Source: Phycisphaera mikurensis NBRC 102666 (GTDB lineage: Bacteria > Planctomycetota > Phycisphaerae > Phycisphaerales > Phycisphaeraceae). Taken from it: a stretch of DNA of 32,000 nt. The notes under the pieces are model-generated. The model worked only from the letters and a program-made list of their open reading frames with translations, ran no database searches and was not told the DNA's origin. Numbering within the stretch: the stretch's first letter is position 1; each line of letters begins with the position of its first letter. Both the position numbers and the translations under genes were made by a program. Shown piece after piece: positions 1 to 32,000 of this stretch. The stretch is from NCBI RefSeq assembly GCF_000284115.1, contig NC_017080.1:3510001-3542000 (forward strand). The letters are read 5' to 3'.

Positions 1-94
1 CCGCCAGCCGCTGCGGCCAGCCCTCGCCGCAGCCCGCGGCCCGAACGGCGGCGGCGAAGGCGGTCAGCGGGTTCGGGGGAGCATCATCAACCAT
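1..94 (-). CDS. 5' end of an unidentified CDS running off the left edge of the window (MVDDAPPNPLTAFAAAVRAAGCGEGWPQRLA...)
   Basis: ATG at 94..92 is preceded by AGGAG (complement of 104..108) with about 9 nt spacing. The frame stays open with GC-rich third positions to the window edge. It is too short to identify. Confidence 0.4.
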   Translation of the reverse strand, partial: MVDDAPPNPLTAFAAAVRAAGCGEGWPQRLA

Positions 95-172
95 CCGGAA
101 TCTCCTGAGGGTAGAGGACGGCCGAACCTCCGCCGGGGCGGAACGCGCCGGGTCCTCTACGATCGCGGCCGC

Positions 173-1114
173 ATGCCGCAGGCACCCCCCGACAGCCAGG
201 ACGCCTCCCTGCCGGCCGAGCCGGCCCGCCGCCCGCAGCTCGGCTTCGTCTACACGCCGCCGTTCCGCGTGCAGGGCCTCTCGATCGCGGGCGAGGAGAG
301 CGTCGTCGCCGTGCCCGAGCTGGACGTCTGCTTCGACATCGGCTCGTGCCCCAAGGCCGTGCTGCCCAGCCCCTTCGTCGCGCTGACGCACGGCCACATG
401 GACCACGTCGCGGGCATCGCGTACTACTTCAGCCAGCGCCCGTTCCAGGGGATGTCCGCCGGGACCGTCGTCTGCCCGCCCAGCCTGCGCGACGGCCTCG
501 ACGGCCTGATGAAGGCTTGGCAGAAGATCGAGCGGCAGAAGACGCCCTACACGCTCACGCCGCTCGCCGACGGCGAGATGCTCGAGATCAAGAACAACCA
601 CTTCCTGCGGCCCTTCCGCACCGTGCACACCGTGCCCAGCTCCGGTTACAGCGTGCTGGAGAAGCGGACCAAGCTCAAGCCCAAGCTCGTCGGGATGCCG
701 CAGGAGGAGATCGTCCGGCGGAAGAACGCCGGCGAGGCGATCGTCGACACCCGCTTCGTCCCGCTGGTCTCCTACACCGGCGACACCGGCTGGGGCGACC
801 ACCTGCTCATCCCCGAGGTCCTGGAGTGCCGCGTGCTCATCACCGAGTGCACCTTCATGGAACGGGGCCACCGGCGGCGGGCCGGCGTGGGCAAGCACCT
901 GCACCTGGACCACATCGTCGAACTGGTCGAGCAGGTCGGCGACGAGACGGACGTGATCCTCACGCACCTTTCCCGCCGGACGCACATGAACGATGCGCGG
1001 AAGGCGCTCGCCGGGGCCATCCCCGCCGACAAGCTCGACCGGGTCCACCTGCTGATGGACAGCCGCACCAACCGCGAGCGCTTCGCGCAGCAGCAGGCCC
1101 AAGCGGTGGCCTGA
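173..1114 (+). CDS. MBL-fold metallo-hydrolase (RNase Z-like)
   Basis: 313-aa ORF carrying the HxHxDH metallo-beta-lactamase motif (THGHMDHVAGIAYY) and later conserved His/Asp positions (HTVPSSGY, YTGDTG, THLS). Codon third positions are strongly GC. Confidence 0.85.
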   Translation: MPQAPPDSQDASLPAEPARRPQLGFVYTPPFRVQGLSIAGEESVVAVPELDVCFDIGSCPKAVLPSPFVALTHGHMDHVAGIAYYFSQRPFQGMSAGTVVCPPSLRDGLDGLMKAWQKIERQKTPYTLTPLADGEMLEIKNNHFLRPFRTVHTVPSSGYSVLEKRTKLKPKLVGMPQEEIVRRKNAGEAIVDTRFVPLVSYTGDTGWGDHLLIPEVLECRVLITECTFMERGHRRRAGVGKHLHLDHIVELVEQVGDETDVILTHLSRRTHMNDARKALAGAIPADKLDRVHLLMDSRTNRERFAQQQAQAVA

Positions 1115-1116
1115 GC

Positions 1117-1938
1117 GTGGGTGCGGTTGCCGTCGCCTTCGCCGGGAAAGCCAACCGCCCCGCCGCCGAAGCCCTGGCCGCGAGGCTGGGCCTCCCGATC
1201 GCCAAGAAGTTCCGCGATCCGCACCCGCTGCACCTGGCGTACGGGCCCGACGGCCGCCTGGGCCTCCGCGTCGTCGCCGCCGGCCACCCGCTCGCCGGCG
1301 GCCACCCCGTCGCCGCCGACCTGCTCGCGGTCGACACCTCCAGCCCCGCCGGCCGCAAGCTCGCCACGCCCTTCTTCAAGGCCATGGGCGTGCGGCGCGG
1401 CGAGCCGGCGCGCCCCCGGGTCCTCGACGCGACCGCCGGCCTCGGCGAGGACGCCTGGCTGCTCGCCAGCGCCGGCTGCCGCGTGACCGCTCTGGAGCGG
1501 AACCCCGTCGTCCTCGCCCTGCTCCAAGACGCCCTGGCCCGCGCCGCGGACCGCGAGCCCGAAACGGCCGAACGCCTCACGGTCCGCGGCGCCGAGGCCC
1601 TCGACGCGCTTCTGGCCCTGGCCGCCGGCCCCGAGGCGGACCGACCCGACGTCGTTGCGCTGGATCCCATGTTCCCGCTCGGCCGCCGCGCCACCGAACG
1701 CAAGCCGATGCGGGTGCTCCGCATGCTCGAGGAGGCCGCCGCCGACCGGGCTGGCTCCGCCGACGACGAGCCCGCCCTGCTCGCCGCCGCCCGCGCCGCC
1801 GCCCGCCGCCGCGTCGCCGTCAAACGCCCCGGCAAGGCCCCTCCGCTCGCCGGGCAAGAGCCCGACGTCGTGTTCCCCGGCAGAGCCGTCCGCCACGACG
1901 TCTACCTCACGCCCGCGGAGACGCCGCGAGCCGGCTGA
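1117..1938 (+). CDS. rsmJ: 16S rRNA (guanine1516-N2)-methyltransferase RsmJ-like SAM-dependent methyltransferase
   Basis: C-terminal part of track ORF 346..1938. GTG at 1117 lies 2 nt after the upstream stop. Motifs VLDATAGLGEDAWLLASAGCRVTALERNP, LDPMFP and VAVKRP match the RsmJ (DUF548) family. Confidence 0.8.
   Translation: MGAVAVAFAGKANRPAAEALAARLGLPIAKKFRDPHPLHLAYGPDGRLGLRVVAAGHPLAGGHPVAADLLAVDTSSPAGRKLATPFFKAMGVRRGEPARPRVLDATAGLGEDAWLLASAGCRVTALERNPVVLALLQDALARAADREPETAERLTVRGAEALDALLALAAGPEADRPDVVALDPMFPLGRRATERKPMRVLRMLEEAAADRAGSADDEPALLAAARAAARRRVAVKRPGKAPPLAGQEPDVVFPGRAVRHDVYLTPAETPRAG
1544..1589. repeat. 46-bp inverted-repeat element, copy 1 (CCGCGGACCG-N26-CGGTCCGCGG), inside the rsmJ CDS
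   Basis: Both 10-bp arms are exact (1544..1553 and 1580..1589). The arms are read in frame as A-D-R and V-R-G. Confidence 0.9.
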
Positions 1939-1976
1939 GCGGCGGGCACCGGCGGTTCCCCCGGACGGGCGGCGGC

Positions 1977-2942
1977 TCAGCCGCCGGTTTCGACCGGGTA
2001 GCGCTCGTCGTTGAGCCACTCCTGCATGCTGCCGTCGTAGACGGCGACCCGCTCGGCGCCTTCCTCGCGGAGCAGGAGGTACGGCAGCGAGACGCGGGTG
2101 GCGGACTGGCAGTAGAGGACGACGGTCTTGCCGGCGAGGTCGGCGGGGGCGACGCCGGCGGCGTCGCGCTCGCTCGCGACGTGGTCGGCGGGCTTGACGC
2201 GGTTCTCGGCGTCCAGCAGCGCCGCGTAGTCGAGGTGCTTGGCGCCGGCGAGGTGGCCGCCGCGCGCGTTCTTCCGCCGGTCGACGCCGGTGAACTCGTC
2301 GGTGGAGCGGGTGTCCCAGAGCACCACGCCGGGGTCGCCGGCGGCCGCGGCGACCTCCCGGGCCGTCCAGATCGCGCCCTCCCGCGGCCGCGCCTGGTAG
2401 GTCTTCGCGGCGGGCGCGGCGGGCGTGCCGAACGCGAGCTCGTGGCCGGCGGCGGTCCAGCGGTCGACGCCGACGCCGTCGAGGAAGCGGAGGTCGCCGC
2501 GGTGCCCGAGCAGGTCGAGGATCATGAGCACGGTCGAGCCGTCGGCCTGGCCGGCGTGGTTGCCGTACGCGATGACGGTGTCGTCGGCGGAGATGCCGGC
2601 AGCCCCCAGCAGCTCGGCGTAGCGCTCGGCGTCGATGCGCCGCTCCTCCGGGCCGGCGCCGCCGAGGCGGAAGAGCAGGTTCTTGCCGCGGGGGTCGTCG
2701 CCGGTGCTGCGCAGGGCGGCCGGCGGGAGGTTCACCGCCCCGGGCAGGTGCCCGGCGGCGAAGGCCTCGGGATCGCGCGCGTCGACGAGCACGACGCCGG
2801 GGCGGGCGGCGAGCGCCGCCACCTCCTCCACGGCCAGGAAGGTCTCGTGGCGCTGCGACCACGGGGCGTCGGGCGTCGAGGAGCACGCCGCGAGCAGCAA
2901 GCCGCACGCGAGGAGGGCGAAGGAGGCGGAGCGGGCGATCAT
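1977..2942 (-). CDS. Rhodanese-domain sulfurtransferase (tandem rhodanese, thiosulfate/3-mercaptopyruvate type), probable lipoprotein
   Basis: Internal ATG at 2942 gives MIARSASFALLACGLLLAACSS, a signal peptide with a lipobox Cys. Two rhodanese-like halves are present, with an active-site loop YCQSATR near the C-terminus. Confidence 0.8.
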   Translation of the reverse strand: MIARSASFALLACGLLLAACSSTPDAPWSQRHETFLAVEEVAALAARPGVVLVDARDPEAFAAGHLPGAVNLPPAALRSTGDDPRGKNLLFRLGGAGPEERRIDAERYAELLGAAGISADDTVIAYGNHAGQADGSTVLMILDLLGHRGDLRFLDGVGVDRWTAAGHELAFGTPAAPAAKTYQARPREGAIWTAREVAAAAGDPGVVLWDTRSTDEFTGVDRRKNARGGHLAGAKHLDYAALLDAENRVKPADHVASERDAAGVAPADLAGKTVVLYCQSATRVSLPYLLLREEGAERVAVYDGSMQEWLNDERYPVETGG

Positions 2943-2985
2943 GGGGGAAACGTAGCGGGCGCGGCCCGTGCCCCGCCCGGCGGCG

Positions 2986-4089
2986 TCAGCGCGCGGCCTG
3001 GCCCGCCGAGCGTTCCCGGAGCAGCTCGAGCCGGTCACGGACCTCGTCGGCCATCTTGGTGTTCGGGAAGTCGCGGATAATCTCCTCGCCGACGGTGAGC
3101 GCGTGGCCCCACTCCTGGTCGTGCACCGCCATCTCGAACTGCACCCGCAGGTTCTCCCGCTGCTTGCCGATGACCTCGCGGGCGACGTCCTGGATCCGCA
3201 AGCCCTCCTCGTGCGAGAACTCGCGGTCGATCTGCTCGAGCAGCTTCATGGCCCGCGGCGTGTCCTCCCGCGCCGCCGCCGCGCGGAACTCGCGCTCGAG
3301 CTCGTGCTTGTGACGGCCCTTCGCGGCGGCCACCATCGTGTCGATGTGGGCGACGCTCTGGACCGTGGGGAACAGCCGCTTGATGCGGGCCGCCTGCATC
3401 GCCGCCCGGTCGAGCTCGTCGCGTTCGAGCATCGCGTCGAGCCGGCTGACCTCGTGGCCGACCCGCACCTGGATCTCCTTGTCGCGCGCGGCCTCGATGC
3501 GCTCCCGGAACTTCTCCGCCTCCTCCAGGCGGCCGTACGTCTCGCTCATCAGCTCGAGCAGCACCATCGCGGCGTCGAAGTCCTTCCGGGCGAGGTCCGC
3601 CTCGATCGTCTCCCGCAGCAGCCGGATGTCCTCGACGCGGTAGGCGACACGCTTCGCCGTCTCCGACACGAGCATCCGCTCGCTGATCTGCTTGAGCAGG
3701 GCCCGGTCGCTCGCCGCGGCGGCGGTCTTGAGTCCTTCCCCGTGGGCCCCCGCGATCGCCCAGCGGACGCTGCCGATGACGAAGGCGGCGAAAGCGGCGA
3801 GCGTCAGCAGCGTGGACGGCGCGAAGAAGAGGTACGTGAGCACGACGGACTCGTCCTGCGTCGCGTCGGCCGCGTCCGCCGCCGCCTCCACCGCGAGCAG
3901 CGCCCCCAGCGCCGCGGCGCAGGCGAGCACCCAGAGGCCGGCCGACACGAGCACCCACTTCCAGGGCGCAAGGCCCGACCCCTGCTCCTCCACCGCCTCC
4001 CCGCCGACCGCCGCGTGCGGCCGGGCGGGCGTGTCGACGGAGTCCCGGGGGGCGGAAACGGCTGGGTCGGCGGCGGGGGCGGCGGTCAC
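2986..4089 (-). CDS. Hypothetical membrane-anchored coiled-coil protein
   Basis: GTG at 4089 is preceded by AGGAG with 6 nt spacing. Two hydrophobic segments (WKWVLVSAGLWVLACAAALGALLAV; VVLTYLFFAPSTLLTLAAFAAFVIG) are followed by a long charged E/R/A-rich helical region. I recognise no family. Confidence 0.6.
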   Translation of the reverse strand: MTAAPAADPAVSAPRDSVDTPARPHAAVGGEAVEEQGSGLAPWKWVLVSAGLWVLACAAALGALLAVEAAADAADATQDESVVLTYLFFAPSTLLTLAAFAAFVIGSVRWAIAGAHGEGLKTAAAASDRALLKQISERMLVSETAKRVAYRVEDIRLLRETIEADLARKDFDAAMVLLELMSETYGRLEEAEKFRERIEAARDKEIQVRVGHEVSRLDAMLERDELDRAAMQAARIKRLFPTVQSVAHIDTMVAAAKGRHKHELEREFRAAAAREDTPRAMKLLEQIDREFSHEEGLRIQDVAREVIGKQRENLRVQFEMAVHDQEWGHALTVGEEIIRDFPNTKMADEVRDRLELLRERSAGQAAR

Positions 4090-4286
4090 GGGGGACTCCT
4101 GGAGAGGGAAGGGAAGCGCCGGAGAAGGTGGACCGGGCCGAACCCAATCGTACCCGGAGGCGGCCGCTTTCCGCCCGCCAAAGACCCGACGCGGGCCGCA
4201 GCCGCGGGCCAAGCGGCGGAGCGATCGCGCGGGACTTTCGCATGGCGCCTGGCGACCCGGACCGCCGCCAAGCGGCCGCGGCCCCG

Positions 4287-5747
4287 CTACCGCGTGTACT
4301 TGTTCCCGGCCTTGCTCAGCCGCTTGTGCACGTACAGCGCCTCGAGCACGAACTCGCCGGCGCTGGCGATCGCCTGGTCGTCCTCGGGGTCCATGCCCAG
4401 CCGCTCGGCCATGTCGACCGCGGCGGGCAGCAGCCCGTCGACGTGCTTCATCGACGCGATCTGCTCGGCGGCGGAGACCTCGTCCCCGACGCTGAGCTTC
4501 AGGCCGCTCTCGAAGGCCTCCGCCACGTTCTCGAACTCGTCCACCTCGGCAACGGTGTCGAACACGCTCTTGACGGCTTCGCCCAGCAGCGACTCCACGA
4601 GCTTGTCCTCGGTGGCGTCGCCGTCGTCGCTCATCATCAGCTCGATCTTTCCGCGGGTGGCGGTCGTCAGGTGCATGAGATCGCAGACCCGCGGGACGAC
4701 GCGCTGCTCCCCGGTGAGGATGCCACGCCGCTCCGCGGAGGAGACCAGCGTCTCGAGGCAGGCGATGGAGGTGCGGACCGAGACGCCGCTGGCCTGGTTG
4801 ATGTGGCTGGATCCGCGGGCCTGGGCGATCGTCACCTCGAGGGTGCGGCGGAGGTACTCGGGCACGTCGATGGCGGGCACGCCGGCGGTGAGCGACTCGG
4901 CGCCGGGCTCGTCCCGGCGCGAGATCCACGCGTTCTCGGCGGTGATCCGCGCGGCCTCGTCGATGCCGCGGGGGTAGTGCGTGCGGACGACGCTGCCGAT
5001 CCGGTCCTTCAGGGGCGTGACGATGCGGCCGCGGTTGGTGTAGTCCTCGGGGTTGGCCGAGAACACGAGGCAGACGTCGAGGTTGAGCCGCACGGGGTAG
5101 CCGCGGATCTGGACGTCGCGCTCCTCGAGCACGTTGAAGAGGCCGACCTGGATCCGCGGCGACAGGTCGGGCAGCTCGTTGACGGCGAAGATGCCGCGGT
5201 TGGAGCGCGGGATCAGGCCGAAGTGCATCGTCGACTCGTCGCTGAGTTCGCGGCCCTGGGCGTACTTGACGATGTCGATCTCGCCGATCAGGTCGGCGAT
5301 GGTGACGTCGGGCGTGGCGAGCTTCTCGGAGTACCGCTCGCTGCGGTGCATCCAGCGGATCGGCGTTTCGTCGCCCCGCTCGGCGACGATGCGCCTCGCG
5401 GCGCCGGTCATCGGCTGGATCGGGTCGTCGGGCACGTCGGTGCCGGCGACGACGGGGCACCACGCGTCGAGCAGCTTGGGCAGCTGGCGGATCATCCGCG
5501 TCTTGGCCTGGCCACGCAGACCCAGGAAGAGCATGTCGTGCCGGCTGAAGATCGCGTGGACGACCTGGGGGACGACGGTGTCGTCGTAGCCGCGGACGCC
5601 CGGGAACACCGGGCCGCCGTCCTTCAGGCGGGCGATGAGGTTCTCGCGGAGCTCCTGCTTGACGGTGCGGACGCGGTGGCCGTGCTCTTTGAGCCGGCCG
5701 AGGGTGGCGACGTCGGGAGCGGAGGAAGAGGGCGTTTCGGCGGGCAT
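4287..5747 (-). CDS. AAA+ ATPase, Mg-chelatase ChlI/MoxR-like
   Basis: Start taken at MPAETPSS (ATG 5747). Contains MLFLGLRGQAKT (Walker A-like), GIFAVNELPDL (Walker B-like) and LNLDVCLVFSANPEDYTNRGRIVTPLKDR, typical of ChlI-type AAA+ proteins. Confidence 0.75.
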   Translation of the reverse strand: MPAETPSSSAPDVATLGRLKEHGHRVRTVKQELRENLIARLKDGGPVFPGVRGYDDTVVPQVVHAIFSRHDMLFLGLRGQAKTRMIRQLPKLLDAWCPVVAGTDVPDDPIQPMTGAARRIVAERGDETPIRWMHRSERYSEKLATPDVTIADLIGEIDIVKYAQGRELSDESTMHFGLIPRSNRGIFAVNELPDLSPRIQVGLFNVLEERDVQIRGYPVRLNLDVCLVFSANPEDYTNRGRIVTPLKDRIGSVVRTHYPRGIDEAARITAENAWISRRDEPGAESLTAGVPAIDVPEYLRRTLEVTIAQARGSSHINQASGVSVRTSIACLETLVSSAERRGILTGEQRVVPRVCDLMHLTTATRGKIELMMSDDGDATEDKLVESLLGEAVKSVFDTVAEVDEFENVAEAFESGLKLSVGDEVSAAEQIASMKHVDGLLPAAVDMAERLGMDPEDDQAIASAGEFVLEALYVHKRLSKAGNKYTR

Positions 5748-5790
5748 GGGCGAGGCTAGGCGTGGCCGGAAAACCCGCTTGGGGGAAGCT

Positions 5791-6813
5791 TCAACGGGTG
5801 CCACCGCCCGCGAGGAGCCCGCTGAGCACCGAGGCCGCGGGCTTGGGCGAGCCGTCGAACCCGTAGACGCCGAAGTGGTAGGCGTGCTCGTCGGCGTGGT
5901 CGCCCTCGATGCTCGCCCGGCCGGGGTCGAGGTCGTCGAGGCCGTACCAGTAGACGCGCGGGCTCGGGGCCGCGGCAGCGGCCTCGAGCGCGGCGGACTG
6001 CGCGGCGAGGGCGCCCGGCGTCCCGGCCCGGCCGGCCGCGGCGTCCCAGGTCGACAGCCCCGTCTCGGTCACCCACACGGCGCGGCCGCCGGCCACCTCC
6101 TCGAAGGCGGCGATCCGGTCGGCCCAGCCGCTCCACCGCCAGGGCTGGTCCCAGCCGTCGGCGGGCAGCTCGCCCGCGGCGGCTCGCTCGCTGCCCCCGG
6201 CGTCGTCGACGAAGTGCTCGCCCCACATGTGCGGGAAGCCGTGCACGCCGACGATGGGGACGTGCTCGAGGTGGCCCCGCTCGCGGAGCAGGGTGATGAA
6301 GGTCGGGTCGGCGGGGGCGAGGCCGCCGAGCACGGCCGGCTTGCCCGCGGAGGCCGCGACCGCGGCGGCCCCGTGGATCATCTCCCCGAAGAGGTGCCAC
6401 TGCGGGTCGGACCCGAGGAAGTCCCAGTAGAAGCGGCCGTTGGGCTCGTTCCAGAGCTCGATCTCGTGGAAGCGGTCGCCGTGCAGGTCGATGATCTGGC
6501 CGATGAAGGCGGCGTAATCGCGGAGGTCGTGCGGCGGGCCGCTGCACGCCCCGTTCCGCGAAATCGACGGCGGCGTGTGCCACACCGAGGGCAGCAGCTC
6601 GAACTCCTGGAGCTCCTCGAACAGGAAGGAAACGAAGGCCGGGCCGTCGGGCCGATGGAAGTCGGCCCACGAGACGCCGGTTCGCAGCCGGGCGACGCCC
6701 AGGCCGCGGAGGCGGTCGCGGGCGGCGAGGACGTGCTCGTGGTCGTTGTGGTGGAACCACTCGCAGACGCCGAGGCGCTGCGTGTAGGACGCGGGGTTGG
6801 GAGGCTGGCTCAT
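5791..6813 (-). CDS. Glycoside hydrolase, TIM-barrel clan GH-A (GH39/GH5-like)
   Basis: MSQPPNP start at 6813. The ELWNEPN acid/base motif and a later VWVTETG nucleophile-type motif are present. Its ATG overlaps the upstream gene's TGA (ATGA at 6813..6810). Confidence 0.6.
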   Translation of the reverse strand: MSQPPNPASYTQRLGVCEWFHHNDHEHVLAARDRLRGLGVARLRTGVSWADFHRPDGPAFVSFLFEELQEFELLPSVWHTPPSISRNGACSGPPHDLRDYAAFIGQIIDLHGDRFHEIELWNEPNGRFYWDFLGSDPQWHLFGEMIHGAAAVAASAGKPAVLGGLAPADPTFITLLRERGHLEHVPIVGVHGFPHMWGEHFVDDAGGSERAAAGELPADGWDQPWRWSGWADRIAAFEEVAGGRAVWVTETGLSTWDAAAGRAGTPGALAAQSAALEAAAAAPSPRVYWYGLDDLDPGRASIEGDHADEHAYHFGVYGFDGSPKPAASVLSGLLAGGGTR

Positions 6814-7961
6814 GGGAGGATCTTCGCGGCCGCGGATCCGGGCGGATGCCGCAGGGGCCGGTTCTGGGAGGGCTCCAGCGCCCGTCCGACGGCGGCGGCG
6901 ACCGGGCCGACGGGGACGGCGTCGACGCAGCTGCGGAGGCCCGCGATCCGGCACACGCCCTCCACCACGCACGCGGGCGGGCCGAGGCGGTCGGGTTCTC
7001 GCAGCGGGCACGGCGTCGTCGATTCCAGGGCCTCGCCCGCGAAGCGGCCGCCCCGCTCCACCCGCGGCATGTAGAGCTTCGCCCGCGTGGGGCCGAACAC
7101 CGCGACCGTTGGCGTCCCGACCGCCGCGGCGAGGTGCAGCAGGCCCGAGTCGTTGGTGAGCAGCGCGGTGCAGCGGGCGAGCACCGCCGCGGCCGTCAGC
7201 AGGTGCGCCGGGCCGAGCGCGGGGAGCGGCTCCGGGAGCCGGCGCTGCACGGCCGCCGCCCGCTCCGCGTCCGGCCCGGCGATCAGGACCGCGTCGGTGC
7301 CCGCCGGCCGGCCGATCAGCACCTCCGCCACGCGCTGCGGCGGCCAGACCTTCAGGTCGCTCCCGCCGTTCACGGCCGCGGCGAGCAGTGGACGGCGGCC
7401 GCGCGGCAGGCCGAGGGCCCCCAGCCACGCCTCCGCCGCCCGGGCGTGCGGCGGCGGCGGCTCGACGCTCGCCACGGCCTCGGGGGGAGCCGACAGCCCC
7501 CACCCCGCCGCCGCCGCGTCGCTGACGAAGGCCGCCGTGCCCGCCCCGCCCACCGCGGCCGCCAGCTCCACCGGCTGGTCCTCCTGCGCGTTCGCGTCGC
7601 CGAAGCCCGCCGCCACCGCCGCGTCGCGCAGCCCCTCGGGCGCGTGCATCAGCCCGACGAAGCGGGTCGCGTCGTCGAGTGCCGCCGCCCAAGCGGCCGA
7701 CTTCTCCCGGGCCGCGTCGTCGCCCCGGTCTCCCCAGTGCCGCAGGCCCAGCTGGAGGTAGGTCCCCACCGCGTCCTCCGGCCGCGCCAGCACCTCCACC
7801 AGGTCGACCGCCGGCCGCGTCGCCAGCCAGAGCACCGGCGTCCGCTGCTCCGCCCGCCAGGCCCGCAACGCCGGCACCGACATCACCACGTCGCCGAACC
7901 CGCAGCGCAGGCACATGACGCGGCGGAAGGTCGAGGGGAGCGGATCGTCGTCGCGGGGCAC
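6810..7961 (-). CDS. Glycosyltransferase family 9 (heptosyltransferase-like)
   Basis: N-terminal CGFGDVVMSVPAL and C-terminal LLTNDSGLLHLAAAVGTPTVAVFGPT are GT9 hallmarks. The start is GTG 7961 or ATG 7916 (uncertain). Confidence 0.75.
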   Translation of the reverse strand: MPRDDDPLPSTFRRVMCLRCGFGDVVMSVPALRAWRAEQRTPVLWLATRPAVDLVEVLARPEDAVGTYLQLGLRHWGDRGDDAAREKSAAWAAALDDATRFVGLMHAPEGLRDAAVAAGFGDANAQEDQPVELAAAVGGAGTAAFVSDAAAAGWGLSAPPEAVASVEPPPPHARAAEAWLGALGLPRGRRPLLAAAVNGGSDLKVWPPQRVAEVLIGRPAGTDAVLIAGPDAERAAAVQRRLPEPLPALGPAHLLTAAAVLARCTALLTNDSGLLHLAAAVGTPTVAVFGPTRAKLYMPRVERGGRFAGEALESTTPCPLREPDRLGPPACVVEGVCRIAGLRSCVDAVPVGPVAAAVGRALEPSQNRPLRHPPGSAAAKILP

Positions 7962-7993
7962 CGCCGACGCTACCCCCCAGCCCCCGGCGTGTC

Positions 7994-8039
7994 CCGCGGA
8001 CCGCCGCGCCGAACGCCCGCGACGCTCCGCGGTCCGCGG
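7994..8039. repeat. 46-bp inverted-repeat element, copy 2
   Basis: Arms are exact at 7994..8003 and 8030..8039. It is intergenic, 106 bp downstream of the thiC stop and 33 bp upstream of the GT9 start. Confidence 0.9.
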
Positions 8040-8144
8040 CGGCGGGACGTCTTGAGGAGCTCCCGCGAGACCGCCCGCCGGTCCGGGCGGGAAGCAGACG
8101 CAGGCCGGCGGGCCGCCGGCTTCACGCGGGGCGTGGGATGCGGA

Positions 8145-10043
8145 TCAGATGACCGAGTCGGCTTTCGAGAGCCCGTGCGCCTCGCTGGTGTCGAGCTGGA
8201 CCAACCGGTCGCCGTTGGCGAGGGCGGCCGCCTCCTTCGGCGCCACGCTCTTCGCCGCTTCGTCGTCCCCGACGTGGTCGCTGTGGCAGCGCGCCCGGCC
8301 GTCCTCGTCCGCGGGCACCAGCTTGCCCTTGGCCTTCGCCGCGAGCTTGTGGATCTCCGCCGGCGAGAGGTTGCCGCGCTGCTCGAGGATCCGCCGCTGC
8401 TCCTCGTTGAGCGCGGCGCTCTTCACCGTCCGCCCGCGGTCGAAGCCCTCGGCGAGGCCCGAGTCCCACTCGGAGATCTCCTTGCTGATGCGGACGCTGC
8501 ACCAGTCGTGGCCGCACATCGCGCAGAAGTCGGTGTCCACGTCGAGGTCCTCGTCGTGGTACGCCCGGGCCAGGTCCGGGTCGAAGGACAGGTCGAAGTG
8601 TTTCTGCCAGTTGAGGGCCGCCCGGGCCTTGGTCAGCTCGTCGTCGTTGTCCCGGGTGCCGGGGATCCCCAGCGCCACGTCGGCGGCGTGAGCCGCGATC
8701 TTGTACGCCACGCAGCCCTGCTTCACGTCGTCCTTCTTGGGCAGGCCCAGGTGCTCCTTGGGCGTGACGTAGCACAGCATCGACGCCCCGTGGTAGCCGG
8801 CCGAGGTCGCCCCGATGCAGCTGGTGATGTGGTCGTAGCCGGGGAACATGTCGGTCACCAGGGGCCCGAGCACGTAGAAGGGCGCCCCGTGGCAGAGGTG
8901 CCGCTGGGCCTTCATGTTGAACTCGATCTGGTCCAGCGGCACGTGGCCGGGGCCCTCGACCATCACCTGCACGCCGCAGCGCCAGGCACGCTCGGTCAGC
9001 TTGCCCAGCTCGACCAGCTCGGCCAGCTGCAGCTCGTCGGTGGCGTCGGCGAGGCCGCCGGGGCGGCAGCCGTCGCCGATGCTGAAGGTCACGTCGTGCT
9101 CGCGGAGGACCCCGCAGATCTTCTCCCACGACGTGTTCATCGGGTTCTCTCTCTGGTGGACCAGCATCCACTTCGCCAGCAGCGAGCCGCCGCGGGAGAC
9201 CAGGCCGATCAGCCGCTTCTTCACCAGCGGCAGGTGCGACTTGAGGATCCCGGCGTGGACCGTCATGTAGTCCACGCCCTGCTCGGCCTGGGCGCGGATG
9301 CCGTCGAGGATGATCTCCTCGTCGAGGTCTTCGATCTTCCGCCCGATGATCATCGAGTAGATCGGCACGGTGCCGATGGGCACCGTCGAGTGCGTCGTCA
9401 TCGCGACGCGGGTGGCGTCCAGGTCGCCGCCGGTGGAGAGGTCCATCACCGTGTCGGCGCCCCACTTCTCCGCCCAGCGGAGCTTGTCGACCTCCTCGTC
9501 GATCGAGGAGGAGACCGGGCTGGCGCCCATGTTCGCGTTGACCTTCGTCTTGCTGGCCCGGCCGATGGCCATCGGGTCCAGCGAGGTCTTCAGGTGGTTC
9601 TTGTTCGCCGGGATCACCATGCGGCCGGCGGCGACCTCGTCGCGGACCTGGGCCGCGCTGAGGTGCGGCTCCCGCTCGGCGACGCGCTCCATCTGCTTCG
9701 TGATCGTGCCGAGGCGCGCGTGCTCGAGCTGGGTCGACGCCTCGAAGCCGTCGGGGGCTCGCCACGAAGCGGCGTCGGCCCGGTTCGCCTCGTCGGTGCA
9801 CGTCCAGCCGGCGGGCATGAAGTCCCAGGCGGTCTTCTGCGGCAGCGGCGGCATCCCCGGCGTGTCGGGCGAGGAGAAGGTCGCCGCGCCCTCGGGGCCG
9901 GGGGCGATGGCCGGCCGGTTGGCGAAGGAGCCCGGCGTGGTGACGCCGGGCGTGTTCCCCGGGTTGCCGCCGACGGCGGGGAGCGTGTACGGGGCCGCGA
10001 CCAAGGCGGCGCGGGAGGTCGTGGGCGTGTCGTGGGGCTTCAT
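8145..10043 (-). CDS. thiC: Phosphomethylpyrimidine synthase ThiC
   Basis: 632-aa ORF with typical ThiC blocks (GTVPIYSMIIG, VDYMTVHAG, GPGHVPLDQI, GPLVTD) and the C-terminal CAMCGHDWCS Fe-S motif. A TPP riboswitch lies immediately upstream. Confidence 0.95.
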   Translation of the reverse strand: MKPHDTPTTSRAALVAAPYTLPAVGGNPGNTPGVTTPGSFANRPAIAPGPEGAATFSSPDTPGMPPLPQKTAWDFMPAGWTCTDEANRADAASWRAPDGFEASTQLEHARLGTITKQMERVAEREPHLSAAQVRDEVAAGRMVIPANKNHLKTSLDPMAIGRASKTKVNANMGASPVSSSIDEEVDKLRWAEKWGADTVMDLSTGGDLDATRVAMTTHSTVPIGTVPIYSMIIGRKIEDLDEEIILDGIRAQAEQGVDYMTVHAGILKSHLPLVKKRLIGLVSRGGSLLAKWMLVHQRENPMNTSWEKICGVLREHDVTFSIGDGCRPGGLADATDELQLAELVELGKLTERAWRCGVQVMVEGPGHVPLDQIEFNMKAQRHLCHGAPFYVLGPLVTDMFPGYDHITSCIGATSAGYHGASMLCYVTPKEHLGLPKKDDVKQGCVAYKIAAHAADVALGIPGTRDNDDELTKARAALNWQKHFDLSFDPDLARAYHDEDLDVDTDFCAMCGHDWCSVRISKEISEWDSGLAEGFDRGRTVKSAALNEEQRRILEQRGNLSPAEIHKLAAKAKGKLVPADEDGRARCHSDHVGDDEAAKSVAPKEAAALANGDRLVQLDTSEAHGLSKADSVI

Positions 10044-10111
10044 CGCGTGGGTCCTTGGGGGAGGCGCGGAGGAAGCGGGTGCGGGACGCGGCGGGTGGGC
10101 CGGTCCGGTTG

Positions 10112-10192
10112 TCGCCTTCCCTCCGCCGGTGTGATCCGGATCAGGTTCCGCGGGTGCTTCTCAGCCGGAGAGGTCCGACGCCCCGAGGCAGA
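10112..10192 (-). promoter_or_regulatory. TPP (THI-box) riboswitch in the thiC leader
   Basis: The minus strand reads CUCGGGGCGUCGGACCUCUCCGGCUGAGAAGCACCCGCGGAACCUGAUCCGGAUCACACCGGCGGAGGGAAGG. It contains the conserved CUGAGA and ACCUGAUC..GGAU...C.GGCG.AGGGA cores of the TPP aptamer, about 70 nt upstream of the thiC ATG. Confidence 0.9.
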
Positions 10193-10235
10193 AGAAAGCA
10201 TAGAGGCGGGCCCGGGCGGGTCGTACGCTGAACGC

Positions 10236-10799
10236 ATGTCCGCCCTCCCCACCCCCGGCCTGGTCTCCGTGCAGGACTACCTCGACGGCGAGCTCGCCGC
10301 GGCCGAGAAGCACGAGTACCTCGGCGGCGTCGTGCACGCGATGGCCGGCGGCACCCGCCGGCACAACGCGGTGTCGAGCAACGCCGTCATCGCATTGGGG
10401 GCTCGGCTGCGTGGCAAGCCGTGCCGGGCTTTCGCGTCGGATGCGAAGGTCAGGGTCCAGTCCCCGACCCAGATCCGCTTCTACTACCCAGACGCCACGG
10501 TGGTGTGCAACGACGCCGAGGACGGGAGCCTCTACGAAGATGAACCGGTGGTCTTGATCGAGGTGCTCTCGCCGTCCACCCGCCGGATCGACGACGGCGA
10601 GAAGCGAGACGCGTACCTCTCGATCCCGAGCCTCCGCGTCTTCCTCCGCGTCGAGCCCGACCGCCCCCTGGTCATCGTCGATCGTCGGGTGGTTCCCGGC
10701 TTCGGGTTCGCTCTGGAGTCGTACGAAGGTGAGAACGCCGTGATCCCGCTCCCGGAGATCGGCACCGAGCTGCCGCTGCGCGATCTGTACGAAGCTTGA
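10236..10799 (+). CDS. Uma2-family (DUF820) PD-(D/E)XK endonuclease-like protein
   Basis: The MSALPTPGLVSVQDYLDGELAAAEKHEYLGGVVHAMAGG... start and the PDATVVC..., EPVVLIEVLSPST and D.GEKRDAYL blocks match the Uma2 family pattern. Confidence 0.75.
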   Translation: MSALPTPGLVSVQDYLDGELAAAEKHEYLGGVVHAMAGGTRRHNAVSSNAVIALGARLRGKPCRAFASDAKVRVQSPTQIRFYYPDATVVCNDAEDGSLYEDEPVVLIEVLSPSTRRIDDGEKRDAYLSIPSLRVFLRVEPDRPLVIVDRRVVPGFGFALESYEGENAVIPLPEIGTELPLRDLYEA

Positions 10800-10844
10800 A
10801 CCGGCCGCCGCGCCGGGCGGATCCGTTCCGATGAAGCTCCGCGC

Positions 10845-11891
10845 TCAGGCGGCATCCGCGGCGAGGGCGACCACCTCGGCCCGCTCGGCCTCGCTCAGCG
10901 GGCCTTGCTGCAGCGCGTCGCAGCAGCCGGTCACCTGGGAGGGGCGGCTGGCGCCGATCAGGGCGCTGGTGATCCGCGGGTCGCCGAGCACCCAGCACAG
11001 GGCCAGCTGGGCGAGCGTCTGGCCGCGGTCGCCGGCGTACGCGTTCAGCCGCTTGAGGTGGGCCTGCAGCTCCGGCGTCACGCGGTCGGCCTTCAGGAAG
11101 CCGGAAGCCGCGGCGGCCCGAGAGTCGGCAGGCACGCCGTCGAGGTACTTGTCGGTGAGCAGGCCCTGCGCCAGCGGGCTGAAGACGATGTTGCCCATCC
11201 CGCCGTCGGCGGCGGCATCGAGCCCGCCGCCGGAGAGCGACGGGTCGAGCAGGTGGTGCGGCACCTGGTGGAGGATCGGCTTCACCAGGCCGTCCCGCTC
11301 GCAGATCGAGAGCGCCTCCTCCACCCGCTCGCCGGGGTAGTTGGAGACCGCGGCGTGCAGCGTCTTCCCGCTCCTCACGAGGTGATCGAGCGCCCCGAGC
11401 GTCTCCTCCAGCGGCACGCTCGGGTCGTTGCGGTGGTGGTAGAAGAGGTCGAGGTGGTCGAGCCGGAGGCGGCGCAGCGAGGCTTCGCAGCTCTGGATCA
11501 GGTACTTGCGGCCGCCGCCGTCGCCGTAGGGACCGGGCTGCATCCGGTAGCCCGCCTTGCTGGAGACCACGATCTCCTCGCGGTGGTGACCGAAGTCGCT
11601 CTCGAGGATCCGGCCGCAGCGGGCCTCGGCGGCGCCCGGCGCGGGGCCGTAGTTGTTGGCGAAGTCGAAGTGGGTGACGCCGCGATCGAAGGCGGTCCGC
11701 ATCATCGCGGTCGCGTTCTCGTGCAGGTCCTGCTCGCCGAGCTTCTGCGCGTCGGTGCCGGCGTCGCCGAAGTTGTGCCACATGCCCAGCGAGACGGCGG
11801 GCAGGTCCAGGCCGCTCTTGCCGCATCGGCGGAACCAGCCCCCGGGGAGGTCGTCGTAGCGCGTGGGGGAGAAGGTGCTCATCGCGGGCAA
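10845..11891 (-). CDS. yghZ: Aldo/keto reductase, L-glyceraldehyde-3-phosphate reductase (YghZ/Gpr)-like
   Basis: Similar along its length to my recollection of E. coli YghZ (CGKSGL.LPA.SLG.WHNFG, HFD.ANNYGP.PG.AE, SSKAGY.M.PGPYG.GG.RKYL, VLIGASR). Confidence 0.85.
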   Translation of the reverse strand: MPAMSTFSPTRYDDLPGGWFRRCGKSGLDLPAVSLGMWHNFGDAGTDAQKLGEQDLHENATAMMRTAFDRGVTHFDFANNYGPAPGAAEARCGRILESDFGHHREEIVVSSKAGYRMQPGPYGDGGGRKYLIQSCEASLRRLRLDHLDLFYHHRNDPSVPLEETLGALDHLVRSGKTLHAAVSNYPGERVEEALSICERDGLVKPILHQVPHHLLDPSLSGGGLDAAADGGMGNIVFSPLAQGLLTDKYLDGVPADSRAAAASGFLKADRVTPELQAHLKRLNAYAGDRGQTLAQLALCWVLGDPRITSALIGASRPSQVTGCCDALQQGPLSEAERAEVVALAADAA

Positions 11892-11909
11892 GCTACGCCG
11901 CCGCCGCCG

Positions 11910-12368
11910 TCATTTCCGCCACCTCTTCGCGACGCCGCCCATCTCGCAGACCGCCGCCCACTCGCCGGGCCGCACCGGCTGCACGGAGAGCCGGGTGTTG
12001 TTGACGAGCACCATCTCGCCGAGCGCCTCCTCGGCCTTCACGTCGGCCAGCGTGACGGGCGTCGGGAAGGGCGCGAGCCCGCGGAGCCGGACCATGCCGA
12101 AGCCCGCTTTGCTGCGCCCGGTGCGGTCGCTGGGGTCGGGCTCGTGCTCGCCGACCACCTCGACGATGCCGACGATCCTCTTCTCGTTCACGGAGTGGTA
12201 GAAGAAGCCGCGGTCGCCCAGCCGCATCTGCTTCATCACGCCGTCCGCCTGGAAGTTGCGGACGCCGTCCCAGGCCGTCTCCCGCTCCGGCGCCGCCATC
12301 TGGTCGTCCCACGACCAGGTGCCCGGCTCGGACTTGAAGAGGAAGAAGTGTCGCGGTCGCTTGGGCAT
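11910..12368 (-). CDS. EVE domain-containing protein
   Basis: 152 aa. FLFKSEPGTWSWDD, WDGVRNFQA and MRLGDRGFFYHS are characteristic of the EVE/PUA-like family. Confidence 0.8.
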   Translation of the reverse strand: MPKRPRHFFLFKSEPGTWSWDDQMAAPERETAWDGVRNFQADGVMKQMRLGDRGFFYHSVNEKRIVGIVEVVGEHEPDPSDRTGRSKAGFGMVRLRGLAPFPTPVTLADVKAEEALGEMVLVNNTRLSVQPVRPGEWAAVCEMGGVAKRWRK

Positions 12369-12384
12369 GCGGGGAAGCTACCGC

Positions 12385-12430
12385 CCGCGGACCGCGGCCG
12401 ATCACGCTCGACCGAGCGGACGGTCCGCGG
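12385..12430. repeat. 46-bp inverted-repeat element, copy 3
   Basis: Arms are exact at 12385..12394 and 12421..12430. The left arm extends to the full 13-bp palindrome CCGCGGACCGCGG. It is intergenic, 93 bp downstream of the pyrE stop. Confidence 0.9.
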
Positions 12431-12522
12431 CAACACGCACCGCCGGGGCTCTGCCTCTCCGCCTGCTTCGTGCCTTCAGGCTTCTCGTGAGGAAGCGCAG
12501 CGGCTGCCCTCGCGCTGCTCCG

Positions 12523-13053
12523 TCAGTCGATTCCCAGCTCCGTCTTCGTCAGCACCGACGCGAAGGCGAAGCCGGCCTCTTCGACGGCCTCGCGGCCGCC
12601 CTCCTCGCGGTCGATGGCGACGACGACCCGGACGACCTCGCACCCGCAGTCGTCGCGGAGCAGCCGGGCCGCCTCGATCGCCTGGCCGCCCGACGTCGCG
12701 ATGTCTTCTGTCACGACCACGCGGTCGCCCCGCTCCAGCGTCCCCTCGAAGCGCTTCGCGGTCCCGTAGTCCTTCTTCGCGTTGCGGACGAAGACGGTGG
12801 GCTTGCCGGTGAGCAGGCCGACGGCGGTGGCGATCGGCACGCCGCCGAGCTCGGGGCCGGCGAGGCGGTCGTAGCCGCTCGCGTCGCCGGCGAGCGCGGC
12901 GACGCGCACGGCCAGCTCGCGCAGGACCTCCGGGCGGGTGACGAAGCCGTACTTGTCGAGGTAGTACGAGCTCTTGCGGCCCGAGCGGAGCGTGAAGTCG
13001 CCCCGGAGAAGAGCGCTTTCGGAGACGGCCCGGAGGAAGTCGGCGTCGGTCAT
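12523..13053 (-). CDS. pyrE: Orotate phosphoribosyltransferase
   Basis: Start at MTDADF (ATG 13053). FTLRSGRKSSYYLD and the PRPP-binding loop VVVTEDIATSGGQ are present. The upstream part of track ORF 12523..13560 is read-through of a non-coding repeat. Confidence 0.9.
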   Translation of the reverse strand: MTDADFLRAVSESALLRGDFTLRSGRKSSYYLDKYGFVTRPEVLRELAVRVAALAGDASGYDRLAGPELGGVPIATAVGLLTGKPTVFVRNAKKDYGTAKRFEGTLERGDRVVVTEDIATSGGQAIEAARLLRDDCGCEVVRVVVAIDREEGGREAVEEAGFAFASVLTKTELGID

Positions 13054-13094
13054 GGGGGGAACGTAAGGCGGGGGCGAGGGAGGGAAGAAGCGAA

Positions 13095-13150
13095 GAAGTG
13101 AGGAAGTGAGGAAGTGAGGAAGTGGGGAAGTGGGGAAGTGGGGAAGTGGG
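13095..13150. repeat. 8-bp tandem microsatellite, GAAGTGAG x3 followed by GAAGTGGG x4
   Basis: Seven head-to-tail 8-mers read directly. The unit length is not a multiple of 3. The array sits in the 232-bp divergent region between pyrE (-) and the SDR gene (+). Confidence 0.95.
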
Positions 13151-13285
13151 GACGCGAGGGGGTGGGGGCGGCGGCTGTGCCGGCCGGTTGGGGTGGGATT
13201 TGGTTTGGGCTGGAGTTCGCTCTTGTCTTTGGGTTGCGCTTGCCTGCTGAGCGGCGGGGGCGCTGGCGGGGCGTAGCCTCGCCGC

Positions 13286-14119
13286 GTGGCCGCCCGCTCG
13301 CTCTCCAACGCCGTGCTCGTGCTGACAGGCGCCTCCTCGGGGATCGGGGCGGCGGTGGCCGAGGCGGCGGGCGCGGCGGGGATGCGGGCGGTGCTCAACG
13401 GGCGTCGGGCGGAGAAGCTCCAGGCGGTGGCGGAGCGGGTGCGGGCGGCGGGCGGGGAAGCGCTTGCGGTGCCCGGCGACGTCACCCGCGAGGCGGACGT
13501 GGAGGAGCTGTTCGCCGCGGCGGCGGAGGCCTTCGGGGGCGTGGACGCGGTGCTGGCCAACGCGGGCTACGGGCTGGAGAAACGCTTCGACGCGACCTCG
13601 ATGCGCGAGCACCGGGCGATCTTCGAGACCAACCACTTCGGCACGCTCCTGACGCTGCGCGCGGGGCTGGCGGCGGTGCGGGCGGAGCCCGGAGGCCTCC
13701 GGCACCTCCTGGTCACCAGCTCGTGCGTGTCGGAGCTGGGCCCGCCGCGTTTCGGGGCCTACGCCGCGACGAAGGCGGCCCAGGACGCGGTCGCTCAAGC
13801 GCTGCGGGCGGAGGTCGCGGCGGAGGGGATCCGCGTGACGACGATCCACCCGGTCGGCACGAGAACCGAATTCTTCGACACCGCCGCCGCGAACAGCGGG
13901 ACCGACCGCAGCCTCGCCGACACGAACACGCCGGACCTCTTCACGCAGACCGCCGGGCACGTCGCCCGCCGGGTGATCGCGGCGCTCAAGCGACCGGTCG
14001 CCGAGGTGTGGCCGTCCCGGCCGGCCCGCTTCGCCTTCGCCGCGGCGACGGCCTTCCCGGGCCTCACCGCGTGGGGCCTGGCCCGGGCCGCGGCCCGGAT
14101 GGAGAAGCAGGGCCGGTGA
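13286..14119 (+). CDS. SDR-family oxidoreductase (short-chain dehydrogenase/reductase)
   Basis: TGASSGIG cofactor motif, NAG, and the catalytic S...YAATKAA (YxxxK). GTG start. Confidence 0.85.
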   Translation: MAARSLSNAVLVLTGASSGIGAAVAEAAGAAGMRAVLNGRRAEKLQAVAERVRAAGGEALAVPGDVTREADVEELFAAAAEAFGGVDAVLANAGYGLEKRFDATSMREHRAIFETNHFGTLLTLRAGLAAVRAEPGGLRHLLVTSSCVSELGPPRFGAYAATKAAQDAVAQALRAEVAAEGIRVTTIHPVGTRTEFFDTAAANSGTDRSLADTNTPDLFTQTAGHVARRVIAALKRPVAEVWPSRPARFAFAAATAFPGLTAWGLARAAARMEKQGR

Positions 14120-14424
14120 GCGACGCGCAGGTCGAGCTGGGCGAGGAGACCGAGGGCCCGAGCGGCTGGTCGTGGCCGGCCCGCGTGTTCGCCCGCGGAC
14201 GCCTGCGCGAACTCGACGTGAGGCTGTCGTTCCAGGATTACGACCTCTGGTGCCGCGGCCGCGTCCCCCCCGCGCGCGTCGCGGCGGCCTGCGTGGCGTG
14301 GCTCTGCGGCGTGGAGGACCCGGCCACCCTCGCGGACCCCTTCGACTGCGCCCGGGCGCGGCGGTCGCACCCCGCGATCGACGCGGAGCTCCCGGAGCGG
14401 CTGGGGATCCGGATGAGCGGGTGA
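14116..14424 (+). CDS. Hypothetical protein (102 aa)
   Basis: GTG at 14116 overlaps the SDR stop (GTGA). The frame has high GC3 and a balanced, acidic composition. No family recognised. Confidence 0.5.
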   Translation: MSDAQVELGEETEGPSGWSWPARVFARGRLRELDVRLSFQDYDLWCRGRVPPARVAAACVAWLCGVEDPATLADPFDCARARRSHPAIDAELPERLGIRMSG

Positions 14425-14474
14425 AGACCTCCGCGTCGCCGGGCCGGCTCCGCTCCACGTCGCGACCGCGAGCC

Positions 14475-16358
14475 TCAGCCCAGCGACCGCAGCGCCGCCT
14501 TGCAGGCCTGCCCCAGCGGGACCGCCTCGCCGCGGGGGCCTAGGGAGCCGTCCCGCGCCACCAGCTCCACCGTCGGCGTGTCGGCGGAGAGGCCCTTGTC
14601 GCCGACGACGATCCGCAGCGGGAAGCCGATCAGGTCGGCGTCCTTGAACTTGGGCCCCGGCCGCCCGTCGCGGTCGTCGATGAGCACGTCGTGCCCGGCC
14701 TCCTCCAGGCTGGCCGCCAGGTTCCGGCAGACGTCGGCGACCTGGCTGTCGGGCTCCCACGCGATCGGCGTGATGACGACCGCGTAGGGCGCGAGCGCGA
14801 CGGGCCAGATGATGCCGTCGGCGTCGTGGCCGCTCTTCTTCTCCGCGGTCGAGCGGCCGGTGCTCTCGATGGCCGAGGCGAGCACGCGGTTGACGCCGAT
14901 GCCGTAGCAGCCCATGAGCGGTGTGACGGCCGCGCCGTCGGCCCCGGCCACGGCGATGCCCAGGGCCCGCGTGTACTTGGCCCCCAGCTTGAACACCTGG
15001 CCGACCTCGATGCCGCGCGAGGCCACGAGCGTGGGCCCGCCGTCGCCGGCGACCGCCCCGGGGGCGGGGTCGCCCGCGAGCGCGTTGCGGAGGTCCAGGA
15101 CGGCGAAGCGGTCGGCGGGGAGGTGGTCGGTGAGGTCGCGGCCCCAGTGGAAGTGCTTGGCGTGGGCGTCGGGCCGGTTGGCGCCGACGACCCAGAAGCC
15201 GCCGTGCGCCGCGTCGAAGTCGACGGCGACGGCGGTGTCGCCGCGGCCGGCCGCGGCGTGCGGGCCCACCGAGCCCAGCGGGAAGCCCGCGGCTTGGGCC
15301 TCCTCCTCGGGGGCGAGGCGCGCGAGCGCACCCGGGCCGTGGAAGCGCTCGGCGGCGGCCTTGAGCTTCTCGTCGTTGAGCTGGTGGTCGCCGCGGACCG
15401 CGACCAAAAGGAAGCGCAAACCGCCGCGGTCCGCGGAATCGGGCGGCTCGGCGTCCTCGGGCGGCTCCATCATGCAGACGAGCGTCTTGAGCGTGTTCTT
15501 CGCGGCGAGCTTCGAGCCCAGCTCCTTCTTGAAGAAGGCGGTGACCTCCTCGATGGAGCCCACGCCGGGCGTCTCCACCTCCTCCAGGCCGCCCGTCGGC
15601 TCCTGGGTGAGGTCGCTGGGCCGCTCGCCGGTCGCGGCCTTCTCCTCGTTGGCGGCGTACGCCCCGTCGGTGGAGCGGAAGACGGTGTCCTCGCCGGTCG
15701 GCGTGAGCACGGTGAACTGGTGGCTGGCCCGGCCGCCCATCTCGCCGGTCTCGGCCTCGACGACGGCGTAGTCGAGCCCGCACCGCTCGAAGATCCGCTC
15801 GTAGGCGGCGTACTGCGCCCGGTAGGTCTCGTCGAGCCCGCCCTCGCCGTCGGCGGTGGCGTGGAAGCTGTAGCCGTCCTTCATCAGGAACTCCCGCGAC
15901 CGCAGCACCCCGAAGCGCGGCCGGAACTCGTCGCGGAACTTGGTCTGGATCTGGTAGACGTTGCGGGGCAGGTCCTTGTAGGAGGACAGGGTCGCGCCCA
16001 CGAGGTCGGCCACGGCCTCCTCGGCGGTCGGCGCGAGCGCCGCCTCGCGGCCGTGGCGGTCGTTGACCACGAAGAGGTTCGCGCCGTACGCCGCGCGGCG
16101 GCCGGTGCGCTCCCACAGCGAGATCGGCTGCAGGCACGGCAGGCTGACTTCGACGGCTCCGGCGGCGTGCTGCTCCTCGCGGATGATCCGCTCCACCTTC
16201 CGCAGGCTCCGCAGCCCCAGCGGCAGGTAGCCGTACGAGCCCGAGCCGAGCCGGCGGACCAGCCCGGCCCGCAGCATCAGCCGGTGCGAGGGCACCTCGG
16301 CGTCGGCGGGGGCTTCGCGGAGGGTGGGGGCGAGGGTTCTCGACCAGAAGTCAGGCAT
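14475..16358 (-). CDS. proS: Proline--tRNA ligase (bacterial type with INS editing domain)
   Basis: Start at MPDFWSRTLAPTLREAP (ATG 16358). Class II motifs (FRDE.RPRFG..R.REF.MKD.YSF; GCYGIG..R) and the VRGDHQLNDEKL block are present. The upstream part of track ORF 14475..17804 is a GC artefact. Confidence 0.95.
   Translation of the reverse strand: MPDFWSRTLAPTLREAPADAEVPSHRLMLRAGLVRRLGSGSYGYLPLGLRSLRKVERIIREEQHAAGAVEVSLPCLQPISLWERTGRRAAYGANLFVVNDRHGREAALAPTAEEAVADLVGATLSSYKDLPRNVYQIQTKFRDEFRPRFGVLRSREFLMKDGYSFHATADGEGGLDETYRAQYAAYERIFERCGLDYAVVEAETGEMGGRASHQFTVLTPTGEDTVFRSTDGAYAANEEKAATGERPSDLTQEPTGGLEEVETPGVGSIEEVTAFFKKELGSKLAAKNTLKTLVCMMEPPEDAEPPDSADRGGLRFLLVAVRGDHQLNDEKLKAAAERFHGPGALARLAPEEEAQAAGFPLGSVGPHAAAGRGDTAVAVDFDAAHGGFWVVGANRPDAHAKHFHWGRDLTDHLPADRFAVLDLRNALAGDPAPGAVAGDGGPTLVASRGIEVGQVFKLGAKYTRALGIAVAGADGAAVTPLMGCYGIGVNRVLASAIESTGRSTAEKKSGHDADGIIWPVALAPYAVVITPIAWEPDSQVADVCRNLAASLEEAGHDVLIDDRDGRPGPKFKDADLIGFPLRIVVGDKGLSADTPTVELVARDGSLGPRGEAVPLGQACKAALRSLG
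15391..15436. repeat. 46-bp inverted-repeat element, copy 4, inside the proS CDS
   Basis: Arms are exact at 15391..15400 and 15427..15436. On the coding (minus) strand the arms read S-A-D-R-G and A-V-R-G-D. Confidence 0.9.
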
Positions 16359-16426
16359 GCGCGAGAGCGTACGGACAGGGCGGGGGGCCCCGAAGCTTCG
16401 CCGTGTAGGATCGCCGGGGAACCCGC

Positions 16427-16675
16427 ATGCCGAGCCGAACCCGATCCTCCGCCGCCGCGCCCAGTGTGGTCGCGGCCGCGTGCTTGGGAGCGGCGGCCGC
16501 GGCGATCGCGGCGGTTGCGGGTTGCGCCCCGTCCCCCGTTTCGACCGAGACGCCGCGCTCGCCCTACGAGCGGTACGACGACCTGCGGGGCCGGGAGGTG
16601 CCGCGGACCACCGTGGATTCCTTCGGGCGCGAGCGGCTGAACCTGGAGGGTCGGCTGGCCCAGCCGGACCCCTGA
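16427..16675 (+). CDS. Small putative lipoprotein (82 aa)
   Basis: N-terminal Ala-rich signal peptide ending in the lipobox AVAGC. It is divergent from proS. Short, with no recognised family. Confidence 0.45.
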   Translation: MPSRTRSSAAAPSVVAAACLGAAAAAIAAVAGCAPSPVSTETPRSPYERYDDLRGREVPRTTVDSFGRERLNLEGRLAQPDP

Positions 16676-16760
16676 TTCCGAACGGAGACCTCACAAGAAC
16701 GGCCATTACAGCGCTTTGTAGGGTCTGTGACGACGCACACCCGATGGCAGGACGCCACCG

Positions 16761-17423
16761 ATGGACGGGTGGCCCCCGAGACACCGACGCAAGGATCCGC
16801 CCGTGGGCATCGAACGCCGCTCCCTCACCATCATCCTCTCCTTCGCCTTCGGGCTGAGCACGCTCTACGGCGTCCTGCGGGTGCTCGAGCCGGGTCAGCG
16901 GGCGCCGCTGGGCGGCAGCACGCTGCTGAGCCTGGATCCCGAGGCGGTGCACTCCCCCCTCGAGCAGCTCTTCAGCACCGAGGCGGAGGCGAGGCCGTGG
17001 CAGGTGATCGTCGTTCACGACAGCGGCTCGGCGGCCGGCTCCTACGACGAGCTGGACCGGCGGCACGCCAGCCTCGGCCGCGAGGGCTGCGGCTACCACT
17101 TCGTGGTCAACAACGGCAACGGCGAAGCCGACGGCCGGATCCAGGTGGGCTACCGGTGGCGGATCCAGAAGGAGGGCGACTTCCTCGATGGCGAGGCGGG
17201 GCGTGACTTCAGCCGCCGCTTCGAGACGATCGGCATCTGCCTCATCGGCAACGCGGACGACGCGCCACCCACCGCCGCCCAGCAGCGGGAGCTGGCTTGG
17301 CTGATCGGGAAGCTCCAGGCGCGCTTCGACATCCCCACCGAGCGGGTCTTCCTCCAGGCCGGTTCGCCGGACGTGGCGGGCCACTTCCCGCACGCGGCGT
17401 TCCGCGAGCGGCTCCAGGGCTGA
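16761..17423 (+). CDS. N-acetylmuramoyl-L-alanine amidase domain (Amidase_2/PGRP-like) protein with N-terminal TM segment
   Basis: VIVVHDSGS, GYHFVVNNG and IGICLIGN blocks, plus a hydrophobic segment LTIILSFAFGLSTLYGVL. An alternative GTG start at 16803 has AAGGA 6 nt upstream. Confidence 0.7.
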   Translation: MDGWPPRHRRKDPPVGIERRSLTIILSFAFGLSTLYGVLRVLEPGQRAPLGGSTLLSLDPEAVHSPLEQLFSTEAEARPWQVIVVHDSGSAAGSYDELDRRHASLGREGCGYHFVVNNGNGEADGRIQVGYRWRIQKEGDFLDGEAGRDFSRRFETIGICLIGNADDAPPTAAQQRELAWLIGKLQARFDIPTERVFLQAGSPDVAGHFPHAAFRERLQG

Positions 17424-17452
17424 GCCCCGCGGAGCCGGCCGCCGCCGCATAA

Positions 17453-17472
17453 GCAAGAGCAAGAGCAAGAGC
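17453..17472. repeat. Hexanucleotide repeat (GCAAGA)x3 plus a partial unit
   Basis: gcaagagcaagagcaagagc read directly. It abuts the left arm of 46-bp element copy 5. Confidence 0.8.
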
Positions 17473-17517
17473 CGCGGACCGGGGTCCCGCGCGTTCCTGG
17501 TCCGGCACGGTCCGCGG
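17472..17517. repeat. 46-bp inverted-repeat element, copy 5
   Basis: Arms are exact at 17472..17481 and 17508..17517. It lies 49 bp downstream of the amidase stop. Confidence 0.9.
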
Positions 17518-17869
17518 AGAGCGTTCCCGCTCGCGCGGCGGGTGGAGGCGGCGAGCCGGGTTTCAGCGTCGCGGCACCGCGAGCGCGCGGCGTCACGAGC
17601 GGTGGTGGGGCAAATCTGATGGCGTGGCTGAGCTTTGCGCTTGGCAGCCGCTGCGGAATGGTTACAGTGACCGCATCCATTGCCCGATGGTTTTCGGGCA
17701 CCCTTTGTGCCGCATCCCGACCTGGAAACCACTGCTTCGGCATGACGGATGTCCCGTGGTTTCGACAAAGGGCACGGCGACGTGCTGGAAGCGGGTGTAC
17801 GCACCCCGCCCCCTTCCGATCCGCCCCACCCGGTGGACCCGACGGAACCCCGGGACCTGAGCAGCGCCG

Positions 17870-18799
17870 ATGTCGAAGTTTCACCAGATCGCCGGGTACG
17901 ACGTCGTCGAGACGCTGGGCACCGGTGCCGGCAGCACGCTCTACGCCGTGCGGAACAAGAAGGGCGAGAAGTACTGCCTCAAGCGGGTGGTCAAGAAGAG
18001 CGAGCAGGACCAGCGCTTCATCGATCAGGCGCTGGCGGAGCACAAGATCGCCCACCAGTTCAAGCACCCGCGGCTCCGACGGAGCCTGAAGGTGCACAAG
18101 ATCCGCGAGCTGATCCGCGTGAGCGAGGTCGCGGTGATCATGGAGATGGTCGACGGCTGGACGCTGGAGGAGAAGCGCCCCGACGACGTCCTGCTGCTCT
18201 GCCGGGTCTTCCACGAGATCGCCGAGGCGCTCCTGGAGATGCACCGGCTCGGCTTTGCGCACGCCGACATCAAGCCCAACAACATCATGCTCACGGCCTC
18301 CGAGTCCGGAGACGGCTTCGTGGTGAAGATCATCGACTTCGGCCAGAGCTGCCCGCTGGGCACGATCAAGGAGCGGATCCAGGGGACGCCCGACTACATC
18401 GCTCCCGAGCAGGTCAAGCGCCGCGCCATCAACGAGCAGACCGACGTGTTCTGCCTCGGCGCGACGATGTACTGGCTGCTCACCGGCGTGAACGTGCCCA
18501 CGATGATGCCCAAGCGCAACCGCGACGCGGTGGCCATCAAGACCGAGGAGGCGAAGAAGTTCGAGCCTCCCGCGAAGCTCAACCCCAGCGTGAGCCCCGC
18601 CTTGTCGTCGCTGGTGATGGACTGCGTCGAGCGGCGGCCCGAAGACCGCCCCGCCGGGATGCCGGCCGTGATCAGCCGCCTCGACCTCGCGGTGCAGCAG
18701 ATCGAGCGTGCCCGCTCCAAGGGAGCGTCCGCCGCCCCGCTGCCCTCGCTGGAGAGCGGGCGGAAGCCCGGCTCGACGGAGTCCCTCGCGGGACGCTGA
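17870..18799 (+). CDS. Serine/threonine protein kinase, kinase domain only, non-RD type
   Basis: Gly-rich loop LGTGAGSTLY, Lys in YCLKRV, catalytic loop HADIKPNN, IIDFGQS, and GTPDYIAPEQ. Confidence 0.9.
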   Translation: MSKFHQIAGYDVVETLGTGAGSTLYAVRNKKGEKYCLKRVVKKSEQDQRFIDQALAEHKIAHQFKHPRLRRSLKVHKIRELIRVSEVAVIMEMVDGWTLEEKRPDDVLLLCRVFHEIAEALLEMHRLGFAHADIKPNNIMLTASESGDGFVVKIIDFGQSCPLGTIKERIQGTPDYIAPEQVKRRAINEQTDVFCLGATMYWLLTGVNVPTMMPKRNRDAVAIKTEEAKKFEPPAKLNPSVSPALSSLVMDCVERRPEDRPAGMPAVISRLDLAVQQIERARSKGASAAPLPSLESGRKPGSTESLAGR

Positions 18800-18977
18800 G
18801 CGTGGGGGGGCCACGTGGGGGGCCAAGATCAGCCCGGTGGAGCCGCGTGGAGCCCCCGCACGCCGCCCCGCGGGCGGGTGCCCCGTGCGGTCTTCTCGCG
18901 TGTAAGTCTCGACGGGACCGGGTGACGCGGCTCGCGACCGGCCCCGCCCCCGGGTGCCGCAGCCATAGGGTGCGGCC

Positions 18978-19952
18978 ATGCAGTTTGATCTTCTGGGCCG
19001 CACCGAACTCTCCGTCTCCCGCCTCGGCTTCGGCTCCGCGCCGGTCGGCTTCCTGGGCACCTCCCAGGGCCAGATCGACAAGGTCGTGGCGACGCTGCTC
19101 GAAGCCGGCGTCAACCTCTTCGACACCGCCGCCTGCTACCCCGGCAGCGAGGAGGCGTTGGGTCACGCGCTCGCGGGCCGTCGCGACGACGTGGTGATCG
19201 TGACCAAGGCCGGGCACCCCTGCGACGACGACGCCCACGGGCACCCGGCCTTCTCGCCGGAGCTGCTCGCCGCCAGCGTGGACCGCTCGCTGGAGCGGCT
19301 GAAGACCGATCACCTCGACGTCGTGCTGCTGCACACCTGCACCCTGGAGCAGCTGGAGGAGGGCTCGGCGTTGGGTGCCCTGCTCGATGCCCGCGATGCC
19401 GGGAAGACCCGCTTCGTGGGCTTTGCCGGCGACAACGAGGCCGCGGCCTTCGCCGCCGCCGACGCGGGGGTCGACGTGCTGGAGGTCTCGGTGAACCTGG
19501 CCGACCAGCACAACCTCGACGCCGTGCTGCCGGCCGCCCGGGAGCACCACAAGGGCGTGATCGCGAAGCGGCCGCTCGCCAACGCCTGCTGGAAGGACCG
19601 CGACGCCCAGCCGGGGATGTACAAGAGCTACGCCGACGCCTACAGCCGCCGGCTCGCGGCGATGGAGGCCGAGGGCCTCTCGCCCGCCGCCCTGGGACAC
19701 TCCGGTCACGTCGAGGTCGAGTGGCCCGACGTCGCCCTGCGATTCACGCTGGCCCACCCCGGCGTGAGCTCGGCGATCATCGGCTCGACCAGCACCGTGC
19801 ACACCGAGATGAACCTCGACGCCGCCCGCAAGAACCCGCTGCGGGAGGAGGCCGTCGAGCGGATCCGGGCGGCTTGGCAAGCGGCTCGCGCAGCACGGCG
19901 GGGCGCGGCGGCGGAGGACGACGAGGGCGACGACTGGAAGGGCCGGACCTGA
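18978..19952 (+). CDS. Aldo/keto reductase
   Basis: 324-aa ORF. LGFGSAPVG, NLFDTAACY, DVVLLH and IIGSTS blocks fit the AKR fold. Confidence 0.8.
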   Translation: MQFDLLGRTELSVSRLGFGSAPVGFLGTSQGQIDKVVATLLEAGVNLFDTAACYPGSEEALGHALAGRRDDVVIVTKAGHPCDDDAHGHPAFSPELLAASVDRSLERLKTDHLDVVLLHTCTLEQLEEGSALGALLDARDAGKTRFVGFAGDNEAAAFAAADAGVDVLEVSVNLADQHNLDAVLPAAREHHKGVIAKRPLANACWKDRDAQPGMYKSYADAYSRRLAAMEAEGLSPAALGHSGHVEVEWPDVALRFTLAHPGVSSAIIGSTSTVHTEMNLDAARKNPLREEAVERIRAAWQAARAARRGAAAEDDEGDDWKGRT

Positions 19953-20962
19953 GCCGGGCCACGCCTCCTCCCGCCGCGGCGAGCCTCCCGCCCTTCGTCT
20001 ACGACCCGGCGTACGTGACGCCGCTGCCGCCGGGGCACCGCTTCCCGATGCCGAAGTTCGGCCACCTGCACGACCACCTCGCGGCGGTCGGCCTGCTCGG
20101 CCCGGGCAACCTCCACCGGCCCGAGCCCGCGGCGGTCGAGACGCTCGGGCGGGCGCACGACCCGGCGTACGCCGATGCCTTCCTCTCCGGTCGGCTCGAC
20201 CGCGACGCGCTCCGCACGCTCGGCCTGCCGTGGTCCGCGGGCCTCGCGGCCCGGACGGTCACCGCCCTTGGCGGCACCGTGCTCGCCGCCCGCCTCGCGC
20301 TGCGGCACGGCCTCGCCGCCAATCTGGCCGGCGGCACGCACCACGCCCACCGCGGGCACGGGGCCGGCTTCTGCATCTTCAACGACCTCGCCGTCGCCGC
20401 GCTCACGCTGCTCGAGGAAGACGCCGTGGACCAGGTCCTCATCGTCGACCTCGACGTGCACCAGGGGGACGGCACCGCCCGGATCCTGCGCCACGAGCCG
20501 CGGGCGTTCACGCTCTCGGTGCACTGCGCCTCGAACTACCCCGCCCGCAAAGCCCGCAGCGACCTCGACGTCCCGCTGCCGGACGGGCTGGGCGACGCCG
20601 GGTACCTCCGCGTGCTCGGGCACGGCGACGAAGCCTCCGGCTTCCGCGGCCTCGGCTGGCTGCTGGAGCAGGTCGAGCCCGATCTCGTGCTCTACGACGC
20701 CGGGGTCGACGTGCACGCCGACGACAAGCTCGGCCGGCTCGCGATGACCGACGCCGGCCTCCGCGAGCGCGACCGCGCCGTGCTCGAAGCCTGCCGCGGG
20801 CAGGGCGTGCCGGTCGCGTGCGTCATCGGCGGCGGCTACGGCGACGACCGGGTGGCGCTGGCGCAGCGGCACGGCATCCTGCACGAAGAGGTCGCCCGGC
20901 GGTGGCGGGCGGAGCGGGCGCGGGACGCGTCGCGGACCGCGGCGGCCCGGAGCCTCCCGTGA
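19949..20962 (+). CDS. Histone deacetylase-family protein (HDAC/AcuC-like); start codon uncertain
   Basis: FVYDPAYVTPLPPGHRFPMPKF, GGTHHAHRGHGAGFCIFND, DLDVHQGDG and GGGY are class-defining motifs. There is no in-frame ATG/GTG upstream of the conserved N-terminus. The only candidate is CTG at 19949, which overlaps the upstream TGA. Confidence 0.8.
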   Translation: MSRATPPPAAASLPPFVYDPAYVTPLPPGHRFPMPKFGHLHDHLAAVGLLGPGNLHRPEPAAVETLGRAHDPAYADAFLSGRLDRDALRTLGLPWSAGLAARTVTALGGTVLAARLALRHGLAANLAGGTHHAHRGHGAGFCIFNDLAVAALTLLEEDAVDQVLIVDLDVHQGDGTARILRHEPRAFTLSVHCASNYPARKARSDLDVPLPDGLGDAGYLRVLGHGDEASGFRGLGWLLEQVEPDLVLYDAGVDVHADDKLGRLAMTDAGLRERDRAVLEACRGQGVPVACVIGGGYGDDRVALAQRHGILHEEVARRWRAERARDASRTAAARSLP

Positions 20963-20975
20963 CCGCGGTCCGCGG
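20930..20975. repeat. 46-bp inverted-repeat element, copy 6 (left arm TCGCGGACCG, one mismatch)
   Basis: Arms at 20930..20939 and 20966..20975. It straddles the HDAC stop codon (20960..20962) and ends 17 bp before the sufE ATG. Confidence 0.8.
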
Positions 20976-20991
20976 CTCCTACGTTGCCCGG

Positions 20992-21417
20992 ATGCCCGCC
21001 AAGCCCGAGCCCGACATCGAGGAGATCACGGAGAACTTCGCCTTCTTCGACGATTGGGAGGACCGGTTCAGCTACCTCATCGACCTCGGCAAGAAGCTCC
21101 CGGAGATGCCCGACGCGTTGGTGGACGAGCCGCACCGCGTCCACGGGTGCCAGAGCAGCGTGTGGCTCCACCTCGGCGAGCAGGACGCGGCGGTGGACCT
21201 CTTGGCGAAGTCCGACGCGCACATCGTCAACGGGCTGATCGCGGTGCTCCGCGGCATGTACCAGGCGCGGCCGCTCGCGGAGGTCCCCGGGATCGACGCC
21301 GAGGCGAAGCTCGGGGAGCTGGGGCTGGCCGAGCACCTCTCGCCGACGCGGCGGAACGGGGTGAGCGCCATGGTCAAGCGGATCCGGCAGCTGGCGGAGG
21401 CCCACCAAGGGGCGTGA
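20992..21417 (+). CDS. sufE: SufE-like cysteine desulfuration (sulfur acceptor) protein
   Basis: FAFFDDWEDRFSYLIDLGKKLP and VHGCQSSVWL (acceptor Cys) are the SufE signature. Confidence 0.9.
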   Translation: MPAKPEPDIEEITENFAFFDDWEDRFSYLIDLGKKLPEMPDALVDEPHRVHGCQSSVWLHLGEQDAAVDLLAKSDAHIVNGLIAVLRGMYQARPLAEVPGIDAEAKLGELGLAEHLSPTRRNGVSAMVKRIRQLAEAHQGA

Positions 21418-21443
21418 TCGCGCGGGCGCGGTAGCGTCGGCGG

Positions 21444-22613
21444 ATGCCCGGCGGGATGCTGCTCTTGACGATGGCGCTCCTGCCGGTCGCGGCGGCGCTG
21501 TCGTGGGGGCTGTGCCGCCTGATGCTGAGGCTCGCGCCGCGGTGGGCGCTCCTGGACGCGCCCGGCAGCGCCGCCCACAAGCCGGCGGGCGTCGCGGTCC
21601 CGAACGTGGGCGGGGTGGCGCTGTTCGGGGCGGTGGCGTTGCCGGTGGCGGCGGCGCTGGCCGCCGCGGGGGCGGCGCCGGCGGAGGCCTGGGCGCGGTG
21701 GGCGCCGGCGGCGGCCGTCCACCTGCCGGGCCTGCGGGCGACGCTGGGCGAGGCCGGTGTGCTGCTCGGCGGGCTGGCCGGGCTGCACGCGCTGGGGCTG
21801 GTGGACGACCGGCGGGCGCTGGGGCCGCTGCCGAAGCTGGCGGCGATGGCGGCGGTCGCGGTCGCGCTGGTGACGCTCGGCGGGACGCGGGCGATGACGC
21901 TGCTCGACGACGCGGTGCCCGGCGGGTTCGGCTGGGCGCTCTCCGCGGGGCTCACCGCGCTCTGGGTGGTCGCGATCGTCAACGCGATGAACTTCCTGGA
22001 CAACATGGACGGCCTCGCGGCCGGGGTCGGTGCCGTGGCCAGCGGGGTCTTCGCCGTCCTGGCCATCGGCAGCGGGCAGTGGTTCGTGGCGGCGCTGTGC
22101 TTCCTGCTGCTCGGCGGGCTGCTCGGCTTCCTGTGGTTCAACCGCCCGCCGGCGCGGCTGTACCTCGGCGACGGCGGCTCGCTCGTGCTCGGCGGCCTGC
22201 TCGCGGTCGTCTCGGTCCGGCTCACCTACGCGGGCCCCGGGCCCGGCGGCGTTGCGCCGCCGCACGCGGTCTTCGTCCCGCTGGTCGTGCTCGCGGTGCC
22301 CCTCTACGACCTCGCCTCGGTGAGCGTGATCCGCCTGCGGGCCGGGGTGTCGCCGATGACCGGCGACCGCAACCACTTCTCGCACCGCCTCATGAGGCTG
22401 GGGCTGCCGCCCGCGGCGGCGGTCGGCGTGGTGTGGCTGGCCACCCTTGCGACGGGGCTCGGCGGGCTGCTGCTGCCGCGGGTGAGCCCCGCCGGCGCCG
22501 CGGTGGTCGTCGCCCAGTGCGCGGCCGTGCTGCTCACGCTGGCGGTGCTGGAGGCGGCGTCGCTGCGGGGCGCCCGCGCGGTCGAGGTGGACGCGCCGCC
22601 CGCCGGCGGCTAG
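21444..22613 (+). CDS. Glycosyltransferase family 4, polyprenyl-phosphate HexNAc-1-phosphate transferase (WecA/MraY family)
   Basis: Polytopic membrane protein with NAMNFLDNMDGLAAG and YLGDGGS motifs. Confidence 0.85.
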   Translation: MPGGMLLLTMALLPVAAALSWGLCRLMLRLAPRWALLDAPGSAAHKPAGVAVPNVGGVALFGAVALPVAAALAAAGAAPAEAWARWAPAAAVHLPGLRATLGEAGVLLGGLAGLHALGLVDDRRALGPLPKLAAMAAVAVALVTLGGTRAMTLLDDAVPGGFGWALSAGLTALWVVAIVNAMNFLDNMDGLAAGVGAVASGVFAVLAIGSGQWFVAALCFLLLGGLLGFLWFNRPPARLYLGDGGSLVLGGLLAVVSVRLTYAGPGPGGVAPPHAVFVPLVVLAVPLYDLASVSVIRLRAGVSPMTGDRNHFSHRLMRLGLPPAAAVGVVWLATLATGLGGLLLPRVSPAGAAVVVAQCAAVLLTLAVLEAASLRGARAVEVDAPPAGG

Positions 22614-22670
22614 CAATCGGTGGATGGGCCCGGCACGCACGACCGGGCCCGCGACGAAAGGACGACGGCC

Positions 22671-22892
22671 ATGGCCAGCTTCAAAGAAGGCGACAGCGTG
22701 AAGTGGAAGTACGGCAGCAGCCACGGGCACGGCACCGTGAAGAGCGTGTTCGAGGAGAAGACGACCCGCAAGATCAAGGGCAACGAGGTCACCCGTGAGG
22801 GCTCCAAGGACGACCCCGCCCTGTACATCGAGAACGACAAGGACGACAGCGGGAACGTCCTGAAGCTCGCCAGCGAGGTCGAGAAAGACTGA
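22671..22892 (+). CDS. DUF2945 (hypervirulence-associated TUDOR-like) small protein
   Basis: MASFKEGDSVKWKYGSSHGHGTVKSV...DDPALYIEND pattern. AAGGA lies about 8 nt upstream of ATG 22671. Confidence 0.7.
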   Translation: MASFKEGDSVKWKYGSSHGHGTVKSVFEEKTTRKIKGNEVTREGSKDDPALYIENDKDDSGNVLKLASEVEKD

Positions 22893-22931
22893 GCCGGCAC
22901 TCCCGGTCGCCGGCTTGGCAGACTCTCGGGC

Positions 22932-23990
22932 ATGGCCGAGCCGCTCCACTTCCACCACGCCGACGCGGAGCGTGCCGCCCGGGTGGCGGTGATCGCCGAG
23001 GCGGGCGTCAACCACAACGGCTCGGTCGACGCGGCGCTGCGGCTGGTCGACGCGGCCGCGGATGCGGGCGCGGACGCCGTGAAGTTCCAGCGCTTCGACC
23101 CGGCGACGCTGCTCGCCGCGGGCGCCGGGCTGGCGGACTACCAGGCCGCGGGCGGCGCGGCCGACGCCGCGGGGCTGCTCGGGCCGCTCGTGCTGCCCGG
23201 CGACGCATGGACGCGGCTGGCCGACGCCGCGGCGGCGCGGGGGATCGCGCTGGTCGTCACGCCCTTCAGCCCCGCCGACTGCCGGGCGCTTCGTCCGCTG
23301 GCGACCCGCCTGGCCGCGATGAAGATCGCCAGCCCCGACGCCGTGAACCCCCCGCTCCTGGTGGCGGCGGCGGCGATCGGCCGGCCGCTGATCGTTTCGA
23401 CCGGCGCCGCCGGCCTCGAAGAGCTCGGGCCGGCGGTCGCGGCGGTCCGGGCGGGCGGCCCCGGCTCCGCCCTGCTGCACTGCGTGAGCGCGTACCCCAC
23501 GCCGCCCGACGCCGCCGCGCTCGGCGGCGTCGCCGCCCTGCGGTCCGCCTGCGGCGTCGCCGTCGGCTACTCCGACCACACCGCCGGCGTCGAGACCGGC
23601 GGCTGGGCGGTCGCCGCCGGCGCCTGCGTGCTGGAGAAGCACCTGACGCTCGACCGCTCGGCCCCCGGACCCGATCACGCCGCCTCGCTGGAGCCCGCCG
23701 GCTTTGCCGACTACACCCGGCGGGCGCACGCCGCCGCCGCCGCCGTCGGCCCGCTCGCGAAGTCGCCCTCGCCGCTGGAAGCCGGCGTCGCCGCCGTGGC
23801 GCGTCAGTCCGTCGCCGCCGCCCGCGACCTCCCGGCGGGCACGGTCCTCGCCCGCGAAGACCTGGCCGTCATGCGTCCGGGCACCGGGATCCCGGCGGCG
23901 GAGCTCGGAGCGCTGGCCGGCCGCCGCCTCCGCCACGCCGCGCGGGCGGGGCACCTGCTGCCCCGCGACGCCCTCGATCCGCCGAGTTGA
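22932..23990 (+). CDS. neuB: N-acetylneuraminate synthase family protein (NeuB/PseI/LegI-type) with C-terminal SAF domain
   Basis: VIAEAGVNHNGS...A.AGADAVKFQ, LHCVSAYPTP and GYSDHT blocks. The exact sugar specificity cannot be told from sequence alone. Confidence 0.8.
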   Translation: MAEPLHFHHADAERAARVAVIAEAGVNHNGSVDAALRLVDAAADAGADAVKFQRFDPATLLAAGAGLADYQAAGGAADAAGLLGPLVLPGDAWTRLADAAAARGIALVVTPFSPADCRALRPLATRLAAMKIASPDAVNPPLLVAAAAIGRPLIVSTGAAGLEELGPAVAAVRAGGPGSALLHCVSAYPTPPDAAALGGVAALRSACGVAVGYSDHTAGVETGGWAVAAGACVLEKHLTLDRSAPGPDHAASLEPAGFADYTRRAHAAAAAVGPLAKSPSPLEAGVAAVARQSVAAARDLPAGTVLAREDLAVMRPGTGIPAAELGALAGRRLRHAARAGHLLPRDALDPPS

Positions 23991-24002
23991 CCGCCCGGAG
24001 GA

Positions 24003-24048
24003 TCCGCGGACCGACGCCCGCTCCAGCCGAAAAACCCGGCGGTCCGCG
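24003..24048. repeat. 46-bp inverted-repeat element, copy 7
   Basis: Arms are exact at 24003..24012 and 24039..24048. It starts 13 bp after the neuB stop. Confidence 0.9.
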
Positions 24049-24127
24049 GGTAAACTCCGCCGCCGGCCGGCGTGTGCCCGGCCGCCTGATCCGCCCGCGT
24101 TCCGCAGCCTCCGCGACCCACTCCCCG

Positions 24128-24352
24128 ATGTCCGACTCCGACCCCACCGCCACCTCCTCCGACGACGCCAACCCCCAGCCGGCTTCCGGCTCGGCGAACC
24201 AGTCGCGCGTCACGACCCTCCGCGAGGAGATCCGCTCGATCGACGACAAGCTCAACCTGCCGACGATGGACCTGCAAACGAAGATGGAGCTCAAGGGCCG
24301 CCGGTCGATGCTCGAGCGGCAGGTGAACGACATCGAGAAGAAGAACAAGTAG
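24128..24352 (+). CDS. Small hypothetical coiled-coil protein (74 aa)
   Basis: MSDSDPTATSSDD... followed by a heptad-like charged helix (LREEIRSIDDKLN...LERQVNDIEKKNK). Composition is protein-like. No clear RBS and no recognised family. Confidence 0.5.
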   Translation: MSDSDPTATSSDDANPQPASGSANQSRVTTLREEIRSIDDKLNLPTMDLQTKMELKGRRSMLERQVNDIEKKNK

Positions 24353-24371
24353 GAGACGCGCGGGGCAGGTG

Positions 24372-24840
24372 GCTCATCCACCCCGTGGATGTCGCGGCGG
24401 ATGCGAGCGGCGGAGGTTGTCGGCCCGGCACGGGGCGCATGGTGCACGGGCTGTTGCTGCTCCGTGCAGCTTCTACATCGACGGAGTCGATGAGCCACCC
24501 GTGGAGGGGCGGACCGAAGCGGCGGAGGTTGTCGGCCCGGTGCGGGGCGCATGGCGCACGGGCTGTTTCTGGCCCGTTCAGCTTCTACATCGACGGAGTC
24601 GATGAGCCACCCGTGGAGGGGCGGACCGAAGCGGCGGAGGTTGTCGGCCCGGTGCGGGGCGCATGGCGCACGGGCTGTTTCTGGCCCGTTCAGCTTCTAC
24701 ATCGACGGAGTCGATGAGCCACCCGTGGAGGGGCGGACCGAAGCGGCGGAGGTTGTCGGCCCGGTGCGGGGCGCATGGCGCATGGGCTGGTTCTGCTCCG
24801 TGCAGCTTCTACATCGACGGAGTCGATGAGCCACCCGTGG
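24372..24840. repeat. Tandem array of a 112-bp unit, about 4.1 copies
   Basis: Units lie at about 24372..24491 (diverged), 24492..24603, 24604..24715 (identical to the previous unit), 24716..24827 (5 substitutions) and a partial unit at 24828..24840. Because 112 is not a multiple of 3, each copy is in a different frame. Confidence 0.95.
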
Positions 24841-24861
24841 GCGCCGCGGGCCGCCGCCGCC

Positions 24862-26340
24862 TCACCGCATCGCCGTCGCCGCTCTCTCGTCGACGCCGTC
24901 GCGGCCGATCAGGATCCGCTCGACCCCCGCGATCCGCGCGTAGTCGTCGAGCATCTCCGGCGTCACGGCCAGGCTGAAAGCCGTGTGGTGCGCTCCGCCG
25001 GCGAGGATCCAGGCGCGGGCGGCGGCGGGCAGGTCGGGGTGCGGGGTCCAGAGCGCCCGCGCGACCGGCAGCCTCGGCAGAGGCTCGGCCGGCGGCTCGC
25101 AGGTGACGGTGTTGACGACGAGGCGGAAGCGGTCGCCCATGTCCACCATCGATGCGTTCGTGGCCTCGCCGGCGGCGGCATCGAAGACCAGCCGCACCGG
25201 GTCGTCCTTGCCGCCGATGCCCAGCGGGTGCGCCTCGCAGCGGGGCCGGCCGGCGGCGATGGACGGGCAGATCTCGAGCATGTGGGCGCCGAGCACCTTG
25301 CCGCCGCCCGCCCCGCTGAAGTCGTAGGTGTAGTCCTCCATGAAGGACGTGCCGCCGGGGAGCCCGTGCCCCATCACCTTCACGGCGCGGACCAGCGCGG
25401 CGTGCTTCCAGTCGCCCTCGGCGCCGAAGCCGTAGCCGTCGGCCATCAGCCGCTGCGACGCGATCCCGGGCAGCTGCCGGAGGCCGTGCAGGTTCTCGAA
25501 GGTGTTGGTGTAGCCGCGGAAGCCACCGTCCTCGAGGAAGCCGCGGATCCCGATCTCGATCGCCGCGGCGTCGCGCAGGCTCTGCGCCCGCTCGCCGCCG
25601 GGACGCAGCGCAGCGTCCACGTCGTACGCGTCGAGGTAAGCCGCGACGAGGCCGTCGACGGCGGCGTCGCCCGCCGCGTCCACCCGCTCGGCCAGCTCGC
25701 CGAGCCCGTAACCATGCACGGCGTAGCCCAGCTTCAGCTGGGCCTCGACCTTGTCGCCCTCGGTCACGGAGACCTCGCGCATGTTGTCGCCGAAGCGGGC
25801 GAACCTCGCCCCCTGCTGGTCGGCCCAGGCCGAGGCGGCCCGGCACCAGGCGCCCACCGAAGCCCGCACCCGGTCGTCCTGCCACGGCCCCACCACCACC
25901 TTCCGCCGCAGCCCGATCCGCGTGCACAGGTGGCCGAACTCCCGCCCGCCGTGCGCCGACTGGTGCAGGTTCATGAAGTCCATGTCGATCGTCGGCCAGG
26001 GCAGGGCCCGGTGGTGCTGCGTGTGCAGGTGCAGCAGCGGCTTGCGGAGCCGGCTCAGCCCGGCGATCCACATCTTCGCCGGGCTGAAGGTGTGCATCCA
26101 CGCGATCAGGCCGATGCAGGCCGCGTCGGCGTCGGCCGCGGCCAGCGTCGCGGTCACCTCCTCGGCGGTGGTCAGCGTCGGCTTGTGCACGACGCGGATC
26201 GGCACCGACTCGGCGGCATCCAGGCCGGCCGCGACCTCGCGGGCGTCGGCCGCCACCTCCGCCAGCGTCTCCTCCCCGTAGAGGTGCTGGCTGCCGGTGA
26301 GGAACCAGATCTCGGAAGCCGTGGTGTCAATCGTGCTCAT
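24862..26340 (-). CDS. araA: L-arabinose isomerase
   Basis: 492 aa. The N-terminal [29 protein letters not shown], and later FGAEGDWK and FMEDYTY blocks are typical AraA. Confidence 0.9.
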
Positions 26341-26350
26341 GCGGATGTGC

Positions 26351-27073
26351 TCAGGAGGGGGAGGGGGAAGCGGGCTGCCCGTAGTACGCGCCGGCCCCGT
26401 GCTTGCGGTCGTGGTGCTTGTCGAGCACGTGGCGTTCCAGCGGCGGGGCGTCCGGCCGCAGCCGCAGCGTGGCGAGCGCGACCGCCGCGACCGCCTCCAG
26501 CGCGACGGCGTTCTCGACGGACGCCGCCGGCGTGGCGCCCCAGGTGAAGGGCGCGTGGCCGGCGAGCAGCACGGCCGGCGTCGCGACCGGGTCGAGGTCC
26601 GCGAACCGCTCCACGATCGCCTCGCCGGTCGCCGCCTCGTACCCGTCGTCGACCTCGTCGGCGGTCAGCGGCCGGGCGAGCGGAACCGGCCCGTGGAAGT
26701 GGTCGGCGTGGGTCGTGCCCAGGCACGGGACCGGCGTGCGGGCCTGCGCGAAGGCGGTGGCCGAAGCGGAGTGCGTGTGGGTGATGCCGGCGATCCGGCC
26801 GGGGCAGCGCCCGGCGAAGAAGCGGTACAGCCGGGCGTGGGTGGGCGTGTCGGAGGACGGCCGCAGGTCGCCCTCGACCACCCCGCCGTCGAGGTCGACG
26901 ACCACCATCGACGCCGGCGTGAGCTTGCCGTAGGGCACGCCGCTGGGCTTGATCACCAGGAGGCTCGCGTCCGCGTCGAAGCCGCTCACGTTCCCCCACG
27001 TCAGCGTGACCAGCCCCCCCGCCGGGAGCTCGCGGTTGGCCTCGCAGACGGCTTCTCTCAGGTCTTGGAGCAT
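26351..27073 (-). CDS. araD: L-ribulose-5-phosphate 4-epimerase (class II aldolase fold)
   Basis: Start at MLQDLREAV (ATG 27073). GNVSG, VIKPSGV, SSDTPTH and HTHS motifs are present. It lies 10 bp upstream of araA on the same strand. Confidence 0.85.
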
Positions 27074-27197
27074 CGGAATCAGGCGGGTGAGCGTGCCGGA
27101 ACCCCGAAGATAAAGGCGGACGGTTTGGACCACGCGAGCGTCGGCGGAGCCACCCCGAGCGAGCTTGGGGCACCCCGGACCGGCGGCAAAGGAAAGA

Positions 27198-27219
27198 GGC
27201 CCGCCGTTGCCGGCGGGCC
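27198..27219 (-). terminator. Intrinsic terminator-like hairpin downstream of tRNA-Asn
   Basis: GGCCCGCCG-TTGC-CGGCGGGCC (9-bp stem, 4-nt loop) is followed on the minus strand by TCTTTCCTTT. Confidence 0.6.
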
Positions 27220-27230
27220 TCGTCCTCATG

Positions 27231-27303
27231 CTCCCCGAGCTGGGCTCGAACCAGCGACCTAGCGATTAACAGTCGCGCGCTCTACCAACTGAGCTATCGG
27301 GGA
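27231..27303 (-). tRNA. tRNA-Asn (anticodon GTT)
   Basis: The minus strand reads TCCCCGATAGCTCAGTTGGTAGAGCGCGCGACTGTTAATCGCTAGGTCGCTGGTTCGAGCCCAGCTCGGGGAG. It has a 7-bp acceptor stem, D arm GCTC/GAGC, anticodon loop CTGTTAA and T loop TTCGAGC. CCA is not encoded. Confidence 0.95.
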
Positions 27304-27350
27304 AAGGCTTTGGCCGGAGAGTTTAGGGAGCCGAAGCCCCGCCCGCAAAT

Positions 27351-27396
27351 CCGCGGACGGCGGACCCGGAAGCGGCCCGGGGGCCGCGGTCCGCGG
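27351..27396. repeat. 46-bp inverted-repeat element, copy 8 (left arm CCGCGGACGG, one mismatch)
   Basis: Arms at 27351..27360 and 27387..27396. It ends 4 bp from the GH30 stop and lies 48 bp upstream of the tRNA-Asn 5' end. Confidence 0.8.
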
Positions 27397-27399
27397 CGC

Positions 27400-29094
27400 T
27401 CAGGCTCGGCGTCGACGGCGGAGGAGCAGAGCCCCGCCGGCAAAGACGGCGACGCCGGTGCCCGGCTCGGGCACGGCGTTCAGGCTGCCCAGCGTCGTCA
27501 CCACGCTCCAGATGCTCTCGCCCTGCAGGTTCAGCCAGCCGCCCGCGTCGGCGTGCCCGGCCTGGTGGTACGCGCCGTCGGCCGACCAGGAAGCCTCCAG
27601 CAGCTCGCCGCCCGCGGCGAGGGAGGCGAGGCGGACCGCCTGCGTCACCTTCGTCACGTTCAGCAGCACGTACGTGAGCGTGCCGGCCGCCTCGTCGAGG
27701 TACGCCGAGATCTTCACGGCCGAGGTGTCCACCTGCCCGTCCTCGAGCACGTCGGCCGCCACGCGACGCATGCCGGGGCGGACGTGCTTCGCGAAGTGCT
27801 TGAAGGCGGCGTACTTGGGCTGGTTCTCGTCGAGACCCGACGTCAGCGTGAAGTTGTTGAGGCGTCCGGCCCAGTCCTCGTGCTGCCAGTAGAGGTAGCC
27901 CACCGCGTCCACGCCGACCATCGCCTCGTGCACCTCCAACGCGAGGCCCATCGCCCCGTTGTAGGTGTCGCCGGGATCCGTCCAGCGGTGCCGGTGGCCC
28001 GAGTGCTCGGTGACCCAGAACTCCACGCCCTCGCCGACGCCCTCGTAGTTGACGTAGCCGTCGTCGCGCACCCGGCCGTTGCGGAAGGTCTTCCAGCTCT
28101 CGATGCGGTCGTCGGAATCGGCGAAGCGGCCGCCGCCGTTGTAGCCGTGCATGCCGTACACGTCCACGGCGGTCTCGGGGTCGCCGTCGTGGCGGACCTC
28201 CTTGATGTAGCTGAAGCTGACGTTCGCGAGGTTCGAGCCCTTGCCGCCGAGCCCCAGGTCGTCGGGGCCGAGCACGCGGGTGAGGATCGGGTCGTCGGGG
28301 TTCGCCGCGTTGTGCTCGGCGAAGGCGGCGTTGACCGCGCCCACGGCCTCGGCGAAGAGCTCGGGCGTGTAGACGCTGCTGTCGTACCAGGTGCTGAAAC
28401 GCGGCTCGTTCTGCACGGAGAGCACGTCGAAGGGCCGGTCCCAGGCTTTCTCGAAGCCCTTCGCGTACGCCGCCACGTAGCGGCCGAACTGCTGCAGGTT
28501 GTCGGGCGTGTCGACCAGCGAACCCGCCGCCGAGGCGTTCCAGAAGGTGTCCCGCGGCAGCTGGCCGGCGAAGTCCTTGTAGCCCAGGTCCACCTCGGGG
28601 CCCTTCATCCAGACCGGCGGGCTCCAGATCGCGCCCATCAGCGTCATGGGGTCGCCACGCCGCGCGGCCTTCCGCACGAAGTGGCCGACGTTGCCCACCC
28701 CCTTCACCGTGAAGTCGAAGGCCTCGATGTTCGCGTAGGTGTCGCTCCCGAGGCGGATCGGCTCGCGCAGGTCCGCGTGCTGCGGCCAGTACTTCCCGCC
28801 CTTGCTCAGGACGGTCCGCGAGACCCCCGTCCTCACCACCGACGCGCCGAGGTCGCCGACGTAGTGGTCGTAGAAGTCCTCGTTGTGCATCACCGACTCG
28901 CCGCGGTCACGCCCCTCGATTCTGTTGGCGTCGTTGCCCCCGCCCATCGAGACGCCGAACCCGCGGATGGTCTGGGCCTGCCGGCGGAGGTCGATCCGCG
29001 TCTCGGCGGCGAGCGCGTCGGGCGCGGACGCGGCGACGATCAGGCCCCCGGCGAGCAGGCGTGGGCAACCAAGCAGCGTTCTGAGCAGCGTCAT
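27400..29094 (-). CDS. Glycoside hydrolase family 30-like enzyme with signal peptide and C-terminal PEP-CTERM sorting motif
   Basis: IRGFGVS, LSVQNEP (acid/base) and FWVTEHSG (nucleophile) are present. The C-terminus is VPEPGTGVAVFAGGALLLRRRRRA, that is PEP, then a hydrophobic helix, then an Arg cluster. Confidence 0.8.
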   Translation of the reverse strand: MTLLRTLLGCPRLLAGGLIVAASAPDALAAETRIDLRRQAQTIRGFGVSMGGGNDANRIEGRDRGESVMHNEDFYDHYVGDLGASVVRTGVSRTVLSKGGKYWPQHADLREPIRLGSDTYANIEAFDFTVKGVGNVGHFVRKAARRGDPMTLMGAIWSPPVWMKGPEVDLGYKDFAGQLPRDTFWNASAAGSLVDTPDNLQQFGRYVAAYAKGFEKAWDRPFDVLSVQNEPRFSTWYDSSVYTPELFAEAVGAVNAAFAEHNAANPDDPILTRVLGPDDLGLGGKGSNLANVSFSYIKEVRHDGDPETAVDVYGMHGYNGGGRFADSDDRIESWKTFRNGRVRDDGYVNYEGVGEGVEFWVTEHSGHRHRWTDPGDTYNGAMGLALEVHEAMVGVDAVGYLYWQHEDWAGRLNNFTLTSGLDENQPKYAAFKHFAKHVRPGMRRVAADVLEDGQVDTSAVKISAYLDEAAGTLTYVLLNVTKVTQAVRLASLAAGGELLEASWSADGAYHQAGHADAGGWLNLQGESIWSVVTTLGSLNAVPEPGTGVAVFAGGALLLRRRRRA

Positions 29095-29249
29095 GTCGTT
29101 CGTCCCGTGCGTTCCGCCGGCTCGGAGCCGCGGAGAAAAGGTGGCGGCTCCGCCGCGGTGGTGTACGGGCTCAGCCTAAGCCGGGCCGGGCCCCGCGTAT
29201 ACCCCCTTCTCGGTGCGGCGTGGGCGGCGGCGCATACGCTCCGGCCGCC

Positions 29250-30641
29250 ATGGAAGGCGACCGCCGACACCTCAACAAGCTGCTGTCCAAGGCCCACTGC
29301 CTGCCGACCACCCCGGGCGTCTACCTGATGAAGGACGACAAGGGCGTCGTCATCTACGTCGGGAAGGCGTTGTCGCTGAAGTCGCGTGTGAGCAGCTACT
29401 TCCAGCTGGCCGCCGACCTGGGCCCCAAGAAGCAGCAGATGCTCGGGGTCGTGGACGACTTCGAGGTGCTCCACTGCGAGAGCGAGTGGGAAGCCCTGCT
29501 CACCGAGAACCGGCTGATCAAGGACATCCACCCGCGCTTCAACGCGCGGCTGACCGACGACAAGACCTTCCCGTACCTCGCGGTCACGATGAAGGACGAC
29601 TTCCCCGGCGTCTTCATCACCCGCGAACCCGGCAACGAGCGATTCCGCGGCGCGAGAATCCTCGGGCCCTTCACCAGCAGCTACGCGCTGCGGGAGAGCG
29701 TCCAGATCCTGCAGAAGGTGTTCAGGTTCCGCACCTGCTCGCTGGACATCCGCGAGGAGGACCCCAAGCGGGCCCACTTCCGGCCGTGCCTGCTGTACCC
29801 GATCAAGCAGTGCACGGCACCGTGCGGGGCGAAGGTCTCCAAAGAGGCCTACCGGCGCGACGTCGATCGCTTCGTCCGCTTCCTCACCGGCAAGCGGTCG
29901 GCGATGATGCGCGAGCTCAAGCAGGACATGGAGACGGCGTCGCTCGCGCTGGACTTCGAGGAGGCCGCCGCGCTGCGCGACCAGATCAAGGCGCTCGAGA
30001 AGCTCGACCACCGTGGCGACAAGAAGGACAACTGGCAGCCCGAGGCCGAGAGCCTCATGCAGGACCCGACCCGGGCGATGGGATCGCTGCAGCGGGCGCT
30101 GGGGCTCGATGCCGCGACCGACGGCGCACTCCGCTGCATGGAGGCCTTCGACATCGCCCACCTGATGGGCGGCGAAACCGTCGCGAGCAAGGTCTGCTTC
30201 GTCGACGGCCGCCCGCTGAAGGACATGTACCGCCGGTACAAGATCACCACCGCCGCCAACGACGACTTCCAATCGATGCGCGAGGTGCTCACCCGCCGCT
30301 ACCGCGACGCCGGGAAGGGCGACGAGCTGTACCCCGACGTCATCCTGATCGACGGCGGCAAGGGCCAGCTGTCCGCGGCGATGGGCATCTTCCGCGAGCT
30401 GGAGGTGCAGCCCCCGCGGGTCATCTCGCTCGCGAAGAAAGAGGAGCTGATCTACGCCACGTGGCTGGACGAGCCGGTGAAGCTCGGCCGCAACAACCCG
30501 GGGCTGAAGCTGTGCATGGCGATCCGCGACGAGGCGCACCGCTTTGCGCAGCACTACCACCACATCCTGCGGCGGAAGAAGGTGCTGGGGATCGAGGGAA
30601 CCGTGGCGAAGGCCAAGAAGATCAAGACGAGAGCGAGCTGA
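29250..30641 (+). CDS. uvrC: Excinuclease ABC subunit C, short form lacking the C-terminal (HhH)2 domain
   Basis: GIY-YIG domain (PGVYLMKD..GVVIYVGKA..L..RV.SYF), UVR motif (FEEAAALRDQIKALEKL) and an RNase H-like endonuclease region (EAFDIAH..G). The ORF ends at about 464 aa. The start is ATG 29250 or GTG 29220. Confidence 0.85.
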   Translation: MEGDRRHLNKLLSKAHCLPTTPGVYLMKDDKGVVIYVGKALSLKSRVSSYFQLAADLGPKKQQMLGVVDDFEVLHCESEWEALLTENRLIKDIHPRFNARLTDDKTFPYLAVTMKDDFPGVFITREPGNERFRGARILGPFTSSYALRESVQILQKVFRFRTCSLDIREEDPKRAHFRPCLLYPIKQCTAPCGAKVSKEAYRRDVDRFVRFLTGKRSAMMRELKQDMETASLALDFEEAAALRDQIKALEKLDHRGDKKDNWQPEAESLMQDPTRAMGSLQRALGLDAATDGALRCMEAFDIAHLMGGETVASKVCFVDGRPLKDMYRRYKITTAANDDFQSMREVLTRRYRDAGKGDELYPDVILIDGGKGQLSAAMGIFRELEVQPPRVISLAKKEELIYATWLDEPVKLGRNNPGLKLCMAIRDEAHRFAQHYHHILRRKKVLGIEGTVAKAKKIKTRAS

Positions 30642-30698
30642 GGGCGCCGGCGCCCGACCCCGCGACGGCCCGCCGCCGCGCGGGCCTAGCTTCGCGCC

Positions 30699-31703
30699 AT
30701 GGACGTCGCCATCTTCAGCACCCGGCGCTGGGACCGGGAAGCCCTCACCGCGGCCGCCGCGCGTCCCGAAAACGCGGAGCTGTCGCTCCGCTTCCTCGAG
30801 GCCGGCCTCTCCCCCGGCACCGCCTCGCTGGCCCGGGGCTGCGGCGCCGCGTGCGTCTTCGTGAACGACGACGCGGGGGCCGCGACGCTCGAGGAGCTCG
30901 CCGGACTCGGCGTCGGCGCCGTGGTCACCCGCAGCGCGGGCTTCAACCACGTCGACCTCGACGCCGCCGGCCGCTTGGGCATCGACGTGCTCCGGGTGCC
31001 GGCGTACGGGCCCGATGGCGTGGCCGAGCACGCGCTCGCCCTGCTGATGACGCTCAACCGCCGCACGCACCGCGCCTTCAACCGCGTGCGCGAGGGCAAC
31101 TTCGCCCTCGACGGGCTCATGGGCTTCGAGCTCCGCGGGAAGACCGTCGGCGTCGTGGGGACGGGGAAGATCGGCGCCGCCGCCTGCCGCATCTTCCTGG
31201 GCTTGGGCTGCGAGGTCCTCGCCTTCGACACCGCGCCCGCGGAGGACCTGCAAAACGCCGGCGTCGCGTTCGTCCCGCTCGACGAGCTCTGGCCGCGCTG
31301 CGACGTCGTGACGCTTCACTGCCCGCTCACGCCCGAAACCCACCACCTCGTAAGCGACCGGGTGCTCGCCGCCCTGCCGGACCACGCGATCGTGCTCAAC
31401 ACGTCGCGCGGCGGGCTCGTCGACACCGCCGCCGCGCTCGCCGCGCTGCGGGCACGCGCGATCGGCGGCCTCGGCATCGACGTGTACGAGGAGGAGGCCG
31501 GGCTCTTCTTCGAGGACCGCACCCAGCAGGGTCTGACCGACGAGCTGCTCGCGCAGCTGGTGGCGCTGCCCAACGTGCTGGTGACAGGGCACCAGGCTTT
31601 CTTCACGCGCGAGGCCGTCGGGCGGATCGCCGGCACGACGATGCAGAACCTCCGGTCGGTGGAGGAGGGCTCGGCCGGCGCGTGCCCCAACCGCGTCGGC
31701 TGA
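30699..31703 (+). CDS. ldhA: D-lactate dehydrogenase (D-isomer-specific 2-hydroxyacid dehydrogenase)
   Basis: Similar along its length to my recollection of E. coli LdhA (VFVNDD, RSAGFNHVDLDAA, VPAYGP..VAEHA..LMTLNRR, GVVGTGKIG, LHCPLTPET.HL, NTSRG.L.D, TGHQAF.T.EA). Confidence 0.9.
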   Translation: MDVAIFSTRRWDREALTAAAARPENAELSLRFLEAGLSPGTASLARGCGAACVFVNDDAGAATLEELAGLGVGAVVTRSAGFNHVDLDAAGRLGIDVLRVPAYGPDGVAEHALALLMTLNRRTHRAFNRVREGNFALDGLMGFELRGKTVGVVGTGKIGAAACRIFLGLGCEVLAFDTAPAEDLQNAGVAFVPLDELWPRCDVVTLHCPLTPETHHLVSDRVLAALPDHAIVLNTSRGGLVDTAAALAALRARAIGGLGIDVYEEEAGLFFEDRTQQGLTDELLAQLVALPNVLVTGHQAFFTREAVGRIAGTTMQNLRSVEEGSAGACPNRVG

Positions 31704-31748
31704 TCCGCTCCGCGCCCTCACGCACGCGCCGGCCGCGCGGCCGAAGCC

Positions 31749-31976
31749 TCAGCCGCCCCGCTCCGCCAGCAGCTGCGTGTCGTCTTCGTAGCAGTAGACC
31801 CAGCCCGCGCCGGGCTCCCCCGCGTCCACCGGCTCCACGATCGGGTGCTCGGCGGCCCGGGCGTGCGCCCGCGCGTGCCGGTTCGGGGACGCGTCGCAGC
31901 AGCCGACCGCCCCGCACGCGGCGCAGCGGCGGAGGTGGACCCACGGCTCACCGGCCGCCACGCAGGCCGGGCACAC
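31749..31976 (-). CDS. UBP-type zinc-finger domain protein; N-terminus may extend beyond 31976 or the window edge
   Basis: CPAC...WVHLRRCAACGAVGCCDASPNRHARAH...HP matches the zf-UBP pattern. The frame remains open to the end of the window. Confidence 0.65.
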   Translation of the reverse strand: MCPACVAAGEPWVHLRRCAACGAVGCCDASPNRHARAHARAAEHPIVEPVDAGEPGAGWVYCYEDDTQLLAERGG

Positions 31977-32000
31977 GAGCCCGGCCCGCGCGGCTCCGGG

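What the first reader, a model, noticed from the sequence alone, without database searches (positions are those of the whole stretch)
1544..27396. Dispersed family of eight 46-bp elements: conserved 10-bp inverted arms, fixed 26-nt interior of unrelated sequence
**Architecture.** Eight loci share exactly one layout: CCGCGGACCG, then 26 nt, then CGGTCCGCGG. The arms are reverse complements and the total is 46 bp.

**Copies and their 26-nt interiors**

| Copy | Coordinates | Arm note | Interior |
|---|---|---|---|
| 1 | 1544-1589 | exact | cgagcccgaaacggccgaacgcctca |
| 2 | 7994-8039 | exact | ccgcgccgaacgcccgcgacgctccg |
| 3 | 12385-12430 | exact | cggccgatcacgctcgaccgagcgga |
| 4 | 15391-15436 | exact | cgaccaaaaggaagcgcaaaccgccg |
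| 5 | 17472-17517 | exact | gggtcccgcgcgttcctggtccggca |
| 6 | 20930-20975 | left arm TCGCGGACCG | cggcggcccggagcctcccgtgaccg |
| 7 | 24003-24048 | exact | acgcccgctccagccgaaaaacccgg |
| 8 | 27351-27396 | left arm CCGCGGACGG | cggacccggaagcggcccgggggccg |

The interiors do not align with each other, yet the length never changes.

**Chance estimate.** In my by-eye scan, every exact occurrence of either 10-mer belongs to such a pair. Only 9/10 half-sites occur alone. As a rough estimate at about 70% GC, one such 10-mer is expected about 0.5 times per 32 kb, and a partner at one fixed offset about 1e-5 per arm.

**Interpretation.** Conserved ends with a free but length-locked interior is not what copy-and-paste elements (MITE, REP/BIME) produce. 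It points to selection on geometry. Three readings are possible:
- (a) A 10-bp all-but-one-GC stem with a 26-nt loop in RNA or ssDNA.
- (b) Two protein-binding sites. Each arm is part of a 13-bp palindrome CCGCGG-W-CCGCGG. This is complete at 12385-12397, 8027-8039, 15424-15436, 20963-20975 and 27384-27396. The two centres are 33 bp apart, about three helical turns.
- (c) A modification or restriction target. The arm nests a CCGCGG (SacII-type) and a CGGWCCG (RsrII-type) palindrome.
Basis: partly seen in the sequence, partly recalled or inferred. Interest (0 to 1): 0.88.

Follow-up and report, generated by a model that had tools for sequence, protein, structure and literature searches.

The report
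Evenly spaced 46-bp genomic palindrome motif
The marine bacterium Phycisphaera mikurensis and its closest relatives carry an exact 46-bp two-armed DNA motif about every 4 kb, written even into essential genes at the cost of amino-acid and codon changes, which points to an unknown DNA-reading protein or process rather than a jumping element.

Summary
Eight copies of CCGCGGACCG-N26-CGGTCCGCGG lie in the window (0.01 expected), and copy 7 is off by 1 bp. The DNA is Phycisphaera mikurensis chromosome and the copies are also in the public assembly. Over 51.5 kb of contiguous genome there are 13 copies. Their spacing is more even than random (CV 0.33, P about 1e-4).

The spacer is always 26 bp, and perfect copies far outnumber mismatched ones (19:7:1:1). 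The interior is not free. It has two A/T tracts 10 bp apart (46-58% A/T against 14-21% elsewhere).

Copies are enriched between genes, but 4 of 13 lie inside genes, all in one reading phase. In rsmJ and proS the arms arose in place by substitutions and a small indel, not by a 46-bp insertion. Their interiors use rare A/T-ending codons (28% against 3.75%).

The motif is confined to the P. mikurensis clade. A true REP/RAYT locus in a relative uses an unrelated sequence.

Best reading: a dyad-symmetric site in duplex DNA, read by a two-headed protein across a bendable spacer. It evolves like uptake sequences or HIP1. The function is unproven, and no ComEC was found for P. mikurensis.

The parts
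1544..1589 (.). Element copy 1, exact arms. It lies inside the rsmJ-like SAM methyltransferase gene (1117-1938, +), phase 1, and encodes AADREPETAERLTVRG.
   Evidence: The same site carries exact arms in relatives L183 and L184. An outgroup with 62% identity has 16 unrelated codons and no indel.
7994..8039 (.). Element copy 2, exact arms. It is intergenic, 105 nt past the 3' end of thiC and 32 nt before the start of a glycosyltransferase-9 gene (both on the - strand).
12385..12430 (.). Element copy 3, exact arms. It is intergenic, 92 nt past the 3' end of a phosphoribosyltransferase-like gene and 16 nt before the start of the EVE-domain gene (both on the - strand).
15391..15436 (.). Element copy 4, exact arms. 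It lies inside proS (14475-16358, -), phase 1, and encodes SADRGGLRFLLVAVRG. The right arm is the conserved VRG codons. The left arm sits in a variable loop.
   Evidence: An 89% relative lacks the left arm (4-codon gap). The closest relative, L125 (92% identity over the half of ProRS that aligns, because of a frameshift), has both arms. P. mikurensis uses the rare codons CTT TTG where the 89% relative has CTG CTC.
17472..17517 (.). Element copy 5, exact arms. It is intergenic, 48 nt past the stop of the amidase_2 gene (+) and 352 nt before the Ser/Thr kinase gene.
   Evidence: Relatives L123 and L124 have an element in the same intergenic region. L125 has none there.
20930..20975 (.). Element copy 6, with left arm TCGCGGACCG. 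It overlaps the stop codon of the histone-deacetylase-family gene (stop at 20960-20962) and ends 16 nt before sufE.
24004..24049 (.). Element copy 7, exact arms. It is intergenic, 13 nt past the stop of neuB (+).
27351..27396 (.). Element copy 8, with left arm CCGCGGACGG. It is intergenic, 3 nt past the stop of a 564-aa hypothetical gene (-) and 47 nt from the 5' end of tRNA-Asn.

Best explanation
The element is a clade-specific, genome-wide, dyad-symmetric recognition site in duplex DNA.

**Inferred layout.** Two inverted 10-bp half-sites (CCGCGGACCG) are held exactly 26 bp apart. The spacer follows arm-6-W4-6-W4-6-arm, with two A/T tracts one helical turn apart. The inference is that a dimeric or otherwise two-headed sequence-specific protein contacts both arms while the spacer bends or kinks at the A/T tracts.

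**How the copies are kept.** The sites are not spread by transposition. They are created and kept in place, one roughly every 4 kb, by a directional force. That force is either selection on a chromosome-level function (marking or organising the DNA) or a molecular drive of the uptake-sequence type. It is strong enough to change amino acids and override codon usage.

**Shown here:** the motif, its fixed geometry, the structured spacer, origin in place, even spacing and restriction to one clade.

For: **Motif and geometry**
- 8 copies against 0.01 expected. There are 13 copies in 51.5 kb of contiguous P. mikurensis DNA, with only 2 orphan arms.
- Across 129 kb from the clade, the 26-bp spacing gives 19, 7, 1 and 1 copies with 0, 1, 2 and 3 mismatches. 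There are no perfect copies at any of 20 other spacings, except one at 27 bp in a long-read assembly.
- A background scan of unrelated high-GC genomes shows no 26-bp preference.

**Structured spacer**
- A/T tracts at interior positions 7-10 and 17-20 are enriched in each of three sets.
- The tracts prefer dyad symmetry: T-then-A in 19 copies against A-then-T in 4.
- My reading is that they show no link to the transcribed strand: 4 copies have the A-rich strand as sense and 6 the T-rich strand.

**Origin in place**
- rsmJ has 16 codons in all lineages. The outgroup reads AAEAQPEIATRIELLH where the clade reads AADREPETAERLTVRG.
- In proS the right arm is the conserved VRG codons, and the left arm arose through a 2-4 codon indel.
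- Arm third-codon positions are unchanged in three lineages, while 25-32% of other synonymous sites differ (P = 0.017).
- Interior codons are 28% A/T-ending against 3.75% in genes (p = 6e-7).

**Distribution**
- Spacing is even: CV 0.33 against 0.93 expected, P about 1e-4. Against a null restricted to gene boundaries, P = 6e-4.
- Copies are enriched between genes: 6 of 13 touch coding DNA where 89% is coding (P = 1e-4).
- All coding copies are in phase 1.
- The motif is present in relatives with 87% or more ProRS identity, or 72% or more RsmJ identity. It is absent from 22-kb and 21-kb loci of relatives at 62-65% identity.
Against: - No binding protein is identified, and nothing here tests binding.
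- A perfect 10-bp inverted repeat also forms a stable hairpin (-22 to -34 kcal/mol). Most non-coding copies lie next to 3' gene ends. A single-strand or RNA reading therefore stays possible.
- Only 51.5 kb of a 3.8-Mb genome was seen. Genome-wide density and evenness are extrapolations.
- In relatives two copies can lie 130-525 bp apart (L144, L149, L164). Even spacing may not be general.
- For the drive version, no P. mikurensis ComEC appeared among the best 120 of 243 hits.
Confidence: 0.5

Rival explanations
1. Uptake or self-recognition signal. The motif is the preferred substrate of a DNA uptake or recombination machinery. It accumulates by molecular drive, as USS does in Pasteurellaceae and DUS in Neisseriaceae. 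This is a special case of the duplex-site reading with a defined function.
For: It shares nearly all the descriptive hallmarks listed for USS/DUS in PMC1626085 and PMC2817400:
- a strong consensus, with perfect copies far outnumbering mismatched ones;
- enrichment in non-coding DNA, with many coding copies in the codon-compatible frame;
- origin by substitution, not insertion;
- a core plus two A/T tracts about one helical turn apart;
- spacing more even than random;
- sharing only among close relatives.

Two further hints point the same way. A 7.3-kb inserted island in L183 lacks the motif. One strain-level patch of differences is centred on an element.
Against: - Known uptake sequences are single asymmetric cores that work alone. 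Here only inverted pairs at exactly 26 bp occur.
- No ComEC from P. mikurensis was found, and the syntenic slot holds another gene.
- As far as I know, natural transformation has not been reported for planctomycetes.
- Two other difference clusters between the same strains are not at elements.
- No viral contig carries the motif, which says nothing either way.
Confidence: 0.15
2. Hairpin element acting as single-stranded DNA or RNA. A 10-bp G+C stem with a 26-nt loop would be read by a hairpin-specific protein, or would act as a 3'-end stabiliser or processing signal, in the manner of REP elements.
For: - All eight copies fold into the arm stem, with z-scores from -1.2 to -4.4.
- 8 of 9 non-coding copies lie within about 105 nt of a gene's 3' end.
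- T-then-A tract arrangements allow extra pairing in 19 of 71 copies.
- Y1 transposases that read hairpins exist in the clade.
Against: - The arm sequence, not just the pairing, is invariant. Eight single-arm variants exist and none is compensated.
- There is no Rfam family.
- No T-run follows the stem (sequences).
- Copies lie inside genes in either orientation. The A/T tracts are not tied to the sense strand.
- A fixed 26-nt loop with tracts 10 nt apart has no obvious meaning for a loop.
- The only RAYT-like gene seen is flanked by a different REP.
Confidence: 0.2
3. Decayed miniature transposon (MITE) or REP family. Copies would spread by insertion, with the terminal repeats kept by the transposase while the interior drifts.
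For: - A weak interior consensus exists, and flanks often read gaAT next to an arm.
- Copies are enriched between genes.
Against: - The coding copies are not insertions. rsmJ has no indel, and proS has only a 12-nt difference at one arm.
- There is no tail of decayed copies.
- Spacing is even.
- Interiors in genes encode native protein.
- No transposase is linked to the motif. The REPtron in L183 uses another sequence.
Confidence: 0.07
4. Target of a restriction-modification or methylation system. The arms nest SacII-type CCGCGG and RsrII-type CGGWCCG palindromes.
For: Both palindromes are nested in each arm (sequence). HIP1 in cyanobacteria is tied to methyltransferases (PMC4390886).
Against: - CCGCGG occurs 189 times in 46 kb, so the 26 arm copies are a small minority.
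- CGGWCCG is at chance frequency, 30 against 26.9.
- Neither fact explains a 26-bp spacer or the A/T tracts.
Confidence: 0.05

Closest known systems
Uptake signal sequences of Pasteurellaceae (USS) and DNA uptake sequences of Neisseriaceae (DUS)
   Same: - Clade-specific and hundreds-fold over-represented.
- Perfect copies dominate.
- Enriched in non-coding DNA, yet common in genes in the codon-friendly frame.
- Arise by substitution in place.
- USS has a core plus two A/T tracts about one helical turn apart.
- Spacing is more even than random (PMC1626085, PMC2817400).
   Different: - USS/DUS are single 9-12 bp asymmetric cores that act alone in either orientation, at about 1 per kb.
- Here the unit is an obligatory inverted pair of 10-mers at exactly 26 bp, at about 1 per 4 kb.
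- The host is a planctomycete, with no competence evidence and no ComEC found.
HIP1 (GCGATCGC), the highly iterated palindrome of cyanobacteria
   Same: - A palindromic motif kept by selection inside and between genes.
- Non-random spacing along the chromosome.
- No role as a peptide or RNA motif.
- A proposed link to chromosome or nucleoid structure (PMC5861425).
   Different: - HIP1 is an 8-bp single palindrome, often present more than once per gene, and is tied to two methyltransferases.
- This motif is 46 bp and bipartite with a structured spacer, and is about ten times rarer.
REP/BIME elements with RAYT transposases, including the IHF-site-bearing RIP/RIB form
   Same: - An inverted G+C-rich pair around a bendable linker.
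- Position next to 3' gene ends.
- Hairpin potential.
   Different: - REPs are extragenic copies conserved over their whole length, and they cluster around a RAYT gene.
- A relative of this organism has such a REPtron with an unrelated REP (GTACCCGCCTGCGGCCCGCAGGCG).
- The 46-bp motif has a degenerate interior, lies in genes, and arose in place.
Integron attC sites
   Same: Conserved inverted ends around a variable centre, at gene 3' ends.
   Different: - attC has the RYYYAAC/GTTRRRY boxes and a variable length of 57-141 bp. It lies in one orientation in cassette arrays next to intI.
- Here the length is fixed, the sequence differs, and the flanking genes are syntenic housekeeping genes on both strands.
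Rickettsia palindromic elements (RPE)
   Same: Palindromic repeats found inside protein-coding genes in frame.
   Different: RPEs are 100-150 bp insertions that add a peptide segment. Here the alignments show no insertion of the unit.

Membership tests
USS/DUS uptake sequences | Clade-specific motif that is massively over-represented in the genome. | tested here: met
   8 copies against 0.01 expected. There are 13 in 51.5 kb. The motif is present in close relatives and absent from relatives at 62-65% identity.
USS/DUS uptake sequences | Unusually strong consensus: many more perfect than singly mismatched copies. | tested here: met
   19, 7, 1 and 1 copies with 0, 1, 2 and 3 mismatches at the 26-bp spacing in 129 kb.
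USS/DUS uptake sequences | Copies in genes arise by point mutation, not insertion. They sit in the frame that uses preferred codons and at poorly conserved residues. | tested here: met
   rsmJ and proS alignments. All 8 independent coding copies are in phase 1, with GCG GAC CGN ... GTC CGC GGN.
USS/DUS uptake sequences | A single asymmetric core of 9-12 bp that is sufficient on its own. | tested here: not met
   Only inverted pairs at exactly 26 bp occur. Two orphan arms in 46 kb is about the chance number.
USS/DUS uptake sequences | Competence machinery is present, and uptake is biased toward the motif. | tested here: inconclusive
   No P. mikurensis ComEC appears among the best 120 of 243 hits to a relative's ComEC, and the syntenic slot is occupied by another gene. 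Uptake bias cannot be tested with these tools.
HIP1-type highly iterated palindromes | A short single palindrome (8 bp) at about one or more per gene. | tested here: not met
   The unit is a 46-bp bipartite motif at about 1 per 4 kb.
HIP1-type highly iterated palindromes | Sites are conserved between genomes beyond the neutral expectation. | tested here: met
   The rsmJ site keeps both arms in three lineages while 25-32% of synonymous sites differ elsewhere (P = 0.017). Intergenic copies turn over.
HIP1-type highly iterated palindromes | Cognate orphan methyltransferases act on the motif. | not testable with these tools
   Neither the whole genome nor a methylome is available here.
REP/BIME with RAYT | Copies are conserved over their whole length (copy and paste) and strictly extragenic. 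| tested here: not met
   The interior carries only 0.1-0.7 bit per position. 4 of 13 copies are inside genes.
REP/BIME with RAYT | A RAYT (Y1 transposase) gene is flanked by the same repeat. | tested here: not met
   The only Y1_Tnp gene in the fetched loci (L183 14062-14718) is flanked by an unrelated GTAC-headed REP. The nearest 46-bp elements are 3.6 and 5.6 kb away. The P. mikurensis genome as a whole was not searched.
MITE | Spread by insertion, with terminal inverted repeats, a target-site duplication and a tail of decayed copies. | tested here: not met
   There is no 46-bp indel at the coding copies and no decayed tail. The flanking AT is self-complementary, so it cannot identify a duplication.
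Integron attC | GTTRRRY/RYYYAAC boxes, variable length, one orientation, cassette array next to intI. | tested here: not met
   The arm sequence differs and the length is fixed. The neighbours are syntenic housekeeping genes on both strands.
Intrinsic terminator | A short-loop G+C hairpin followed by a run of T. | tested here: not met
   The loop is 26 nt, and no T-run follows any copy (sequences). The terminator scan tool was not run.
Rfam RNA families | A match to a curated covariance model. | tested here: not met
   Only tRNA-Asn and a TPP riboswitch reach the gathering score in the window.

The most novel reading that the evidence does not exclude
The motif is the docking site of a dedicated two-headed DNA-binding protein. 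That protein marks or partitions the Phycisphaera chromosome into units of roughly 4 kb, acting as a bacterial counterpart of phased architectural or insulator sites. Alternatively, it is the first bipartite self-recognition or uptake signal outside the Proteobacteria. In either case a genome-wide force rewrites housekeeping genes to install a 46-bp sequence.
Probability: 0.3. Interest if true: 0.85.

Novelty: new variant of a known kind. Interest (0 to 1): 0.68.

Why it matters
**What is already known.** Only a few cases exist in which a whole bacterial genome is sprinkled with an exact motif created in place rather than by transposition: USS, DUS, HIP1 and Chi. Each of them exposed a DNA-handling machine or an evolutionary drive.

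**What this adds.** This would be a further case in a different phylum, with a new architecture: an obligatory inverted pair, a spacer of fixed length, and phased A/T tracts.

**Why it is testable.** Because the site is long and exact, the reader protein should be easy to fish out with a 46-bp probe. The cost the motif imposes on proteins and codons can also be measured directly.

**Open questions it touches.**
- How such motifs are maintained, by selection or by drive.
- How planctomycete chromosomes are organised.

Tried and rejected
1. **Synthetic or planted feature.** Rejected. The elements are identical in NCBI GCA_014207395.1 and in a Logan assembly. The only difference from the window is one 112-bp tandem-repeat unit.
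3. **P. mikurensis plasmid.** Attempts to read it by accession failed. One look-up also failed on a wrong start codon.
4. **Hypervariable interior.** Two 99.7%-identical strains differ at 11 of 26 interior positions of one element. Two similar clusters lie away from any element, and the second shared element is identical. This was left as an anecdote.
5. **RAYT link.** The Y1 transposase found in a relative is flanked by a different REP.
6. **Analogous motif with different arms in more distant relatives.** None was found in L126 or L185.
7. **Viral contigs.** No match.
8. **Rfam.** No family.
9. **Literature.** No paper holds the 10-mer in this sense, and none describes palindromic repeats of P. 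mikurensis.
10. **RNA orientation.** The A-rich strand is the sense strand in 4 copies and the antisense strand in 6, so there is no transcript-linked asymmetry.

Full report
**1. Check of the observation**

A search for CCGCGGACCG-N26-CGGTCCGCGG with up to two mismatches returns exactly the eight reported copies, where dinucleotide shuffles expect 0.01. Six copies are exact. Copy 6 has T at the first base of the left arm and copy 8 has G at the ninth. Copy 7 lies at 24004-24049, one base to the right of the reported position. Every exact arm in the window belongs to a pair. A scan of arm pairs at all gaps from 0 to 120 with up to three mismatches finds enrichment only at 26, and no decayed copies. 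Alignment of 100-nt flanks shows no conservation beyond the arms.

**2. Source and authenticity**

The window is 73% G+C and carries ordinary housekeeping genes. Its ProRS and RsmJ-like proteins are 100% identical to Phycisphaera mikurensis proteins from a 3,803,225-bp contig. The window matches NCBI assembly GCA_014207395.1 base for base, apart from one 112-bp tandem-repeat unit. It is also identical to a Logan assembly of SRR12223476. The elements are therefore natural.

By joining flanks fetched around window genes I obtained 51.5 kb of contiguous chromosome. It holds 13 copies, ten exact and three with one mismatch, and two orphan arms. Two orphans is about the chance number.

**3. Anatomy**

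I pooled 71-81 non-redundant copies from three sources: P. mikurensis, four loci of close relatives, and 53 metagenome contigs, about 35 of them from one marine assembly.

- The arms are invariant.
- The spacer is not free. A/T content is 46-58% at interior positions 7-10 and 17-20, against 14-21% elsewhere. This holds separately in each of the three sets (Fisher p = 2e-9, 7e-13 and 7e-26).
- Interior positions 1-3 favour Y-S-G and positions 24-26 favour C-S-R. The flanks often read gaAT next to an arm.
- The layout is symmetric: arm, 6, W4, 6, W4, 6, arm. The two tracts are 10 bp apart.
- T-then-A arrangements (dyad-symmetric) outnumber A-then-T by 19 to 4. Same-strand arrangements are also common, at 28.
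- Across 129 kb of clade DNA the mismatch spectrum at gap 26 is 19, 7, 1, 1. No other gap has a perfect copy, except one at 27 in a long-read assembly where the host gene is frameshifted.
- In unrelated high-GC genomes the same arm pair occurs singly, with a flat gap distribution.

**4. Placement**

Gene calls came with the fetched loci, supplemented by my own calls from third-codon-position G+C.

| Position | Copies (of 13) |
|---|---|
| Fully inside genes (ABC ATPase C-terminus, rsmJ-like, proS, Na+/H+ exchanger linker) | 4 |
| Overlapping a gene end | 2 |
| Intergenic | 7 |

- The region is 89% coding, so intergenic DNA is strongly favoured (P = 1e-4).
- Eight of nine non-coding copies lie within about 105 nt of a 3' gene end.
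- All coding copies are in one phase, xCC GCG GAC CGN ... NCG GTC CGC GGx. This is the phase that uses G/C-ending codons. It holds for eight independent coding copies, including four from metagenomes.
- Spacing is 2.1-6.5 kb with CV 0.33. Random placement gives CV 0.93 (P about 1e-4). Random choice among gene boundaries gives CV 0.79 (P = 6e-4).
- In fragmentary contigs of relatives, two copies can lie 130-525 bp apart, so the evenness may be specific to this lineage or region.

**5. Origin in place**

*rsmJ.* All nine aligned homologues have the same length through the element. The clade reads AADREPETAERLTVRG where relatives at 55-62% identity read AAEAQPEIATRIELLH or similar. At the DNA level the arms are exact in P. 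mikurensis, L183 and L184. The outgroup codons differ at many positions, including non-synonymous ones. The six third-codon positions inside the arms are unchanged in both comparisons, although 25% and 32% of synonymous sites differ elsewhere in the gene (P = 0.017).

*proS.* The right arm is the conserved A/V-V-R-G codons. The left arm lies in a variable loop. A relative at 89% identity has four codons fewer there and lacks the left arm.

*Interiors of coding copies.* They carry GAA, GGT, GGA, CTT and TTG at the tract positions: 10 of 36 codons are A/T-ending, against 3.75% in genes (p = 6e-7).

The unit is therefore not inserted. It is built on native sequence, at a cost in amino acids and codon usage.

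**6. Range**

The motif occurs in metagenome-assembled relatives with 87% or more ProRS identity, or 72% or more RsmJ identity, at 2-6 copies per 20 kb. It is absent from a 22-kb locus of a relative at 65% ProRS identity and from a 21-kb locus of one at 62% RsmJ identity. Those loci show no other iterated inverted repeat either. Intergenic copies turn over between relatives. No viral contig carries the motif.

**7. What it is not**

- **Not a known RNA.** Rfam finds only tRNA-Asn and a TPP riboswitch.
- **Not a terminator.** The loop is 26 nt and no T-run follows.
- **Not attC.** The boxes are wrong, the length is fixed, and the neighbours are syntenic housekeeping genes.
- **Not a classical REP.** A relative carries a true REPtron: a Y1 transposase gene flanked by at least ten copies of GTACCCGCCTGCGGCCCGCAGGCGAAGCG, conserved over their whole length and clustered. 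This repeat is unrelated to the motif.
- **Not explained by restriction sites.** CCGCGG occurs 189 times in 46 kb, and CGGWCCG is at chance frequency.

**8. Mechanism**

The evidence fits a dyad-symmetric site read in duplex DNA:

- the arm sequence is invariant, and none of eight single-arm variants is compensated;
- the centre-to-centre distance is fixed at 36 bp;
- two A/T tracts lie one helical turn apart, in whichever strand;
- there is no link to the transcribed strand.

From general knowledge, phased A/T tracts narrow the minor groove and favour bending. Two kinks about 9-10 bp apart are how IHF/HU-type proteins fold DNA. I therefore infer a two-headed reader on a bent spacer. That step is inference.

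The evolutionary behaviour matches what is described for uptake sequences (PMC1626085, PMC2817400) and for HIP1 (PMC5861425). It shows a strong consensus, copies in genes that arose by substitution, a codon-compatible frame, even spacing and clade restriction.

Whether the force is selection on a chromosome-level function or an uptake-type drive is open. The one test I could make of the drive version was negative but weak: no P. mikurensis ComEC appeared among the best 120 of 243 hits, and the syntenic slot holds another gene. A hairpin reading remains possible, because the repeat folds stably and most non-coding copies follow genes.

**9. Novelty and verdict**

I found no paper that mentions the motif or palindromic repeats in this organism. 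I file it as a new variant of the kind represented by USS, DUS and HIP1. It is not a member of any of them, because the defining single short core is not met. Its architecture is new: an obligatory inverted pair, a fixed structured spacer, 46 bp in all.

- Confidence in the duplex-site explanation: 0.5.
- Interest: 0.68.
- Main limit: I saw only 51.5 kb of the genome and could not search for the reader protein.

Noticed in passing
window 10101-10195 (-): A TPP riboswitch (Rfam RF00059, 66.4 bits) lies upstream of thiC (8145-10043, -).
   Followed up: yes
window 24406-24840: A 112-bp tandem repeat with 3.9 copies at 96% identity lies between a 74-aa ORF and araA. The public draft assembly has one unit fewer than the window.
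   Followed up: partly
window about 17655-17770 (+), upstream of the Ser/Thr kinase gene 17870-18799: This non-coding block is conserved in relatives L123 and L125, and partly in the distant L126. It contains a conserved hairpin (GCCCGrYGGTT..CGGGC) with a few compensatory pairs. It has no Rfam hit and may be an undescribed leader or small RNA.
   Followed up: partly
window 17452-17471: An (AGCAAG)n microsatellite directly abuts the left arm of element 5.
   Followed up: no
L183 13590-14860 (ENA ERZ25039505 contig_12979): A classical REPtron: a Y1_Tnp (PF01797) gene at 14062-14718 flanked by at least ten GTAC-headed REPs. It sits inside a 7.3-kb island inserted between rsmJ and the rhodanese gene, and the island carries no 46-bp element.
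   Followed up: partly
L123 5443-5640, 6708-6752, 9324-9345 against L124: Two strains that are 99.7% identical differ in tight clusters of 8-17 substitutions. One cluster is centred on a 46-bp element (11 of 26 interior positions). The other two lie at unrelated sites. These could be short recombination patches or template-switch events.
   Followed up: partly
L135 1488-1533 (metagenome contig Ga0081606_1028139): An exact 46-bp match lies in a contig of only 39% G+C, where chance is negligible. It is unexplained. A chimeric contig or an unrelated carrier are possibilities.
   Followed up: no
L123 7104-7170 and 18242-18310: A second short palindrome family (AAGGAGCT-N2-AGCTCCTT, four copies) and CACAGAGG simple repeats occur in the relatives but not in P. 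mikurensis.
   Followed up: no
L126 4965-7526 against window 17870-19952: The distant relative has comEC next to the kinase gene. P. mikurensis and its close relatives have an aldo/keto reductase there. No P. mikurensis ComEC appeared in the protein search.
   Followed up: partly

Follow-up and report, generated by a model that had tools for sequence, protein, structure and literature searches.

The window analyzed here, a 32,000-nt stretch of Phycisphaera mikurensis DNA, contains the proS gene (positions 14475-16358, minus strand), whose 627-amino-acid product is 100% identical to P. mikurensis WP_014438342.1. The product is a bacterial-type prolyl-tRNA synthetase (ProRS) with an INS editing domain: the Pfam domains tRNA-synt_2b, tRNA_edit and HGTP_anticodon (PF00587, PF04073 and PF03129) are present, the VRGDH..N..K block is conserved, and the protein can be aligned to the ProRS structures PDB 2J3L and 5UCM. 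Inside proS, at positions 15391-15436, lies a perfect copy of a 46-bp element with inverted arms, to which no strand is assigned. On the plus strand it reads CCGCGGACCGCG-N22-CGCGGTCCGCGG, or in full 15391 CCGCGGACCGCG ACCAAAAGGAAGCGCAAACCGC CGCGGTCCGCGG 15436. Its two 12-nt arms (15391-15402 and 15425-15436) are perfectly complementary to each other, and it is the sole copy in the window with zero mismatches in both 12-mers. The 10-nt cores of the arms are CCGCGGACCG at 15391-15400 and CGGTCCGCGG at 15427-15436. Each arm is a near-palindrome, CCGCGG-W-CCGCGG, and because of this GCGG[A/T]CCGCGGC is also found twice in direct orientation, at a distance of 33 nt (11 codons). The arm further unites the recognition sites of SacII (CCGCGG) and RsrII (CGGWCCG). 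The predicted stem of this copy, in which one G-U and one further G-C pair are added to the arms, is 14 bp long (-31 kcal/mol).

On the coding strand, the upstream arm is translated as S308-A-D-R-G312 (TCC GCG GAC CGC GGC, 15423-15437) and the downstream arm as A320-V-R-G-D324 (GCG GTC CGC GGC GAC, 15387-15401). An earlier note on this DNA had reported the in-frame copy and these two peptides, and both are confirmed at the level of individual codons. The 36-nt spacing given there is correct for the 10-nt cores and for the pentapeptides, but not for the 12-mers, which are offset by 34 nt. The same note placed the downstream (RGD) arm under protein constraint and its partner in a less constrained stretch. 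In agreement with this, VRGDH..N..K is kept in 125 Phycisphaerae homologues as well as in 2J3L and 5UCM, and the upstream arm falls in an acidic loop of the editing domain whose length varies among close relatives and which, in the structure alignment, is an 11-residue insertion relative to Enterococcus faecalis ProRS. Between the arms lie the rare T-rich codons GGT313 TTG314 CGC TTC CTT317 TTG318 (15405-15422, minus strand). The clustering of rare codons in this interior is significant (permutation p = 0.0015), and they put T-tracts at element positions 17-19 and 28-31, matching the family consensus described below.

The RFLLV-VRGD segment is common to all relatives, i.e., the right half of the proS copy is ancestral coding sequence, and the invariant V-R-G codons (GTC CGC GGN) supply nine of the ten arm bases in relatives without the element. 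The complete copy was found only in P. mikurensis and in L084, which are sister species in the tree (80% bootstrap). The upstream arm is present in these two and absent from L001 and L004; in L003, nine of its ten core bases are found (the outer eight contiguous), and proS of this species carries a weaker version of the element with the same spacing and one mismatch per core. In L001, proS reads GTG GTG GTC CGC GGC, with no left arm, and compared with it the extra 12 nt of P. mikurensis (TCC GCG GAC CGC) match the reverse complement of the RGD arm almost exactly. The 10-nt core is completed by A320, a derived replacement of V by A; of the 125 homologues, 123 have a hydrophobic residue at this position and only two have A. 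In the left interior, L084 differs from P. mikurensis at 8 of 12 adjacent bases, and four of these changes yield bases complementary to the constrained right side.

As judged from the aligned sequences, this shows that the proS copy is not an insertion and that it was assembled in place by point substitutions. The acidic, length-variable loop could have taken up A-D-R (GCG GAC CGN) exactly 36 nt upstream of V-R-G. Completion of the site cost a V-to-A replacement at an otherwise hydrophobic position plus several rare T-rich codons. It is suggestive that the arm nucleotides in proS are held beyond the needs of protein and codon bias, and retention in the sister species alone has no power in this respect (p ~ 0.1, or about 1 in 8, for 20 unchanged bases at 90% identity). 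The earlier note had named, as a sign of coincidence, close relatives that lack the upstream arm and keep the RGD arm, together with background-level synonymous variation in the arms. Half of the four close relatives (L001 and L004) answer this description, with most of the RGD arm kept and the upstream arm missing.

P. mikurensis and its close relatives have a lineage-specific family of such 46-bp sites, to which the copy in proS genuinely belongs. The window contains 21 matches to the 12-mer with at most one mismatch against 5.5 expected, a number reached in none of 100 shuffles. Eight full copies start at positions 1544, 7994, 12385, 15391, 17472, 20930, 24004 and 27351, two above the six of the exact-arm search. 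No strand is assigned to any of them. Apart from the proS copy and a second intragenic one in rsmJ, they are intergenic copies at 7994-8039 and 12385-12430, at 17472-17517 (48 nt past the stop codon of an amidase gene), at 24004-24049 (13 nt past a stop codon) and at 27351-27396 (3 nt past a stop codon and adjoining tRNA-Asn), and a P. mikurensis-specific copy at 20930-20975 that overlaps the stop codon of a histone-deacetylase-like gene. A 51.5-kb P. mikurensis stretch contains 13 copies, eight of them intergenic and five touching coding sequence, of which four are fully intragenic. They occur about every 4 kb (gaps of 2.1-6.5 kb, CV 0.33, p about 0.001), an even spacing that was seen in this one 51-kb region and is less evident in relatives' contigs.

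As a consensus, the family has CCGCGGACCG-YSG-...T-tract...T-tract...-CSR-CGGTCCGCGG. Fifteen pairs of cores are offset by 36 and one pair by 35; 85-90% of cores are paired at offset 36, and solo cores are at chance level. Seventeen copies have perfect arms, five have a one-sided mismatch and none has a compensated change. Intergenic copies turn over while their density stays. The amidase-kinase spacer, for example, houses a copy in three species out of four, but the positions of these copies resist alignment, and we have for this reason, and in view of the species-specific copy at the deacetylase-like gene, dropped orthology of intergenic copies as an argument for conservation. About 17 of 40 intergenic copies begin within 15 nt of a stop codon. 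In two near-identical strains (flanks about 99% identical), 10 of the 26 interior positions of one copy differ.

Although interiors of different copies are not homologous, many share a loose GTTTCGGC box, and the family profile has T peaks at element positions 17-20 and 27-28 (p < 2e-4). The T-rich interior has no transcription-strand bias; at stop-proximal copies, the T-rich strand is sense in about five cases and antisense in about nine. A replication-strand bias was considered when 10 of 12 copies in the window and L084 were found on one strand, and was rejected when it disappeared at 51.5 kb (five plus, six minus). In the flank profile, the element is preceded by A-N and followed by N-T, without a T-run or U-tract after the right arm and without a GTAG or CGTC tag; target-site duplications are not seen around the copies. 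The predicted stems of the family reach -31 to -43 kcal/mol (z down to -4.3). Pairing extends to positions 11-13 throughout the family and to 14-18 bp in intragenic copies by way of rare codons, as in L084 proS (18 bp) and in L085 rsmJ (16 bp, via rare AGG and CGT codons). With copies oriented by the T-rich strand, covariation is limited to pair 11:36 (T:G 12 times, C:A once). Since this is the only covarying pair and the cores show no compensated changes, covariation was set aside as evidence for RNA. No match to the family was found in Rfam at gathering or E-value thresholds.

The copy in rsmJ (1544-1589; the gene is at 1117-1938, plus strand) reads A-D-R-E-P-E-T-A-E-R-L-T-V-R-G and lies in a gap-free alignment with 40 homologues, with no indel. 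Across four species, only 32% of rsmJ third positions are invariant, and the arms coincide with the gene's two longest invariant stretches of nucleotides, each of 14 nt (amino-acid-matched probability 1.8e-4), whereas all eight interior codons vary. As far as sequence comparison can tell, this shows that arm nucleotides in rsmJ are held constant beyond the requirements of protein and codon bias. The other intragenic hosts are the tail of an ABC ATPase gene and the linker of a Na/H-exchanger gene; together with rsmJ, they show that assembly in place occurred independently at several loci. The four fully intragenic copies share one frame, A-D-R...V-R-G, in which both arms consist of preferred codons. 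That any in-frame copy would read this way was foreseen in the earlier note, and the rule holds for the four P. mikurensis copies, on both strands, and for one intragenic copy of a marine relative. Of the 32 interior codons in the four P. mikurensis copies, 10 have A or T in third position, against a background of 3.4% (p = 7e-8). The case for nucleotide-level selection comes mainly from the rsmJ copy and, in proS, from the rare-codon cluster and the derived replacement of V by A.

One can ask whether the proS copy arose by coincidence, since high-GC codon usage makes GCG GAC CGC and GTC CGC GGC common and A-D-R and V-R-G may simply have fallen 12 codons apart. Every arm codon is a preferred one, chance matches in genes of unrelated high-GC genomes use the same frame in four of five cases, and relatives have nine of ten RGD-arm bases without the element. 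However, only 0.004 occurrences of ADR-x9-VRG are expected in the 9027 codons of the window and two were observed, and the probability that the peptides, once given, are encoded by codons that yield the cores (0.012, range about 0.01-0.025) lowers the expectation further. We scanned 596 Gb of species-representative genomes for the exact 10+N26+10 pattern and obtained 26 unrelated matches, always in single copy and none in Phycisphaera; the source genome is evidently outside this collection, so that the scan gives the chance background. Viral contigs contained no match. Set against four intragenic copies in 51.5 kb here, 26 single matches in 596 Gb make coincidence hardly credible, and six exact copies in the 32-kb window cannot be due to chance. 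The derived V-to-A change and the rare-codon cluster also match the interior pattern of the family, and the rsmJ arms are invariant in four species. At the family level, coincidence is refuted; the opinion of the earlier note that it was very unlikely is upheld by the peptide-pair and codon probabilities and by the genome scan. Avoidance or enrichment of a restriction-modification site was likewise rejected, CCGCGG being observed 120 times against 127 expected. An in-frame insertion of a miniature mobile element into proS, comparable to Rickettsia palindromic elements (RPEs), Correia elements or RAYT-mobilised REPINs, would fit the high copy number, the mostly intergenic location, the likeness of the arms to terminal inverted repeats and the loose GTTTCGGC box, and a RAYT-like Y1 transposase gene is present in the sister species (L085 14062-14718, PF01797, E = 1e-5). 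We nevertheless regard it as very improbable, and for the intragenic copies it is already contradicted: RFLLVAVRG, encoded by the rightmost 27 nt of the proS copy, is ancestral in all relatives and distant homologues, the rsmJ alignment has no gap, 46 is not divisible by 3, and neither proS nor rsmJ has gained length relative to orthologues. Target-site duplications and GTAG or CGTC tags are missing, and what the interiors have in common is a loose T-tract/GTTTCGGC box instead of homology. An association with the RAYT-like transposase was rejected, as the L085 gene is flanked by a different repeat of its own, GTACCCGCCTGCGGCCCGCAGGCG; neither there nor in 51.5 kb of P. mikurensis was a RAYT gene flanked by the element found.

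A more serious, if still rather unlikely, alternative is that the working form is a hairpin, either of RNA (acting in 3'-end protection, termination or processing) or of single-stranded DNA bound by an HUH/Y1-type enzyme, the proS and rsmJ copies being tolerated or regulatory hairpins within messages. The stable predicted stems, the family-wide extension of pairing with its use of rare codons, and the T:G preference at pair 11:36 speak for it, and many intergenic copies lie 1-15 nt past a stop codon, as a transcript-level role would predict and as reported for E. coli REPs (PMC3733652). Yet the cores lack compensated double changes, and the cores keep a constant distance of 36, also where copies arose in place, while stem length ranges from 10 to 18 bp, so that the loop is not the constant quantity. 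The T-rich strand is more often antisense than sense at stop-proximal copies and is mixed along the chromosome, a premature terminator within two housekeeping genes would be costly, and no Rfam family matches. Intrinsic terminators would be recognized by a T-run after the right arm, which these sites lack; in addition, copies are found inside genes and their orientation is unrelated to gene direction. Nor do the compensated variants or Rfam matches typical of structured RNA families appear. Another possibility, which we consider improbable, is that the family is a functionless by-product of template switching in quasi-palindromes during replication, which would perfect and extend the repeat and scramble the loop. 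The clustered left-interior differences between L084 and P. mikurensis, the extra 12 nt relative to L001 and the clustered interior changes that set near-identical strains apart are all of the kind expected. It leaves unexplained, however, why the same 10-nt sequence and the same 36-nt distance arose at unrelated loci, why there are phased T-tracts, which oppose pairing, and why cores are invariant in four species while adjacent stem extensions vary.

We believe, with somewhat better than even confidence, that the element is a sequence-specific DNA signal with a fixed distance between its arms that evolved in place and is not a transposon. The recognized feature would be the base sequence of both arms at this distance, which points to a candidate oligomeric protein reading duplex DNA. 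Arm centres are 33 bp apart, or about three helical turns, and the two phased T-tracts between them would aid bending. Since the proS copy is built from the gene's own codons, a DNA-level signal here constrains protein-coding sequence. Copies would accumulate and turn over in place by selection or by fixation bias, as do DNA uptake sequences, Chi and HIP1. The earlier note had offered selection on the nucleotide motif or coincidence; coincidence falls, and selection for function and fixation bias (molecular drive) cannot be told apart, just as concerted evolution by gene conversion and purifying selection cannot be separated. For proS alone, the comparative test of this duplex signal is weak, with a complete copy in one relative and two relatives without the left arm, and differences at 10 of 26 interior positions of one copy between near-identical strains are not predicted by a simple binding-site model. 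Being an inverted repeat, the site also folds back when single-stranded, which would explain the lineage-specific inward extension of stems and the clustered multi-base changes of the interior; stems extending past the cores suggest that the folded single strand itself may matter.

More tentatively, and without expecting it to be the likelier outcome, we propose that the 46-bp sites may constitute a previously unknown chromosome-wide signal, a two-armed, bend-prone duplex site for a dedicated putative protein. This protein might have an architectural role, act as a loader, or serve as a receptor by which DNA is marked as self or chosen for uptake. The cell would need a site about every 4 kb, which is why sites would be written into essential coding sequence where codons allow, at the price of amino-acid changes in conserved protein cores and of rare codons. 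If the reading as a DNA signal is right, ordinary point mutation can lay a bipartite signal as long as 46 bp over essential genes, which it can measurably reshape, leaving a unique V-to-A change in the ProRS editing domain beside the conserved RGD block, rare codons at defined positions and a recurrent A-D-R...V-R-G peptide signature in unrelated proteins. The sites would then be a clean natural system for overlapping constraint at the DNA and protein levels, and a handle for finding a putative DNA-binding system in Planctomycetota, for which few genetic tools exist. A caveat for annotation follows, as conserved synonymous sites and odd codons at the copies would not be translational signals.

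No description of this element family was found in the literature, but several known systems resemble it in part. REPs occur mainly downstream of genes and in some cases inside them (PMC3733652). The P. mikurensis element is similar to REP, BIME and REPIN sequences in being palindromic, present in many copies and able to form predicted hairpins. As to location, many of its copies lie within 15 nt of a stop codon and eight of 13 are intergenic, but four of the 13 are fully intragenic. It differs from them in its poorly conserved interior of 20-26 nt, in the lack of GTAG/CGTC, in intragenic copies that are not insertions and in the different repeat that flanks the RAYT-like gene of the sister species. 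RPEs and in-frame MITEs are likewise palindromic repeats that lie in frame in essential genes, where they occupy surface loops of the proteins; unlike RPEs, which add 30-50 residues of their own, the P. mikurensis element adds none, and its interior is native coding sequence. With Neisseria dRS3 (ATTCCC-N8-GGGAAT) it shares short conserved inverted arms, a variable core of fixed length and a pattern of many copies (hundreds for dRS3); dRS3, however, is 20 bp long, intergenic and a target of recombination or integration.

Further parallels are found among over-represented signals. The P. mikurensis sites are lineage-specific, far above chance, arise in place and show a frame bias in genes. HIP1 (GCGATCGC, cyanobacteria) and Chi are over-represented oligonucleotides kept in coding sequence by codon choice, with nucleotide-level constraint on top of protein constraint; they are 8-mers with no partner or spacing rule, whereas the element described here is a 46-bp composite of two arms and T-tracts. 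In the Haemophilus USS, AT-tracts in phase with the helix come after the core, and intergenic USS are often inverted pairs just after genes. Like USS and the Neisseria DUS, the element is a lineage-specific motif that occurs once per few kb, evenly spaced and in both orientations, and evolves in place without transposition, with many intragenic copies in preferred frames that give rise to recurrent peptides. USS and DUS are single 9-12-mers, while the P. mikurensis element is an obligatory inverted pair with a 36-nt offset, whose solo arms occur at chance level.

The copy of the 46-bp element (two inverted 10-nt cores and a 26-nt interior) at 15391-15436 reads CCGCGGACCGCG-ACCAAAAGGAAGCGCAAACCGC-CGCGGTCCGCGG on the plus strand. 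Its 12-nt arms are perfect reverse complements of each other, and it is the only one of the window's eight copies that is perfect over both 12-mers. The host gene, proS (14475-16358, minus strand), encodes a 627-aa protein that is 100% identical to the P. mikurensis proline--tRNA ligase WP_014438342.1 and contains the catalytic, editing (tRNA_edit) and anticodon-binding domains. Across the element, the coding strand runs ...PDSADRGGLRFLLVAVRGDHQLNDEKL..., with S308-G312 encoded by TCC GCG GAC CGC GGC and A320-D324 by GCG GTC CGC GGC GAC. An earlier note had described the copy as lying in frame with one arm on the RGD block; its arms, frame and both pentapeptides match the coding strand, and the 36 nt it reported refers to how far the 10-nt cores CCGCGGACCG and CGGTCCGCGG are offset. 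The arms are near-palindromes in themselves (CCGCGG-W-CCGCGG), so GCGG[A/T]CCGCGGC is also a direct repeat 11 codons apart.

The proS DNA of four close relatives (L084, L003, L001 and L004) was recovered and codon-aligned with that of P. mikurensis, which reads GAT TCC GCG GAC CGC GGC GGT TTG CGC TTC CTT TTG GTC GCG GTC CGC GGC GAC. The gene of L084, the sister of P. mikurensis (80% bootstrap in the tree; ProRS amino acid identity 92%), reads GAA TCC GCG GAC CGT GAC CGA ATC CGC TTC CTT TTG GTC GCG GTC CGC GGC GAC and has two exact cores, spaced as in P. mikurensis. The L003 gene (ACC GCG GAC GGC GGC GGC CCG CGT TTC CTG CTG GCC GTG GTC CGC GGG) has the same spacing and one mismatch per core, which leaves only the outer 8 bases per arm able to pair. 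In L001 the loop is shorter by four codons, so there is no left arm (right side GTG GTG GTC CGC GGC), and in L004 a GDGDGD loop replaces that arm (right side GTC GTC CGT GGC). The left arm falls in a loop of differing length among close relatives; compared with E. faecalis ProRS, this loop is an insertion of 11 residues. On the other side, R-F-L-L-V-x-V-R-G-D-H is found in P. mikurensis and the four relatives, in 125 Phycisphaerae homologues and in ProRS structures 2J3L and 5UCM; its presence in all homologues makes the right 27 nt of the element ancestral coding sequence, and the V-R-G codons by themselves supply 9 of the 10 core bases. Judged from these alignments, insertion of a 46-bp unit is excluded, and the proS copy is almost certainly a genuine family member that was built in place.

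Of the 125 homologues, 123 have V, I or M immediately before V-R-G-D; A is found there in P. mikurensis and L084 alone, where a GTG-to-GCG change completes the core to 10 of 10. Codons ending in A or T are rare in proS (12/627); codons 313-318 hold both TTG, the sole CTT and one of the two GGT (permutation p = 0.0015), and the rare codons put T-tracts at element positions 17-19 and 28-31, the T peaks of the family. Given the proS peptide, both cores would be obtained from window codon usage with a probability of 0.012. The V-to-A change, the rare-codon cluster and this probability are signs of nucleotide, not protein, fitting. The retention of 20 bases between two 90%-identical proS genes, which differ synonymously at 20% of shared codons, is expected roughly 1 in 8 times, and therefore proS alone cannot prove purifying selection on the arms.

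A second in-frame copy, at 1544-1589, lies in rsmJ (1117-1938, plus strand) and reads A-D-R-E-P-E-T-A-E-R-L-T-V-R-G. The region aligns without gaps to 40 homologues (consensus RAAx..P[ED][IV][AT]xRITL), which indicates that this copy also arose in place. Four species whose RsmJ is 72-85% identical to that of P. mikurensis have exact cores, and a fifth lacks them. When the codons of the four species are aligned, only 32% of third positions are invariant, and 35% of the columns with an invariant amino acid have identical codons. The arms coincide exactly with the two longest stretches of invariant nucleotides anywhere in the gene (14 nt each), and none of the eight interior codons is invariant; matched for amino acids, the probability that all six arm codons are invariant is 1.8e-4.

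Two more intragenic copies are found on the P. mikurensis contigs flanking the window, at L090:69-114 (window position -9759) and L089:11796-11841 (window position 32494): one in the C-terminal tail of an ABC ATPase (ADRREEAPETDAVRG), the other in an Na/H-exchanger/zf-UBP linker (ADRGPGSAETPAVRG), both with rare GAA, GGT or GGA interior codons in the A-D-R...V-R-G frame. The earlier note's expectation that an in-frame copy reads in this way on either strand is borne out by all four intragenic copies, which share the frame CC GCG GAC CG...CG GTC CGC GG; it maps onto itself on the opposite strand because 46 = 3n+1. Chance matches in other genomes favour the same frame, which is therefore set by codon usage. 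Interior codons of the four copies end in A or T in 10 of 32 cases, versus 3.4% in window genes (p = 7e-8). GAA AC(G/C), encoding E-T, occurs in three of the interiors (1544-1589, L090:69-114 and L089:11796-11841) and corresponds on the coding strand to the GTTTC box of the family; in rsmJ, its T stands where distant homologues have I or V. A marine-metagenome relative has an intragenic copy, SADRGHVEALGDAVRG (L035:370-415), in the same frame in the C-terminal part of an enzyme-like ORF.

With at most one mismatch per core, copies in the window are located at 1544, 7994, 12385, 15391, 17472, 20930, 24004 and 27351. Across 83 kb from P. mikurensis and its close relatives, 15 pairs of cores are offset by 36 nt and one by 35, and solo cores occur at chance level. 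The 51.5 kb of P. mikurensis sequence that includes flanks from a second assembly contains 13 copies (window coordinates -9759 to 35245), separated by gaps of 2.1-6.5 kb (CV 0.33). This regularity was matched in about 1 of 1000 trials by random choice of intergenic regions (p about 0.001); even spacing is less evident in the relatives' shorter contigs. The exact pattern has 26 matches in 596 Gb of species-representative genomes, each single and in unrelated high-GC organisms, and zero in viral contigs; metagenome matches are concentrated in one marine assembly. Set against six exact copies in one window, these single matches exclude coincidence, which the earlier note had called very unlikely, and chance is excluded for the family.

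Several other features were seen nearby. An AGCAAG x3.5 tandem repeat (17452-17472) abuts the copy at 17472, and in relatives that spacer has other simple repeats (CACAGAGG); another short purine-rich spacer repeat, GAGGAAGT x9.6, lies at 13076-13152. A 112-bp tandem repeat (24406-24840; 3.9 copies, 96% identity) occupies the spacer of two convergent genes, and 47 nt separate tRNA-Asn (GTT) (27230-27303, minus strand) from the copy at 27351. A non-coding block at 17650-17800, upstream of a Ser/Thr kinase gene, GGTTACAGTG..CATCCATTGCCCG.TGGTT.CGGGCACCTTTGTGCCG.ATCCCGACC..., is kept in four species, the remainder of the spacer being unalignable, and has no Rfam match even at E = 1. A TPP riboswitch (10101-10195, minus strand; Rfam RF00059, 66 bits) precedes a ThiC-family gene (8145-10043).

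Cores are essentially invariant among family copies, and complementarity runs to about position 13 and then drops to background. In 138 kb, 17 copies are perfect, 5 have a single one-sided mismatch and 0 have compensated changes; the sequence of the arms is conserved, not merely their pairing. Nor is the interior random: when copies are oriented solely by T-versus-A content, two T peaks, at positions 17-20 and 27-28, stand on either side of a G/C trough (permutation p < 2e-4), and a loose GTTTCGGC box recurs. Both T-tracts are on one strand, about one helical turn apart, and, being at mirror positions, they oppose pairing. The orientation of the T-rich strand does not agree with gene direction and shows no chromosomal strand bias (5 plus, 6 minus in 51.5 kb).

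Function could also be exerted by a hairpin, in RNA or single-stranded DNA. This is favoured by the nearness of copies to stop codons (about 17 of 40 intergenic copies start 1-15 nt past one) and by the extended stems of some copies. The proS copy is predicted to fold into a 14-bp stem (-31 kcal/mol) and that of L084 into an 18-bp stem (-40 kcal/mol, z = -4.3), which is longer because the diverged left interior CGT GAC CGA ATC, unlike P. mikurensis in 8 of 12 bases, is complementary to the constrained CTT TTG GTC GCG. The rsmJ copy of L085 (sister species) attains a 16-bp perfect stem via rare AGG and CGT codons. One intergenic copy (L001:5572-5617 and L002:131-176) differs between two metagenome contigs at 10 of 26 interior positions and a few bases just outside, with flanks about 99% identical and ProRS proteins identical; a local mutation hot spot is thus centred on the element. 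The clustered interior changes, several of which raise complementarity, fit template switching within the inverted repeat, and show that the folded-back strand is of consequence even if selection does not act on it. As the basis of function, we consider the hairpin rather unlikely.

One 10-nt sequence without compensation, a fixed distance, pairing-resistant T-tracts, strand indifference, roughly even spacing and turnover together point to duplex recognition. The fixed core distance is retained even in copies that evolved independently inside genes, and intergenic copies turn over in position between species with density kept. On balance, we regard the element as probably a duplex-DNA site read by an oligomeric protein and accumulating in place. 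Such a protein would contact both arms, with centres 33 bp apart, and sites would accumulate under selection or fixation bias. Transposition is excluded for the intragenic copies, given the ancestral right side in proS and the gap-free rsmJ alignment, and an intrinsic terminator was rejected, there being no U-tract and some copies lying inside genes.

The family has no match in Rfam, a literature search found no account of it, and it appears to be undescribed. It resembles REP/BIME in appearance and location. REP/RAYT was rejected: neither a GTAG nor a CGTC tag is present, and another repeat flanks the RAYT-like gene of the sister species. That Y1 transposase gene (L085:14062-14718, minus strand; PF01797) lies among several copies of a palindromic repeat of its own, GTACCCGCCTGCGGCCCGCAGGCG (L085:13590-14860), a classical REP/RAYT arrangement unrelated to the 46-bp family, and adjoins a 21-nt tandem repeat (CGACGTGTTTC..TTTCA.GT; L085:14846-15055) of about 7 or more copies. 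RPEs and MITEs were rejected as well, since the element has no added length, shared interior or target duplication. As a motif of the genome overlaid on genes, the element is a new form of a kind already known. In behaviour it comes closest to DNA uptake sequences, Chi and HIP1; it shares its population behaviour with uptake sequences but differs from them in being an obligatory pair.

What the first reader, a model, noticed from the sequence alone, without database searches (positions are those of the whole stretch)
24372..24840. Tandem array of a non-coding, hairpin-dense 112-bp unit between a small ORF and araA
**Array.** There are about 4.1 head-to-tail copies of GAGCCACCCGTGGAGGGGCGGACCGAAGCGGCGGAGGTTGTCGGCCCGGTGCGGGGCGCATGGCGCACGGGCTGTTTCTGGCCCGTTCAGCTTCTACATCGACGGAGTCGAT. 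Copies 2 and 3 are identical. Copy 4 has 5 substitutions. Copy 1 is diverged at its 5' third.

**Not coding, not CRISPR.** The unit length is 112, which is 3n+1, so successive copies fall in different frames and one frame carries TGA. That makes it not a protein repeat. There are no unique spacers, so it is not a CRISPR array.

**Structure.** Each unit contains a perfect 7-bp/3-nt hairpin (CATCGAC-GGA-GTCGATG), a 6-bp hairpin (ACGGGC-N8-GCCCGT) and an overlapping alternative stem (CCGGTGCG...CGCACGGG).

**Context.** The array fills the convergent gap after the 74-aa coiled-coil ORF and before the araA stop. A 46-bp element lies about 80 bp upstream of the small ORF. Identical neighbouring copies imply recent expansion or homogenisation.

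**Possible roles.** A multi-module structured RNA in a 3' UTR, or a separate ncRNA. An iteron-like protein-binding array. Or a VNTR.
Basis: seen in the sequence. Interest (0 to 1): 0.72.

Follow-up and report, generated by a model that had tools for sequence, protein, structure and literature searches.

The report
Tandemly amplified palindromic repeat element (REPIN-like)
The 112-bp array in Phycisphaera mikurensis is real, but it is best read as one copy of a small palindromic repeat element (the REP/REPIN/MITE kind) that was locally duplicated about three more times; a related bacterium carries similar four-unit arrays, so this is a new family of a familiar kind of bacterial repeat, not a new kind of RNA gene.

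Summary
There are 3.9-4.1 head-to-tail copies of a 112-bp unit at 24368-24840. Copies 2 and 3 are identical, and the sequence is non-coding. It lies between a 74-aa ORF and araA in Phycisphaera mikurensis NBRC 102666.

- **Inverted left edge.** The left edge (24368-24391) is an inverted copy of the unit's hairpin plus GAGCCACC. Copy 1 (24364-24503) is therefore a complete ~135-nt element with inverted hairpin ends, and it folds into one long hairpin. Copies 2-4 are truncated duplicates. They probably arose through the microhomology CCACCC(C)GTGGA.
- **Not an orphan.** A metagenomic Phycisphaera relative carries two four-unit tandem arrays of the full element, and a solo copy downstream of the orthologue of the same small ORF. 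End hairpins are kept by compensatory changes. Ends are 100% conserved within arrays, while interiors are 64-77% identical.
- **Weak case for a structured RNA.** Both strands fold about equally well. The 112-nt unit folds no better than shuffled sequence (z -0.25). Rfam has no match.

The closest known thing is a tandemly repeated REPIN/BIME cluster. It has no GTAG or CGTC tag, and no transposase partner could be tested. Any role as an mRNA 3'-end hairpin is inferred only. I rate it a new member of a known kind, of modest interest.

The parts
24364..24503 (+). Unit 1: a complete ~135-nt palindromic element (inverted ends GGCAGGTGGCTC ... GAGCCACC)
   Evidence: Covariance model R1, built from the family, scores it 108 bits over its full length. 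It folds as one long hairpin at -81.6 kcal/mol, z -3.3 on + and -5.3 on -. It aligns end to end with the relative's units.
24368..24391 (+). Left arm: tag GGTGGCT plus hairpin CATCCAC-CCC-GTGGATG (stem 24375-24381 / 24385-24391)
   Evidence: It is an inverted match to the right arm (I11 and I25). The left end is 100% identical to the left arm of array B in the relative L023 (A1 columns 3-28, 26 columns; 25-nt exact BLAST match).
24476..24499 (+). Right arm of unit 1: hairpin CATCGAC-GGA-GTCGATG plus AGCCACC
   Evidence: Five of its 7 stem pairs covary across the family.
24500..24835 (+). Units 2-4 (24500-24611, 24612-24723, 24724-24835): truncated 112-bp duplicates that lack the left arm. Each ends in the right-arm hairpin (24588-24611, 24700-24723, 24812-24835).
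   Evidence: R1 gives only partial matches at 26-42 bits. Folding z is -0.25 and -1.4.
24836..24840 (+). Terminal CGTGG: the last partial repeat. Together with 24830-24835 it forms the microhomology CCACCCGTGG, shared with 24378-24388 in the left hairpin.
   Evidence: Gapped alignment of unit 1 against unit 2, and junction comparison.
24128..24352 (+). 74-aa conserved small ORF. Its stop codon lies 11 nt before the element's inverted end at 24364 (15 nt before GGTGGCTC at 24368).
   Evidence: Almost every third codon position is G or C (sequence). It has four homologues, always downstream of neuB. There is only a weak FlxA-like Pfam hit, below the cut-off.
24862..26340 (-). araA, convergent with the small ORF. 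Its stop codon lies 21 nt beyond the array.
   Evidence: Pfam AraA_N, AraA_central and Arabinose_Iso_C.
24369..24605 (+). Annotated hypothetical protein PSMK_29860 (BAM05145.1). It lies wholly inside the array and is very probably a spurious gene call.
   Evidence: It has no Pfam family. The only protein found among 1.84 billion representatives was P0006 (78 aa), the same ORF.
24005..24048 (.). It belongs to a separate, abundant family and is not part of the array.
   Evidence: Eight copies in the window against 0.24 expected. It is conserved upstream of the small ORF in relatives.

Best explanation
The array is a local tandem amplification of one copy of a small, non-coding palindromic repeat element. 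That element belongs to the general class of REP doublets (REPINs), BIMEs and MITEs.

**The element (shown).** The ancestral element is about 135 nt. It has:
- inverted ends (C)CGGCAGGTGGCTC ... GAGCCACCTGCCG(G);
- a 7-bp hairpin just inside each end, with loop CCC(C) on the left and GGGG/GGA on the right;
- a conserved left subterminal block, GATG.AG..GC.G.C..GAGC.G..GAGC;
- a variable interior.

The whole element can fold into one long imperfect hairpin on either strand.

**How the array formed (inferred from sequence).** In P. mikurensis one such element sat just after the stop codon of a conserved 74-aa ORF. A direct microhomology, CCACCC(C)GTGGA, lies inside the left hairpin and again at the right end plus flank. 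It allowed a slipped or unequal exchange that duplicated a ~112-116-bp segment lacking the left arm. Further unequal crossing-over or gene conversion gave 4.1 copies with identical inner copies.

**Spread (inferred).** The family probably spreads, or once spread, as single-stranded or hairpin DNA handled by an unidentified transposase. I did not test this.

**Function (by analogy only).** By analogy with REP/BIME elements, read-through transcripts from the small ORF or from araA would carry stable hairpins at their 3' ends. These could block 3'-5' exonucleases or help end convergent transcription. Hairpins starting 7-11 nt after a stop codon could also affect termination of translation.
For: **1. 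The left edge is an inverted right arm.** Unit 1 is a full element.

**2. The family exists elsewhere.** Relative L023 (ENA ERZ25039505 contig_9026, 545 kb) has two arrays of full elements: 774-1388 (period 156, 3.9 copies) and 9252-9885 (period 161, 3.9 copies). It also has a solo copy at 6447-6581, downstream of the orthologous small ORF (46.8 bits).

**3. The ends are conserved and the interior is not.**
- Within arrays, ends are 100% identical and interiors are 64-77% identical.
- The P. mikurensis left end is 100% identical to L023 array B over A1 columns 3-28 (26 columns), although the neighbouring protein is only 63% identical.

**4. Hairpins are kept by compensatory change.** Two of 7 stem pairs in the left hairpin covary, and 5 of 7 in the right. 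The closing stem GGTGGCT/AGCCACC does not vary in the 13 array units; the degenerate solo copy has one change. In array A the two arms are no longer complementary to each other, yet each still forms a perfect hairpin. So the hairpins, not simple terminal inverted repeats, are what is maintained.

**5. The strands are symmetric.**
- Consensus folds give -37.1 kcal/mol on + and -41.0 on -.
- Single elements fold as long hairpins on both strands, z -3.3 to -6.5.

**6. The arrays repeat the element together with pieces of both flanks.** Each linker equals the start of the right flank plus the end of the left flank. This is the pattern described for tandemly repeated REPIN clusters of up to four REPINs and over 700 bp in Pseudomonas fluorescens (PMC3116915).

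**7. Occupancy is patchy.** There is none at the orthologous site in the closest relative L021, nor in L026. There is none in ~105 kb from six other Phycisphaerae contigs.

**8. Position is extragenic and close to stop codons.** The element starts 11 nt after the stop codon in P. mikurensis and 7 nt after it in L023 array A.
Against: - No transposase or RAYT partner was found or could be searched for.
- The conserved tag is GGTGGCT. It is neither the GTAG nor the CGTC that defines the two large REP superfamilies (PMC3733652).
- No target-site duplication is visible.
- Copy number looks low in P. mikurensis. There is one locus in the 32-kb window. An exact-pattern scan of 185,579 species genomes returned no P. 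mikurensis hit and only seven chance hits. The source genome may have been masked in that collection.
- Only two source genomes are known to carry the family, so mobility is inferred from patchiness and has not been observed.
- Three independent arrays each have about 3.9 units. Two haplotypes that are about 95% identical keep the same four units. This could hint at a selected function that simple amplification does not explain.
- In the well-supported helices, 4 of the 5 one-sided transition changes give G.U on the + strand and C.A on the - strand. This is a weak hint of RNA-level selection.
Confidence: 0.66

Rival explanations
1. The units are modules of a structured non-coding RNA. This could be a 3'-UTR-derived or independent transcript on the + strand, with the closing stem and two flanking hairpins forming a conserved scaffold. 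Tandem copies would act as a multi-site RNA, for example a protein or RNA sponge.
For: - Hairpin stems covary and the closing stem is invariant in the 13 array units.
- Four of the five one-sided transition changes in the robust helices give G.U on the + strand.
- The left subterminal block is conserved asymmetrically, which gives the element a polarity.
- All three arrays have about 3.9 units, and copy number is stable between two haplotypes.
- In the two arrays that lie between convergent genes, the + strand of the array is the sense strand of the gene that ends 7-11 nt upstream; in the third it is the sense strand of the gene that starts about 95 nt downstream.
Against: - There is no Rfam match, even at E<=10.
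- The - strand folds as well or better.
- The P. mikurensis units 2-4 lack the left arm and fold no better than shuffles. Three of the four 'modules' would therefore be defective.
- The interior is only 43-47% identical between arrays.
- The element is absent from the closest relative at the orthologous site.
- No promoter or terminator consensus was found in the region.
Confidence: 0.13
2. It is a protein-binding DNA array. The repeated GGTGGCT-hairpin motifs would be sites for a DNA-binding protein (a nucleoid-associated protein, gyrase, or an IHF-like protein as in BIMEs, or a site-specific recombinase), and the array would act on local topology between convergent genes.
For: - The ends are strictly conserved while the interior drifts.
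- The strands are symmetric.
- The location between convergent genes is where positive supercoils accumulate (established knowledge; the BIME-gyrase link is recalled from memory and not tested here).
Against: No protein partner is known. Compensatory changes inside the stems argue that pairing, rather than a fixed duplex sequence, is what is maintained. Nothing here tests binding.
Confidence: 0.1
3. It is a neutral, locus-specific VNTR or minisatellite that arose from ordinary intergenic DNA and has no relatives elsewhere.
For: - The inner copies are identical.
- A draft assembly of the same species has one copy fewer, 3.1, and a short-read assembly breaks inside the repeat.
- Exact-pattern scans of the genome, metagenome, phage and plasmid collections found only chance hits.
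Against: - Homologous full-length elements and arrays exist in a relative, at E values from 1e-7 down to 1e-27 with the family model.
- The one-copy difference in the draft is what collapse of two identical 112-bp units would produce, so it is not evidence of polymorphism.
- In the relative, copy number is the same in two haplotypes.
Confidence: 0.04

Closest known systems
Tandemly repeated REPIN clusters (REP doublets forming hairpins) of Pseudomonas fluorescens SBW25 (Bertels & Rainey 2011, PMC3116915)
   Same: - The unit is two inverted short palindromes that together fold into one long hairpin.
- Placement is extragenic.
- Ordered clusters are tandem repeats of nearly identical units that include flanking sequence. 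The largest described has four REPINs and is over 700 bp. The relative's arrays have four units in about 615-635 bp.
   Different: - There is no GTAG tag.
- The spacer between the two palindromes is longer (~85 nt) and carries its own conserved block.
- No RAYT gene is known nearby.
- Copy number appears low.
- In P. mikurensis the amplified unit is a truncated element lacking one arm.
- The host is a planctomycete (Phycisphaerae).
BIMEs (bacterial interspersed mosaic elements) of Escherichia coli, especially tandem BIME-2 clusters
   Same: Palindromic units alternate in orientation, are separated by defined linkers and are repeated in tandem. They lie after stop codons and between convergent genes. 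(These BIME properties are from my own knowledge and from the introductions of PMC3116915 and PMC3733652.)
   Different: The sequences are unrelated. BIME linkers are short. BIME functions (gyrase, IHF and Pol I binding, mRNA stabilisation) are experimentally shown for E. coli and untested here.
MITEs (miniature inverted-repeat transposable elements)
   Same: The size is 100-160 nt. There are perfect terminal inverted repeats of 11-16 bp. There is no coding capacity. Presence among relatives is patchy.
   Different: No target-site duplication is visible, and no autonomous partner is known. The IS630-type element in L024 has unrelated inverted repeats. The two arms can diverge from each other while each keeps its own hairpin, which is more like REP than like transposase-binding inverted repeats.
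GTAG- and CGTC-tagged REP superfamilies (Di Nocera et al. 2013, PMC3733652)
   Same: Each is a short stem-loop (7-bp stem, 3-4-nt loop) with an unpaired conserved tag at one end. They are mostly arranged as inverted dimers, sometimes in clusters, and stems vary by compensatory change.
   Different: The tag here is GGTGGCT, seven nucleotides that pair with the tag of the partner arm. It fits neither GTAG nor CGTC.

Membership tests
REP / REPIN (RAYT-mobilised) | Short imperfect palindromes arranged as an inverted doublet that folds into one long hairpin | tested here: met
   Full elements fold as single long hairpins, z -3.3 to -6.5.
REP / REPIN (RAYT-mobilised) | Conserved unpaired GTAG (or CGTC) tetranucleotide at the 5' end of each palindrome | tested here: not met
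   The flank is GGTGGCT in every copy. The definition comes from PMC3733652.
REP / REPIN (RAYT-mobilised) | Tens to hundreds of copies dispersed in extragenic space of one genome | tested here: inconclusive
   There are three loci within 12 kb of L023 but one locus in the 32-kb window. There are none in ~105 kb of other relatives. Whole genomes could not be scanned with the model. The exact-pattern genome scan gave no P. mikurensis hit, but the source may be masked.
REP / REPIN (RAYT-mobilised) | A Y1 (HuH) transposase gene (RAYT) flanked by the repeats | not testable with these tools
   There is no Y1_Tnp domain in the gene tables of any fetched locus.
REP / REPIN (RAYT-mobilised) | Ordered clusters formed by tandem duplication of the element plus its flanks | tested here: met
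   for the relative; for P. mikurensis; description in PMC3116915.
MITE | Terminal inverted repeats | tested here: met
   GGCAGGTGGCTC / GAGCCACCTGCC, 11-16 bp perfect.
MITE | Target-site duplication flanking the element | tested here: not met
   No direct repeat flanks the P. mikurensis array, either L023 array or the solo copy.
MITE | Autonomous element with the same ends in the same genome | not testable with these tools
   The only transposase seen, IS630/DDE_3 in L024, has unrelated inverted repeats.
VNTR / minisatellite | Head-to-tail copies of high identity | tested here: met
VNTR / minisatellite | Copy number varies among isolates | tested here: inconclusive
   There are 4.1 copies in the window and 3.1 in the draft GCA_014207395.1, but that difference is what assembly collapse of two identical units would produce. 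Array A in L023 and in L025 both have 3.9 units.
Curated structured RNA family (Rfam 15) | Match to a covariance model at or near its gathering score | tested here: not met
   The best hits are 10-22 bits to unrelated microRNA or snoRNA models.
CRISPR array | Short repeats separated by unique spacers, with cas genes nearby | tested here: not met
   The units are contiguous and homologous throughout. No cas domains appear in the gene tables.
IS200/IS605-derived palindrome-associated elements | Subterminal hairpins at both ends in the same orientation on one strand, with no terminal inverted repeats | tested here: not met
   Tags and loops of the two arms are reverse complements of each other, so the arms are inverted.

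The most novel reading that the evidence does not exclude
The ~135-nt element would be a functional RNA or DNA module that Phycisphaerae keep in sets of about four tandem units. Candidate roles are a multi-hairpin 3'-end structure that sets the stability or termination of convergent transcripts, or a sponge for a hairpin-binding protein. Its repeat-like spread would then be secondary. The identical unit count (3.9) in three independent arrays, the stable count in two haplotypes, and the 100% conserved ends across genomes whose neighbouring protein is 63% identical would be signs of selection, not chance.
Probability: 0.12. Interest if true: 0.6.

Novelty: new member of a known kind. Interest (0 to 1): 0.3.

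Why it matters
Small palindromic repeat families (REP, REPIN, BIME) are well studied in Proteobacteria and barely described in Planctomycetota. This result has four uses:
- **A usable family definition.** It gives a consensus, a covariance model and three arrays plus a solo copy, which can be scanned across Phycisphaerae genomes.
- **A possible route to a new mobilising enzyme.** The end tag is neither GTAG nor CGTC, so the family could point to a different enzyme.
- **An annotation correction.** PSMK_29860 lies inside the array and is very probably not a gene.
- **An assembly warning.** Such arrays break or collapse short-read assemblies at this locus.

It does not open a long-standing question.

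Tried and rejected
- **Rfam.** I scanned the window and both arrays of the relative, at gathering and at permissive thresholds, and found nothing relevant.
- **Genome scan.** An exact-pattern scan of 185,579 species genomes with the hairpin+tag gave seven single hits with no similarity beyond the pattern.
- **Metagenome scan.** A 20-mer from the unit gave ten chance hits.
- **Viral scan.** One chance hit, inside a coding region.
- **blastn against plasmids and phages.** No match.
- **Six-frame chimeric protein query** (meant to catch spurious ORFs called in related arrays).
- **HMMER search with the array ORF against 1.84 billion proteins.** It found only the ORF itself.
- **Unit as a remnant of the TPR gene downstream in the relative.** Rejected: tblastn found nothing. 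The DNA similarity there is the solo element, which overlaps the annotated start of that gene.
- **Integration at tRNA-Asn.** Rejected as an explanation for the array: there is no second copy of the tRNA 3' end.
- **Hammerhead-like core** (CAGAUGAG in array B). Rejected: the position of the invariant U is an A, and the motif is absent from the other arrays.
- **tRNA-like reading of the 7-bp closing stem plus adjacent hairpin.** Rejected: the loops are only 3-4 nt, there is no CCA, and ARAGORN finds nothing there.
- **Weak model hits** at window 17151-17273 (inside a coding region) and L033 16297-16415 (a different element). Neither is a family member.
- **L028 GGTGGCTC cluster.** It looks like a tmRNA gene (sequence read; not checked with ARAGORN).

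Full report
**Observation**

The window is 73% G+C. It comes from the Phycisphaera mikurensis NBRC 102666 chromosome. The small ORF and ProS are named as P. mikurensis proteins on a 3,803,225-bp contig. An ORF inside the array is BAM05145.1 / PSMK_29860.

Tandem Repeats Finder reports one outstanding array: 24406-24840, period 112, 3.9 copies, 96% matches, score 786. In register, units 2 and 3 are identical, unit 4 has 5 substitutions, and unit 1 differs at 31 positions, nearly all in its first 40 nt. The unit is 3n+1 long and carries a TGA, so all six frames are interrupted. The array fills the gap between the 74-aa ORF (24128-24352, +) and araA (24862-26340, -).

The left edge, 24368-24391 (GGTGGCTCATCCACCCCGTGGATG), is an inverted copy of the unit's right end, CATCGACGGAGTCGATGAGCCACC. 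Twenty-one of 24 positions match, and the three differences include a compensated pair inside the stem. Unit 1 (24364-24503) is thus a complete element with inverted, hairpin-bearing ends. It folds into one long imperfect hairpin at -81.6 kcal/mol, z -3.3 on the + strand and -5.3 on the - strand.

Units 2-4 lack the left arm. As single 112-nt sequences they fold no better than dinucleotide shuffles, z -0.25 and -1.4.

A gapped alignment of unit 1 with unit 2 shows where the repeated segment starts and ends. It starts inside the left hairpin at CCACCCCGTGGA (24378-24389). It ends at the same motif, CCACCCGTGGA, formed by the right end plus flank (24494-24504). This direct microhomology is a plausible substrate for the first duplication. 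The identical inner copies point to later unequal exchange or conversion.

**The element is not an orphan**

Exact-pattern scans gave only chance matches. This covers the genome collection, metagenomes, viral contigs and blastn against plasmids and phages.

The link came through synteny. The small ORF has four homologues in ENA metagenome contigs, always downstream of neuB. A control alignment against those contigs showed much stronger matches elsewhere in one of them. L023 (ERZ25039505 contig_9026, 545 kb) carries:
- a tandem array at 774-1388, period 156, 3.9 copies;
- a tandem array at 9252-9885, period 161, 3.9 copies.

Each unit there is a full ~135-nt element, GGCAGGTGGCTC-hairpin ... 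hairpin-GAGCCACCTGCC, followed by a ~25-nt linker. The linker is made of the start of the right flank joined to the end of the left flank. The arrays therefore grew by tandem duplication of element plus flanks.

Thirteen units align end to end with P. mikurensis unit 1. A covariance model built from them scores all of them at 108-156 bits. It also detects a degenerate solo copy at L023 6447-6581 and L024 6451-6586, at 46.8 bits. That copy lies 190 nt downstream of the orthologue of the same small ORF.

The same model finds nothing at the orthologous site in the closest relative L021 or in L026. L021 comes from the contig whose ProS is 89% identical to that of P. mikurensis. The model also finds nothing convincing in ~105 kb from six other Phycisphaerae contigs.

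**Anatomy and conservation**

Across the family, the 7-bp closing stem GGTGGCT/AGCCACC does not vary in the array units. The degenerate solo copy has one change. The left hairpin has 2 covarying pairs and the right hairpin has 5. In array A the two arms are no longer complementary to each other (CATCGTC... against CGCTCAC...), yet each is a perfect hairpin. So hairpin formation is what is kept, not mere inverted-repeat identity.

Ends are 100% identical within arrays, while interiors are 64-77% identical. Between arrays the interiors are 43-47% identical. The P. mikurensis left end is 100% identical to that of L023 array B over 26 alignment columns, although the neighbouring protein is 63% identical.

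There is no consistent strand preference:
- Consensus fold energies are -37.1 kcal/mol (+) and -41.0 (-).
- The more stable strand differs between arrays.
- In the robust helices, 4 of the 5 one-sided transition changes give G.U on the + strand. This is a weak hint only.

No Rfam family matches any of the arrays. No sigma-70 promoter or intrinsic-terminator consensus is present around the array.

**Interpretation**

Several features place the element among REP/REPIN/BIME/MITE-type repeats:
- inverted palindromic arms forming a long hairpin;
- extragenic placement close to stop codons (11 nt in P. mikurensis, 7 nt in L023 array A);
- conserved ends with a drifting interior;
- patchy occupancy among relatives;
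- ordered tandem clusters that include flank sequence.

The best precedent is the tandemly repeated REPIN clusters of Pseudomonas fluorescens SBW25. [quoted passage not shown]

Membership in the RAYT-mobilised REP families is not established. The tag is GGTGGCT, not GTAG or CGTC (PMC3733652). No Y1 transposase could be looked for genome-wide. Copy number seems low in P. mikurensis. No target-site duplication is seen, which argues against a classical MITE. The only transposase in the fetched loci, of IS630 type, has unrelated ends.

I therefore file it as a new family of a known kind. Mobility and any mRNA-3'-end function are inferred by analogy.

**Copy-number variation**

A draft of the same species (GCA_014207395.1) has 3.1 copies, lacking one of the two identical units. 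A Logan short-read assembly breaks in the hairpin. Both are expected assembly effects of identical 112-bp units, so neither is evidence of polymorphism.

In the relative, two haplotypes that are 94.7% identical over 6.3 kb both keep four units in array A. The array is 97.7% identical between them, similar to its neighbours at 96.5-100%. The arrays are therefore not hypervariable on that scale.

**Residual doubts**

Three independent arrays each have about 3.9 units. The ends are very strongly conserved between diverged genomes. The wobble pairs show a small + strand bias. Together these keep a functional RNA or protein-binding reading alive, at a combined confidence of roughly 0.2-0.25. Transcript mapping and a genome-wide model scan would settle it.

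Noticed in passing
window 1545-1588, 7995-8038, 12386-12429, 15392-15435, 17473-17516, 20931-20974, 24005-24048, 27352-27395: A second, more abundant palindromic family, CGCGGAC-N30-GTCCGCG. It is always exactly 44 nt with a variable interior. There are eight copies in 32 kb against 0.24 expected. It is also present in most Phycisphaerae relatives fetched and is conserved about 80 nt upstream of the small ORF in P. mikurensis, L021 and L023. The fixed length with a variable centre suggests a protein-binding or REP-like site.
   Followed up: partly
window 24862-27303 compared with L021 6206-6520: In the closest relative, tRNA-Asn(GTT) lies about 240 nt after the small ORF. In P. mikurensis, araA and araD sit between the array and the same tRNA-Asn (27230-27303, -). 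The arabinose genes were therefore gained in one lineage or lost in the other, right next to the array. No second copy of the tRNA 3' end was found.
   Followed up: partly
window 24369-24605 (+): The annotated hypothetical protein PSMK_29860 (BAM05145.1, 78 aa) lies entirely inside the repeat array. It has no Pfam family, and the only hit among 1.84 billion representative proteins was the same ORF. It is very probably a spurious gene call.
   Followed up: yes
L023 6447-6581 / gene call 6468-7871: The annotated start and first ~38 codons of a 467-aa TPR protein in the relative lie inside the solo palindromic element, with the ATG in the hairpin. Either the start is mis-called or the element supplies the N-terminus.
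   Followed up: no
L021 6254-6373 and L026 2251-2415: Two blocks downstream of the small ORF are conserved between two relatives: 79% over 53 nt and 90% over 41 nt (for example GGCCACAACGCTG.GCGTTGGAAGCC). They are absent from P. mikurensis. This may be a conserved 3'-UTR or small RNA element.
   Followed up: no
L033 16297-16460: A different 119-nt element with the same architecture: an outer stem and two inverted 9-bp hairpins, CCCGGCAAC/GTTGCCGGG. It is followed by tandem copies of the 15-nt unit GCCGGGCCACTGGCG and lies between recA and ffh in the closest relative.
   Followed up: no
window 10101-10195 (-) and 13074-13167: A TPP riboswitch at 66 bits, and an 8-nt tandem repeat, GAGGAAGT, with 9.6 copies.
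   Followed up: no
L007 4580-5075 (Methanocorpusculum MAG): This was a chance pattern hit, but the region is itself a hairpin-rich intergenic repeat. It has a 164-nt unit in 2 copies and a 56-nt unit in 2.7 copies, made of many short stem-loops each followed by TTAGC-like motifs. It is unrelated in sequence to the Phycisphaera element.
   Followed up: no
L023 5960-5985: A run of about 25 C residues lies just upstream of the small ORF in the relative. It is either a homopolymer tract prone to slippage or an assembly artefact.
   Followed up: no
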